Source: Diplonema japonicum | Taxonomy: Eukaryota > Protista > Euglenozoa: Diplonemea | Assembly: GCA_964019335.1 (NCBI GenBank) | Contig: OZ025675.1 | Span: 1 to 64,000, forward strand | Reading direction: 5' to 3' | Length of the DNA: 64,000 nt | Program-made: the position numbers and the translations under genes | Part shown: positions 1 through 64,000 of the stretch, piece by piece | Position numbering within the stretch: the first letter of the stretch is position 1 | Layout of the letters: each line of letters begins with the position of its first letter | The notes under the pieces: model-generated | What the model saw: the letters and a program-made list of their open reading frames with translations, nothing else | What the model was told of the DNA's origin: nothing | Database searches by the model: none

Positions 1-393
1 GCGGGTTTGCGGGTTTGCGGGTTTGCGGGTTTGCGGGTTTGCGGGTTTGCGGGTTTGCGGGTTTGCGGGTTTGCGGGTTTGCGGGTTTGCGGGTTTGCGG
101 GTTTGCGGGTTTGCGGGTTTGCGGGTTTGCGGGTTTGCGGGTTTGCGGGTTTGCGGGTTTGCGGGTTTGTGGGGTTTGCGGGTTTGCGGGTTTGCGGGTT
201 TGCGGGTTTGCGGGTTTGCGGGTTTGCGGGTTTGCGGGTTTGCGGGTTTGCGGGTTTGCGGGTTTGCGGGTTTGCGGGTTTGCGGGTTTGCGGGTTTGCG
301 GGTTTGCGGGTTTGCGGGTTTGCGGGTTTGCGGGTTTGCGGGTTTGCGGGTTTGCGGGTTTGCGGGTTTGCGGGTTTGCGGGTTTGCGGGTTT
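1..393 (+). repeat. (GCGGGTTT)n 8-bp tandem array, runs off window edge
   Basis: About 49 near-perfect units with one variant near 169-175. A short degenerate copy also occurs at 2738-2759. The + strand ORFs here are repeat artefacts. Confidence 0.98.
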
Positions 394-1505
394 CGTCCTG
401 TTGAACCACTCGAGCCAGCTCCCCCATACACCCCCTTCCAGCCCATGTTCGTATTTGGGATCCAGCTCCTTGCACAGCTTCATCGTCGACGCCCTCGAAG
501 CCATGTTGGCCGCGCGCAGGTGCTCCTGGCAGCTCCTCATCCCAAGCCCGCCGACTTTTACGGACAGTTTCGCCTGCTGCCATTCTTTCGACCCGCTCTC
601 GAACTGCATGCTGCACACCTTCGACATCGTCTTCCGCACCATCTCGTCGAACCTGTGCATGACCCCTCCCACATGCGAGTCTGGGACCACTCTCATGTAA
701 AACACCAGTTTGCTGTATGAGCTGCAATACCGGAGAAGTGTGTACCCTGTCTGCCTCCCCACCTTGGTCAGCATGTCGAAGTTCTCTTCCAGCGCGTCCA
801 AGCGTTTGTTCAGAAAGGCTTGCGTGTACTCCGGCGATCCTATCGGCGCCCCCAGGAGCATGAAGTTCCTCTCTTTGTGGAAATTCTCTTCTGTCAGGCC
901 ATCGAAGCCTGTGTCCTCCACTGTCTGGGGGAGGTCGCCACTAACCCATATGAGCTCGCACTTCTGGGGTTTCACTTTCAGCCCTATCATTCCGCTCAGC
1001 TCACACAAGATGTTGTACGCCTTTCTCACTTCATCCACATTCCCCACAAGGACGCCATCGTCCAGGTAGAACTGGAGGATGTCCAGGTTGCAGTCTTCAC
1101 TTATCTTGTTCACCAGGGGTTGGATGGCCAGAGAGAACAGCAGTGGTCCCATCGGGTCCCCCTGTTGCACCCCTTCCTGGGACTTAATCACCTTTCCGTT
1201 GTAGTATAATTGGGAGGGCACCTGTAGCACCAATCGGCCCACGCATACAGCCCCGACGCTTGCTCATAGGCCTGTGAGCACAGCTGTCTCCGACAAACAC
1301 TGTTGAAGGCGTTGGCGTAGTCGATCTTGAGGATCACCTTGTTTTCCTGCTTGTTGCCCCGTTCCCTGTCCACATACTGCCTGATGGTGTGTATAGCCGC
1401 CTCCATTCGGACCATTCATCCCCTCGGGGCCCCACCTGTACCCTTGACCTGCGGGTGGTCCTCCTGTCGCTCCCCGGCCTCTTTCACAACACTGCCGCAT
1501 GCACG
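394..1505 (-). mobile_element. CRE/SLACS-clade non-LTR retrotransposon RT fragment (frameshifted, truncated)
   Basis: Manual translation gives KVILKIDYANAFNSV, a frameshift near 1205, then EGVQQGDPMGPLLF, FYLDDG, GLKVKPQKC, LLGAPIG, LLRYC and QAKLSVKVGGLG. The frame stays open into the repeat, so the ORF track missed it. No C-terminal endonuclease is present. Confidence 0.88.
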
Positions 1506-2691
1506 TGTGGCAAATGCGGCTAAAAAAGGTGTCTCCCTGGATCTCGATGCTGCTTCTCTGCGTACCTTCCGGTGTCCTTTTGTCGATGGACTTGGATATC
1601 AAGCCAGATTATTCTGATTACTGGTGCAATGGCTCCACGTTTCTCAACTACACCCCTGGGTACGCCACCGTCATGTCAAGAGACCGCTTTTTGACTATTC
1701 TGGGAAATCTGTGTTTCCACAGCGAAACAAACAAGCGTGCTGACTTCTACCTATCGCCAAGGCCTCCCGGAGATCATGGATGCCCCAATGAAGCGAGGCC
1801 GCAAGCCCAAGGACGCGCATCCCGTGGGGACACAGTTCCACCAGCACGCGAGCATCCTTTGAACCACAACGTGGCATGACATCAAGCCTGTGCGCTTTCT
1901 ATCGACGTTGGATGTTCCAGTGAAGTCAAATTTGACCGTCCGCCAAAAGAGAATGAAAGCCGGAAAGGACATCTTGTTCCCCACCAAGTGCATATTTACA
2001 ACACCGCAATGGGCGGAACCGACGCTGGGTGACGCTGTGACAAAACGCCATAAACGCACCCTTATGACTTAAAAGTGGCCCCTAAAAGTATTTTCGTACT
2101 TGTTAGGTAAATCTCTGGCGAATGCTTGGCTTGTTTGGAAAGAAGCCTTGCCCCCCAACACCCTGAGTACGAACGACAGTGTATTGACGCCTTTCAGAGA
2201 GGCAGTCATCGAAGGGCTACTAGGGGAGGCAGTCTAAACAACAGATAAAGTCAACTACAGAGCAGGCTGCCCCAATACCATGCCCCGAAACACAGAACGA
2301 GTGCTCTGAGACCCCAATGCGCCGTGACAGTACCTTCTGGGGCCATTTCCCCGAAAAAGTAGTGCAACGTGCGGTGCAAGCATTTCAAGTCGAAAAGACC
2401 CCTATTTCAGTGTTCAGCCTGCTTGGTACAACTTTCAAAGACTGCCAAGGGAATTTTACAGTCGATTCTTTTTGACTTGTTTTTTGTACCCCCTCTCGGG
2501 CACTTCAGGAACGATATTTTTGACAATGTTGTGGGGGTGGGCCCTGCTGTGGGCACCCTCTCTCTAGAATTGGGACATCTGGAGGCATTTCCGGGGGCAT
2601 ATAGCCCCGGCGTTGCGCTAGAAAAGCTTTTTTTGAAGTTTTGAAAATTTACCCCCTGGTGGGCAAAAATGGTCCGTTGGTAGATGGTTAA
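1506..2691 (+). mobile_element. piggyBac transposon, 5'-truncated degenerate copy
   Basis: Motifs MSRDRFLTILGNLCF, WHDIKPVRFLST, YNTAMGGTDAG, KWPLKVF..NAW and a Cys-rich tail lie in broken frames. Right TIR CGTTGGTAGATGG ends at 2687, followed by TTAA at 2688-2691. Homologous to 17862-19155. Confidence 0.88.
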
Positions 2692-2799
2692 AAAATAAAA
2701 CTTTTTTTAAAAAACCAAGTGATTGCTTTATTTCTCGTGCGGGTTTGAGGGTTTGCGGGAATTTCTTTTTGAGAATAAAAAAAAAGGGGGACTTGAGAA

Positions 2800-3260
2800 T
2801 AAAAGCATCTTGTAGAAATCTGTGAACTTCGCGTCAGTCTCTTGCTGATTGAGAATGGGCATTAGCTAGTAAGGGCGAGTAAAGTCATCCTACGAAGGTG
2901 CGAAAGCTTTTGCTCAGGCACAGGAACAAACACCGCATAGTTGTAGGAATCTCTTGTAATGACGGGAATCTCGTCGTCTAAGCCATTCTACGAAGGTTAG
3001 CACCCCTTCTGTCCTCATGAACATCAAAGCTTGTGCCTTCTGCAAGTGCCAGCCTGAATCGGCGCCTCTCACGGGTTGCACGCCTCCTTCAGCATCTTGT
3101 ACCTGACTGTATAAGGCGTTGTAGTCGATTGTGATCGCTACCTGGACAGTTCATCTTGCTTCGCTTTCTCTACGCGACCGTAGCGTGGACCACCGCCACT
3201 CCCGGCTGGCCAGGCACCATCGCTGCACCAACATACCACTACCCCATTGCCCTTTAGTTC
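2800..3260 (-). mobile_element. Highly decayed second CRE-like RT relic
   Basis: Short remnants QVAITIDYNAL, EGV and LDD occur in the expected order on the minus strand, and GCGGGTTT units lie at its 3' side (2738-2759). Confidence 0.35.
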
Positions 3261-3730
3261 GTTCTCACTGAGAAAAATAAAACTGTTTGAGTACTCTATC
3301 TGCGAAGTGCCCGCAACAAACCTAATCCAACCCGAATTGCGTGACCATTTCTTCCTACCAGGAGGTTAGATTAATTAGCACTTCTAAACAATCACTCAAA
3401 GGGAAAAAAAGAAAGGAGAGGAAGCTTGCCTGTTTCATTAAGGCTTGCATGAAGGCATGTTTATCAACTCGGGAATGCATGTAACCCGAAAGAAAGGGCG
3501 CACCTCTCTTACCAAAGTGATTGTTATCTTCATCATTGGACTTTGCATTTTCTTTTTGAAATTGTATACATAAGAGTTAAATTGCAAAAATAAAACTTTA
3601 GTCTGTAGATATATTCCGCACCGCAACAACAATAAAAATATTCAAAATATACCATACAGGCCATTAAAAAAATAAAAGAAATAGAAAGCAAAGGCAAAAC
3701 TATGCAAATGTACAAGTGTTAGCCTAAGGG

Positions 3731-5374
3731 CTACATAAGAAAAATCAAGATTAGAAAGGAAACACAAAAGGGTACGGTAAGACTGGAAGCAGCGTCCGAC
3801 TCGGGTGCAAGAACAGGGCTGCAGATCTCTGTCCCCCAGCGAGCAGGAAGCGGGCCAGTTTCATTGCTGAACGAGTCTTTCATTATTGCTCGTGCACCGC
3901 AGATGATGCCAGCATTCCCTCCCAAAGTCTCTTTGTCAAGTGCGCCACACGTCCTTCCAAACGAGTTCTGTAAAGGAAAAACAAGCACGAAGCCCATGCA
4001 CATCTCATCCGAAGTGGCGAGACCGAACTTTACAGGCAGCGGCCGTGTATGATGAAACTTGCAAATAGTACGAATTTCATCACCCTTCTCGATGGTTACC
4101 CCTGAGGGAGAATCCACAAACCTCTGCTGGTTCAAATCCCAGTAGTCGACGTATCCGAGAGTGCGTACCTTGACCCCGTTTCGATACTGTTCCATGAAGC
4201 TACGTTGTCCGATCTGATGCATGTGCAGCCATACGCCAATGACGTTGAGCCCAGCAGAGTTGATGTCATTCGTGCACTCCGATGGGCAGGTCCACCTGAT
4301 GTCTGTCTGCACGTTTGGCTGGATATCCTGGTCGTGCATCACAAGCGGGTCCCCGAATGACAACATCCCTGCATTGCTTGCGCGTAAGGTGTCCGTGAAT
4401 CGGAATGAGACCGATGTGGCGTCCACCATGCCACCCACAGCACTGGGGATGTCGTAGTGTACCTCCATCAAAAGCTGTAAGTTATCCGCTGCGCTACCAC
4501 CGACAAGTATCCCAGTGTTATCTGGCAAGACCAACGAACCGCCGCCGACGCCCCAACCGTAGAACAGGTTGAGGATACACTCCGTCCCCATATTGCAACT
4601 CCCGCTCCCATCCGTGGACGGTCTTCCGAGGTAATTCTTGAAGCTCGCAGACTCTCCCTTGCAAGCATAAACAAGTATGTGGTGCACGCTGTAGCCAGTG
4701 GCCTTCGGGATATTGGGGTCGATCCTGATGGCGTGCCTGCTCTTAGAAGCAGGGAATGATGCGCTAAGGTCAAAGCTTTGGCACCCGTAGACGGTGTTCT
4801 TGCCTGTCGGAATTGTAAAGTTCGACATAGCAATCTCGAGAGTGAAGTCGAATGTGGTACCAGACGCCTGAGGGGTATGGAAAGTGAAGCTCACGGCCTT
4901 GCGAGTTGTCATGTGGTAGCCGAAGGTTGCAGAAGATCCATAAGCAACGATAGCTGGGGAGGGTCCAGGGGTGATGTCCCTATCGTGGTTGGGGTTGGCT
5001 GCGGCGATAGCACGCTTCACGACGCCAGTGGCCACACCGTTTGTGACGGACCAAGACTGTATCTTCCAGTGATCACCTTGCGTGCAGTCCATCAAGGGCA
5101 TTAACGAGCCGACAGCGTGCATGTTCCACAGCGTGCCGTTGGGAAGTACCACCATAATGTCTGCACCTGCCATTCCACCGCTGCTCGGCTCCGCGATGCC
5201 GAACCCTACCCACCCAGAGCTCTTCACCGTAAAGGCCAAGGTCACCTCTGCTGCGACGCTGTCGTACGTGCTGCATACCTTATAGTCCCCGGTGGTGCTT
5301 AGGTCGTATGTGTGGCATAGCTCCTGTGCTTCCGTCATGCTCCACACGGCTGCCAACAGCAAGGCACCCCTCAT
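3731..5374 (-). CDS. DOMON + copper type II ascorbate-dependent monooxygenase (DBH/MOXD1-like), signal peptide and GPI/TM tail
   Basis: ATG at 5374 (MRGALLLAAVW). DOMON motif GWVGFG..GM.GADI; Cu ligands in VHHILVY, EVHYD, LHMHQIG and DEMCMGF; hydrophobic C-terminus. Confidence 0.92.
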   Translation of the reverse strand: MRGALLLAAVWSMTEAQELCHTYDLSTTGDYKVCSTYDSVAAEVTLAFTVKSSGWVGFGIAEPSSGGMAGADIMVVLPNGTLWNMHAVGSLMPLMDCTQGDHWKIQSWSVTNGVATGVVKRAIAAANPNHDRDITPGPSPAIVAYGSSATFGYHMTTRKAVSFTFHTPQASGTTFDFTLEIAMSNFTIPTGKNTVYGCQSFDLSASFPASKSRHAIRIDPNIPKATGYSVHHILVYACKGESASFKNYLGRPSTDGSGSCNMGTECILNLFYGWGVGGGSLVLPDNTGILVGGSAADNLQLLMEVHYDIPSAVGGMVDATSVSFRFTDTLRASNAGMLSFGDPLVMHDQDIQPNVQTDIRWTCPSECTNDINSAGLNVIGVWLHMHQIGQRSFMEQYRNGVKVRTLGYVDYWDLNQQRFVDSPSGVTIEKGDEIRTICKFHHTRPLPVKFGLATSDEMCMGFVLVFPLQNSFGRTCGALDKETLGGNAGIICGARAIMKDSFSNETGPLPARWGTEICSPVLAPESDAASSLTVPFCVSFLILIFLM

Positions 5375-6553
5375 TTTTCGCAAAATTGGAAAGTTAGCTG
5401 AATAACAATAGTTGGAAAGAAGTTTGGGTGAATCATTAAAAAGTATATATGAGTTAATGGAGGTCTTACAAGACGACTCCCGTCAACATCACCGCCATTT
5501 GTGACGAATGGCGAATACGTGACTATATACTTGCGTCAAAAAGCAGAGAAAGAAGAAAAAGAAGAGAAGAAAGGGGTGTATATTCGATTACAAAAAAAGC
5601 ACTCCTTAGCTGTCCTTGCATCGAATTCGAACAGCTTTGCCACCAAGAACGCATGGACAAAAGAAGGAAAAAAGAAAGAAAATTGTTAAGAACTGGTTTC
5701 TTTTTTTCTCCTCACGTTTCTTAGTGCCCTTGTGCTGCGTGGCAACCAAGAATAATGTTTCTTCATTGAAATCGTTCGCAGAAAACCCGATATGGTGGAG
5801 ACGAACCGGTAAAGGAGCCACCAAGATAAACTTATATATGAGTTAAAGGAAGTCTTTGTGAGACACGCTGCCCCCTTGTTCTCATACATATAAACTTAGG
5901 TTAACACAAAACTCAAAATATAAGAATTACTCCTGAAGGATCCATTTCTTTCTGACACTAAACAAACGACCCATAACTTTACGGGCCTGCACAGAAATGG
6001 CGGGTTTTTGTAATACCCAACAGGTACTCGGCTCAGCGTTACCAGCGGAAAACAAAAAGCAAACAAATCTAAAGATTAAGGTCACAAAACTTATAAGAAA
6101 AAAAAAAGGCTGCTTCGCAGAGATCCTGTCCTACGAGCAACCCCAACAAGGTAGGAAAGAGGGTTAGATGATTATATCTTTTCCACTGGCGTAAAAAGTA
6201 GACTTCCAAAAGCCATACACTAATTAGAGACTACGATTAGATCGGAGAATTAGAGAACGAAATTCCCTGAACACTCACCGTTCTTGATCCAAAAAAAAAA
6301 AAAGCTAGAAACCTAGGGCATTCGAAAGAAACTGACATTTTACTTTACCAAGCCCAATACACACCTAAGTGTTAAAAGAAATGAAAGCGCGAAAGAAGAA
6401 AAGAGCCAGAAGGGCAAACCGCTTTGGCGGAAATCCAAAAAAAGAAAAAGGAAAAAAAAAAGTTTTAATCTGTATTGATTAGAGAAGCAAAAGCGATGTA
6501 TAAGGCAAACAGTGGCCTCATCTTGAAAAAGGAAACTTATAGATTCGTTGTTG

Positions 6554-7669
6554 CTAACGAAGTCTTTGAAGCTGTTCGCAATCCTCACTGGACGCCCTCC
6601 TGCGGGACAACATGATATGTTCGTTGAGTGCCCAAGCAGCAGTGAGCCCGAAGCAGACTGCCAAGAAGAGGCCACCGTTGTAAGTCATGGTGATGAGCAT
6701 TACGGCGTACATGCCTGCGAAACAGATAAAGATGAGAACGATCTTAAAAGGGAAGGGAAGGACGGTTGTGTGGATCGTGAAATCCTTCAGCAGGCTGATA
6801 AAAAAGCTCCCCAGAACGGTAATCACGACAGACCCAACATACGGTCCTGTGGAGTGGACTGACCAACCATTGAACAGGATCACCACATCGACACCTTGAT
6901 AAAAAGTCATAAACATCTGCCCACCCCCACCCCCACCCCCTGCAGGCGCAGGTGTGTCTCCCTTTGGCATGCACATGTCTGCGGTCCACACACACGATAC
7001 ACAATCCTCAAGAGTTCTGTTGTCACACCCTGAGCTAGAGACACCCATCTCCATGCATTTCCCACCCATCATCATGCAGTCAAGGCAGCTGGACTGATCG
7101 AACTTCATGCAGCTTGCAGCAGGCACAGGGGTCGACTTCGGCATGCACATGTTGTCTGACCATGCACAAGAAAGACACTCTGCTGCAGTCCTGTTGTCGC
7201 ACCCCGAACTGGAGACACCCATCTCCATGCATTTCCCACCCATCATCATGCAGTCAAGGCAGTTAGTCTGGTCGAACTTCATACAATTCGCAGCAGGCAC
7301 AGGAGTCGACTTCGGCATGCACATGTTGTCTGACCATGCACAAGAAAGACACTCTGCTGCAGTTCTGCCATCACACCCTGAGCTAGAGACGCCCATCTCC
7401 ATGCATTTCCCACCCATCATCATGCAGTCAAGGCAGCTGGACTGATCGAACTTCATGCAGCTTGCAGCAGGCACAGGCGTTCCTTTCGGCATGCACATGT
7501 TGTCTGACCATGCACAGGAAAGACACTCTGAAGCATTCCTAACATTGCACCCTGCGTCAGTGGAACCCGTCCCTGTGCACTTGTCTTCCGTCAACCTGCA
7601 GTCAAGGCATGCATTCTTGTCAAATGTCATGCACCCTGCCATCATGAGCGACACAAAGGGGGCGAGCAT
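6554..7669 (-). CDS. CTR: Ctr-family copper transporter with N-terminal Cys/Met-rich repeats
   Basis: MFMTF...ILFNGW precedes TM1; MLITMTYN carries the MxxxM motif in TM2; TM3 is LFLAVCFGLTAA. N-terminus has a short signal-like peptide and four repeats. Confidence 0.88.
   Translation of the reverse strand: MLAPFVSLMMAGCMTFDKNACLDCRLTEDKCTGTGSTDAGCNVRNASECLSCAWSDNMCMPKGTPVPAASCMKFDQSSCLDCMMMGGKCMEMGVSSSGCDGRTAAECLSCAWSDNMCMPKSTPVPAANCMKFDQTNCLDCMMMGGKCMEMGVSSSGCDNRTAAECLSCAWSDNMCMPKSTPVPAASCMKFDQSSCLDCMMMGGKCMEMGVSSSGCDNRTLEDCVSCVWTADMCMPKGDTPAPAGGGGGGGQMFMTFYQGVDVVILFNGWSVHSTGPYVGSVVITVLGSFFISLLKDFTIHTTVLPFPFKIVLIFICFAGMYAVMLITMTYNGGLFLAVCFGLTAAWALNEHIMLSRRRASSEDCEQLQRLR
6963..7637 (-). repeat. 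4 x 174-nt (58-aa) coding repeat, CMKFDQSSCLDCMMMGGKCMEMG...C..C.SC.W...MCMPK
   Basis: GGCATGCACATGT recurs with a 174-nt period (~6965, 7140, 7314, 7488). Confidence 0.95.
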
Positions 7670-8276
7670 ATTGGTGTTCCGGTTGCTTACCTGTTACTAC
7701 CTAGTGGCTTACCTACTAACAGAAGAGAAAACAAAAAAGAAAATTAGCGGCGATCACGTCTCCGGTTCACGAAAATGCAAAAGCCATGAAAAGAGGGAGA
7801 AAAATAAAAAGATACTAAAAAAGAAAATTGGAGAAAGGATGAAAGACTTAGAGAGCAGCTAGGGGGGTGGGGAGGGCGAAATTATCTTATAACTTTCTTT
7901 TCGTTTCTTTTTTCAACAGAAGCCATGCACCGAAGTACCTAACTTTCTTATTCTCCTCCCTTGCCCTGAAAGAAAAAAAATGAGAGTAACGCTTCCTCAC
8001 CAAGGGGCGAGCACAGAGTGGAATACACATACGTGCCCCCTCAGTGAGGTGTCGTTAAAGAATCATGCTTTCACAGTTAAACATTGGGGCTTTAATCTCA
8101 CATGAGCATTTCCTTATTTCTTACGTAAAAAGAAATAAGAAATTGAACACGAGAATTTAACCGTTGTAAAGAATTTGTGCATCTCGGCAACAAAGGAAAA
8201 AAAAAAAAAAAAACCATATTTTGAATCTTTTGAAAAAAAACACCCATAAGGAATAGTTCAGCTGTACTCCCTTAAC

Positions 8277-8514
8277 TACCGTATTTGGACTTAATATGGA
8301 AACGAAGAATATTATGGAACTTTTTTTCGATATTTTTCGAAAATCGATCCTAAAAGAAAAAAATAGCTCATTCGAACCTCTTGTTTAAATATTTAATATT
8401 ATTCGTCCGAAACTAGAAACTACTGGCAACGTAAGCTATCGTGAGCTATTTTATTTGGAAAACCCCTCAGAATCTTATAACTTTTTCCGCTTCATGTTAA
8501 GTCCAAATACGATA
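8277..8514. mobile_element. Tc1/mariner(pogo)-type MITE
   Basis: TA|CCGTATTTGGACTTAATATG ... CATGTTAAGTCCAAATACGA|TA, i.e. ~20-bp TIRs with a TA target duplication and no ORF. Confidence 0.75.
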
Positions 8515-8719
8515 CCTAGACCCGAGTAACAAGTATATTGTCTGTTTATTACTATTTGTCACAAGGTTCTTTCACCTGACCGCATAACCATATAAGTACG
8601 ATGACCTGACGAAAGAAACCATTAAAGAGGCCGGACCGGTGAAAGGACCGCAGCTCATGGCAAATAGCGAATACCGACCATATATGTTTTAAAATTCTTC
8701 TTCTTCTTCTCTCTTTTTA

Positions 8720-9310
8720 GTTTTTCACCCCGGGTCTAGATGGCTTAAACTAGGTTCGGCTCACTGCTTGGCGGTTTTTTCTTTTTGTTCTTTTCTCTTT
8801 TTTTATTTCACTCTTCGTACTCACTAGGGGCCTCATAATTTCAACGTGAAACGCCCATAACGTAACTAGTTAAATTATGAGATTATGCAACCCCTTGAAA
8901 AGCTTTTTTTGGGGTGGGGGTATTTTGACTATTTTTGGCCATCTGAGGCCATTCCGGCAAAGTGGGAATTAGTGCTTTTCTTCCACGGTGAAATAGCTAC
9001 CCTGTATTACCATAGGAAAATCCCCAAAAAAGCTTTAGTTAACTCGTGTGAGGAAAACAGCAGTGAAGCAGAGTGACTCAAATGACGAAGAGTGAAAAAA
9101 AACGACTTACCTGCCGCCAAAATGAGCCATTATTAACACTTAACTCGGGTTAAATAATAACTCATTATTTGTTGGCAATAAATAGCTATTAATGTTGTGA
9201 GAAGAAAAAAAAGAAAGAAAAAAAAAACCAAGGCCAAAAAGTTTCGCCGACCTGGCAGGCCATTCTGACTAAATCAGTTTCCGTCCTTCATGGGTTTAAA
9301 AAAAAAATAG
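8720..9310. repeat. Old imperfect nested inverted repeat (foldback/MITE-like)
   Basis: TTTCACTCTTCGT (~8806) pairs with ACGAAGAGTGAAA (~9085); AAAGCTTTTTTTGGGG (~8899) pairs with CCCCAAAAAAGCTTT (~9022); weaker outer arms at ~8736 and ~9246. Confidence 0.55.
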
Positions 9311-11785
9311 AAAACCGAGCCACTAGCACACTTCACCAGCTATGGCATCAGGTGGATAATAGAAAGATGAAAATGCTTCATTCAGTTTTGAGAGGAGTGG
9401 AAAAAGAAAAAAAAACCAAAGAAGAAAAGAAAAAAAAATAATTCAGATTTCTTTTTCAAATATGAAGGTATATTATTATGTTTAGACAATATATAAAAAA
9501 AAAAACAAAACCAAAAATAAAATAAGACCAAGTAGGATGGAGGGTGCAGTCCTGTTGAAGCAGGAGAGAGAAATATGGCCAGATTGTAAAAAAAAAAGAA
9601 AAAATAGCTGATCAAACTATACCTCTATGTGCAGCATACTTTTCTTGACACGAACCCGAGTGGTGCTGTTTCTCTTTTAAAAAGACACGGAAACGACAAT
9701 AAGTTTCTATTCCTTTCAGCCTTCAGCATTCTTTAGATAGACAAGAACCTTGTCTATGCTGCCGTTGAGGGGCATTGCCTGCTAGCTTTCCTGCATTCTG
9801 GGTGGTAGGTTAGGATGCACACACAGCTGATGGAGAGGCTAGAATCTCTTTGCATCTCTTTATATTATGTGTGATAGCAGAATCACGAGGACTACTCCCT
9901 TTTAAAAAATCTAACCCTTAAAAGCAACCAGGGATGAGCTTTATCAGCTTTCTTATTTTTCTTTTAAACCTTAAAAAAAGGAGGAAAAAAAGAAACTTAA
10001 GAAGTCCCGCTTTTGTTTGCACTTTGTCATGCAATCTGTAATCCGTAATCCAAGGGCTTGCGCTGCTGGGCTCGACACGCTGGTGTTAAAAATTCTCTGG
10101 TCTTCTAAGGGTTAAAAAAATAGTATTTTAAAAGATCAAGCCATCATTGACACTTTGCTGCCGTACCATGAACCACCTATAGAGGAAAATATATTTAAAA
10201 TAATAATATCATTATAAAAACAAAAGAACAGTGGTCAAGCCCGTCCGATGCACACCAAGAAAGAAAGTAGTTTCCACCAGAAGCCCTTTTCCAGGAAAAC
10301 GAGTGAAAACTACTCTTCCTCTTTTCTTTTTTTTCTCCTGCAAGAAAGGAAACTGGAGGAGAAAAAAAAAACAAGGGAGGGCTCTTTTTTTCTTTTTTAC
10401 CGCCATCCTACAAACAGATTTCATTCGTTCCTTTTTCAATTTCCGGAAGAATACAAAAAGAAGAACTAAAGAGGGGTTAATTCAATCCGAAAGCAGCACG
10501 GTGTGAGTGCAATGTGCAGCGTGGTCTTCTGGCGAAAATGATTCAGAAAATCAATAATCCCATGCAATCACTTGTTAACATTCAATGGGAGAGAGGAGGT
10601 ATTAGTGGGAAAAGGAGATGTTTGAAGAACTTTCAGAAATTCGGGCCTTAGTTGAGATATGTAATGAAGGAGGAGGTGCAGTACAACCACCAAAAAAGAA
10701 ATCATGTAACTCACTTACGTATCCACTTGAACAAAGAGACATAATAGAAATGTGGACGCACTGAAACTGCTTTATGCGCTCCCTTCTACGCAATCCCTTT
10801 CCCGTGACTAGCATGAGGTATCTGCTCTTGCTTTTTATCACTTCCTTGAGTGCATTATTACCAATGCCACAAGAGAAGCATGTTATCACTGGGGAATGTA
10901 AAAAAGGGAGCAGGGAGGAAAACATGGCCACGAGGTTCTTCTTTCTGAATTATGTGCGCTTTAGTTGCACACGGATCTGAAAGAAGCCTGGCCTGAACTC
11001 AATAAAAAATGAAAAACGACAGTGGGGGTTGGGGGGAAGAAAAAAAAAGGAGGGAAAAAAACCTATGCTTTCATCAAAAAGAAAAGAAGAAAAAGCTCCC
11101 TACTCCGACCTAACTGCTTCCCCAAGTACAGTGTTCTAGAAGGAAAAAAAAAACTAATAGAGAAAGTGAAAAGAGAGGAAAGAGATAAAAGAAAAATCAG
11201 AGTAGAACATAGAAACGAGGGGGAGGGAGGTGGGAGTGGGAGTACATTCTTTCAAGAAAAAATAGAGAGGAAGAAGAAATTTGAAGTAAGGGGCAGCGCC
11301 CTTATATGGCTCACTTGAAGTACGTGTTAGAAGATGGGTGAGTAGCCCTCTACAGGGCTCCATTCTCGGTGTCTTGTTCGATCGCTCTATCGCAACAGGA
11401 AATGGCATATGGGGAAAGAGGCCTAGTCCCGTGCGGAGAACGAGCAACAAAGAGCAGCCGAGGTAATCCATCACTGGGCCAATATCAATGGTTGGAAAAG
11501 AAAAAAAAGAAAAAAGAAAATAAAGAAATACGATGGAACATAAAAAAAAAAGACGATAAGAAATGTGTGTACATACACGACTCTTTCCTGTTTTGTAGCG
11601 GCCGACATCTGAAAGGAGGGGGGAAAAAAAATAGAAAACGAGAAAGGAGAGGAAAAAATATTGGAGAGATGTCAGCTCAGCAGGAAAATCAGGACTCAAA
11701 AAAGCCAAGCTACCTAGCTTATTGTATATTTGTCGTGACAACGTAAAAATTATTAAAAAACGGTATTCCTTTTCACATCAGTATC

Positions 11786-12310
11786 CTACTCCTGCGCGGC
11801 ATTGCTGTTGAGCACCTGCCCCACCAGCGCAGCAAGCTCGTCTGATGTAAATATATCAGACCCGCCATCTGTGGGGGTGGGGGTCTGTGTGCATGGAGTG
11901 ATCTTATCAAAGCCTAGTCTCTGAGACACTGAGAGCTTTTTAGAGTGGATGTGAAGTTTGGCGCACTTCCCATTGCAGACCCTGCTTCTTATAAAATCGG
12001 TGCACCTGTCAGACTTGCACAGCTTTTCCTTCCGCTGTGCGTGGCATACCCTGCATCTCAGGGTGAACATCCCTGAAACTGTCCGAACGCTGTCCCAGTC
12101 ATTATGCTCACACGGAGAAGGCCCCAGTGTCGATGCTTTCTTGTTCTCGGTGGGCGGCGGCGTTGGCGTCTGTGCAGCACTCGCCTCACAATTGTCAACA
12201 GGCGGCAACTGCGCCACCTGCGGGATCAACATAGGAACAAACTGAGGCATGTGCACCTGACCCACCTGGCCCACCTGCATCATACCATACGGGCTCTGCA
12301 TGATCATCAT
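11786..12310 (-). CDS. Small zinc-binding protein (C-x-H-N-x-W-D...LRCRVC module plus CCCH-like finger), Q/M/P-rich N-terminus
   Basis: Likely ATG at 12310; the upstream part of the ORF is poly(T) acceptor tract. Contains CEHNDWDSVR..LRCRVC and CTDF...C..C.KLHIH. Confidence 0.8.
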   Translation of the reverse strand: MMIMQSPYGMMQVGQVGQVHMPQFVPMLIPQVAQLPPVDNCEASAAQTPTPPPTENKKASTLGPSPCEHNDWDSVRTVSGMFTLRCRVCHAQRKEKLCKSDRCTDFIRSRVCNGKCAKLHIHSKKLSVSQRLGFDKITPCTQTPTPTDGGSDIFTSDELAALVGQVLNSNAAQE

Positions 12311-12656
12311 ATTTGCTCTTATTTTCTTTAAAGTACCTAAACCTGGCAACTGAAAACGTTTTTCTTCTAGCGATAATATGGCTGCAAAAATAAATAAAAA
12401 AAAGAAGAAAAAAAGGGAAACGAAAACAAAAGAAAACAAAATAATCGCCTCTTTCACTGTTTTTTCCTCTATCCTCCCTTTCCAGTACAGGGACAACGGT
12501 ACCATTCGGACACTAACAGCGTCTGCGAGAGGTAAGATGGCCCACCTTAGAAAAAAAAAAGAGGACAGAAGAGCGAAATTACAATGTCAGAAACAAAACG
12601 TGGTTCCAAACACCAAGCACGCGCTGAATAGAGTAATACATCAAACTACAAAAGGC

Positions 12657-13661
12657 TTACTGTTCCTTGATGCCCTCGAGGGCAGTCCACATAGCAGCGC
12701 CTCCCGAAGTTGACGGGTTGGCACAGCCGGCGTACCAGACGGCGGCACCCTTGAGACCCTTGGACTTGACAAGGGCGTACTTCTTGGAGAGAGTGTGAGC
12801 ATCGTCGTAGTACAGCTGGTAGGTAGTCCCACCAGAGACATACGAGAAAAACCTGGCGTCCTGCGCAGCAGTGTAGGCAGGGGGAGTCGTGGCGTTTGCC
12901 TGCAGCGCGTCGGCTTCGAAAAAGGTGTATGCCCACGACCCGCTGAAGGGCTGCGACGAAGTGCAACCACCTTCGGGAGCGGGCTTTACGCAAGGAAACC
13001 TGTACCCGTACCACGGAAGCCCCAGCACCACCTGGTCCAGCAGACCCATTTCGTTGTAGTCCTGGAGACCGGACAGAATACCAGACATGGGGGAGTTGGG
13101 CTTGGCGGTGTGGGATCCCCAGCACATGTCGTATGCCATCGGGATGAAGAAATCAAGGGTGCGGTTCAAGGCAATGTAGTCATATCCGGCCTTGGAGGCG
13201 GAGATGCTGGTGTCGAAGGTCACTTGCGCGATGGGGTTGTCGGCACGGAGCGCAGCGGCAGTCTTCTCGACAAGCGAGGTGAGCAGGTCACGGTCGGTGG
13301 TGAGCCCTTCCACGTCGAAATTGTACCCGTCATAGCCTCCCTCCTTCACGGTGGACACTGTCTGGCTGATGAACTCCTGAACAGCGGTGGCGTTGCCAAG
13401 CTGCGTTTTGTCGAACCCGGAGTTGACCACCACACGCACGCCGGCAGCGTGAGCCGCGCACACCAAGTCATCATTCAGAGAGCTGAACTTCATAACAGTC
13501 GTAAGCGAGCTCATGTTGAACGTCTTCCAGTCGTCCGAAGTAGGCGCGAACGCCACCACCTCCTTCTTCGCCTTCGGGGTCCTCAAGGGCTTGCACAGCG
13601 ACATGTCCTGACAGACACAGGCAGCCATGGCTGCTACACCTAGAACCTGCAACGCGACCAT
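12657..13661 (-). CDS. CTBS: GH18 di-N-acetylchitobiase-like glycoside hydrolase, secreted
   Basis: ATG at 13661 with signal peptide. LC.P...KEVVAF, LVCAAH..GVRVV, catalytic DGYNFDVE, PMAYD, VLGLPWYGY.FPC, YYDD..TL..KY and GA AVW motifs. Confidence 0.9.
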   Translation of the reverse strand: MVALQVLGVAAMAACVCQDMSLCKPLRTPKAKKEVVAFAPTSDDWKTFNMSSLTTVMKFSSLNDDLVCAAHAAGVRVVVNSGFDKTQLGNATAVQEFISQTVSTVKEGGYDGYNFDVEGLTTDRDLLTSLVEKTAAALRADNPIAQVTFDTSISASKAGYDYIALNRTLDFFIPMAYDMCWGSHTAKPNSPMSGILSGLQDYNEMGLLDQVVLGLPWYGYRFPCVKPAPEGGCTSSQPFSGSWAYTFFEADALQANATTPPAYTAAQDARFFSYVSGGTTYQLYYDDAHTLSKKYALVKSKGLKGAAVWYAGCANPSTSGGAAMWTALEGIKEQ

Positions 13662-13967
13662 TTTGGATGTAAAAAGAAGCTGCGTGAGAATGAGCTGTGC
13701 ACTGATCAACCTTGAGAAAACACTGGTTCAATTGTATAGAGGAGAATGAAGAAAAATGTAAGAATATATGTGATTTGAAGGAGACGACCCTCACAACCAA
13801 TGCATCCCTTCTGCAGGAAAAAACGGGATCACCCGTAAACAGAGATGAGTCTTTTCAAAATAACCGTAGGCAGGAAGATAAAGGGGGGAAACTTATTATT
13901 ACAAACCCTTAAAAAAGAAAAATAAGATAATTAAATAATGATGGTAAACTAAACCCCGTGTCCTGAT

Positions 13968-14660
13968 CTAGAACCAGCTAAATGTTCTCGGCGGGGGCAT
14001 GTGCACAAGGCGGACGTCGTCCTCACGGAGGTCACCAGAGGCCACCTTCTGTTTCAGGAATTTCTGCACCGGGAGACCAGAGGCTGTGAGCTCTTGAAGG
14101 ATCTTAAGAACGTCCTTCAGCTCAACATCCTTTTTGTTGTTAAAAAAGTCCGTAACGACAAGAGCGTTGTAGCGGTCCTCAGGAGCGATGGCAGCGGGGG
14201 AGTTGTCCACAATGATGGTGTAATCAAGGTCTCGGTTCAGCCTTCTAAGGGACTTCACATGGGACATCATAGTGAACCACAAAGGGCTCCTGTAAATCCT
14301 GTGGTGAAACAGCTCCTCCTCTGGGCCAATGAGCTTCAACGCTTGAATGGCATAGTCCTCTGTCCCAGCCGTCCACAGAACCATTTCAGATATCTCAGAC
14401 ACACCCTTCAAAAGCTCTGCGCTGAACGCCCTTACATTAACAGAAGCCCCCTTCCCGTTCGGCTTGAAGGTCGTATGGAGCAGTGTCTCGTCCATGTCCA
14501 CCACGATCGTGTACTTGCTGCCATAGTCAACGCTGGGGTCCTTCATTGGTATAAGGAGCTTGCGCTCCACGGTCTGTTCCTTCCCAAGGTACACCCATGC
14601 ACCGTACCCTAACCCGCCTGATGTTCCTAGTGCGGCCAGTACCTTCGCATTTCGAAGCAT
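13968..14660 (-). CDS. NIF/FCP1-like HAD phosphatase with N-terminal presequence/TM (Tim50/CTDSP-like)
   Basis: ATG at 14660 (MLRNAKVLAALG...GYGAWVYL). Motifs VVDMDETLLH, LWTAG..YA, KSL..L.RDL..TIIVDNSP and D.EL. Confidence 0.88.
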   Translation of the reverse strand: MLRNAKVLAALGTSGGLGYGAWVYLGKEQTVERKLLIPMKDPSVDYGSKYTIVVDMDETLLHTTFKPNGKGASVNVRAFSAELLKGVSEISEMVLWTAGTEDYAIQALKLIGPEEELFHHRIYRSPLWFTMMSHVKSLRRLNRDLDYTIIVDNSPAAIAPEDRYNALVVTDFFNNKKDVELKDVLKILQELTASGLPVQKFLKQKVASGDLREDDVRLVHMPPPRTFSWF

Positions 14661-14782
14661 ATTGTTCCCTCTTTTGATATCCTTTCTACCTTGCAGGTTT
14701 GAAGAAACTGAAAAAAAACACCAATAAAATAGAGTTAGAAAGAAAAAAAGAAAAAGAAAAGAAGAAGCGTGCGAAGAGGATG

Positions 14783-14817
<35 letters not shown>

Positions 14818-16044
14818 AACGACCACCACGAAGCGTCAGGGAGCCTTCGAAAAACCTTTTCCAATGCCGGGCGCCGCTCTCTGAAACCCCCTTTAGCAAA
14901 CGCAGCAACAAATCTTCGGCTACGCCGCAAGTGGGGCAACGGGCTGAGAAACGCAAGCTTCAAGGAGCCTTAACTGGTTCCCACAATGGGAAGTAGGTTC
15001 TGCAGAAAGACAACTGCGTAAAATGGCATTCCCCTCTTTGACGCCTTCTGAAAGATTCGTCGACAGCTATTGACGGCAATAAGCGGGGGTTTTCCTTTTA
15101 AGGCTTTTTAAAAAAACCTTAAAACAAAAAACCATAATGAAAAAAAGAAAGAGAAAAAGAGAAAAAGGAGAAGAGAGAGTGGTGGTGGTGGTGGTGGTGG
15201 TGGTGGTGGGGATTCTTCGATTATCATTCCTTCTCCTATTTCTTTTCAACAACAAATATATTTACAAAGGTTACCTATTACTTGCTATTGTTCAAAGAAA
15301 AAGAAGGCGCCTGTGAAGAAGTCAGGCAGGGAGGGGGTTCTTTTCTTCTCCTATTCTTCTCTTCTGTGTCTCTACTTTCTATCCACCACAAGGGTATAGT
15401 CAAGAAAAAGAAAACACACCAAGAAACCATCCAAATAAAGTAAAAAAAAAGCTTGCTTGCTTGTGTCTTCTTTGAGGTAAAAAAAAAAGAGTCGGCTGAT
15501 TGTTTGTGCAAGCCGGAAAAAAAAAAAAGAAAACACCATATTTCTTCTTTTCCTTCCTTTTGTCCTCACTTTGAAAGAAAAAAGAAAAAAAGAGTATAAA
15601 AACAACGAAACTACAAATGCACACCACAAGCTGTTTGTGCTTACTAGCACCTTCTAGCTCTATGCGATCGTTAAAGGAAATGGAAGGTACATGGGTGATT
15701 AAAGAAAGAAGGAGGCGGATCGGCGGGAAGAGCCGAGTGCTGACAAGTGGACACATGTTACCAGGTCACAGCCTGCCCGTGATGCACATAGTGATAACAC
15801 CTGCGTGCACTCTGGCAGGGGAAAAAAACGAAAAGAAAGGGTGGTAAAGAGAGGAGGATTTACTTATAAATATAAACACACATTTGGACACAACTCAACA
15901 TGAGTATGACAAACCCATGTTACATAAAACAGGGTTATAAAGGGTTATATCTTTCTTTTTTGCTTCTTTTTTCCTCTTAAGGAAAAAAGAAATCCTGTGC
16001 AAGGAGCAAAAAAAAAAAAAAAACACTAGGGGAGGGGGTAAATA

Positions 16045-16590
16045 ATCTTAACGCAGCAAGACAACAAAAAAGAAGGGGGAAAAAAAGAGTTGGCTATTAG
16101 CATTTGTTTGTGCACACGGTATAAGTCCTACTGGGATAAATACTGCATGCCACCACTGCTCTTCTTTTTGCTCTTACAAGAAACTGAGCAGTACTTGTTA
16201 AATACAAAAGAAAACGACCAATAACGGGGAACTTAAAATAGTCACTTGGTACAATCGATTTGAAAATCCCGGAATAAAGCAGTCCCGAAGGCAAGTCTTT
16301 GAAGAAAGCGAGAAACCTTTGCTTCTTTTCTTCCTCTTAACGCAGCAAGACAACAAAAAAAGAAGAAGAAAGGAGTCGGGCTTTTGGCATTTGCTGTTGT
16401 GCACACGATAAATACTGGGGTAAATGCTACAAGATACCACCACTCTTCTTTTTGCCCTCACAGGAAACTTAGAAGTAAGTACTTGTTAAATACAAAAAAA
16501 AAAACGACTTACGGGGGGAGGGGGGAGGGGGGAGGGGAGGATGAGACGGTCACTTGGTACAATCGATTTGAAATGATCCCGTGAAAGCGA
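16045..16590 (+). repeat. Degenerate ~290-bp tandem duplication carrying two copies of the dispersed AAAAAGAGT...ACTCTTTT hairpin element
   Basis: TCTTAACGCAGCAAGACAACAAAAAA at ~16045 and ~16335; GTCACTTGGTACAATCGATTTGAAA at ~16241 and ~16549. Confidence 0.85.
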
Positions 16591-17659
16591 GAAAAAGAAA
16601 AGGCGCAGCCAGGATAAATATAAAGAAATGAACTGTAGTAGAGAGCACAGTAAAAAAAAAAACTCACTATGATAGGAACGAAGTGGTTAGCAACAGCCCG
16701 CCGCGGTGGCGTGCCTACCTTATGATGCTCCCCTTTTGGGGTCGTTCCCTGTAAAAAAAAAAGAATTATCGGAAAACTGCAGAAACATGACGCTCAGAAT
16801 AAAACAAAGAAAGGAATGGAGTTGATTGAAAACCTCCCGTTTGCCCAAGCCACCTCACATACTTGGTTGCGGGGAAAAAAAAGGGATAACAAGGGCTCAC
16901 CATATTGAGGAAGCCAGAATGGATCTTTCTTTTTTTCTTTTTTTTGGTTTCTTTCGTTCCTTTCTTACTAACGAAAATAAAAAGGGAAGGCATTAAGGAG
17001 AAAGTGGGGCATCCTCAGCTGAAGAGGGCAATATTATCTCCTTCTATCTTAGTGGGGGGAGGGTTTTTCTTTTTTTTCTTTTTTTGTCTTTTTTGCTATA
17101 TTAAAATTTCGTCGTTATTTCTAGGAAATCATGAAATAAAAGAAAATCGGTCCCAAAAGAGAGACTGTATTTGCAAGAAAGGGAATAGGGAGAGGGGTTA
17201 AAAACAACTAGAAGGAATAAAGCAGCACACAAGCACACAAATAATAATGGTGGTCCTCTTCTCCCTTGCCTCCCGCGACGACGGTATGAAAAAACACCGC
17301 GAAAACAAAGCAAGAAGCAAAGGCAAGGAAAAACAACATTGATTAATGCTTGGCCTCCACCTCATCACAGCAGAAATGCTACACCTAAAAAAAGAAAACT
17401 AACAAAACAAAAGAAATAAAGCTTCTCACATTTCTCGCTACCCCCCTCGGGCGACAACTGTCCACCCTCTTTTCTTTCTTCAGCTTTTCTTTTCTCTTTC
17501 TTGTTCCATTCTTTTTCGCGTTTGTCCTCCATGAGATAGGGACCTTGTTAAAAATGCAGATCAAAAAAGTAACTGCACCATTGAAAATTTGAAAAAAAAA
17601 CTGCACTTAAAGCATGAAGCCCTCGCTTGGGAAGGCTAGCGCTCAAACCTCCTTCCAGC

Positions 17660-17832
17660 TTATACAACCACTTCCTTCCACTCAACCGCCCCCGCTGCTG
17701 TGGAACTGCCTGCACCGAAAATGCTTGCTCCCCAACCGAACATCTGCACGATCAGCAAGAACACAACTATGAGGCCCACAAAGATCACTCCCACAAGGAT
17801 GATTACCCACATCCTCCACCTTTGGTTGGTTC
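17660..17832 (-). CDS. Terminal exon of astacin-mucin gene (GTNQRWRMWVIILVGVIFVGLIVVFLLIVQMFGWGASIFGAGSSTAAGAVEWKEVVV*)
   Basis: Preceded by T11-CATAACAG. A phase-1 join gives a clean TM helix and a tail matching gene 33827-38062. Not in the ORF track. Confidence 0.82.
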
Positions 17833-20800
17833 CTGTTATGAAAAAAAAAAAGTTTTATTTTTTAACCATCTACCAACGGACCATTTTTGCCCACCAGGGG
17901 GTAAATTTTCAAAACTTCAAAAAAAGCTTTTCTAGCGCAACGCCGGGGCTATATGCCCCCGGAAATGCCTCCAGATGTCCCAATTCTAGAGAGAGGGTGC
18001 CCACAGCAGGGCCCACCCTCACAACATTGTCAAAAATATCGTTCCCGAAGTGCCCGAGAGGGGGTACAAAAAACAAGTCAAAAAGAATCGACTGTAAAAT
18101 TCTGTAAAAAGCTATCTCGCGGTTTGTACGTGCCCCAGGGCTGGGGTACTTCTTTTTTGACCCCGAGAGCTATTGCGGTGTTGTAAATATGCACTTGGTG
18201 GGGAGCGGGACGTCCTTTCCGGCTTTCATTCTCTTTTGGCCGACACGTCAAATTTGACTTCACCAGAACATCCAACGTCGACAGAAAGCGCACAGGCTTG
18301 ATGTCATGCCACGTTGTGGTGCAAAGGATGCTCACGTGCTGGTGGAACTGGGTGTCCCCACAGGATGCGTGTCCTTGGGCTTGCGGCCTCGCTTCTTTGG
18401 GGCATCCGTGATCTCCGGGAGGCCTTTGCGATAGGTAGAAGTCAGCACGCTTGTTTGTTTCGCTGTGGAAACACAGATTTCCCAGAATAGTCAAAAAGCG
18501 GTTCTTGACATGACGGTGGCGTACCCAGGGGTGTGGTTGAGAGACGTGGAGCCAGTGCGCCAGTAGTCAGAATAATCTGGCTTGATATCCAAGTCGCAAA
18601 GAAGCAGCATTGAGATCCAGGGAAACACCTTTTTTAGCCGCATTTGCCACATTGTTCGAAATTATGACCCAAATAACGTTTGGGACGAGCATTTGGGAGA
18701 ATATATGGAATGGCGTTGAGCCTCTGATGTCGAAACAGGGTCCACAAGGATTCCGATCTTCACGAAACCGGATGCCTTCCAACCGCTCCGGCTTTGCCGT
18801 CCAATCACCCTGCTGTGACTAGGAATCGGTCAAATTCGTATCAGAATCACTGTCCGTACCAAAATTGCATAATAGGGATGAGCCATCAGTGCTACCATCA
18901 CTCATAATGTCCTCTTCCGGCCTCTTTCTGGGCACCCTTTTTTGAAGTGATTTTTAAGGGTAAATTTGGGCTGGCGTTTTTTTTTCTTTTTTCTTTTTCT
19001 TGTTAAGTTAGGGCAGCATTTAGTTTATATTTTTCATATTTTCCGCGCAGGACCCCGGATGCGAGAAGTGGCCGGGCTGTATTGCATTGAAAGCCCTTTG
19101 CGCAAAAGATTTTTTTTCAAATCGTCTATAAAGACGCTCGTTGGTAGATGGTTAAGTTCTAAAAAAAGAACACTGAAAAAGAGTCGGCTGATTGTTTGTG
19201 CAAGCCGGAAGGTGTGTTCCATCCTTTTTGTGGACCTGCTTGAGGCAGGCTTCGTGCCCAGGCAACCACATCTTGGGCAACGGAACCCCGTTTTGTGCTC
19301 CCGGTCGCAGCCGGCAGCACAGTCCGGGTCCGCCGGCGCCGTGGGGGCCCCCTCCGGGTATAGTATAACCGACAACTCCGACGGGTCGATGTCTGCGCAA
19401 GCCATATTTTTGTTTGTGCAAGCCGTTTTCGCCTACAGTAGGGATAAACGGACAAGCTGCCTCTACTCTTTTTTGCAATAACAATTCTTTTCAAAAATTT
19501 GTTTACTTGTTCCAGCAAAATAAAACAAAAATATCCAGTGGGCGTAAGGGAAAATGCCCGCTCTGGGTGGCTTAGACCATGGCCGGGGCAGGACTGCCAG
19601 GACAGCTGAACCAAAAGAGGAACTGTTGCCGAAAGAAATATGGAGAAGACGGGTTTGCAAAAACCGGTCGTACATAGAAATTATTCTGCTTAGTAAAAGT
19701 GACAAAAAATCAGACGTTGAAATTAAAGACAAAACAACCTTCGTTTCACAGTATTAAGAAAATAAACAAAGCATGCCTGGTGCGGGTGTTGCTGGTGCCG
19801 ACGTGTCAGGAGCACCTGTCACAGGTGACTGCGTCGGGAGCACGGGCACAGAAGTAGAGGGAACGGGAATGGGTGCAAGAGTGGGCATTGGTGTGACCAA
19901 CGTTGGTACGGCAGTAGTGGGAGCCTGCGTAGATGCTGTTGGCTGTGAGGTAGAAAGAGTGGGGACAGGGGAAGGAAGAGGAGTTTGAAGCGTTGGCACT
20001 GGCGTGGGTAACGGTGTTGGAACGGGGGTAGGTAGTGCTGTAGGGATAAAGGTTGAGGGTGCTGATGTTGCAGGTGCAAAAGTGCTAGGCGCCTTCGTGG
20101 GGGGAGAAGAAGTTGCAGGTGCTTGTGTATCAGGTGCTGCTGTGTCAGGTGCTACGGTTGGCATGGCAGTATCAGGGGCAGGAGTCGGTGGTGCTGTTGT
20201 GGTGGGTGCCGTTGTGTCTGGTGCTGTTGTGGTGGGTGCCGTAGTGTCTGGTGCTGTTGTGGTGGGCGCTGTGGTGTCAGGTGCTGGCGTATCAGGCGCT
20301 GTGGTTTGTACTTCATCTTTTTACACTGACTTAGACCAGGGATCAAGCCGGAATACATGAAGCTAAGAAGGCACAACATACCTACTGTGTCTGGTGCTAC
20401 GGTTGGCAAAGCCGTGGGGGGAGAAGAAGTTGCAGGTGCTTGTGTATCAGGTGCTGCTGTGTCTGGTGCTACGGTTGGCATGGCAGTATCAGGGGCAGGA
20501 GTCGGTGGTGCTGCTGTTGTGCCTGGGGTCAAGGTATCAGGGGAAGGAGTCGCAGGTGCCGAAGTGTCAGGTGCAGCGGTGTCAGGTGCCGAAGTGCCAG
20601 GTGTAGTGGTGTCAGGTGCTGTTGTGGAAGGAGCTGCTGAAGTGCCCGGTGCTAGCGTATCGGGTGCTGTGTTGCTTAATCTTTCAAATTGCAATACCTG
20701 GGGTGTCGGGTGCAGGAGTATCTGGTGCGGATGTGTCAGGTGCCGAAGTGTCAGGTGCTGTTGTGGAAGGAGCTGCTGAAGTGCCCGGTGCTAGCGTATC

Positions 20801-23800
20801 GGGAACTGTGTTGTTGGCCTAATCTTTCAAATTGCAATACCTGAGGTGTCAGGTGCAGGAGTATCTGGTGCGGATGTGTCAGGTGCAGTGGTGTCAGGTG
20901 CCGAAGTGTCAGGTGCAATGGTGTCAGGTGACGAAGTGTCAGGTGCAGTGGTGTCAGGTGTCGAAGTGTCAGGTGCTGTTGTGGAAGGAGCTGCTGAAGT
21001 GCCCGGTGCTAGCGTATCAGGAACTGTGTTGTTGGCCTAATCTTTCAAATTGCAATACCTGAGGTGTCAGGTGCAGGAGTATCTGGTACGGATGTGTCAG
21101 GTGCAGTGGTGTCAGGTGCCGAAGTGTCAGGTGCTGTTGTGGAAGGAGCTGCTGAAGTGCCCGGTGCTAGCGTATCGGGAACTGTGTTGTTGGCTTAATC
21201 TTTCAAATTGCAATACCTGAGGTGTCAGGTGCAGGAGTATCTGGTGCGGATGTGTCAGGCGCTGATGTATCAGGTGCAGTGGTGTCAGGTGCAGCCGTAT
21301 CAGGTGCGGGAGTATCAGGCGCTGGTGTGTCAGGCACGGGTGTGTCAGGTACTGGCGTATCAGGTGCAGCCGTATCAGGTGCTGGTGTGTCTGGTGCAGC
21401 CGTATCAGGTGTGGGAGTATCAGGCGCTGGTGTGTCAGGTACGGGTGTGTCAGGTGCAGCCGTATCAGGTGCTGGTGTGTCAGGTGCTGGCGTATCAGGT
21501 GCTGGTGTGTCAGGGGCCACAGTTGGCACGGCTGTCTCGGGAGCAGGTGTGTCAGGTGCTGCTGTGGTGCCTGGCATCAAAGTATCGGGAGCTGTTGTGT
21601 TTTTTTCTTTTAACAAATGTACTTTTTCTTTTACATATAACAAATGCATTTTAGCTAGTTGTATTTAACCCTGAGGGGAAGTCTTCACCCGCGCTTAACC
21701 CTCAAATATGCAAAACCTAAAGAAAGCCGGAGACCAAAACCGATTTAAACAAATGAATTGTCGAGCCTTCTGCGATCCAATTCCCCTAGCTTTAAAACTG
21801 GCGTTTAGGCGGTTGGGCACAATCGTCATTCGTGCTGCCAAGGTATAGTTATTACGAATCACTTTGGCAACAAGGCATCTACCTCTTTAAGCGCCATGAT
21901 GACTGGAACGTAAATCACACCTGAAGTATGAGGTGCAAGTGTGTCGGGAGCCTGAGTAGGAGGGGGTTGCGTGTCAGGGGCAGGGGTTGCAGGAGATTGT
22001 GTAACCGGAGCAGGAGTAGAAGGGGGTTGTGTGTCTGGAGCAGGAGTTGGAGGAGATTGCGTATCCGGGGGAAGGGTATCCGGTGCCTGCGTGTCTGGAG
22101 GAAGAGTTTGAGGGGACTCCGTGTCTGGCACTTGAGTATCCGGTGCTTGCGTGTCTGGAACGAGGGTCGGAGGAGACCCCGTATCTGGCACCTGAGTTAG
22201 AGGAGATTGCGTAGCAAGTTCTGGTGCTTGAGTAACAGGTGCTTGCGTGTTTGGAGCAGGAGTTGGAGGAGACTCTGTATCCGGTGCCTGTGTAACAGGT
22301 GCTTGTGTATCCGGAGGAGGAGTATCTGGTGCCTGCGTGTCTGGAGCAAGTGTAAGAGGTGCTGGGGTTGGTGGTGGAACTGTATTCCCAGGACTCAAGG
22401 TATCAGGCACAACTGTGTTAGGAGCTTGCGTATCGGGAGGAGTATCCGGTGCCCGCGTGTCTGGAGCAAGAGTTTGAGGGGACCCAGTGCCAGGTGCCTG
22501 AGTATCAGGTGCTTGTGTACCCGGAACAGGAGTATCGGGTGCTTGCGTGTCTGGAGCAAGAGTCTGAGGAGGCTCTGTATCCGGGGCTGGAGTATCGGGT
22601 GCCAGCGTGTCTGGAGCAAGAGTTTGAGGGGACTCTGTGTCAGGTGCCTGAGTTAGAGGAGGTTGTGTATCCGGGGCTGGAGTATCAGGTGTCTGAGTAA
22701 CAGGTGCTTGCGTGTCTGGAGCAAGTGTAAGAGGTGCTGGGGTTGGTGGTGGAACTGTATTCCCAGGACTCAAGGTATCAGGCACAACTGTGTTCGGAGC
22801 TTGCGTATCCGGAGGAGGAGTATCCGGAGCTTGTGTATCCGGAACAGGAGTATCAGGTGCCTGCGTGTCTGGAGCAAGAGTTTGAGGGGACTCTGTGTCA
22901 GGTGCCTGAGTTAGAGGAGGTTGTGTATCTGGGGCTGGAGTATCAGGTGGTTGAGTAACAGGTGCCTGCGTGTCTGGAGCAGGAGTTGGAGGAGACTGCG
23001 TATCCGGAGGAAGTGTATCAGGTGCTTGTGTATCTGGAACAGGAGTATCGGGTGCTTGCGTGTCTGGAGCAAGAGTCTGTGGAGGTTCTGTATCCGGGGC
23101 TGGAGTATCCGGTGCCTGCGTGTCTGGAGCAGGAGTTGGAGGAGACAGTGTATCCGGAGGAAAAGTATCAGGTGCTTGTGTATCCGGAACAGGAGTATCG
23201 GGTGCCAGCGTGTCTGGAGCAAGAGTCTGAAGAGGCTCTGTATCCGGGGCTGGAGTATCAGGTGCCTGCGTGTCTGGAGCAAGAGTTTGAGGGGGCTCTG
23301 TGTCAGGTGCCTGAGTTAGAGGAGGTTGTGTATCTGGGGCTGGAGTATCAGGTGGTTGAGTAACAGGTGCCTGCGTGTCTGGAGCAGGAGTTGGAGGAGA
23401 CTGCGTATCGGGAGGAGGAGTATCAGGTGCTTGTGTATCTGGAACAGGAGTATCGGGTGCCAGCGTGTCCGGAGCAAGAGTTTGAGGGGACTCTGTGCCA
23501 GGTGCCTGAGTATTCGGTGCTTGTGTATCTGGAACAGGAGTATCGGGTGCCTGCGTGTCTGGAGCAAGAGTTTGAGGGGACTCTGTGTCAGGTGCCTGAG
23601 TTAGAGGAGGTTGTGTATCTGGGGCTGGAGTATCAGGTGGTTGAGTAACAGGTGCCTGCGTGTCTGGAGCAGGAGTTGGAGGAGACTGCGTATCCGGAGG
23701 AGGAGTATCAGGTGCTTGTGTATCTGGAACAGGAGTATCGGGTGCTTGCGTGTCTGGAGCAAGAGTCTGTGGAGGTTCTGTATCCGGGGCTGGAGTATCA

Positions 23801-26800
23801 GGTGCCTGCGTGTCTGGAGCAAGAGTTTGAGGGGACTCCGTGTCAGGTGCCTGAGTTAGAGGAGGTTGTGTATCCGGGGCTGGAGTTTCTGGTGCTTGAG
23901 TATCAGGTGCCTGCGTGTCTGGAGCAAGAGTTGGAGGAGACTGCGTATCCGGAGGAGGAGTATCAGGTGCTTGTGTGTCTGGAACAGGTGTCAGAGGGGA
24001 CTGTGTATCCGGAGATAACGTGTTTGGCACTGTTTTTGTTTTTCGTTCTTAGTTACCTCACCAAACCAAACAGCAAACATTGGAATTAAAATGAAAGCTA
24101 AAATAGGTGGGTCAGTTATTCTTTTTCTCTCATCTCCACTACAGATTAGGGTTTTCCATCTACGCAGGTGCTTTGGTCTCTCTTATCGCCTACCCCGCCG
24201 ATCCTCAGGAAGTGGCCTATTCCCACGTCACAAAGAGCTGGCCACGGGCTTTCCAGTTGTCAATAGCCTTTGTCCTGTGCAAATGGTCAGCAGAGACGAG
24301 CTTGCGCACAATGGCCTTTGATACTTGGTTGACCTTTGCCCTTCATATACATTATGTCGAGACAGTACTCCGTGCACTTGTTTAATTAAAATACCAAAAA
24401 GCATGGGGAAAAGCATTTAGAACTTGGTAAGACTAGAGACAAGGTACAGGCCATGATTCATATTAATAAAGTAGAAAAGCCGAACATACCTAGCGTGTCT
24501 GGTGCTGTCGTGTCAGGTGCTGTCGTATCAGGTGCAGTAGTGTCAGGTGCAAGTGTGTCAGGTGCAGTAGTGTCAGGCGCAGTAGTGTCAGGTGCTGTCG
24601 TATCAGGTGCAAGTGTGTCAGGTGCAGTAGTGTCAGGTGCAGTAGTGTCAGGTGCTGTAGTGTCAGGTGCAGTAGTGTCAGGTGCAGTAGTGTCAGGTGC
24701 AGTCGTGTCAGGTGCAGTAGTGTCAGGCGCAGTAGTGTCAGGTGCTGTCGTATCAGGTGCAAGTGTGTCAGGTGCAGTCGTTTCAGGTGCAGTAGTGTCA
24801 GGTGCAGTAGTGTCAGGTGCTGTAGTGTCAGGTGCTGTTGTATCAGGTGCAGTCGTGTCAGGTGCTGTCGTATCAGGTGCGGGTGTGTCAGGTGCTGTCG
24901 TATCAGGTGCAGTAGTGTCGGGTGCAGTCGTATCAGGTGCGGGTGTGTCAGGTGCAGTAGTGTCAGGTGCAGTCGTGTCAGGTGCTGTCGTATCAGGTGC
25001 AGTAGTGTCAGGTGCAGTAGTGTCAGGTGCTGTCGTATCAGGTGCAGTAGTGTCAGGTGCTGTTGTATCAGGTGCAGTCGTGTCAGGTGCAGTAGTGTCA
25101 GGTGCTGTCGTATCAGGTGCGGGTGTGTCAGGTGCTGTCGTATCAGGTGCAGTCGTATCAGGTGCGGGTGTGTCAGGTGCAGTAGTGTCAGGTGCTGTTG
25201 TATCAGGTGCAGTCGTGTCAGGTGCTGTCGTATCAGGTGCAAGTGTGTCAGGTGCAGTCGTTTCAGGTGCAGTAGTGTCAGGTGCAGTAGTGTCAGGTGC
25301 TGTAGTGTCAGGTGCTGTTGTATCAGGTGCAGTCGTGTCAGGTGCTGTCGTATCAGGTGCGGGTGTGTCAGGTGCTGTCGTATCAGGTGCAGTAGTGTCG
25401 GGTGCAGTCGTATCAGGTGCGGGTGTGTCAGGTGCAGTAGTGTCAGGTGCAGTCGTGTCAGGTGCTGTCGTATCAGGTGCAGTAGTGTCAGGTGCAGTAG
25501 TGTCAGGTGCTGTCGTATCAGGTGCAGTAGTGTCAGGTGCTGTTGTATCAGGTGCAGTCGTGTCAGGTGCAGTAGTGTCAGGTGCTGTCGTATCAGGTGC
25601 GGGTGTGTCAGGTGCTGTCGTATCAGGTGCAGTCGTATCAGGTGCGGGTGTGTCAGGTGCAGTAGTGTCAGGTGCTGTTGTATCAGGTGCAGTCGTGTCA
25701 GGTGCTGTCGTATCAGGTGCAAGTGTGTCAGGTGCTGTCGTGTCAGGTGCAGGTGTGTCAGGTGCAGTCGTGTCAGGTGCGGGTGTGTCAGGTGCTGTCG
25801 TATCAGGTGCAGTCGTGTCAGGTGCGAGTGTGTCAGGTGCAGGTGTATCGGGTGCAGAGGTATCAGGGGCAGTCGTTGAGGCTGCGCCACAAGTTGTGAA
25901 CGAGCCACTTAAAAGTATGTACTGACCATATGAAGTGGGACGATAACACACCTTGTACGTTGTAGCACCTGCTAAAGAGGATAAAGTACCCGAACTCCAC
26001 TCTGTAGCAGTCCCGACCACCAGAAGTGACCCCACTGAAGTAGAGCAAGCACTAAGCCCAGAGCACTGTGTTTCAGCGTTGGTGCAATCTGTTGCAGAAG
26101 AGGGGACGATAGCCACACGGTCCGTAGTCGCAAGGGTGTCCGAACCGGGATAGAAGTGAAAGACAGGGGCATCGGTGCCAGGACGGGGGCACGAAGGATT
26201 TACATCAAAAGCAGGGTCACGCCTCTCGCAAGGAAGGAGGATAGAGTCAACAAAGCAACCGGTAGAAGTACCCAGGGTGGACAGTGTGACGGAACCAATA
26301 CTGCCAAAGCCAGATGGAATGGCAGCGGTGATGCCCGTTGCAGTGTTGTCGATGCTGACAGACAGTGTGTTGGCAGACCAGTCGAGAGCAAGTTCCACGT
26401 GGTGCCAGGTATCTGTTGACACAGAACCGAAGAACTGGATCGCAGTGTCATCTGTACGCACAACAAATGAAGTCCCGATAGCGATCCAGAATTCGATGGT
26501 TTTGCCATCGCCTACCAGTGTCATTTTAAGCTGCGAATTCTCGGAACCGACCCTGCCGTAATAACTGCATGACGTCGGTTTGATACCGCCTGCTGGGATG
26601 CTGTAGATGAACCCGTACATGGTCCATGTGAAGGACCCAGCGCCCTCCCTTTTAGTGGCCGTAGTGACTTCGAAGACAGTCGAGCTTACATCAGAAGTGC
26701 TGTCAAATGGTACATCGAGACCGGAGGTACACTCGCCAGGGATGGAAAATGATGTCTCTTCTGGGGAGTACGACGGAGTGAGGCCACTCGTGAACATGCT

Positions 26801-28864
26801 CCCAGTGAAGGTCATGCTGACGGTTTCCGAGCCAAGGATGCTGAAGGTTGGTGCAGGGTTGAGAGGGCCAATGGTAAGCACGGCACCTGAGATTGTCATC
26901 TTCGAAGTGTCCAGCATCGTCGATTCCAGCGCATTCCAACCAGTCGTAGAAGGGAAATCTGCAACCATGATATCAAGAATCGCCTGCTTGTTAGCCGTAG
27001 TGTCAACCCACTCATCGTAATCGCCCACTAACGTGAGGGTCAGTGTTGCACCACCAGCACGAAGAGTGTCCTGAGTGATGCCCTCCACCAATGGACCAGA
27101 GGGCACCACATAGCTCGTGCACCACAAATGGAACTCGTCGTAATAACCAGTCTTAAAGAAGACGGCGTAGTTCAACCCAGTGGGGCACGTTGATCGAAAG
27201 GCGATTCCTGTCGCCTCTTGCTTTCCGTCAACAAGCAAGTCTAACGTCTGTGCTGCCCAGTCGACACGCAGGTCAAAGAAGTAGTACTGCTTTAAGTTGC
27301 TTGACGTGCCGATTCCATTGAAATTCACGTGCCACGCCCCGTTGTTGATCCCTACAATGAAACAGGTGTTTCCTGAGGTAGTGTCGTAGAAGTATATGTT
27401 GGGCGAAGATGTTGGGTCATCGAACCGTGACATGTACCACGTGATACGCTTCGTCATGCTCTTGTCTAGAAGCGTGAGCTGCCCCTGACCAGCAGCAGAT
27501 GCGTCAGCGGTGTCGCCTACTCTGAGCGACGCGCCGCCCTTCGCAGAAAACGACACGTCTATAGCAGCGGAGTTCAAGGCGTTCACGGATCCAGTATCCT
27601 CATCGAAAGAGAATAAGTAATTCTGGGGGCAATTCGCAAAGCCAAGACACTCAAGCCCTCCGTACGCCCCGTTGCAGGTGCATGGAGCAAGCGGATTGGT
27701 GACGCATGTCCCTCGCCCCGAGCAGACCTTTGGGTCGTTGGAGGCCACGCCAAAGCAGACAGCGGTTGACGATGCGACAGTGACGTCGATAGAGCACGTC
27801 ACGCTGGTACCGTCGCTGCCCGTAAAGGTAGTGCCAATGGTGTAGTCATTGCCAGCCTCGCTAGCAGTCGGGGTGAACGTTGCTTGTGCATTCCCAACCT
27901 GTCCAATGTTGGTACCCGAAGCCTTTGAGTACGACATAGTGGCAACCGGGGCTGTGGTCACAGCGTAAGTCACTGTAACTGTCTTCCCCGACGCGAAGAT
28001 TGAGTTGAATTCCGTGAGGTATCCTACCGAGTGGGGGATGACATGCCGTGTGGTCGACGTGCGGGATGACCTGCAGATAGGCGCATCGTAGTTATCAGAG
28101 CAGGTGTTGTACATGAAGTGTACAGTGTCGATGTCGCCGTCGGAGAGGCCGGTTCGCTGCCCGATAGGGACAGGGGACACAATGGTGGGAAGATTGCCAA
28201 TCGCAAAACCGTTGGCCCCATAGTGCATGATGCTTCCATAGTCATACGACCCGATATCCCTACCGTTGGCTCCGATCTTGTCGAAGTTGTGTTCCATCCC
28301 CATCTCGATCTGCGTCGTGTCGACGTACACGAAGCTGTCTCGGTCATTCCGCGCCTGCTCGTGCGACAGACCGACACTGTGCCCGATCTCATGGATCACT
28401 GCACCCAGCCCGCAGAACTGTTGTAAGTTAATCTGGTTGATACCAGAAAAGCTCTTGCCTACTGGTGAGTTGCATGCACTAACATCGGAAATGAAGTACA
28501 GGTAAGGTATTGCGCAGCTTGCCTTCGTTGTGCACCTTGTGAACCGAAGGCACGTGTGTGTTTCCCAGTGTGCAATTGCTGCCGCTATCCTGCTATCGTC
28601 GGCAGTCAAGAAATACGGCGCCGGGTTCCCTGCGTTCGACTCACTCGTCTCGATGAAGTAGTTGAGCTTGCCTTGCGGCCACAGGAACGAGGTGCTTGTA
28701 AACCACGTCGCCCCTAGCGTCTGCACCGTCCGTGCGCCCTCGTCATACACCTCTTGAATGTCACTGTGCACTATCCGGTACTTATAGTGCATCCCCTCAG
28801 TCAGGTCCTGCCCGGTAACCGCTGACAAGCATACTAGCAGCCCAACTGCTGCTGACACCCTCAT
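17660..28864 (-). CDS. 9-exon type I membrane astacin (M12A) metalloprotease: signal, astacin, EGF-like, ConA/LamG-like regions, ~1700-aa TxAPD mucin stalk, TM, WKEVVV tail (2750 aa)
   Basis: HEIGHSVGLSHEQ and Met-turn SIMHY. Exons: 24490-28864, 21921-24029, 21217-21591, 21059-21181, 20841-21023, 20698-20805, 20382-20666, 19777-20298, 17660-17832. All 8 introns are phase 1, all internal exons are multiples of 3, and the total is 8253 nt. Confidence 0.85.
17862..19155 (-). mobile_element. Internally deleted piggyBac with both TIRs and TTAA TSDs
   Basis: TTAA|CCATCTACCAACG (from 17866) ... CGTTGGTAGATGG|TTAA (to 19151). Acidic N-terminal remnant MSDGSTDG at ~18905, plus ILGNLCF and WHDIKPVRFLST. 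Confidence 0.92.
19176..19474. mobile_element. Long form of the dispersed hairpin element with a 218-bp internal module bounded by 16-bp direct repeats
   Basis: AAAAAGAGTCGG...CTACTCTTTTTT ends. TTGTTTGTGCAAGCCG at 19192-19207 and 19410-19425. The insert encodes a frameshifted Cys/His cluster. Confidence 0.65.
20667..21216 (-). other. Four tandemly duplicated micro-introns (21182-21216, 21024-21058, 20806-20840: 35 nt; 20667-20697: 31 nt)
   Basis: Each reads GTATTGCAATTTGAAAGATTA(A/G)GC[CAAC]AACACAG and has an in-frame TGA if unspliced. Removing them restores the PDT repeat frame. Confidence 0.9.
24735..25735 (-). repeat. 15-nt (PDTTA) minisatellite with a perfect 480-nt higher-order duplication
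   Basis: 24735-25255 is identical to 25215-25735, including the variant PETTA unit. Confidence 0.9.
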
Positions 28865-29534
28865 CTTCCTCCGCTGTTGAAAGATGCTGAATAAACAAAA
28901 AAGAGGAAAATGAAAGAGGCTCAGTTCTTGTGTTCACGTAATGAAAGAAAACTTGAAAATTATCAGGATAGGGGGGTGCTCGCTTCAAGAAAAAAAAGCC
29001 CTCAGGTGGATAGGGGTGCAACAAAAGATAAAGAAGAAGAAGAACCTTTAACCGTGCCAAAATGCAAATTAGATAATTTAACAAACTTCCTATAAACCAT
29101 GTCGGCTAAAGTTTGTGCGTGCCACCAGCATATGAGCTGTGCAGGCTCCGTGGTGGCTCCTCTAAAAACGGTGGCGTGTAAAAAAAAAGTGAGAGACATA
29201 AAAAAAAGGGGTGCACAGCGTTTCTCCCAGGTGGCGTGTAGCCAACGACTTTCTTTATGGACAACACACCTCGGTGTGGCAGCGTTACTGAAGGGCCCTG
29301 AGGCGCTAACCCTTTAGCAGCAACTATGACATTAAAAGGGTCTCATGATCACGACTACTGCTGGGAGTGCAATGGCCGGCCAACACCTGCATAAACTGCC
29401 CCCTTTAGTAGGACAGAGGGGGGTAAGAAACAAACGAAAAAGAAAAACTCACAATAATCTGAGTGAATGTCGAAAAATGGGAACCTTTCACCACATGTGA
29501 GAAGAGAGATCTAACAATCTTCTTCCTACCACCA

Positions 29535-30329
29535 TCACAGTCGCAGTCGGGAAAGTGCTTCATCAAGAACTTCCACACAAACGCTGTGCCCGGACCTCGT
29601 AGCCGAGCAAACGGCCTTGCTGATCTCATCTTCCGAATGTCGATGAGATAAGAGCAGACGGAGACACTCCACATGCCCGTTCCTCGCTGCACAACATAGA
29701 GGTGAACCATGTTTCGTATCAATGAAGTTACGCTGCTCAGAATCTTCGTCGAAACCGGGGTTAAGGAGGGAGAGGAGATGCGACACGCACTGTGTATTCC
29801 CTTTTCGGCAGGCGTGAAATAAAGCAAAGGAGACATCAAGACTGCTCAGGAAGTTCTCAGATAGGTATCGCATACAACTATCGAAGCCGAGCATCGAAGC
29901 GTAACAGAAAACAGAGCTTAGTACTGGCATGTTGTCGCACTTCCCCACGCACCTCATGTCTACAAGTGCAGTGTAGTACTTACGATCATGGCGGAGTGCG
30001 CAGTCTCGGTGATTTTCCTTCGCGCAGTGTTGCATGTCCCACAGCACGTTTGTCTCGTCCTTCCCTGCGTACCCAGCGTCCTCTAGCCGCATCAGAGCTT
30101 TCTCCTTCTCAGCCACAACCACAACAATCCCAGACTGGTCTTGCAATGGGTAATCCCACACTGCCTTCCCTTCCTCCATTGCTTCTCCTTCAAACTCTAA
30201 CATGAAGTTACTACTAACAAGCCCGCCCTCCTTCGCCACCAGACCTTTCAGCATATCCACACTGGCACTGCCTTCTAGCTCTACCGTCAGTGTCTGACCA
30301 AGTGCCGACACTTGCAATGTTAACGCCAT
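29535..30329 (-). CDS. Ubiquitin-like domain + ankyrin repeat protein
   Basis: N-terminal Ubl-like LQV..LGQTLTVEL...VDMLK...LEFEG. Ankyrin motifs ALFHACRKGN, SPLCCAARNGHVECLRLLL and ATRSGH. Confidence 0.85.
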   Translation of the reverse strand: MALTLQVSALGQTLTVELEGSASVDMLKGLVAKEGGLVSSNFMLEFEGEAMEEGKAVWDYPLQDQSGIVVVVAEKEKALMRLEDAGYAGKDETNVLWDMQHCAKENHRDCALRHDRKYYTALVDMRCVGKCDNMPVLSSVFCYASMLGFDSCMRYLSENFLSSLDVSFALFHACRKGNTQCVSHLLSLLNPGFDEDSEQRNFIDTKHGSPLCCAARNGHVECLRLLLSHRHSEDEISKAVCSATRSGHSVCVEVLDEALSRLRL

Positions 30330-31575
30330 GGCTTGGGTATGTTCTTTCAGAAGCCTCAGAAAGATATGTGAACAGGTTTGTGTTCCGATACCTGTAGATC
30401 ATTGCATCCAAAACACGAGCTAAAAGAGAGTCAAACAGAGAAGATTAATAAGCACAGCTGGCAACAGGTGCTGAAAGAAAGGGGTGGACACCACGAACGC
30501 GGTGCCAAGATCGTTTTGAGGGAACACGCGTTCTTCCAAGAAACACGTGAAAACCGTACTGCACGGCTGCACGGCTGAGGGGTATCTTCTGCTGTACCGT
30601 AACAAAGGTCCTCATCTTGGACATCACTTGTTGTCTCCCTGCACTTAAATCAAGATCTGTGCAACCACTAACGAAACAGTAAGTACCATAGCAAACACCA
30701 CCTGCATCCATGCTGTGCAGGCAAGCCGAATCTATCACAGATCGTTAAGATATTTTACTACCACTTACCGTGAAGACCCCATTTGCATGTCACCTTTTCA
30801 CAAGCGTTGGACGTCAACACCCACATGACCAGTGACCAGTGCTCTGCATGGTTTGTTGTATCCCTTGATATGGACTGGGTAGAGAAAAAGAATATATATA
30901 AAGGAAAGACGGAACTTAACACTTAAATGGCTTGCGCTGCTTGCGGCTTGTCCTGCTTCCAGCTTTGGGTAAGTTTCTCTTGTGGCACCTGTGTGAGGTA
31001 CCGTGGCTGATGGGGCCGTAATCAAGACCTTATAAGTCCTGTAAAAGAAAAAATGAAACAACAAAAAGTGTTTTCTTCCGTGAGGCTCCACAGCGGATGT
31101 GTCCGAATCATAAAGAAAACCTCTTCGGTGGCCTGTGGCAGGAGCTTGTGTTCGCCAGCTACCCCGAGAAGAAATCAGTATTCCTTTAACTGCAGAACGG
31201 ACGGTTTTTGCGTTCGGGGCTTGTCATTCGTTTGACATTTGTCCGTTAGCATCTGCAGAACTTCATTCAAACACTGGAAAAGAGGAAAAGATGGCAAAGA
31301 GGATATTCATAAAGTATAAGGGCCACATCGTCCATGTTGAGGATGCACAAATGAGATAAGGGGAAGGGAATGACAAGAAACATTATAAGTGTATCTTCAC
31401 ACTTCTGAGCGATTGCCTCGCCTCGGGACTCGAAATTCTCCAGAGACGAGCCACCGCAAGGCAAGGTTAAATGTCCTAAAAAGACCTCTTCCAAATGATT
31501 GTTCAACAAAAAAGTGGACGAGAAATGAAAACGTGCTGGGAAAACTTAAAAAAGATGCTGCTAACGAAAAACGCA

Positions 31576-32678
31576 CTACTGAATGGTGTCATCTTCCTGC
31601 TTACACTGCTCCTCCAATACTGGTGCTTGGTATTCTAAAACCTCAGGCTGGGCAGGATCCTGTTGAAGAACCTGCTGCTGCTGAGGGACCTGCTGTTGTA
31701 GAAGGACTTGCTGCTGCTGAGGAACCTGCTGCTGAGGGAGCTGCTGTTGTAGAAGGACCTGCTGCTGCTGAGGAACCTGCTGCTGAGGGACCTGCTGTTG
31801 TAGATGGGCCTGCTGCTGCTGCTGCTGAGGGACCTGCTGCTGGGGAATCTGCTGTTGTAGAAGGACCTGCTGCTGAGGGACCTGCTGTTGCTGAAGAACC
31901 TGCTGAGGGATCTGCTGCATGACCTGCTGCTGAACAGACTGAGGAACCAGCTGTTGAGATTGAGCAGGGGTAACGTACATCTGCTGACCGGGCTGTTGGT
32001 ACACTTGCTGCACGTACTGCGGCTGCTGCTGCTGAGCATACTGTACGGGGGCCAGCTGCGGAGCAGGATGTTGCATGGACTGCATCGGTACCTGCATATA
32101 TCTGCTGTTTGCCTGACCCCCAATCCAGGTCTGGCTTGCCGCTGCAGCTAAGCAGCCAACCAAAACACTGACCACCACCACCAAGGCAAAGGACCAACTG
32201 ATATCGAAATAACTGTCAAGACTGAAAGTGGAACCAAAGCAGCTCACCTGTGTAAGTTATAGACTACGCTGGAACATACCTCACGCTTGAACAACGACAC
32301 CATCAAGATCCATGTGAGGGTTGTAAAGAGGCAGCTCAACCCGTACGACAGATACAGCACCTTCTTGCTGTCACGAGAAACATTGACAATGCTTGAAATC
32401 AAAGCCACGGTGAGAGGCACCATCCCAAAGGCAGCGAGTATTGCCATAGAATAGAGATGCCCACTAATAGCGTCTGGTTCGCAGGATGATGGAATGTCTT
32501 TAACCCTGTCATAAAGGCTGGGGCAGGACGAACCTTGCACCTCGCTCTTTGAGACAGTATAAATCCCGTAATGACACCCTTGGCCTGTCATGAAGCCGTC
32601 CTGAGTAATTGCTACAAAGTACATGACCCACACAAGCAAGGTGCACCCCGCAAGGCTGTGCTTCAAAGTCAGATTCAT
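31576..32678 (-). CDS. Amastin/claudin-like tetraspan membrane protein with Q-rich repeat tail, 2 exons (356 aa)
   Basis: Exons 32280-32678 and 31576-32247, joined by the 32-nt phase-0 intron GTATGT...TTACACAG (32248-32279). Four TM segments, loop-1 cysteines, LTWILMVSLF..C...SWSFALVV, and QQQVPQQQ repeats. Confidence 0.82.
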
Positions 32679-33826
32679 CTTTTAGTTTGTCCAGAAAGAG
32701 ATAAAAAAAAGCCTGTGTAGAATGGCATCGTGCGTATGCTGGTTCTGAAAAAAAAGAAGTATAAAAGAACAGGAAAACTCTAAACCACAAGGCGTCCACA
32801 GCGAAGCGATCACCCAGCTAGTATGGTGCTTCATGAAGAGTCGAACGGTAAAAAAGAATAAGAAACTAACATATGAGTAAAAAGAGGCCGTTTAAAAAAA
32901 AAAGAGGTCGTTTACGACGCTCTCGATGGCTGGGGGATCGCAATGTTTAAAAAAAAAAAAAAAAACCACATTTCTTCTTTTTGCAAGAGCGGGAGCACGC
33001 AGACACCGCTCTTTTCTTTTGTCATTATCCTTCTTTTGCTGATTGATGTTGCTTGATTCACTTTCTTTTTCTTTTTTTCTTTTTCTGATTTTCACATTTG
33101 AAGGAAGCAATCCTTTACGTGACTCGAACGAACGGGGAGGAAAGAAACTGACTATGCGTCACGCGTCCTTATAATGCAAAACTGACGGAAAAGAAAATAA
33201 TTGAAATAAATTATCTCTGCTCCCGTTCAAGAGGCGAAAATGAACAAAAAAGGAAAGTCCGGGGGTGAAAGTTTATCGCCCTCACACCCACTTCGCAGAT
33301 GTCTGGAAGTGGAAAAAAAGAAATAGTAAAAAAAAAAAAAAGCAAAAGGAAACAAGGTTTCCATTCTCTAATAGACAAAAAAAGGGGGGAAGGACCTTAC
33401 ACAATCACCCGAGGGAGAAGAAATACAAAGAAATAGTCCAATTTTACCAATAGAGAAGGAGTAAATTTCAAAAAGTCTTAGCTGCTCGTCTCGATAGGGA
33501 TTCCTTGAGGGGGCAGCCAACGTACCTTTGAGGCTTGCAAACAGAAACGAAGCAGGAACGAACGTAGGGTGGAGGTGAGGATATAGAGTGAGGGTGAAAA
33601 GTGAACAGCTACCTGCTTCCTTAGCTGCTTTATATAAATCTTGCCCAGCTTTCGTAGAGCTACTAATGCTTGATCAGCCTGAGCGTCTCGAGCATCTAGC
33701 TAAACAGAACGCGTGCAAGATACGAATCGCAAAGAAAGAAAAGAAGAAAAAGAAACCTTACAGAGGGCGATCTCACAAAATGCTGAAGGAGATTCGTATC
33801 TCATCCAGGAGCGGCCCAAGCCAGCA

Positions 33827-36800
33827 TCACACCACCACCTCCACCCACGAGGCGGCACCCTGACCTACGAGTCCCAGCACAGCGACCCCTACCATTCCCA
33901 GCACGAGCACAGTCGTAAAAATAGTGCCGCTTAAGATGTATGGCCACAAGTAGTGCTTCACCACCCTCCCACTCGCGTTCTCCTCATATAAGAAAGACCA
34001 CCTGGGGAATCGCGTCTCCACAAACGGTGTCCTCGTCGGGATAGCCGTCGCTCGGGGTCCCCCTGTAGGGCTGCCTGTTGGCTGAGCTGTATCAGTGGGA
34101 ACTGGGGTAGGTATAGGCACAGGTTCCGATGTGCTAAGCCGCGGTGTTTCTGTCTGCTCTGGGGACACGGTCGGCCTGGGTGTTATCGCTACAGTTGGCA
34201 CCGGGGTTGGCAGCGGTGTCGGTGCAAGAGGTGGGAAGGTGGGTGCTGCAGTTGTGGCTGGCCGCATCGTTGGGGGGAACGTTGGAGTTGGTGTAAGAGG
34301 GGCGGATGAACTCGGTGGGGCTGGGGCATTGGTATCAGGTGCGGGAGTAACAGGCGCGGATGTATCAGGTACAGATGTGCCAGGTGTACCTGGTGCGGTC
34401 GTAGGAGGTTCGGGAGTATCAGGTGCAGGAGTAATAGGTATACCTGGTACAGATGTGCCAGGTGTACCTGGTGCGGTCGTAGGAGGTTCGGGAGTATCAG
34501 GTGCAGGAGTAATAGGTATACCTGGTACAGTGGTGTCAGGTGCTGGTGTAAAAGGTGCGGGAGTAGTAGGTGCCGGTGTATCAGGTGCTGGTGTAGAAGG
34601 TGCTGGTGTAGAAGGTGCGGGAGTAATAGGTATACCTGGTACAGTGGTATCAGGAGCGGGTGTATCAGGTGCTGGTGTGTCAGGAGCGGGTGTATCAGGT
34701 GCTGGTGTAGAAGGTGCTGGTGTATCAGGTGCTGTCGTATCAGGTGCTGGTGTAGAAGGTGCTGGTGTAGAAGACGCGGGAGTAATAGGTATACCTGGTA
34801 CAGTGGTACCAGGAGCGGGTGTGTCAGGTGCGATCGTATCAGGTGCTGGTGTATCAGGTGCCAGTGTATCAGGTGCCGGTGTATCAGGTGCTGGTGTATC
34901 AGGTGCTGGTGTATCAGGTGCTGGTGTATCAGGTGCCGGTGTATCAGGTGCTGGTGTATCAGGTGCCGGTGTATCAGGTGCTGGTGTATCAGGTGCTGGT
35001 GTATCAGGTGCCGGTGTATCAGGTGCTGGTGTATCAGGTGCTGGTGTATCAGGTGCTGTCGTATCAGGTGCTGGTGTAGAAGGTGCTGGTGTAGAAGGCG
35101 CGGGAGTAATAGGTATACCTGGTACAGTGGTATCAGGAGCGGGTGTGTCAGGTGCAATCGTATCAGGTGCTGGTGTATCAGGTGCTAGTGTATCAGGTGC
35201 CGGTGTATCAGGTGCTAGTGTATCAGGTGCCGGTGTATCAGGTGCTGGTGTATCAGGTGCTGGTGTAGAAGGTGCTGGTGTAGAAGGCGCGGGAGTAATA
35301 GGTATACCTGGTACAGTGGTATCAGGAGCGGGTGTGTCAGGTGCAATCGTATCAGGTGCTGGTGTATCAGGTGCTAGTGTATCAGGTGCTGGTGTATCAG
35401 GTGCTGTCGTATCAGGTGCTGGTGTATCAGGTGCTGGTGTATCAGGTGCAGGAGTATCGGGTGCAACAGTATCAGGAGCATCTGTTGGAACAGCAGTTGG
35501 CACGGCAGTGGGTGGTGCTACAGTCGGGACTGCCGTTGGCTCCGCAGTTGGAGGAGCATCCGTGACACTGCAAGGCTTGTCTGGGGACAGAAAGTAGTTT
35601 CTCTCGTACTCCCCCATCCGTCTGACCCAGTTGCAAGTCCCTTCGCACCGCGCTGAGCACCTGTCGTTTCCTATGGAGTGGGTGTACGAGGTTTTCCGAT
35701 TGAAGCAGCGGACTAAAGGGTCTGCTTGGATGTGCGTGTAGTATGTGCAGCCTGACCTTGGTGTGGCAATCCCGCACTGGCCGTCAGAGCTTCGGCGTTG
35801 GAAGGCGATGCAGTTAGAGTCCGAATCGCACCTAGCAGAGCAGGACTGGACGCTATAAGGCTTCAGAGAAGTATCTGCTATGTAGCCGTGGATGCAATTC
35901 CCAGGGCCCCTGCACCATCCAGTGTTCCCGTTGGCTGCCACTATTTCAGAATATCCAGATGGAACCTCTGTTGCAAGGGCGAGCTGGACAAACGCAGGGA
36001 GGCCGAAAGAAGCCATGTTATCAGCAGCGCACCGTAGTCTGTAGTCCTCAGCATCAGTTATCGACCACCCCTCAGGCCGCTTCGTGATCATCATACCTGC
36101 GACTCCGCCGACAACAGAAGCCGTGAAGTGCACTTTCGCTTTGATCTCCGCCACGTTGTTTGGCTTCGCCACATTAGTCCTCTGCAGCGCACAGTAAATG
36201 CTAGTTCCTTCAGGGATCCCTGCTGTCTGCACGAAAGTCGGCACGCCACTGTATCCACCGACCTTGGGCCACCTGTCCACAATCTCCATCATTGGAGCAT
36301 CCTTCTTGTACGTAGCCATCCCGTACTCCTCATAACATGACTCGAACGCACACCCTGCTACTTTGTTCACGTTCACCAACGTTGCGCATGCTGAGTACAG
36401 CTCGCACACACGGTCAGTGTGCCGAAAGGTGAATACCACGCACGATGTATCATCGCTGCATTTGCTAGCACAGCAATCGTGGTCTCCCACGGGGGAGGCA
36501 CTAATTTGCGTGCCCCCCGAGCACATCTTGTACCCAAAGGGACGTGCCTGGAAAGTGTACCCTGACACAATGGGTGCCATCCCAGCACGGGAGCACAGCC
36601 ACATATCGTAGTATCTTGTCGCTTTGCGTGTCCCCGGGTCATGATGGATCATGATGCAGTGATGGAAGTACTTATCCGTGGGGTCCTTCTTCATGAAAAC
36701 AAATCCAACGCACAGCACATCCATATCGCAGATGGCCTGGCACTCTTCAGCATTACTGTACGGCCCAAGAGGCACGTCGGGTAGGTTAGGGCGCATGGCA

Positions 36801-38062
36801 TGGAGGTACCCCTTCTCCGTCCACGCACCTCTGTTCGCGTCGTCGAAGGGCGCCATGTTCGGCAGGCGTACCCAACGATCGCAGCGTGGCCGCTCCTTCC
36901 CTGTAGGCGGCATGCCATCGGGTGTCGGACACACAGCGGGACCCACCACACGCACTCCATAGTGCGCCTTTTGTAGCACTTGCGACTCGATCCAACAAGA
37001 CTTCGCAGTAAAGCCACCTGTTGGGTACGCCCAAGTCCAGTACCTGCATGGAGGGCTCCCTGTGTAGTCCCTGCACAACTGTGCGCAGGCCGCAGCGCTA
37101 TTCACACCATTCCAAGTGCCAAGAACCACGTCATCCGGGCCAGGAAGGTCATGACCGTAAGTGATACCCCCCTCCGCACACGGGAGGTTGTATTCACTCT
37201 CATAGTCTGAAATTGGGTGGCGTGGGCCTATCTGCTGTGCCTGATCAGAAAATGACTTCTCTACAGTGCCCTTGGCCGCCACTACTACCCAGTAGTGCGG
37301 GTTGCACGGGTCATTGGCTTGAGTTGTCTTATCCCTGCGGTCCAAGGTAATGGGACACCGAACATTCGGAGGTGTCCCCATTGCGATGGTGAAGGTGATG
37401 TCGCAACCTGTCGCAGGGAGGCTCTTGAAGAGCCTTGCGTCGTCTACAAACTTGAACTGTTCCCAGGAGACGGGGTTCTTCAAGCCGCAGGACGGCACCT
37501 TACGTACGGTCTTCGCGAAGCCCCAGTATATGTTGTATTGCGTTATGTCAGCCTCGTCGGCAGCGCGGACTACTGTCGCCTCCCCGCCGAAGGAGAACCT
37601 CTGTGGATCGCGGTCCGTGAATATGATGCCTTGAGCGTGGTGCCTTGGTGCAGTGCTCGGTGCTTCGCAGCAAGTGAAGTCATTGCAAGGAAAGTAAGGG
37701 CATGAGATGGAGCTAGCGGTACTCTTTAGCGTCCAGCCTAGCTTTGTGCAGGTATAGGCACTGCAGATCCCTTCAGCACAACACTGAGCGTCGGTGCAAG
37801 ACCCTGCATACTCATCTCCTTGTGTGTAGTCTGCACAGATGATGCCAGCTGAGTCGTGCCGCAGGACTCTCCCCGAAGAGCAAACATGCGGCGGCATATC
37901 AGCAGGCGGAAGCTGATTGACAAGATACATGTACGAAGTCTGCCCGTCATCAGGCCGCCTGTTACAGTATGGCCACTTCGGGTACGCCCCCAAGTTCTTG
38001 GGCTGCTTCCACTGCGTGCAGTCGGCCAATATCAGCGCTGAATACAAGATGTGCACACTCAT
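33827..38062 (-). CDS. Type I membrane protein with Cys-rich and multiple PAN/apple domains, PDTPA mucin stalk, TM, WVEVVV tail
   Basis: PAN-type patterns (SAAACAQLC...CRYWTW...C, AEECQAICD...CVGF, CASKC..D.SC.VF, CSARCDSDSNCIAF); repeats at ~34100-35550; C-terminal hydrophobic helix. The start could have an upstream exon. Confidence 0.85.
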   Translation of the reverse strand: MSVHILYSALILADCTQWKQPKNLGAYPKWPYCNRRPDDGQTSYMYLVNQLPPADMPPHVCSSGRVLRHDSAGIICADYTQGDEYAGSCTDAQCCAEGICSAYTCTKLGWTLKSTASSISCPYFPCNDFTCCEAPSTAPRHHAQGIIFTDRDPQRFSFGGEATVVRAADEADITQYNIYWGFAKTVRKVPSCGLKNPVSWEQFKFVDDARLFKSLPATGCDITFTIAMGTPPNVRCPITLDRRDKTTQANDPCNPHYWVVVAAKGTVEKSFSDQAQQIGPRHPISDYESEYNLPCAEGGITYGHDLPGPDDVVLGTWNGVNSAAACAQLCRDYTGSPPCRYWTWAYPTGGFTAKSCWIESQVLQKAHYGVRVVGPAVCPTPDGMPPTGKERPRCDRWVRLPNMAPFDDANRGAWTEKGYLHAMRPNLPDVPLGPYSNAEECQAICDMDVLCVGFVFMKKDPTDKYFHHCIMIHHDPGTRKATRYYDMWLCSRAGMAPIVSGYTFQARPFGYKMCSGGTQISASPVGDHDCCASKCSDDTSCVVFTFRHTDRVCELYSACATLVNVNKVAGCAFESCYEEYGMATYKKDAPMMEIVDRWPKVGGYSGVPTFVQTAGIPEGTSIYCALQRTNVAKPNNVAEIKAKVHFTASVVGGVAGMMITKRPEGWSITDAEDYRLRCAADNMASFGLPAFVQLALATEVPSGYSEIVAANGNTGWCRGPGNCIHGYIADTSLKPYSVQSCSARCDSDSNCIAFQRRSSDGQCGIATPRSGCTYYTHIQADPLVRCFNRKTSYTHSIGNDRCSARCEGTCNWVRRMGEYERNYFLSPDKPCSVTDAPPTAEPTAVPTVAPPTAVPTAVPTDAPDTVAPDTPAPDTPAPDTPAPDTTAPDTPAPDTLAPDTPAPDTIAPDTPAPDTTVPGIPITPAPSTPAPSTPAPDTPAPDTPAPDTLAPDTPAPDTLAPDTPAPDTIAPDTPAPDTTVPGIPITPAPSTPAPSTPAPDTTAPDTPAPDTPAPDTPAPDTPAPDTPAPDTPAPDTPAPDTPAPDTPAPDTPAPDTPAPDTPAPDTLAPDTPAPDTIAPDTPAPGTTVPGIPITPASSTPAPSTPAPDTTAPDTPAPSTPAPDTPAPDTPAPDTPAPDTTVPGIPITPAPSTPAPSTPAPDTPAPTTPAPFTPAPDTTVPGIPITPAPDTPEPPTTAPGTPGTSVPGIPITPAPDTPEPPTTAPGTPGTSVPDTSAPVTPAPDTNAPAPPSSSAPLTPTPTFPPTMRPATTAAPTFPPLAPTPLPTPVPTVAITPRPTVSPEQTETPRLSTSEPVPIPTPVPTDTAQPTGSPTGGPRATAIPTRTPFVETRFPRWSFLYEENASGRVVKHYLWPYILSGTIFTTVLVLGMVGVAVLGLVGQGAASWVEVVV

Positions 38063-38559
38063 TGACTACGTTTCTCCTGCACGTATGTCTCTGTTAACAG
38101 CTACCTGACTAGTACATGCCGTGGCGGGCAAAAAGTCCTGTTGGTAAGTAAGAAAGTAGGGAATATAAAACACTAAACACAGAAAACTCGGAATATTGAG
38201 TGATGAATAAAAAGCTCTCGAGACTCTCACCCAGTTGCCTGGGTACTCTGGACCGTGCAGGTGTTCTCTTACCACAAGCCTAGCTGGTTGTTTGGAACCT
38301 TAAGTGAATGGGCACGCGGATAACCCTTCGCTGGGGGCGGTCACAAAGGAAGCGATCTCAATTCTAAAAAGCGGAAGTCACCTGCAGAAGCAGCAAACCC
38401 GCTGACATCATTATTCTGTTTTACCAGGTGCTGCTCAAGCTTCACGTAAAAATTGCGTACCTCCTGAGACCCACTGGGAACTGGCTGTGGTTGAAACAGT
38501 GCTCTGATGGGCCGACTCGTTCGTTGTGCAAGGATCCTCAAGATCTCTGACCCAGTTGC

Positions 38560-38960
38560 CAACACGCTGTACTCGCTTCACAAGAACATCAGGCCACAGC
38601 CAAGAAAAACTCTGCAAAAGGTTGCATTGTCCTTATAGTAGCTGAATGCAAACTGTGGACATTATTGTCGTGAGATGTGCACCCCGAAGCGTTGTACAAG
38701 ACCGCCAACAAGATCCATGTGAGGCACGAGAAGACACCAGAGTGCGCCACTGTCGCAGCAATATTCATCTTACCGTGAATACGTGCTCGTAGCGCCGCAT
38801 CCCTGCTAGGGGCTCATGGTGTCTTCTTTCAGATTTGCTATCTATAGCCTGTGGTGCGATGTTTGTCTTTATTGAGCTCCATGAACATTGGTGCCCTGGA
38901 TGAAAGATTCTATCGGCTGAGTGATAAGGCGCACAGCAGCCATGACGAACGCTGCGGAGG
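38560..38960 (-). pseudogene. Decayed paralog of the amastin-like gene
   Basis: 38679-38738 translates to GVFSCLTWILLAVLYNASGC, compared with CLFTTLTWILMVSLFKREVSC. The 16-mer CAAGATCCATGTGAGG is shared with ~32304. Flanks are broken by stops and frameshifts. Confidence 0.55.
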
Positions 38961-39447
38961 AGCGGCACTCCAGAACAGAAGACGGAGACGCCGACAGCGA
39001 AGAAAAAGGCTGCGCGGCGTTGTCCGCAACATACCAAACCCCACAAGGGCAATGCGAATCGTCAAGCGGTAAAAGAATAATGAGACAAAAGAGAAGAAAG
39101 AGGACATAAAGAGATAGTACGAACAAAAAAAAGGGGGGGGGGAGGGGTGATGTCGAGCGATTCATGATTAAGAAAAAGAAGAAAATATATTAAAAAAAAA
39201 GAATTATATACGAGGTAAGGTAGTTGCTACCCGCATCCTTCGACACTGCCTGTGTTCCCTCATCTCGCCCCCCCCTCCCCCCCAATAGAAATTAAACTAA
39301 AAATAGACTCATAGTTCGAAGCTTCCTGTGTGTTTCCTACAACAGAAAATTAGCTGCTAAAAACTGAAAAAGAAAAACATATATTCGTTTCCTCTTTGTT
39401 CCTGTTCTCTTGAGAGGAAATACCCTTAAAAGATCCCCCAGTGTTGT

Positions 39448-39482
<35 letters not shown>

Positions 39483-39867
39483 CATCGGAGAAACCCCTTC
39501 TGCGAAAAAGTCGTTCTGGGGCGCATCGCTCGTACAGCGAAACGACTTAACCCTCAAAAAAACTCCCCGCAAAAAAAAAAAAAGAAAATTCACTATGATA
39601 GGAACGAAGTGGTTAGCAACGGCCCGCCAAAAAAGTTTAGAGGATACAGCACCAGGGCTTCCCACGTGATCACTCACCGCAGTACTAACCTGGCCTGCTG
39701 GTGCTTAACTGACATTGTCACAAAGTGTTTCTCTTTTTGATTGACCATCTTGGAGACATGAATGCTATATGCGGGGCTCACCTTAGCGGTGCTTTTTGAA
39801 GAACAGTTCTTACGTCACATAGACCATTCCCACCTAGGCAATAATCTTAAATATCTTTTAACTATTT

Positions 39868-40633
39868 ATTTAGTGAAAATAAGATCGTATGATTTTCACG
39901 CGTGGTGGCAGTGGTTTAACGAGTGGGTATATGACTTCACGAGCGAAGCGAGTGCAGTCATGAATGTCTACTTCACGAGCGAAGCGAGTGAAGTAACATT
40001 AACGAGTTAAACATGCCACCACAAGTGAAAATCGGATCTATTTTCACTAAATCCGTTGTTTTATTTAACGTCAGTCAGATTTGAAAGGGTGGGGTATTAC
40101 AGGTTACAAGTTACAAGTTAAAATCTTACTGGGGGTGCTTATGGTTGATATTGATTGTCAAGGCATATCCTGTGTGGTGCGGGCTGTGCGTCCATGAGTG
40201 CTGACAGGACCTCGGTCTGGACCCATGAGGCTGCTGCCTGGGTTGCTGAGGTTGCCCCACTAGCAGCTGTCACCGCTGCTGGCTTGCCTAGCCCACCTCT
40301 CTCCCCTTCTGTTGAGAGAGGCGACCAGATCCTTGAGTGACGTAAAAAGTGAGATTCCCAGATTCGAACCGGGGTTTCTAAAACAAGAGGCCTGTGTGGT
40401 AACCACTTAGGTGATTTCTTTTCCGTGTTTGCGCCCCCAACCCCTTGCTGTGCAGTGAAAATAGGGCAAGCGTGATTATAAAGTACTTTATATTCACTCA
40501 TAAAGTAATTTTCATTTCTGCCCCTGTTTTCTTCCTAAAACAAGCCTGAAATCTGCAATGAAAATAAAGTGAAGCGTGAAATAATGTGAAATATTATATT
40601 CACTCCCACCCTTGAAAATCTGACTGGAGTTAT
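39868..40633. mobile_element. Structured element: Y-shaped palindrome with two GCGAAGC ears, plus a second inverted-repeat pair around a possible tyrosine-recombinase remnant (Crypton-like?)
   Basis: Arms at 39868-39920 and 40006-40052; ears CTTCACGAGCGAAGCGAGTG at 39935 and 39971; second IR at ~40066-40095 / 40602-40632; minus-strand ATQAAASWVQTEVLSALM..AQPA remnant. Confidence 0.5.
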
Positions 40634-40686
40634 ATAAAAAAAAGAAATATGAGTCTTCTTTTGTTACAAAAAAAAAAAAGAAAATA

Positions 40687-42000
40687 GAGATGAGATAAAG
40701 GAGGTTCCTGTTTTGGAACGTCCCCCTTGTCTCTACTTATCTACCCCTTTCTCCCTTCTGCCTCGGCCTTTCTTTCTTTTTTGGCTGTGTTGCCTTTCTC
40801 AAAGTATCCTCCCTTTCTTCCTGCCACTTTCTGCCCAGTTTCTTAGGTCCTTCTTGGTTTTCTCTGATGCAAAAACTGGCCTTCTGTTCCATCCCAGACT
40901 CTTCTTCGCACCTATGGTTCTAAGCGCGTGGTTCTTCTGGCTCTCCGCTGGGAAGATCCGCTTGCCTCTGACCTTCTTCTGTATGCGTGCTGTGTCCCAC
41001 CCTTCTTGGATTCTTTTCAGGAGGCCGTGGAAACTCCGCGCTTTCTTCTGTATCATGTCTAGATCACCCTTCTTCCCCGTGATCGGCTCGACGCCCAGCG
41101 TGTTCTCGAAGTCTAGTACGAGTTCCATTGTGGTGACTGTCGTCTTCCTCGGTCCATCGTACCACTTCAGCTTTTTGAGCCACTTGACGATGTCTTCACC
41201 GTGCTTCATCATCAGGCTCCCGCTCACATGCTTCCTCAGCTCCTTCCATTCAGGTGGCGCATGAGCGTTTCCTTCCGTTATCTGTTCCAGGGGTGGGTCG
41301 CTCGGGGTATCATGTATCTCTTCACAGTCTGCTGGAATCTCGCAAGTCTCAGCTCTACCGTCAGAGTCATATGGTCCGCCCCCTTTACATCCCTGCTTGT
41401 TCTGCAGCCCTGTAGCGCCTGCGCTGCGAAAGCGTTCAGGAGGATGTAGTCTTCTTCCTGAGGACGTGCTGCAAGAGTCGTTCTCGTTGCCTCCTTGGTT
41501 CCTCTCCCTCCCCTGCTGGGCAGTACACGGTGATGATGTGCAGCCACATATTTTCCCCGTCTATGCTGACCCTTGTGTGTTGCCACCTACTGTTGATGTC
41601 TTGCTTAGCGTCATCCCTCTCGAGTGATGTTCCCAGCGCTGTTCGTGGCTCGCGTACAAAAGTCGCCAGGCCTCCTCGTCTTGCGATATCTATAGATATC
41701 AGACCTTCCTTGATCCTTCCCTGTTGCGGGTCTGCCCACATAGGTCTGTATTTCCGCTTCTTGTTCTTCTCTGTCGCGGATTTCATTGCGTGTGCCACCT
41801 CTTTCTGTCCTGCTGCCGTAAGTGCCGTCTCTTGTAGGCAGATTACGTCGACGTCGAGCTGCATGACGCTTTCCAGCCTGTTCCTCAGAGACGCTACATT
41901 TGCAGTTGCGAGATGGAAAACCTGTGTCGGCGGCTTCTTGGTACTGCCTGTTTGTTCACCCTCACTACTTAGGACTTTAAGTGTGCGGTTACCAGCCTTC
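40687..42000 (-). mobile_element. APE-type LINE, internally deleted (endonuclease N-terminus fused to the 3' end)
   Basis: LATANVASL...DVICLQET, GGLATFVR, SRWQH and TVYCPAG. The 3' ~600 bp are nearly identical to 42717-43330. Confidence 0.85.
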
Positions 42001-42716
42001 TCATAGGGGGTATGGCGCCCAAAAGAAAATATAACTTATAGATTGCGGTATCTTTTCTTTTAAGCTTTTCTTTTCTCTTTTTTCTAATTCTAGGAAGTGG
42101 GGGTGGAAAAATAGAAAAAAGAACTGTAAGTATAGTTATTCTTTATTCTATTTTCTTCTATTTCCTCCCTCCCGAAATTAAATAAAAACCAGATCTTTAA
42201 AAGAATATCAAGCTAACGGGGAAAGTAAAACAACCGCATATGTGTGTTGCTTTGGACAAGACCTCTGAGATACGTACAGGGGCCGAGACTGGCTACCACC
42301 TCTCAAAAAAAAAAACGCAGCCTGTGCCTGAATAAATCATTCTAGAAACAAAAAGATATTTTCGTTCTTGAAAAAAAAAATGTGGGTGTGAGCAAAAAAA
42401 AAAAAGTAGTCTCGATTTTTAGTGGAAACAGAGCATGTTGTATGGGGTGCTTCACTGGCGCAAGGCCGCGGAGAGGTTGCTTGCCAGACCTGGTGAAACC
42501 ACCTCCTTGGCGAATGCCCTCCCCTCCTTCCTTGCTTTCTTCCCTGCTCCTTGTCTTGACCATCTTCTGTTGCTTTTTCGCTCTTCGCTCGAGTAAAGGG
42601 GGAAAAGCAAAAGTGAAAAACCTGCAGAAGTAAAATCCTTACTCGGCACAGAAATAATACAAAAAGTTAATAATTTCCTTTCGTAACTGTATTGCATTTT
42701 GAATATTAAAAAAAAA

Positions 42717-43725
42717 GAGATGAGATAAAGGAGGTTCCTGTTTTGGAACGTCCCCCTTGTCTCTACTTATCTACCCCTTTCTCCCTTCTGGGGCCTCGGC
42801 CTTTCTTTCTTTTTTGGCTGTGTTGCCTTCCTCAAAGTATCCTCCCTTTCTTCTTGCCACTTTCTGCCCAGTTTCTTAAGGTCCTTCTTGGTTTTCTCTG
42901 ATGCAAAAACTGGCCTTCTGTTCCATCCCAGACTCTTCTTCGCACCTATGGTTCTAAGCGCGTGGTTCTTCTGGCTCTCCGCTGGGAAGATCCGCTTGCC
43001 TCTGACCTTCTTCTGTATGCGTGCTGTGTCCCACCCCTCTTGGATTCTTTCCAGGAGGCCGTGGAAACTCCGCGCTTTCTTCTGTATCATGTCTAGATCA
43101 CCCTTCTTCCCCGTGATCGGCTCGACGCCCAGCGTGTTCTCGAAGTCTAGTACGAGTTCCATTGTGGTGACTGTCGTCTTCCTCGGTCCATCGTACCACT
43201 TCAGCTTTTTGAGCCACTTGACGATGTCTTCACCGTGCTTCATCATCAGGCTCCCGCTCACATGCTTCCTCAGCTCCTTCCATTCAGGTGGCGCATGAGC
43301 GTTTCCTTCCGTTATCTGTTCCCAGGGGTGCGTCGTGTACGTTTCTAGCTTTCTCTTGTCCTGGAGAAGCTGGTCCCGTTTTGCCACCACTTCCAGCAGG
43401 TAGTATTGCGTCTTCCTCAGCCGGTGTTGGTGTGTTCGGTGATCACGCGGGAGCGTTCCATGTAGCTGCATGCAGATTGGCATTTCCGTCTTGCTGGCCA
43501 CTACTTCTGCATGTACTTCCTTCTGTTGCACCTCCTTCGCCACACTGCATTCCCATAATGCGTGTCGCAGCATGTTGCTCTCGTCCTCCTCCGCACCGCA
43601 CGCGTCGCATGTGACTTCGTCTGTTGTTGGTCTCTTGTTCACACGCTCGTGTGTCTCGTCCCCTTCCTCTTCCGAGCTGTCCTCGCTTTCGCTCTGCTCG
43701 CCCTCTGGGGGTGGTACCCGTCTGG
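42717..43725 (-). mobile_element. 5'-truncated copy of the same LINE (C-terminal zinc knuckle region)
   Basis: CDACG...LRHALWEC (CCHC), and the same 3' terminus ...GGAACCTCCTTTATCTCATCTC as the 40687 copy. Confidence 0.85.
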
Positions 43726-44849
43726 TGATTAAAAAAAAAAAAAAAATAGAACTTACTGTGAAAAAAAAAAAAAGAAAACGCGAGACTTGTTTAGCAGTTG
43801 TGTGACAGACTACTCCTGAGCCGAATCTCACGGATCGAAGTTTTAGGAAAATTAAAAGGAGAAAAAAAAAAAAAAAAAAAAAAAAAAAACGGCCGTCGAA
43901 TACAGAGCCTTAAGCATAGTCCAGTCCAGTGCTAACGATCTCCAACGGGATTTTAATTACACTCGATAGATGGATGCCCACCACATCATGGGACGTGGAA
44001 ATAGAAAAGGCACGCATACAGACGGTGAAACACCTCTATGCATTGGTTGGCTTCAAAGTCCGACAGGTGAGTAACCCTGGATACTACGCGTAAGGTCAAT
44101 TTTTAAAAAAAGGTGGGGGGGAGGGGGAGCATGGTCTGGTTCCTTGTCCTACTCTTGTTAAAGGTAACAAAAGACGGAAACTACTCAAAAAGAAAAAGAA
44201 AAAGAGAGAAAAAAAATAAGATACTTCAGTAGGAAAAAAGAAGATTAAAACAAAACAAAAACAAAAAATGAAAAGCAAGAAGTATATAAAGTATAAAGTG
44301 TCTGGTATTTGCACGTGCCTACGACATGAGCCCTCTCGTGACCCTGTGCCCTCTCGTGACTTGTGCTCTCGTCACGTTTGGAATCGATCAGTTGCTAAAG
44401 AATTATAAGTGTGAAGAAAGATGCTAAAAGTCAACAAAATATTTTACCAGAGCCAAAAAAAAAAAAAAAAAGAAATGAGAAATATAAAGGAGCCAGTCCT
44501 CTTTAAGCTTTTCAGAAGAATTCATGGATTAGGTGGCTCCAGTACTCTGTACTGGCGAAATTGAAAAAACTACCATATGACCCCCTAACCCCAGGCATGA
44601 GTTACTGTATTTGTTAGGATGTTTTAAAAGGGAGGTTTCTTTTTACCCTCTTGTCTTGTTATTTCGAAGGTGAGGAGGGGATAATTGAGCTTCTTAGCCA
44701 AAATCCAATTATCCTGTAATTACCCCCTCTTCTCTCCTTTTATCATGAAGTCCCAATAGCATGCGTTCTACAGCGCCACCGGCTTAGACAAAAAAGTGCT
44801 TCTGTTTGTTAAGGGGATTGGCCTTGATCTTGGTATCTATACCAACTAT

Positions 44850-46438
44850 ATATGGGTCGATTTCAAAACCCCCCCCCCAAAATGAGGCCAATTGACACTT
44901 TCGTTGCATCTTTGGGCATGCCGCCCCCTTTAAAAAAAATTCTCCATATTTCCCGGCCCATATTAGGAAAGAACTCGGGTCAGAAATCGCTCAAGGGTGC
45001 TATTTTGACCTATGAAAAATTCAGTCTTAGGGTAAAAATCGGGTTTTAGTGGTTTTGGTAAAGTCAGAGAGTATGCTTTCAATAGCAAGAAATAGCGGAA
45101 CTCACTGCTAGAAGGTGGCTGAAATGATGTTGGAAGTGGAAACCTTCATTTCCTAGTCTTCTGCGGCTGAGATGTGCTGCTGCTGAGTGGGCGACCTCGT
45201 TTCTTTTTCATACTATTAGGCCTTCTACCGCATTTTGGGGGGTTTTAAGAGGCTCATTCGTAGGTGTACTTGGTGCTTTGGGCTTGTCATGGGGTGTCGA
45301 GTATTTTTGTAATTTGGTTACTATTCTTTCTCGTTTTTCAAGTCCGGGAAGGCTATCAGGAACGTCCTCATACTCATCACAAGATTCATAGACTGGGGGC
45401 CTTTTCTCTGCCCTGTCTGCATCGAGTTCTTTGATGACGTACTTTAGTTCTTTCTAGCTCGTGGACGCACACGTAGCAAGTACACCCTCCGGTGTGCTCC
45501 TGAGCTCATATGCACCTGTAAAATCCGGAAACTCAAGAATTTTCTTTTTGTACGGGCCAAAGACATCAGTAACTACATGCACGGCGCACCGTATCGTATT
45601 GGTGATGTTAGCTATTTGTTCCACAGTTTTAATTGTTGTGGAACGAGGCACCCAAAACCAAACACGAGAGAGCACACCAAAGTGGCTGTCCCTGTTGTTT
45701 TTGCCGTGTTTCTCCCCCAGAAACCACAGGGAAAACGTCCGATCGGGATATACATAACGAAGACCAAAAAGAACAAAGTAGCAAAATTCCTTTGCACGAA
45801 AGTGACGCCCACCGTCAGTCCAGAGTATCCACTCCATTTTTTTCTTTATTTTTTTCTGTGCCCATGCTACTGTGGAACAAGACTTTTCCAACAGTAAGGC
45901 CAGCTGCCCTTATTTCATCATGTGTGATGTGGTCAAGCCTCATGCCTCTGACCAATTGGCGCCGTGTGGTGTCTTGTTGGCTACTAAATCAACCAGAAAA
46001 TGATAGCAGAAGTGCCGCTAGAAGTTCCCCTTTACACACTACGCCACAAACTAGTGCAGCACAGTCGTTGCCACTGAGCTTCTCAAAAACCTCTGTGGCG
46101 AGTGTCCTGATCGCCGTGGTGTTCCCATTTACCCTTTCTCGGTCCGAATACCATTTTTTTTTACCCCTAGCTTCTCAACAGCAAGTTTAAAAGCATCCAT
46201 TTTTGTCACTCCCTCTTTTACTGAATTTGTGCAAAGTGAAAAAACCCATTTTTGCCCCTAGGACTGAATTTTCTGGGTACTAGTAACACTCACTTTCCCA
46301 TTTTCTGGGGTGTTTTCTTTCCTAACCTGGGCCGGGAAAGTTGTAGAATTTTTTTTCTTTGGGAAAAAGTACTTAGAGAAATATTGAAAGTGTCAATTGG
46401 CCTCATTTTGGGGGGGGTTTTTTGAAACGATGCCATAT
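44850..46438 (-). mobile_element. Internally deleted DDD/E DNA transposon, Sola(2)-like
   Basis: ~120-bp imperfect TIRs with core CCCCAAAATGAGGCCAATTGACACTTTC and ATAT on both flanks. Transposase piece WTDGGRHFR...GEKHGKNNRDSHFG at 45454-45891. The superfamily call is from recalled motifs. Confidence 0.72.
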
Positions 46439-46877
46439 ATAAAAAAAAACCGTTCAAGAAAAGAAAGGACATTGCAAGGCTACCCCATAGGGAAAGGTGA
46501 ATGTGGATATAAAAAGAAATATATAAAAAAAAAAGACAGCGTTCGCATGCATTGGAGCGGGTTGCCCCATCTCAGCACACGCAGAAGTGATGCCACTCAC
46601 CTACGCAGCATTTAGAGAAAAATAGGAGGGGAGGGAGGTAAAGCTGATTCTATTTGTGCTTCCTCCCAACCCGTAAAGGAGTACAACCCGCTCGACACTG
46701 TGTCAGTACTCGTGCTTGGATCCAGTTGACACTGTCACTACCCGTAGGCAGAGCGCGTCTCCGTACCTTCCTCCCCATGGGCAGAGTCGCAACCAGTAAG
46801 TGAATGGGGGAGGTCAGTCCAGTTGCCATCCTTCTCAAACCTCCACGAACCCAAAAAAAGAAAACGTTAAAAAAAAC

Positions 46878-48572
46878 CTAAAGGAGAATAGTGGGGTAGG
46901 TCTCCTCAAGCAGAATGAACTGCTTCAACTGCGCTTCGACCACCTTAACTGACTCGGGCTGCTTGCTAGTTGGCTTTCTGATGTTCAACAACCGCAGTGC
47001 CTCATCGGTCTGATCTAAGATGTAACACCGCGCCGCTTTGTTATATATCTCCCAGTGGTTTTCACTCAACTGGTACATCCATTCCCCGTTGCTTGCTGTG
47101 GTCACCTGAGGTGTTTCTGTCGAAATATCATAAAGAACCTCAAAGGCTCCCTCTGCCGCAGACATCACAACACGCGCCAAGATGACCTGCATTGTGAACG
47201 CATAAGAAACCTCTGCATAGACAGTGCTGCAGCATACTATAGGGTACGCCTTGGACCTTCCAAATCTTTCTATCTTTGATGCTGTGATGGGGCTTTGACC
47301 GATCATTGAAAAAGACATCAATTCCGTGCAGCCGAGTGAGCCACAATAAGCGGCTCCGCATGAAAGACCGATATTGCTGCGTATGCCTTTTGACTTCATT
47401 GTGGTGAATAACTGAACGGCGGAGTCGACGGCTGATTTGGCATATGTCCCACAACGCTTCCCAGCATTGAAGGAAGCGTGTATGTGGTCACCATGCGTCA
47501 CACCAACTACACCGGAGTGTGAGGACACGACGGCGAGGAGGGTTTCGACGTACTGGGAGAAACGGGATTGGAACCCTATCGGGTCCTCCACCACCTGGCG
47601 GTGCGTGCTCCATAGGTTCGCAACAATGAACGAGCACCTCCGTCTGTCTATAACATCCCGTGTCGTGCTGGACATCATGGTGGCGTCCTTCTGACTCGAC
47701 ATGGCATTGTTGTCCTCGTCAATGAGACACTCGTCGTTCACCAAACAGCATTGCGGGAGATATCGCCGGTAACTATGCAGGTTTGCCAAGATATCTTGAA
47801 AAGCGGACAGTAACGGCGGGGGCAGGTGCGACCCTTCTATGATCATCTCTGCAGACTCCAAATCAAACCTGCTCAGCGAAGCCGCAATGCGTTCCGTCGC
47901 GTAGATCACCTCGTTCATGCTGTCGTGCTCCCTGTACAGCTTCGTGGCGAAGTTCCTCGTGAAAAAAAACACCGTCGATATCACAAACAACTGGAAGAAC
48001 AGATCTATCCCAATGTACCTCGCCTCCTTTGTGCACGGCAGGCTGTTGCATTCGTACTTAGCATGTCTAAACTCCTGCGTCGGAAGAAGCGAGAAATCCA
48101 GCAAGCCAAACCGGTACCTTGCTTCAAACGCTAAGACGAACAGCCACAGAAAAACAGAGGTGATTAATATCTTCGTCACTCGCGGCCGGAGATTGCACAG
48201 CAGACAGATATCGATGTATATAATGAAGGCTGGCCAGATTCGCTCTCCTTGTGTTGCCGCGTAGATCTGATCTGTCAATATGCACGATATGCCTGCACCA
48301 TACAGCATAGCCTCGATTACCCAACCCCGCAGTGTCTTCTCGTAGATAAGCTGGCATAGACACACTGCACTAGATACAATCGCTGGGATTCCCAAATACT
48401 TTAACATTTCTGAATCCGTCCCTCCTGCTGCGAGAAGAAAGTAGGCTCCCCCATATGTGACAATTGTCATGATGGCAACAATCAAAACCACCCTTTTCTT
48501 GAACACGACCTGAGGCCTGTCGGCAGGCCGCATCACTAGCCTGTCAAACAGGGTGGCACTACCCAACCACAT
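46878..48572 (-). CDS. Multi-TM protein with only a degenerate class III cyclase-like domain
   Basis: First ATG at 48572. TM region is homologous to the two cyclases (RFGL.D..LP.QE.R...C..LPC; NLH.YR.Y.P). The FTDI..ST/VKTIGD core is absent; only GDH...FNA..C...IGLSCG is present. Confidence 0.82.
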   Translation of the reverse strand: MWLGSATLFDRLVMRPADRPQVVFKKRVVLIVAIMTIVTYGGAYFLLAAGGTDSEMLKYLGIPAIVSSAVCLCQLIYEKTLRGWVIEAMLYGAGISCILTDQIYAATQGERIWPAFIIYIDICLLCNLRPRVTKILITSVFLWLFVLAFEARYRFGLLDFSLLPTQEFRHAKYECNSLPCTKEARYIGIDLFFQLFVISTVFFFTRNFATKLYREHDSMNEVIYATERIAASLSRFDLESAEMIIEGSHLPPPLLSAFQDILANLHSYRRYLPQCCLVNDECLIDEDNNAMSSQKDATMMSSTTRDVIDRRRCSFIVANLWSTHRQVVEDPIGFQSRFSQYVETLLAVVSSHSGVVGVTHGDHIHASFNAGKRCGTYAKSAVDSAVQLFTTMKSKGIRSNIGLSCGAAYCGSLGCTELMSFSMIGQSPITASKIERFGRSKAYPIVCCSTVYAEVSYAFTMQVILARVVMSAAEGAFEVLYDISTETPQVTTASNGEWMYQLSENHWEIYNKAARCYILDQTDEALRLLNIRKPTSKQPESVKVVEAQLKQFILLEETYPTILL

Positions 48573-48719
48573 ATTCTTGTTTCTTTTCCCCTCCACTACT
48601 AGATAAAGAAATAAGTTGTCGCAACTACGTCATCAAACAAACTCAACGTAAACAAGCCCTACTTGGGTTGCATAATACTAAAGAAAAGTGGTGGGGGTGG
48701 GGGGGGAAGAAGAGAGTGT

Positions 48720-49105
48720 CTTTGACAGATGTTTTAAAAAAGAAATCACCAAAGTCAAAAAAGAAAAATAATGGAGATAGCAACCATCTCCTCCCAGGTC
48801 ACTTGTAGGGAAACAGAAAGGAAGTGCTGTGGAAGAAACGGGGAAAAGGTCAATAAAGAGAGGTAGACAAAGCGAACGGGCTTTTTATCAAAAATAAAAA
48901 AAATGAAAAACTGTAACCTTATCCATGTCTGCAGGTTCCGGCACAGAAAAGGTACTCTGGTAATCAAGAAGGTTTTGACAAATGTTTCAAAATCACAACA
49001 GTCAAAAAGAAAATAGCAGGAGATAGATATTTCCTCCCAGGTTCACTTGTAGAGAAACAGAAGGAAGTGCTGTGGAGGAAACGGAGAAAGGTCAACAAGA
49101 GAGGG
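48720..49105 (+). repeat. ~140-bp degenerate direct repeat (period ~253)
   Basis: TTTGACA.ATGTTT...CCTCCCAGGT.CACTTGTAG.GAAACAGAA.GGAAGTGCTGTGGA occurs twice. Confidence 0.85.
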
Positions 49106-49350
49106 ATCAACGATCTACGATACGTAAATGGAAAAAGAAGCCACTCTTTCTTCTGACTTGAAGCCATGGCACATACGAGCACAGCTCTCTCGTGCCTTGG
49201 GCTCCCCGCCATAAAAGAAAGAGAACAACAGAAAGCATATGTGAGGGCAACAAAAAAAAAAACCCCCAGTAAAAAAGGGGGTTGTTTGACAGAACAAATT
49301 CTCTCAAACCAGCTAGAGGGAAATTGGGCGAAACCACAAAAAAACGAGAG

Positions 49351-49510
49351 AAAAAAAGAGTTGGAGTAAGCATTTGTTTGTGCACACGGTATAAGTCCTG
49401 CTGGGATAAATACTGCATGCTACCACTACTCTTTTTTTCTTTTTTTTTTTCTTTCTTGCTCTTACAAGAAACTGAAGCAGCAGCACTTTGTTAAATACAC
49501 AAAAGAAAAA
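49351..49510. repeat. Dispersed hairpin element, best-preserved short copy (ABCA 3' flank)
   Basis: AAAAAAGAGTTGGAGTAAGCAT...ATGCTACCACTACTCTTTTTT; very similar to 16081-16215. Confidence 0.85.
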
Positions 49511-49552
49511 AAGGGGGGGGGGGTGGAAAGTTTGGAATGGAATAGAAAGCGA

Positions 49553-52500
49553 CTAGTGGTCGCTGTTGTACTTCTTGCAGATGGAGATGAAGACCTGCTC
49601 CAAGGAGGTCTCGCTGATAGAGTAGTCGACGATGCCGAGGGGCTCGCGGGCCTTCTGGATGATGGAGAACATCTGGGACAGCTTCTGGCCGCTGGGGAGC
49701 TGGTAGGTCAGCCTGTGGTTGGTCTGCTCGACGAGTACCGACTGCGGGAAGGTGTCCTTGAAGAAGGCGACGAGCTCGGTCTCCTTTTCTGCCGCTACCT
49801 TCGCCTGGATCTCGTACGCCCCGCCGAACTTGCTCTTCAGGTGGGACAGTGTCCCCAGGCACTGCAGGGCCCCGTCTACCATGATCGCCGTGCGGTGCGC
49901 CAAGGCCTCTACCTCCTCCAGGTGGTGTGTTGTCAGCACCACGCACCGTCCCTTCCCGATCGACTGCAAGGCCGTCCACATCCCACGCCGCGCCACGGGG
50001 TCCATCCCCGCCGTCGGCTCGTCCAGCAGGATGCACGACGGGCCCCCGATCAGGGAGATCGCGATGCTCGTCTTCCGCTTGTTGCCACCCGACAGCGCCT
50101 TGCAGATCGTGTTCTGGTGCTCCTCCAGCCGAAGAATCTTCATCAGGCTCTCCGACATCTTCTTCCTCACCTCTGTCGGGACCCCGCGCAGCGCCGCGTA
50201 CAGCTCGATGTGCTCCTTCGGGGTCAGCAGGTCCAGCAGCGCGTCGAACTGCGGGCAGTACCCCAGCTCCCTCTTCGCCTCCGCCGACTGCGTCACCACG
50301 TCGTAGCCCTTGATCGACGCGGTCCCCGCCGTCGGCGCGAAGTCCCCCGCCAGCACCGAGATCGTCGTCGTCTTCCCCGCCCCGTTCGTTCCCAGGAAGG
50401 CGAAGATCTCGTCTGTCTTCACCCCGAACGTCACCTCCTTCACCGCCACCTTTGGCCGTTTCCCGCCGGGGTACACCTTCCTGAGCCTCCTCACCGCCAC
50501 CACGTCCCCCGACCGCCCCCTCAGCACCTCTTTCTTCTCCGCCGCCACGTCGTCGTCCGTCTCCATCTGCCGCCCTTCCCCCATCTCCCTCCCCTCGTCG
50601 TTGTCGTTGTCGTTGTCGTAGTCGTCGGTGGAACTCTGCGGCTTCCGCAACCCGAGCTTGTACCAGATCTGCGGGAAGTCGTGCGACATGGCGAGGGCCG
50701 CATAGATCGGGAACACGAGCCACAGAAACAGGACGTCCCACCCCACCACGTCCATCGACAGCGGCGTGTCGCCCGTCACCCCGTTGTTCCTGTTCGCCGG
50801 CAGCTGCGCCAGGGCGAGGATCCCGTCCCCGAGGCAGAAGGCGGGGATCACGCGGAACAGGAACCGCATCGTCTTCGCCGCCTCCTTCGTCGATTCGATG
50901 GACTGCAGGACCCCGATCATGATCACCAGCACGAAGCCCGACGTGTAGTTCCCCATGAGGACCGTGTTCTGCCCCGTCGACGGCTTCTCGAAGTGGAAGG
51001 AGGCGGCGTAGGCGGCGACGATGGCGGTCGTCCCGTACGACAAGAACAAGATCACGGTGGCGGCGAAGGCCTCCCCGCTCCCGATGTACTCCGTCCTGTC
51101 GAACATGAAGAAGACCATGATGCTGAGCGAGGTGCTGACTGCGAAGGCCACGAGGTCCCAGCAGAAGCTCGACATCCAGTAGGCGGTGAGCTTCACCCCA
51201 GACACGATCTGCACGTGCTTCGACTTCGACACGCGCTCCTTCACCAGGAAGGCGACGTAGTTCGCGGGGATGAAGCAGAAGGGCAGCATCACGTTGATCG
51301 AGGTGATCACGGCGATCATGCTCTCCGCAGCGTTCTTCGTGTAGTCGCTCAGCGGCAGGGGGTTGTTCACAAGCCGGATGTACGCCTCAGGGTCCCCCGT
51401 CTGCTCTTTCAGTACTGCCGAGGCGAACCCGTTCAAGGCGATCGGAAGGCTGTGCAGGCTGCTGGCGTTGTGGAACACCGTCTTGTGCGCGTTCCACCCC
51501 ACCGTCGCCTGGTACAGCGCCTGCCAGCACTTCACGTCGTCCGTGTCCGTCCGGTGCAGCAGCCAGTCGCTCATGTTCTCGTAGGTCCCGAAGGCCTCCG
51601 GCACGGGCGTCACACCGTCGACAGACGACGAACTCCTTCCGTAGGTGCTCCCCACGGGGGCCACAGGGAAGATCGAGCTCTCCCCGTAGTGCCACAGGTC
51701 GATCGCAGGCCTGTCGCTCACCTTGATCCCTGCAAGCACCATCGTGTACATGATAAAGACAACAGGGAGGACCAGCTGGAAGGCAATCGTGCACTTGTCT
51801 CGCTTGCTGTACTTGAACTTCTTGTAGAACAGCCCGCGCCACTGCGACCTGTACAGCGCCGAGTCCTGCAGCCTCTCATTTGGGTCCATGTCGATCCCCT
51901 GCAGCAGCTGCGCCTCCTCCCCGTAATCTGCCTGCACATCAGAGAGGAGTCTTGTGTCGGAAACTGCAGGTGTTGTTGTTGTTGTTGTTGTTGTCATCAT
52001 CGCGTCGTTGGCAGACTCGTCATTCGCTATCTTGATGAAGATTTCCTCCAAAGTCGTCACGCTCATCCCGAAGGTTCGGATCCCCAGCGCCTTCCCGTTC
52101 TTCTCCAGCGTCTCGAACATTTGAGCAAAGCTAGGAACCCCCCACATGGGGAGCCTCAGGGTTAGTTCCGACCCCGCCGCCGAAAGCTGCTCCACCTCCC
52201 CCTGCTGCAAGACAGCGGTGCTGCTGCTGCTGCTGCTGTTGCTGTGTGGTTCATCTTTCCTCAACGGGGGAACACCAACCTCCTTCCTCACAGCCGCGGT
52301 GATCCTTTCGGGGCTCGAGTTCGGGGCCAGCTCCATCGTGAGGTTGTAGCCGACACCGAGCTTCTGCTTCAAAAAGAACGACGACCCCCAGCAGTGCACC
52401 CGCCCGCCGTGCAGGATCGCGATCGAGTCCCCCAGCAGGTCCGCCTCGTCCATGAAGTGCGTCGTGAGGAGCACCGTCCGACCCCTGCGCACGCTCTTCA

Positions 52501-54841
52501 AGAGGTCCCAGATTGCCCTCCGCGCCTGCACGTCCATCCCCGCCGTCGGCTCGTCCAGAATGATGAACCGGGGACCCCCGATCAGCGAGATCCCCACGCT
52601 GAGCTTCCGCTTCATCCCGCCCGACAGCGCAGAGGAGTACACCTCCTTCTTGTCCAGGAGCTCCACCTTCTCCAATAGGTCATCCACCCGTTCCTCCAGC
52701 TCTTCCGACGGAATCCCCTTCACGCTCCCGTAGTAGCGCAGGTGCTCCGCACACGTCATCTTGTCCCACAGGATGTTGTGCTGCGGGCACAGCCCGATGT
52801 CCCGCCGAACCGCCTCGAGGTTCTCACAGATGGAGTTCCCGAACACAGTCGCGTCCCCGGACGACACCGGCAGCATCCCCGTCAGCATGTTGATGAGCGT
52901 TGTCTTCCCTGCCCCGTTGTGCCCCAGCAGGGCCAGGATCTGCCCCTCGTACAGGGAGAGGTTCACGTTGTTCACCGCCACCTTCTTCGCGCTCCCGGTT
53001 GCTTCCCCTTTGAACTCCTTCCGCAGGTTCCGGATCCGGATCCGCTCCTTCTGCAGCAGGTCCTGCTCCAAGATGCTCTCCACGTTCTTCCCGTTCAGCA
53101 TCCCGTCCATCGTCGCTATGTTCTCGAGGTCCGCGTAGCCGGCCGCCCCTTTACCGGAGAACCAGTAAGGGGGCCAACAGAAGTAGAAGAACCGCTTCTT
53201 CGCCCCCCACTCACTCGGCATCACCTGGTCCAGCCACCCAGCTACAAGCAGGTAGAGGAAGGTGTCGAACCACAGGAAGCCGATGGACGATGAGAAGGAG
53301 TAGGCCCCCTCGTTCGCCGTCTCCCAAGTCACCGGGGAGGCCTTCCCCACCGACTTGAACACGATCGACATCCCCTCCGCAAAGGCACAGGTGTTGAAGA
53401 TGGAGATGGTGTACATGGTTGAGGAGGAAGGGTCCCGCAGGATGAACGAGGGCAGCGCAGAGAACAGGAACACCATCGGGCTCACGATCCCTGCGAGGGA
53501 GGCCTTCGAGAAGAAGGTCGACAGCAGCACCCCTGCAGAGGCGAGCGACAGCCCGTAGCTCACGAACAAGACCAAGAGGATGGAGTAGTCCATGTCCTGC
53601 AGCATCGTCGCCTTCAGGATGACGGAGAGAAGGACCCCCGTCACAGACATCTGCAGCATCGTCGTCACCACCCACGAGAGCTTGAAGGCGGTCGAGGACA
53701 GCCCCATGATGAGCATCGCCTCCCGGATACGCGTCTCCTTCTCGCGCACGATAGACGACACGATCTGCGACATGGGGAAGAGGAAGGCGAGGGTCAGCGT
53801 CAGAGGGGCGTAGAAGCCCCCCTTCGTCAGGAAGTCGTTGATGGAGTAACCCATCACGGGCATCGGGATGAGCGTAGACGTCGTGTCGTCCACCCCGCCC
53901 CCCGTCATGTTCCGGTTCAGAAGCGTTTGCAAGGTGAGGAAGCCGCCCCCGATGTACGTCCGGAAGAACCTCTCGAACCCTGCCTCCTGAGAGTCGTAGT
54001 CGAAGGTCTCGGGTGTCGAGGTCCGGTTCATCCGAATCTCGAGGTCGGTCGGGCCCCTCACCACCACCACCGCCCACATCTTGTTCGACCCCTCGTGCGA
54101 CGTCGCATAGGCAGTCGCCTCCTCCTCCGTCTCGAAGGCGCTCCTCGTGAACTGGTAAGTGTACGTGTTCTCCATGAAGTACCTGTCGAACCTCTTAACC
54201 AGCTCCTCCTCCTCCTGCCGCTTTTCTTCCTCCCCTCCGGCCCCAACGGCACTGGAACCCCCCGAGACGACGATGCTGACGTTGGCACCAGAGCGAAGGG
54301 CGTTCGCCATCTTGTCCTCGCTGAAGCTGTCGGTCCCAGGGAGGTCCACCGTCTGCGCGAAGTGCCTCCACAGGGCGACAAGGTCGAAGCTGGGGATGGT
54401 GGTCGAGTTCTCCACCTGGAACCACGGGTCGAGGATGGCGGACAGGCCGCCGTCGTCGTCGTTGTCGGGGACCGACGAGTTCAGGCAGAGGTTGCCCAGA
54501 CAGTGCCAAGGCTGCGGACTGGGCTCCTCCTTGCTGCAAGCGGGGTACCCCGCAGGGCTTCCATCCGCTGCCTCCAACCTGCACATCCACAGCTTGAAAT
54601 ACGCGTCCGCGTCGAAGTGGTCCCCGTAGAACTGCCGGTTCGGCTGCGTTGACGACCCTGCCGCAAAGTACGCTGGCACCACAGCAGCCATGAACAGCAC
54701 AGGGAGAAGCACCTCCACAGCGCTCCCCACCCATGACCTGCTCTTCAGACGCAGGTTCTTCACCACCACAAACCACACAGCCTGTAGTAGGCTTGGCTTC
54801 GAGAAAGTTCCCACCTCTATCCCGTGGCCCATGCTGCCCAT
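49553..54841 (-). CDS. Full-length ABCA subfamily transporter
   Basis: Two TMD-NBD halves: GHNGAGKTT, LSGGMKRK, LDEPTAGMD; GTNGAGKTT, LSGGNKRK; IVREKE..IRE.M.IMGL; SLEQVF. Intronless. Confidence 0.96.
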   Translation of the reverse strand: MGSMGHGIEVGTFSKPSLLQAVWFVVVKNLRLKSRSWVGSAVEVLLPVLFMAAVVPAYFAAGSSTQPNRQFYGDHFDADAYFKLWMCRLEAADGSPAGYPACSKEEPSPQPWHCLGNLCLNSSVPDNDDDGGLSAILDPWFQVENSTTIPSFDLVALWRHFAQTVDLPGTDSFSEDKMANALRSGANVSIVVSGGSSAVGAGGEEEKRQEEEELVKRFDRYFMENTYTYQFTRSAFETEEEATAYATSHEGSNKMWAVVVVRGPTDLEIRMNRTSTPETFDYDSQEAGFERFFRTYIGGGFLTLQTLLNRNMTGGGVDDTTSTLIPMPVMGYSINDFLTKGGFYAPLTLTLAFLFPMSQIVSSIVREKETRIREAMLIMGLSSTAFKLSWVVTTMLQMSVTGVLLSVILKATMLQDMDYSILLVLFVSYGLSLASAGVLLSTFFSKASLAGIVSPMVFLFSALPSFILRDPSSSTMYTISIFNTCAFAEGMSIVFKSVGKASPVTWETANEGAYSFSSSIGFLWFDTFLYLLVAGWLDQVMPSEWGAKKRFFYFCWPPYWFSGKGAAGYADLENIATMDGMLNGKNVESILEQDLLQKERIRIRNLRKEFKGEATGSAKKVAVNNVNLSLYEGQILALLGHNGAGKTTLINMLTGMLPVSSGDATVFGNSICENLEAVRRDIGLCPQHNILWDKMTCAEHLRYYGSVKGIPSEELEERVDDLLEKVELLDKKEVYSSALSGGMKRKLSVGISLIGGPRFIILDEPTAGMDVQARRAIWDLLKSVRRGRTVLLTTHFMDEADLLGDSIAILHGGRVHCWGSSFFLKQKLGVGYNLTMELAPNSSPERITAAVRKEVGVPPLRKDEPHSNSSSSSSTAVLQQGEVEQLSAAGSELTLRLPMWGVPSFAQMFETLEKNGKALGIRTFGMSVTTLEEIFIKIANDESANDAMMTTTTTTTTPAVSDTRLLSDVQADYGEEAQLLQGIDMDPNERLQDSALYRSQWRGLFYKKFKYSKRDKCTIAFQLVLPVVFIMYTMVLAGIKVSDRPAIDLWHYGESSIFPVAPVGSTYGRSSSSVDGVTPVPEAFGTYENMSDWLLHRTDTDDVKCWQALYQATVGWNAHKTVFHNASSLHSLPIALNGFASAVLKEQTGDPEAYIRLVNNPLPLSDYTKNAAESMIAVITSINVMLPFCFIPANYVAFLVKERVSKSKHVQIVSGVKLTAYWMSSFCWDLVAFAVSTSLSIMVFFMFDRTEYIGSGEAFAATVILFLSYGTTAIVAAYAASFHFEKPSTGQNTVLMGNYTSGFVLVIMIGVLQSIESTKEAAKTMRFLFRVIPAFCLGDGILALAQLPANRNNGVTGDTPLSMDVVGWDVLFLWLVFPIYAALAMSHDFPQIWYKLGLRKPQSSTDDYDNDNDNDEGREMGEGRQMETDDDVAAEKKEVLRGRSGDVVAVRRLRKVYPGGKRPKVAVKEVTFGVKTDEIFAFLGTNGAGKTTTISVLAGDFAPTAGTASIKGYDVVTQSAEAKRELGYCPQFDALLDLLTPKEHIELYAALRGVPTEVRKKMSESLMKILRLEEHQNTICKALSGGNKRKTSIAISLIGGPSCILLDEPTAGMDPVARRGMWTALQSIGKGRCVVLTTHHLEEVEALAHRTAIMVDGALQCLGTLSHLKSKFGGAYEIQAKVAAEKETELVAFFKDTFPQSVLVEQTNHRLTYQLPSGQKLSQMFSIIQKAREPLGIVDYSISETSLEQVFISICKKYNSDH

Positions 54842-55092
54842 ATCGTGTGTGCGAGGTGCGCTTTTTACACACGCGATGTAAGAAAAACCTGGTGGATGCT
54901 AAACTATTGAACAGAACGAGAAAGAAATAGAAGCTGGAATTAAAGGGAAACAAGGCCACTAACGTACGTCAAAGCTTTGGTCCGAAAGTTGTACACACGG
55001 CTCGTCTTTGTGATCATCGCCCCTCCAGGTAAAGAAAGAAAAAAGAATAAGCGCGTTTATCGCATTCTTTCAGCAGAGAGGAATAATATCTT

Positions 55093-55190
55093 AAAAGAGT
55101 CGGTTGAGTGTTGTTTGTGCACAGCCAGGGGGGGGGGGGTAAAACCTGTAGAAGGACAAGCCCAACAATGCTACCCACTACTCTTTTTTT
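55093..55190. repeat. Dispersed hairpin element copy
   Basis: AAAAGAGTCGG..TTGTTTGTGCACA...ATGCTACCCACTACTCTTTTTT. Confidence 0.75.
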
Positions 55191-55296
55191 AGCACTAACA
55201 ATTCACTATCAATAATGCAAAACAAAACAAAAAAAAGCACCGCTGTCAGAAAGGCAAGAAAGGTGACAGGGTCTGCTGTAGTTGAAGGGGCCGACA

Positions 55297-56553
55297 CTAC
55301 GAACGCAGTGCATCGGCGTATGACATGCTGGAATCAGCTAGACTGCAAGGCACTCCGTACTGCAGAACCTCAGCGGCGTGATATACACGAGTAGGGCCAT
55401 GACTCCTCTCGTGGTTCATCATCTCGAGACAGTGCTGGGCTTCACGAAGGTACGAGTACCTTAGAAAACAATCATGAGAGCCTAGATTACGAGCGTACTC
55501 TTGCAAAAAAAATGTTCCACATTCATGATGAAGTGTTTGCTCTCGTGCCTTCTTGACAGGGCGAACCCGGGGCCTCCTGCGGTGCTCAGTCCGCTTGAAC
55601 GACTGGAGCAGCTCTTCCTCGATACTCTCGTGCCTTGCATCCCGCTCTGCAAGCATAAGCTTCCTCCGCGTGTTCTCCCAGAAGTCAACAGTCATGCAAG
55701 GGCTGCACCCTTCCCTCAGTAGATATTCCGCAATCGCCTCCTTCTTATGGTACACGGACAGGGACAAAGCCTGTGACGCCGCCCTCGAATCCCCCAAAGC
55801 CCTGTTCTCGCAGAGCAGCTTCACGACATCGAAGCGGTCTGCCATGACGGCCGAAGACAGCGGCGTTCGGGTTCTCCTTTCGTCGGGCGTTTGCATCTTC
55901 GCACCATACTCCAGAAGGGCCTTGATGGCAGGTAGTGTGTCGCCTTTCTTCACCCCGCACAGAAATGTCAGAGGTGTTGTGTTGTGAGCGTCTTGCCAGT
56001 TCGGGTCGGCCCCACTGTCCAGCAGCAGCAGCATCATGGGGTAGTCGCATGTCTTGACTGCCATCTTAAGTGCCGTGCTTACGCAAAGTGTCCTTCTGTT
56101 CCTTCCAATATAAACCTCGTCTACATCCACCTTCACAACATGCAGCAAGTGGTGTGCAATCTCAAGGTGGCCCTTTTGAACTGCCTTGTGCAAGAGGGTC
56201 TTCTGCTTGGAGTGCTTCCTACCGATGTCGATCTCTGCATCGAGCATCCGTCTGAACTTGTTGACGTCGCCTGTCTCGATGGCCTGCACCGCAGCGTCAC
56301 GGCTCACACGCCAGTTGACCGCGCGGCATCCGCGGAGCAACCTCTCCCTGTCGTTTATCTTCGCCTCTACCTCCTCCCCGCACACCATCCCCAGACTGCT
56401 TAATCCCTGCTCCGGCTTCAGCAGCTTCCCCTCGTACCACAGTTCCACATCCTCGCGGATCTTCCCCATCGCCCTCAGGTCCTCCGCTGTTGTGTCGTGC
56501 TCGATCTCAAAGTGCCTCGTCCTGCCTCTCTCGCTTCTTACAAAGATGTCCAT
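55297..56553 (-). CDS. Ubiquitin-like domain + ankyrin repeat protein
   Basis: MDIFVRS..GRT..FEIE...LWYEGKLL. Ankyrin motifs TLLHKAVQKGH, TALKMAV..LLLDSGADPN, TPLT and TPLSSAV. Confidence 0.88.
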   Translation of the reverse strand: MDIFVRSERGRTRHFEIEHDTTAEDLRAMGKIREDVELWYEGKLLKPEQGLSSLGMVCGEEVEAKINDRERLLRGCRAVNWRVSRDAAVQAIETGDVNKFRRMLDAEIDIGRKHSKQKTLLHKAVQKGHLEIAHHLLHVVKVDVDEVYIGRNRRTLCVSTALKMAVKTCDYPMMLLLLDSGADPNWQDAHNTTPLTFLCGVKKGDTLPAIKALLEYGAKMQTPDERRTRTPLSSAVMADRFDVVKLLCENRALGDSRAASQALSLSVYHKKEAIAEYLLREGCSPCMTVDFWENTRRKLMLAERDARHESIEEELLQSFKRTEHRRRPRVRPVKKAREQTLHHECGTFFLQEYARNLGSHDCFLRYSYLREAQHCLEMMNHERSHGPTRVYHAAEVLQYGVPCSLADSSMSYADALRS

Positions 56554-58255
56554 CGTTTTTCGTGTCTTGAAACCTGCTCAAGCTTATGAGAAGAAAGATA
56601 AGAAAGAAAAAGAGACAAGTCCGGTCAAGCAGGTGATCGCAGCATAAAAGGAACATGAAAATTGTACTTGAGAAAGGAAGGCCAAAGAGTGAAGAAAACG
56701 CGCGCGAAAGAGGCGGTTTTCTTCCGCCTTCTTCTTCCCTTCCTCTGATTAGCTTCGTCGAGAAGCTTGATTCGTGTTTACTGCTTTTCCAAAATAAATA
56801 ATCTGGAATACGAAATGGCTTCAAGATGAAAGAGCTTGGGAGCACAAGGGACGCAAGAGGGTGCAAAGTCATAGCAAAAGTACCTAGAAAAAAGTAGCTC
56901 AGACACATCAAAACTTGTTCGCAGAGTAAATGTAGAAAAACACAATGGGGCTAATGGATGGTCACAAACTCCATATGTTTGTCCTTTGTTGCAAACAGAT
57001 ACCTTTTACATTCTCTCGGGTCTTCTTTTGTGAAAGGTCCTTAGAAGGGCCCGACAAGGAACTATCCCCCCCCCCCGGTAAATAAAAGCGGAATCTTGAT
57101 ATTTGATTGTGCTCCCTGTTGTAAGGCTATTTATTAAATCACCTCTCTTTTAACCATATCGCATTAGAATTAAAGGAGAAGAAAGCTTTTATATTATATT
57201 TATATTTAGGAGGTCTTTGTGAGACGCCCCTTGTTATCCACTACTTGTACCATTTATGCATCCCCCTTCAACAAAACCTCAGAATATGGAGAACTCTTCT
57301 TTGAAGATAGAAGCTCAAGTCATGCTTCTTTCTTTCTAATAATGAGCTCCCTCCGGGCGTTGCGCCTGGAAATGCTTTAAAGGAAAAGGAAAGCAAGATA
57401 AACAAATAAATTACGGTTAAGTATGCCGCTTTAGAACATGGATGAGCCTTCGACCCAGCACAAAGTGCTTTCTTCTTCAGGCAAAAAAGACTGTGGTTTA
57501 CATGCTGATTAGAAATCTGGAGAGAAGGCTTAAACCGTAAACAAGTTTAGATGACTGTTCCCGAAAGAAAACAGGAATAAGAAACCCGAACACATCATCA
57601 AGACGCTATCGGTTGTCGGTACCAAGCGTTTCTTTATGCACACGGTGCAAATCATGAAACAAGTACTGCATGCTACCCACTACTCTTTTTTTTGTTCTAC
57701 AAGAGTAGTCGTAGCATGCAGTCCTTTGTTCTACACTAAGAGCAGTACTCATTAAATACAAAGAAAAGGGGGGGGCTCAAGCAACCAAAAGAAATTCACT
57801 ATGGTTAGCAATGGCCCACCGCGGTGGCGTGCCTACTTAAGAAAAAAAAAAGATACAGAAACTGAACAAAAAAAAATAATAAAAAAAAGCTGTTCTAATA
57901 AAGGAGGGGGGGGGGGAACAACAAAAAACATAGCCCGCAATAACAGCCCGGGATATCATAAAAAGATAACAAAGACAAAAAATAAATCGAAGGAGGGGGG
58001 GGGGGGGTCGTGATCACGATGAAAGCGTCCTCAAGCTTCCCATAGCTAAAGGGAATACACGGAGGTCCCTTATCGAGTACCTTTGAGTGTTTTGAATATG
58101 CTTCTTGTAAAAGGGGGAAAGCAAAAAGCACTTTCAAAACACCCCGGCACACAAGGGACGAGAAGGAATAAGGTTTAAGGGGAAAGCGCTGACCAAAGAA
58201 ATGGTTTGCCTTTACCTCCCGCTCCGTGGAAGCCCTCAGTCGCGTCACCCCTCGC

Positions 58256-60481
58256 CTATTGCTTTCGTAGCCCTGTACCAGTCATAGAGTTGACAACTAG
58301 GTTATACACATTTACTCCCAAGACGATTGGGGTTTCAGTATAGAACTCGAAACAAACACCGTCCATCGCACACAGCTCCTCAGCCACGCTCCCATACAGG
58401 CAGAACACATCATCCTTCACTCCCAATGAGCACAGCGACCCTGCCACATCCACACACCTACCTAAGACCGTCACGAACTTCTGACTGCTGGTTCCTACCG
58501 TTCCGTACCTCACGACACCGCTAGCCAGCCCGATGTGCAGTTTCACCTGAGAACGTGTCCTAAGGTCACTTCCGGAACTCCTCCCGGAATTCCTGTCAGA
58601 AGTGTCTGTCAATCTGAACAAGGATGTCACGAAGGAGAGGGAGTTCTCGATGTGTGTGGGGCAGGGACGGGAGGTGTTCCACCCAACAGCAACCCTGCTG
58701 CCCTGAACAGAGATGAGGACCCCATGTGACCTCTCAGTGCACATCATCACCTTCGTAAGTATATCATTGATGATGAAGGTAGCATCCGCAGCGTCATACG
58801 AGCTGGGCAGCTTCATTTCCAGCAGCCCTACACTGGCTGAGGCCGTTGCAACCAGTATCGTGTCGGTGCGCATGGTGCGTAGTGTGGACATGGTGTCGGT
58901 CATCATGGTTCCTGATCGACTCTCAGGTAGCATTATGGGAGTTGGCGGCCGCTGCACTTTAATACGCCTGTCTTCCCTGCTGAGGAGGAGCTGTGACTCG
59001 ATGAAGGGTCGCCTGTCTGAGAGGCTCTGTGGCAGAAGAGCATGGGAACGCACATGGCTCCCGATACCTCGCAACTTAAGCTCGCCCATCGGTATCGTTA
59101 CCATTTTAGAAAGCCCCTGAAGATCCGTATTCATGACCTCCTCAGTGACAGCAACAGCACCCCCAACACAGGCCCCTTCCATCCGAGCCGCCTTGTTCAC
59201 AGTGTTCCCGAAGTAGTCGTACCTGCCTGTCAAGGTGTTCAGCTGCACATCAACCTCACCAAAGTGAACACCGATCCGAACACGAAGCCCACACCAAGGA
59301 CCGTTGTCATTCCAAGCACAGTGGTCAAGATTGCGCAGCTCCTGTGGCCAGTTGCTGTTCACCAACCTCTCTTGAACAGACAGTGCGAACTCAACAGCAC
59401 TGGGAGCCTGTTGAAAGGCCACCATGAAGGAGTCCCCAATGGTCTTCACCTCGTAACCCCCATTCATAGAAAGACACTCCCGCATCACATTGTTGTGAAC
59501 CTTCAGACCCTCCTTCATCCCCTCAGGGCAGGCCTCCCATGTTGCCGTCGACCCTTGGATGTCGGTGAAGGCAATAGCTGCTATACCTGTTTCGAGACCG
59601 GGTGCAGGAACCTCTTTGTAGTATGCTCCAGCATGCTGAAGTTCAGCAAAAACAGCATCAGGGACATAAGGGCGGTAGACATGGAGGTTTGACAAGATGC
59701 TGCTGAAGGCATTGTGGAGGGGAGGGGGAAGGGGGGAAGTGTCGAGGGCCTCACGTGCCTTGGTGAGGTCGAAGCGGGAGAGGGTCTCGGCGATGTTCTC
59801 AGCAGCAAGGATAACATTCTCCATCTTTTCATGCTCCTTGTAGAGACGGCTGGCGAAACCACGCGTGAAGTAGAAGTCAAGCAGGAAGATGGCAATCTGA
59901 GCCAGCAAGTATGCAATGCTTGAAGCAAATTTCGTAGCACAGGGGAGGCTGTCGCAGGCGCAGACTTCGACGCGACGTTCTTGCGAAGGGAGAGAAGGGA
60001 AGTCATAGAAGCCAAACCTGAAAGAGGACTCAATGGTGGTGATGATGAACCAGAGTATTGCGGTAGTGATTATGTTCCGTGTGACGCGTGTCTTCAGCCT
60101 GCAGACAAGCGCTATGTCAATGAGAAGGATGAGAGCGGACCACATGAGCACCCTGCCAATGGTGAGGGAGACCCAGTCAATCATTAATGCGGTGAACATG
60201 AAAGCGTACATACAGCACTCAGTAACAAGGGGCCGTAACCTCCTTTCGCAAAGCATCTGCCCTGTTAGTACCGCCCCTGAGAGCAGGCCCGGGAGAGTAC
60301 CCAGGTCCTCAACGCTTAGTCCAACACCCCTTATGCTCATGCCGAAGCCGTAAATAAACATGGCTGCTACACCTGTCGTCAGCAGCAACCTTTTGTTGAA
60401 CAGTGTCTGCGGGTCATCCCCTGGCTCAGAGAGGTATCTGCTCACATGGGCTTGCATGCGGGCCCACCACCTTGCAGCCAT
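58256..60481 (-). CDS. Membrane adenylate cyclase (multi-TM, active class III domain plus degenerate second domain)
   Basis: FTDIQGST..WE, YEVKTIGDSFMVAF, LRVRIGVH.G and YDYFGNTVNKAARME. The K/D pair fits ATP specificity. Confidence 0.92.
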   Translation of the reverse strand: MAARWWARMQAHVSRYLSEPGDDPQTLFNKRLLLTTGVAAMFIYGFGMSIRGVGLSVEDLGTLPGLLSGAVLTGQMLCERRLRPLVTECCMYAFMFTALMIDWVSLTIGRVLMWSALILLIDIALVCRLKTRVTRNIITTAILWFIITTIESSFRFGFYDFPSLPSQERRVEVCACDSLPCATKFASSIAYLLAQIAIFLLDFYFTRGFASRLYKEHEKMENVILAAENIAETLSRFDLTKAREALDTSPLPPPLHNAFSSILSNLHVYRPYVPDAVFAELQHAGAYYKEVPAPGLETGIAAIAFTDIQGSTATWEACPEGMKEGLKVHNNVMRECLSMNGGYEVKTIGDSFMVAFQQAPSAVEFALSVQERLVNSNWPQELRNLDHCAWNDNGPWCGLRVRIGVHFGEVDVQLNTLTGRYDYFGNTVNKAARMEGACVGGAVAVTEEVMNTDLQGLSKMVTIPMGELKLRGIGSHVRSHALLPQSLSDRRPFIESQLLLSREDRRIKVQRPPTPIMLPESRSGTMMTDTMSTLRTMRTDTILVATASASVGLLEMKLPSSYDAADATFIINDILTKVMMCTERSHGVLISVQGSRVAVGWNTSRPCPTHIENSLSFVTSLFRLTDTSDRNSGRSSGSDLRTRSQVKLHIGLASGVVRYGTVGTSSQKFVTVLGRCVDVAGSLCSLGVKDDVFCLYGSVAEELCAMDGVCFEFYTETPIVLGVNVYNLVVNSMTGTGLRKQ

Positions 60482-60755
60482 CTTCTCGAAATCCTGTGAT
60501 GACTTTAGGCCCTGCTATCTTCGTCCGAAAAAGATAATGGCACGCAGAGTGGATATTTAGTTAGTGCAACAATTCTTCGTACGGACCAAACACGCACGAG
60601 AAGAACACTAATATTATTGTGACTATTAAAAAAAAAGGTAGTGGTAGACAGACCACGCTTACTACCTCTAAATACTACAATTTGAGGCTGCTCTGTAAAG
60701 AGGCCTTGTTGCTGCGATGACAAAATGGCTTAAACCTCATTGTTGACCGAACGTC

Positions 60756-62927
60756 TTAATAATGAACATTTTCACATAGCACCTTGTACACCGACATGCT
60801 GCAACCTTGGAGTGCTCCTGCCAGGAGCTCAAAAAACAGGCCGTCCATAACGGGTAGCTCCTCAGCCACGCTCCCATACAGGCAGAACACATCATCCTTC
60901 ACTCCCAATGAGCACAGCGACCCTGCCACATCCATACTCCTACCTAAGACTGTCACGAACTTCTGCTTGTTGCTCCCAACTGTCCCATGCCGAACATCAC
61001 TGCTGGATAAACCAATGCAAAGCTTTTGTGGCTCAGGGTATTCATCGCCTGATTGATAAGCGACACGCGGGGTTTCGGGTTGCTGACTTCTGTGCAAAGA
61101 AGTGACGAAGGAGAACGAGTTCTCGATGTGTGTGGGGCAGGGACGGGAGGTGTTCCACCCAACAGCAGTCCTGCTTCCCTGCAGCGATATAATCACTCCG
61201 TGCGTCCTTTCAGTGCACACAATGACTTTCGCAAGAATGTCGTTCATTAGAACGGTAACATCAGCTGACTGGCATATATCAGCGAGCTTCGTGTCCACCA
61301 ACCCTATGCTCGAAGAGGACGAAGACAAGAGCCTCATCTCACCGCTGCGGTTGCGTTGTAGCAGTGGCGAGTCAGAAGGCGTCTGAGGGGGCTGGTTATG
61401 GACAATCTTTCTGTCCCCCCTCTTCAGCCGCAGCTGCGACTCTACATAAGCCGCCCTCCTACCAAGAGCCTTGGGCAGCAAGATGAAAGGATGCAAAGGG
61501 TCAGAAACACCCTTCACTCTTACCTCCCCCATAGGTATCACAACGGCTGATACAGTCAGTTCCTCTATCTGCGTCATCATTCCTTCCGTTACAGCAACAG
61601 CACCCCCAACACAGGCCCCTTCCATCCGAGCCGCCTTGTTCACAGTGTTCCCGAAGTAGTCGTACCTGCCTGTAAGTTTGTTAAACTGCACATCAACCTC
61701 ACCAAAGTGAACACCGATCCGAACACGAAGCCCACACCAAGGACCGTCCTCATTCCAAGCACAGTGGTCAAGACTTAGTAATTCCTGTGGCCAGTTGCTG
61801 TTCACCAACTCCTCTTGAACAGACAAGCCGAAAGAAGTAGCATCAGAGGCGCTCTCGAAGGCCACCATGAAGGCGTCCCCAATGGTCTTCACCTCGTACC
61901 CGTTGTGCTCAGAAAGACACTCCCGCATCACATTGTTGTGAACCTTTAGACCTTCCTTCATCCCCTCAGGGCAGGCCTCCCATGTTGCCGTCGATCCCTG
62001 GATGTCGGTGAAGGCAAGGGCAACCTTCCCCGAGCTGAGGCCAGGTGCCGGGATCTCTTTTGTACACACCTCGCGTGTAGAGTGCAGTTCATCGAAGACA
62101 GCATCAGGTACGTAAGGGCGGTAGATGTGGAGATTTGACAGGATGCTGTTGAAGGCATTGTAAAGCGGAGGAGGCAGGGGAGAGGTATTGAGGACCGCTT
62201 GTGCTCGTTCAAGGTCGAAGCGGGAGAGGGTCTCGGCGATGGTCTCCGCTGCGGAGATCACATTCTCCATCTTTTCATGCTCTTTGTAGAGACGGCTAGA
62301 GAATCCGCGGGTGAAGTAGAAGTCAAGCAGGAAGATGGAAATCTGAGCTAAGAGATATGCAGCGGAGCTAGAAAACTGACGGCCACAGGGCAGCTCTGTG
62401 CAAGTACAGGAGTCACCACGTTCTTCTTGCGAAGGGAGGAAGGACAGGTCGTAGAGGCCAAAGCGAAAGGCAGATTCGACTGATGTGATGGCGAACCAGA
62501 CCACTGTTGCAATGATGATGTTCTTCGTGACACGGGGTTCCATGTTGCAGACAAGTGCGATGTCAATGAGGAGGATGATCCCGGACCACGTCAGCAACCG
62601 CCCCATGGTGAGGGACACATAGTCTACTAGAATTGATGACGTTAGTAACCCATAAAGGGATGCCTCAACCACACCACACCGTAGCTTCTTCTCAATCACG
62701 ATCTGGCCCGCCATCAAGGCTCCCGCAAGAAACCCAGGCAGGGACATCACTACACGCATGTCAGTAAAGCCCAAATTAAGGAACAAGCTGAAGCCGTAGA
62801 TAACCACCGCAGCCACTCCGGTGAAGAAGAGAAGTCTCTTCTTAAAAAGAAGTTGCTGTTCATCTCCTGGTGCAAAAAGGAGTTTATTTACCTGAGTGGT
62901 GCAACACCACGAATACAGTGCAGCCAT
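60756..62927 (-). CDS. Membrane adenylate cyclase, tandem paralog
   Basis: Same motifs as the 58256 gene. Likely ATG at 62927 (MAALYSW); the upstream ORF part is poly(T) tract. Confidence 0.92.
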   Translation of the reverse strand: MAALYSWCCTTQVNKLLFAPGDEQQLLFKKRLLFFTGVAAVVIYGFSLFLNLGFTDMRVVMSLPGFLAGALMAGQIVIEKKLRCGVVEASLYGLLTSSILVDYVSLTMGRLLTWSGIILLIDIALVCNMEPRVTKNIIIATVVWFAITSVESAFRFGLYDLSFLPSQEERGDSCTCTELPCGRQFSSSAAYLLAQISIFLLDFYFTRGFSSRLYKEHEKMENVISAAETIAETLSRFDLERAQAVLNTSPLPPPLYNAFNSILSNLHIYRPYVPDAVFDELHSTREVCTKEIPAPGLSSGKVALAFTDIQGSTATWEACPEGMKEGLKVHNNVMRECLSEHNGYEVKTIGDAFMVAFESASDATSFGLSVQEELVNSNWPQELLSLDHCAWNEDGPWCGLRVRIGVHFGEVDVQFNKLTGRYDYFGNTVNKAARMEGACVGGAVAVTEGMMTQIEELTVSAVVIPMGEVRVKGVSDPLHPFILLPKALGRRAAYVESQLRLKRGDRKIVHNQPPQTPSDSPLLQRNRSGEMRLLSSSSSSIGLVDTKLADICQSADVTVLMNDILAKVIVCTERTHGVIISLQGSRTAVGWNTSRPCPTHIENSFSFVTSLHRSQQPETPRVAYQSGDEYPEPQKLCIGLSSSDVRHGTVGSNKQKFVTVLGRSMDVAGSLCSLGVKDDVFCLYGSVAEELPVMDGLFFELLAGALQGCSMSVYKVLCENVHY

Positions 62928-62972
62928 TTCCTTTTCCTTTTTAATACAAAACCTGCTGTTTTCTCTCTTTTC

Positions 62973-63004
<32 letters not shown>

Positions 63005-64000
63005 CAAAAAAAAGAAAAACAGTTACTGAATAATTTAAAGCCTTAGAAAAAAAAGAAAAAGGAAATATTAAGAGATCAAGGAAGCCAGTGTTGGTGGCGG
63101 CCTGCACAAACACTGTACACTTTATATCTCTATGTTATCCCCCATCACCAATATATATGTTCTTGTTATAAAGAGTCCGGCGTCAGGTGCAGACAGGGGT
63201 AGGCTGGTACTGCGCCGCGAGAAAAAAGAAATGTCCGGAAGGAAAGGCACTAGATGCTTCAGCTGACTGGCGTCTTCCCCTCCCAGACATTTCTTAGCTT
63301 TGAACAACAGAAGAAATAGCTGCCGTAAAGTGAAACATGTCGCACTGGCAAAATATTTGTATTTTAAACAGACAGGGCCGGAGGGCAGAACCATATACTC
63401 ACCTTCTTTTCGGTTCTTTCAAAAAAGAAAAAGGCTTATAACTTTCACAAAAAAAAAAAAAAAAAAACAGACCATAGAAATAAATAGAAATAAAGATCCT
63501 TATCCCGTAAATGTACCGAGCAAGATTCCCTTTTCTCACTACAGGCTACTAGGCCCCTTCGTACCTTCGGACATTGAGTTAGATCCCCAATTCTTTCTTT
63601 CTTTCTTATTTCCGTCGGTACTATGGGGGAAGTATAGAGGTGGCTCACTGCGATGAAGATCAAACTTTTCTCCTTATTTATTTAGAAAAGAACAGCGACA
63701 TGCTTCCGAGGAAAAACTAGTTTGGCGCTTCAGTGCTTGTGCGCACGAGCGGAATCTTACCTAACCCGTAGGATGGGTTAGAATAAAATAGCTCATTACG
63801 CTGCCATCAACTAGTTTTTAGTCTCGATAATAATATTGTTAAAACAAAAAAAAAAAAGAGAGGGGGCCCAACAATGCTACCACTACTCTTTTTAGCAATG
63901 TAATTTAACAATTCATAAATCAATATATACTGTTTTTTTTTTTTTCTTGTTGCATGCAAAAAAAAAAAAAAAAAAAGAAAAAAAAGGGAAGAAAAAAAAA

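Follow-up and report, generated by a model that had tools for sequence, protein, structure and literature searches.

A valine-terminated C-terminal module shared by five mucin-stalked proteins of Diplonema japonicum

Within a 64,000-nucleotide stretch of the Diplonema japonicum genome (the window), two genes on the same strand, one with an astacin protease head and the other with a PAN-domain head, finish in almost the same way: a transmembrane (TM) segment leads to a tail ending GAVEWKEVVV in the first and GAASWVEVVV in the second, both of which can be read directly in the sequence. Why should proteins with unrelated heads share an ending, and what part do the genes around them play? Diplonemids rank with the most abundant and diverse heterotrophic protists of the sea, and to our knowledge almost nothing is known of their cell surface or of how they sort membrane proteins. 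The original prediction had seen in this locus a duplicated "amastin + mucin" cassette with exchangeable heads, a common sorting tag and possibly a tetraspan partner. The gene order it gave is the one that we found (in transcription order, amastin-like fragment, PAN-mucin, amastin-like tetraspan, Ubl-ankyrin, astacin-mucin; Table 1). The two heads are indeed unrelated (Pfam Astacin on one gene, PAN_4 and PAN_1 on the other), and both genes carry the TxAPD stalks described for them, with a 15-nt period in the PAN gene (34536-35464) and a 15/30-nt period in the astacin gene (24495-25876).

Table 1. Features of the locus, in order of transcription
Feature	Position	Strand	Basis
TM3-like amastin-family fragment	38592-38813	minus	family HMM against six-frame translation of the window
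PAN-mucin gene	33827-38062	minus	single ORF, 1,411 aa; Pfam PAN; repeat array; homologue alignment
Amastin-like tetraspan gene	31576-32678	minus	sequence; paralogue matches
Ubl-ankyrin gene	29535-30329	minus	Pfam ubiquitin 1.7e-7, Ank_2 2.1e-22
Astacin-mucin exon 1	24490-28864	minus	ORF 24458-28864; Pfam Astacin; repeat array; donor sequence
Astacin-mucin stalk exons	19777-24029	minus	sequence; reading frames
Astacin-mucin last intron	17833-19776	minus	spliced contigs X2, X4, X6; intron present in X5
Astacin-mucin terminal exon	17660-17832	minus	sequence; spliced contigs; paralogous exon on contig C77

The PAN-mucin gene runs from a signal-like N terminus through a Cys-rich PAN/apple head, the TxAPD array and a PT spacer to the juxtamembrane sequence KHYLWPY, a TM segment and the terminus QGAASWVEVVV, the ORF closing with LVGQGAASWVEVVV and a stop codon. 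Its head scores above the curated thresholds of PAN_4 (PF14295; 35.7 bits, cut-off 27, in three stretches) and PAN_1 (PF00024; 33 bits, cut-off 21.4), which makes it a member of the PAN/apple family, and the head and N terminus align with homologues from other diplonemids.

The astacin-mucin gene is built of several exons. Exon 1 holds a signal peptide and the astacin (M12A) catalytic domain, then a large ectodomain with cysteines, and then the first of the TxAPD arrays. The head matches Pfam Astacin at 3.2e-38 (131.7 bits, cut-off 22.5), and the profile, the zinc motif HEIGHSVGLSHE (HExxHxxGxxHE) and the Met-turn SIMHY all assign it to the astacins (MEROPS M12A, PF01400); it is an active-looking metalloprotease. 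A predicted donor, AG/GTATGT at 24490/24489, opens a predicted first intron at 24030-24489, and the stalk continues in segments rich in Pro, Thr, Ala and Asp (ORFs 21859-24030, 21203-21649, 20152-20694 and 19754-20164) separated by GT..ACAG introns, many of only ~35 nt. The last PT-rich spacer holds PTPVPTPLPTPVPT. The last intron (1,944 nt, GC..AG, phase 1) is enlarged by a dispersed repeat of ~1.26 kb (17900-19155; at least 535 candidate copies genome-wide), the same intron being ~40 nt in a paralogue on contig C77. The terminal exon reads, in order, a juxtamembrane TNQRWR, the TM segment MWVIILVGVIFVGLIVVFLLIV, a Gly/Ala/Ser linker and the end AVEWKEVVV; its ORF 17660-17812 on the minus strand is MWVIILVGVIFVGLIVVFLLIVQMFGWGASIFGAGSSTAAGAVEWKEVVV, then a stop.

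That this exon belongs to the astacin mRNA had been part of the original prediction. Assembled contigs from the public runs X2, X4 and X6, which come from three studies, cover 17500-17831 and pass directly to 19776-20125, with zero depth over the unique part of the intron at 19568-19755, and the join is in frame (PATPAPG/TNQRWRMW); run X5 contains the unspliced genomic form. Because the intron is missing from them, the contigs of X2, X4 and X6 are most likely derived from RNA. They thus join the tail exon to the stalk (17500-20125), but above 20125 the chain follows from reading frames, splice-site logic and a paralogue transcript, from which we infer that everything from the head to 20125 forms one gene. 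The transcript, P0001 (EukProt), is a full-length D. japonicum sequence 100% identical to the C77 gene, in which an astacin head, a TxAPD stalk and a TM segment are followed by a terminus of NWDDVVV, the same head-stalk-tail architecture as that of the window gene. The two terminal exons (C77:150518-150664 in the paralogue) are 67% identical. In the Pfam searches, the exons of the astacin gene and those of the tetraspan gene were taken one at a time.

How far does the ending extend beyond the window? A genome search with the astacin tail exon alone retrieved only the C77 paralogue. The C-terminal 139 aa of the PAN protein retrieved two mucin genes on contig C7, after which a five-sequence profile was built; in the 62.5-Mb genome this profile found exactly five loci, namely the PAN gene, both astacins and the C7 pair of mucins, which end in FVETVV and DWVDVMV, have no recognisable head domain and gave no Pfam domain. 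The prediction of a C-terminal module shared by unrelated heads is thus supported. In each, a PT/TxAPD stalk is followed by a juxtamembrane stretch with basic residues, one TM segment, an uncharged Gly/Ala linker and a terminus with the consensus [W/F]-x-[D/E]-[V/T]-[V/M]-V-COOH. The final valine is invariant, position -3 is acidic and position -5 aromatic; the last four residues are EVVV (twice), DVVV, ETVV and DVMV. The PAN gene's module is nearest, by alignment, to that of a C7 mucin with no recognisable head domain (8e-10 over the juxtamembrane, TM and tail segments, against 1e-3 with the astacin tail).

The search proposed for the short motif, W.EVVV before a stop codon, gave 4 matches in the genome against 2 in a reversed control, and only the two in the window follow a TM segment; with W.DVVV added there were 5 matches against 4 in reversed controls, 3 of the 5 being genuine tails. 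A widespread, general tag was rejected because [DE]VVV before a stop is not enriched (120 matches against 345 in the control) and a TM segment followed by a Gly/Ala linker occurred at none of the 40 further such sites that were fetched. Among 1.84 billion representative proteins the module profile matched only P0001 and one low-complexity sequence, with no significant relative in another species, so that conservation across genera is confined to the last four residues. A Pfam search of a 50-aa tail gave nothing meaningful. Two other kinds of C-terminal signal were also set aside: a GPI anchor, since another 14 to 60 residues, ending acidic-V-V-V, come after the hydrophobic segment, and a bacterial sortase-type signal, on account of the order of the elements.

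Homologues in other diplonemids bear on whether heads and tails have been exchanged, as the original prediction supposed. The window astacin is 40-77% identical to its diplonemid homologues, whose C termini are of several types: valine ends, ordinary charged tails and GPI-like ends. Several homologues with TM tails end in D-V-I-V, D-L-I-V, D-V-A-V or A-I-V, the remainder of the tail being unrelated. In the homologues P0008, P0012, P0053 and P0061 the hydrophobic stretch lies at the C-terminal end, unlike in the five module genes. None of the seven PAN homologues with TM tails from other diplonemids ends in valine. Since PAN homologues elsewhere are without the module tail, a swap of head and tail is plausible.

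We turn now to the genes that flank the two mucins, since the prediction had tied the tail to an amastin. Exon 1 of the tetraspan gene (32280-32678) encodes TM1, a Cys loop, TM2 and TM3, and exon 2 (31576-32247) encodes TM4 and a long Gln-rich tail; a micro-intron of 32 nt (32248-32279, GTATGT..ACACAG) separates them. The first loop, GCHYGIYTV...SSC...SSC, gives the protein the four TM segments and Cys loop of the amastin family, while the classical kinetoplastid loop signature has no match in it. Pfam Amastin (PF07344) did not match either exon, searched separately. The gene nevertheless belongs to a family of at least 12, its search retrieving at least 11 others at E values from 4e-19 to 7. 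Two of these paralogues score above the Pfam cut-off of 27.2 bits (L014, 28.3; L019, 29.2), and with E values of 4e-19 to 6e-13 to paralogues the window gene is linked transitively to Amastin. Homologous transcripts P0069 and P0070 carry PF07344, and the top match in a protein atlas is an "Amastin-like protein" from Euglenozoa. The name amastin therefore holds for the family through its paralogues, but not for the window copy by its own exons, and we call it amastin-like.

Farther upstream in transcription order, an amastin relic had been placed at 38560-38960. A profile of the family does match there (SGVFSCLTWILLAVLY; E=5.4e-5, the next best match in the window being E=0.4; 12/29 identities by tblastn), but over 29 residues of TM3 alone (profile positions 110-138), and the fragment is probably a decayed amastin-like paralogue. 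Separately, an ORF at 38869-39165, upstream of the fragment, encodes a TM segment and a C-x-C-G-V-W-Y-V loop that is reminiscent of the family without statistical support.

Do these genes make a cassette? The arrangement that invites this reading is plain enough: the immediate downstream neighbour of the PAN gene is amastin-like and itself precedes the astacin gene, and upstream of the PAN gene comes the TM3-like fragment, so that a duplicated two-gene unit, with the tetraspan as functional partner of the W.EVVV-tagged proteins, could be imagined. However, when 33000-39600 was compared with 17000-32999 by blastn, similarity (~73% identity) was found only within the stalk repeats, all 188 matches falling inside the PAN stalk array; no similarity extends past coding repeats, and the supposed relic amounts to a single 29-residue fragment. 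The Ubl-ankyrin gene, correctly recognised in the original prediction by its ubiquitin-like and ankyrin domains, occurs in one half of the locus only, and we found no tie between it and the mucin module in this analysis. The remaining amastin-like genes, at least 11, are located elsewhere in the genome, the majority of them as tandem arrays on contigs C59, C91 and C93, where the module search detected no gene with the tail; conversely, no amastin-like ORF lies within ~20 kb of the C77 astacin-mucin or of the two C7 mucins. On this evidence neither a duplicated cassette nor a tetraspan partner is supported, and we regard that explanation as very unlikely.

What, then, might the tail do? In animals, type I and multi-pass membrane cargo with a C-terminal valine, including CD8α, Kit ligand, HLA-F, proTGFα, Frizzled-4, MAS and Cx36, depends on COPII Sec24 and is bound by the PDZ domains of GRASP55/65. 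A C-terminal valine is an ER export signal (PMC11470877), and a passage of the same paper, citing D'Angelo 2009, has the PDZ domains of GRASP55/65 binding valine-ending cargo; the last four residues of proTGFα are required for binding to GRASP65 (bioRxiv 10.64898/2026.01.12.698993), and ETVV, the ending of one C7 mucin, is the PDZ-binding motif of MAS and Frizzled-4 (PMC4618059). The tail motif, of which the original prediction knew no description, is thus of a described kind. All five module genes encode a free C-terminal valine, and at -2 they have either a hydrophobic residue, as class II PDZ ligands do, or Thr, in keeping with class I; the genome contains two GRASP genes (PF04495, GRASP55_65; C18:378987-379604 and C6:67949-68530). 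By analogy, the tail is likely an ER export signal or a GRASP/PDZ docking signal.

Taken as a whole, the explanation that we consider moderately probable is as follows. The window holds two independent genes for predicted type I mucin-like surface proteins, with the amastin-like tetraspan and Ubl-ankyrin genes as ordinary neighbours and not parts of a cassette. The two mucin genes belong to a small lineage-specific set of five genes that share the module, which would have been spread by gene duplication, as in the two astacins, and also by fusion or exchange onto other heads. Insertion driven by the signal peptide would leave the short tail facing the cytosol, where its valine motif would act like the C-terminal-valine or PDZ-binding signals of animal type I proteins, being read by COPII as cargo leaves the ER, by GRASP or some other protein through its PDZ domains, or in both ways, which would promote delivery of the heavily glycosylated proteins to the surface or hold them there. 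The sequences, the splice, the size of the family, the identities of the heads and the lack of a duplicated cassette are seen in the data, whereas topology, receptor and trafficking role are predicted; the tail is without the usual basic stop-transfer residues, such residues being found instead between stalk and TM segment, so a different topology may apply.

The likeness of the five tails could also come partly from shared descent. In its full form this reading holds that the ending has no signal function of its own: a single ancestral mucin gene would have passed it on together with the TM exon, and it has not yet diverged. The confinement of the module to five genes of one species in the profile search fits such an origin, as does the overall identity between the two astacin tail exons. 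Yet across the five genes identity in the TM and linker is down to 23-40%, with linker lengths of 8 to 60 residues, while the last six residues keep aromatic-x-acidic-Φ-Φ-V, and distant astacin homologues from D. papillatum and other diplonemids carry D-Φ-Φ-V ends on otherwise unrelated tails, which makes mere inheritance unlikely, if still worth weighing. Alternatively, the tail might serve retention or positioning and not export: a PDZ scaffold would dock the proteins at a specific part of the membrane, for example the flagellar pocket or the feeding apparatus, at which surface protease and adhesin activity would be needed. The V-x-V and T-x-V ends suit class II and class I PDZ ligands (PMC4618059), and a long flexible Gly/Ala linker would suit the reach to a cortical scaffold, but GRASP is the only candidate scaffold identified, and we think this rather improbable. 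Still less credence, very little indeed, goes to a portable, diplonemid-specific sorting tag made up of the TM segment without basic stop-transfer residues, the uncharged Gly/Ala linker and the aromatic-x-acidic-V-V-V-COOH end; a dedicated receptor, possibly with the adjacent amastin-like tetraspan as cofactor, would read it and direct the giant mucin-stalked proteins, enzymes as well as adhesins, to one surface domain.

Under the preferred explanation, an export or PDZ-like valine tail on a five-gene family, the findings on the tail are unsurprising in kind. The locus offers a testable handle on the diplonemid surface, with five mucin-stalked proteins (proteases, a PAN adhesin-like protein and mucins without a recognisable head domain) united by one short C-terminal signal. 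If the tail does work like the animal motifs, ER-export and GRASP recognition of C-terminal valines would be extended to Euglenozoa, and a ready-made tail would be at hand for surface-display constructs in Diplonema. The analysis also adds amastin-like arrays to the diplonemid gene inventory and corrects the idea of a cassette and partner.

With the animal C-terminal-valine motifs the module shares a short tail that comes behind a TM segment and closes with a free C-terminal valine. One member ends literally in -ETVV, the others are acidic at -3 and hydrophobic at -2 and 0, and the same genome has GRASP homologues. The module differs in that a triple-valine ending and, at -5, an aromatic residue are conserved, in its uncharged Gly/Ala linker without basic residues and in its diplonemid host, where it is known from sequence. 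Like meprin α/β, the diplonemid astacin-mucins, annotated in Diplonema papillatum as "nas-39 / SpAN / nematocyst expressed protein 6", have an astacin domain (HExxHxxGxxHE and Met-turn) that is followed by ectodomains, by a stalk and, near the C terminus, by one TM segment; in the window gene, however, the stalk consists of a TxAPD mucin array of great length, into which micro-introns are set. The amastin-like family has the four TM segments, Cys-containing first loop and tandem multigene arrays of the amastins (PF07344), which are considered ancestral to Euglenozoa (PMC6366073), although the window copy falls below Pfam significance, is interrupted by a 32-nt intron and extends at its C terminus into a long Gln-rich tail. 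Finally, as in mucin-type surface glycoproteins with exchangeable heads, such as trypanosomatid mucins and MASP and animal membrane mucins, a Pro/Thr-rich tandem-repeat stalk presents a globular head, and fast-evolving repeat arrays are common to otherwise unrelated genes; here, however, anchoring is by a TM segment and valine tail and not by GPI, in five genes and not in a large expansion.

The WxEVVV ending read at the C termini of both the astacin-mucin and the PAN-mucin proteins proved to be real and beyond chance: the 62.5-Mb D. japonicum genome contains four W.EVVV-stop matches, compared with two in the reversed control, and only in the two window copies does a transmembrane (TM) segment precede the motif. 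The ORF listing places every gene of the region on the minus strand. Pfam identified the astacin domain in the astacin-mucin head (3.2e-38), where HEIGHSVGLSHE and SIMHY are directly legible, and PAN_4 and PAN_1 domains above cut-off in the PAN-mucin head. Tandem Repeats Finder (TRF) located arrays of 15-nt period at 24495-25876 and 34536-35464.

Coordinates of features in the window and on other contigs of the same genome
Feature	Position	Strand	Description
Small tail ORF	17660-17812	-	Reads MWVIILVGVIFVGLIVVFLLIVQMFGWGASIFGAGSSTAAGAVEWKEVVV, then stop
Last intron, astacin-mucin	17833-19776	-	1,944 nt; GC..AG rather than GT..AG: AG/GCATGC ... T10CATAACAG/G
Astacin-mucin head ORF	24458-28864	-	Signal peptide, astacin catalytic domain, ~800 more ectodomain residues, then TTAPD/TPAPD array
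Ubl-ankyrin gene	29535-30329	-	Pfam; between astacin and PAN genes
Tetraspan gene	31576-32678	-	Between astacin and PAN genes
Tetraspan intron	32248-32279	-	32 nt, GTATGT...ACACAG; separates exon 1 (TM1, Cys loop, TM2, TM3) from exon 2 (TM4, long Gln-rich tail)
PAN-mucin ORF	33827-38062	-	1,411 residues; Cys-rich head, TPAPD array, Pro/Thr spacer, end ...YILSGTIFTTVLVLGMVGVAVLGLVGQGAASWVEVVV, then stop
Possible relic fragment	38592-38813	-	Family profile E=5.4e-5, TM3 only; next match E=0.4
C7 mucin, 919-aa ORF	C7		End ...KTYVWPFVIGGLVVIAGTVVVILGCVGAASAAGPSIFAPPVPMSPPGAPMFVETVV, then stop
C7 mucin, 3,375-aa ORF	C7		TM, ~60 Gly/Ala-rich residues, end ...AADWVDVMV, then stop
Amastin-like tandem arrays	C59:138700-163411 and 279309-279707; C91:99765-101881; C93:79799-86926

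The tail exon (17660-17832) had been predicted to be joined to the astacin stalk, and this was supported when assembled contigs of four public sequencing runs were aligned to 17500-20300 to test the splice. In X2, X4 and X6, runs from three separate studies, one contig spans 17500-17831 and resumes directly at 19776-20125, so that 17831 is joined to 19776 in frame (...APATPAPG/TNQRWRMWVII...), and depth over the unique part of the intron (19568-19755) is zero. From the missing intron we infer that these three runs are most likely RNA; contigs of X5 cross both exon/intron borders, and X5 therefore represents the genomic form. A T10 tract and ACAG precede the acceptor. Above 20125 the run contigs break up in repeats, and the exon chain there is read from sequence only: the head exon has a predicted donor (AG/GTATGT at 24490/24489) followed by a predicted 460-nt intron that would end ...AAACAG at 24030 and keep the frame, and P/T/A/D-rich stalk ORF pieces further on appear to be split by GTATTGC...ACACAG introns of ~35 nt. 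At 20667-21216, within the stalk array, exon-plus-intron units with micro-introns of ~35 nt (GTATTGCAATTTGAAAGATTA(A/G)GCC...ACACAG) are repeated, corresponding to TRF repeats of period 139/158/218.

Independent support for assigning the tail exon to the astacin mRNA comes from a paralogous astacin-mucin gene elsewhere in the genome, on contig C77. Its tail exon is 67% identical to that of the window, and its intron of ~40 nt agrees in position and phase with the window gene's last intron. The protein of its transcript, P0001 (1,357 aa; complete Trinity transcript, EukProt EP01064, Diplonema japonicum), has head, TxAPD stalk, TM and ...GTANWDDVVV joined. Residues 1-1008 and 1331-1357 of P0001 match C77 with 100% identity, which also establishes the species of the genome. 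The much greater length of the window intron is accounted for by a dispersed repeat of ~1.26 kb (17900-19155) that lies within it. At least 535 candidate copies of this repeat are present in the genome, the 40 scored being 88-96% identical, and contig depth over it is ~1000-fold above the single-copy level.

The C77 gene is also the single genome match to W.DVVV-stop. With the C-terminal 139 residues of the PAN-mucin as query, two further genes were recovered on contig C7, both Thr-rich mucins with signal peptides in which a Pfam search found no domain. They belong to a same-strand tandem run of giant Thr-rich mucin ORFs, three in number (2,578, 3,375 and 919 aa; C7:664875-696251, L035-L038). 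The valine tail is found on two of the three, whereas the first has the end ...CLFRRVG and no TM in the same ORF, and may have another exon. A profile built from the five C-terminal modules (PT stalk, TM, Gly/Ala linker and valine-ending C terminus; alignment A1) matched those five loci and no others in the genome and, among 1.84 billion representative proteins, only the species' own P0001. Genome-wide, [DE]VVV-stop is not enriched but rarer than in the reversed control (120 versus 345), and none of 40 further sites fetched carries a TM and Gly/Ala linker. We therefore reject a widespread, proteome-wide tag and regard the tail as the mark of a small lineage-specific family. The [DE]VVV-stop search also returned the 15-mer GAGGTTGTCGTCTAG at more than 20 dispersed genome sites, probably a piece of another repeat family.

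Across A1 the linker ranges from 8 to ~60 residues and the other modules share 23-40% overall identity with that of the PAN gene, while the last six positions read [W/F]-x-[D/E]-[V/T]-[V/M]-V, the final Val being invariant. Lys and Arg are absent after the TM from all five tails, the K of WKEVVV excepted; basic residues lie stalk-side of the TM (QRWR, KHY, KAKTY). Alignment shows clear homology between the modules of the PAN protein and the 919-aa C7 mucin (BLASTP 8e-10, KxYxWP[YF] plus TM); the PAN module's similarity to the astacin module is only weak (1e-3). Astacin homologues from other diplonemids were compared where the model has a C-terminal TM tail, and acidic-Φ-Φ-V ends on otherwise unrelated tails occur in several: ...RFDVIV and ...TDLIV in D. 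papillatum and ...QADVAV in an ENA genome protein. One further homologue ends ...ERAIV; in others the tail is ordinary or the end is hydrophobic and GPI-like. A terminal Val is absent from all seven PAN-head homologues that have TM tails, so the D. japonicum PAN gene has a tail type missing from its relatives, which fits head/module exchange. The proposal of swapped heads on a shared module is supported. The deposited model of the D. papillatum homologue P0002 ('nas-39', 1,934 aa) has two near-identical astacin-mucin heads in tandem, probably neighbouring paralogues fused by gene prediction.

The original prediction had further read the locus as a duplicated amastin-plus-mucin cassette. This is rejected, since all blastn matches between 33000-39600 and 17000-32999 (188/188, ~73% identity) fall in the stalk array and the Ubl-ankyrin gene is found in one 'copy' only. 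A tetraspan partner is likewise not supported: amastin-like ORFs are absent from the ~20 kb on either side of the C77 astacin-mucin and from the 40 kb surrounding the C7 mucins, and contigs with amastin-like arrays gave no tail-bearing gene in the module search. The amastin identity of the tetraspan itself is partly upheld. Neither window exon, searched singly, matches Pfam Amastin, but the genome has at least 11 paralogues, of which most form tandem arrays (C59, C91, C93) and one lies on C78, and two of them pass the gathering score, with others just under it; two transcript-derived homologues carry PF07344, and a protein atlas search ranks a Euglenozoa 'Amastin-like protein' cluster first. 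Amastin is held to be ancestral to Euglenozoa (PMC6366073), and an amastin-like family is therefore expected in a diplonemid. In-frame stops in some C91 copies could point to introns or to pseudogenes. The window gene has a Gln-rich C-terminal tail of ~170 residues with QQQVPQQQ repeats (31576-32100) that its paralogues lack. The family profile, run against all six-frame window pieces, found both tetraspan exons and a fragment within the proposed amastin relic (38560-38960); because this match covers TM3 only, it is plausibly a decayed fragment and nothing more.

This description of the gene family is much more secure than any function. From the signal peptide and single late TM, type I topology with a short tail in the cytosol is predicted; the C-terminal Val of that tail would serve ER export and/or PDZ docking, as in known type I cargo. 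A valine at the C terminus is an established signal for ER export in type I proteins (CD8, Kit ligand, HLA-F and Cx36), and Val is the last residue in ~10% of human proteins of this type (PMC11470877); the PDZ domains of GRASP55/65 bind Val-ending cargo (PMC11470877; D'Angelo 2009, cited there). Binding of proTGFα to GRASP65 requires its final four residues (bioRxiv 10.64898/2026.01.12.698993), MAS and Frizzled-4 have -ETVV as their PDZ-binding motif (PMC4618059), and the D. japonicum genome encodes two GRASP homologues. Given the known valine signals, the ETVV precedent and the GRASP homologues, export/PDZ docking would be the likeliest function, at a shade under an even chance; because the tail has no basic residues and its Gly/Ala linker is odd, it may instead have another topology or a lineage-specific receptor. 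In kind, the tail looks like a variant form of an already known signal.
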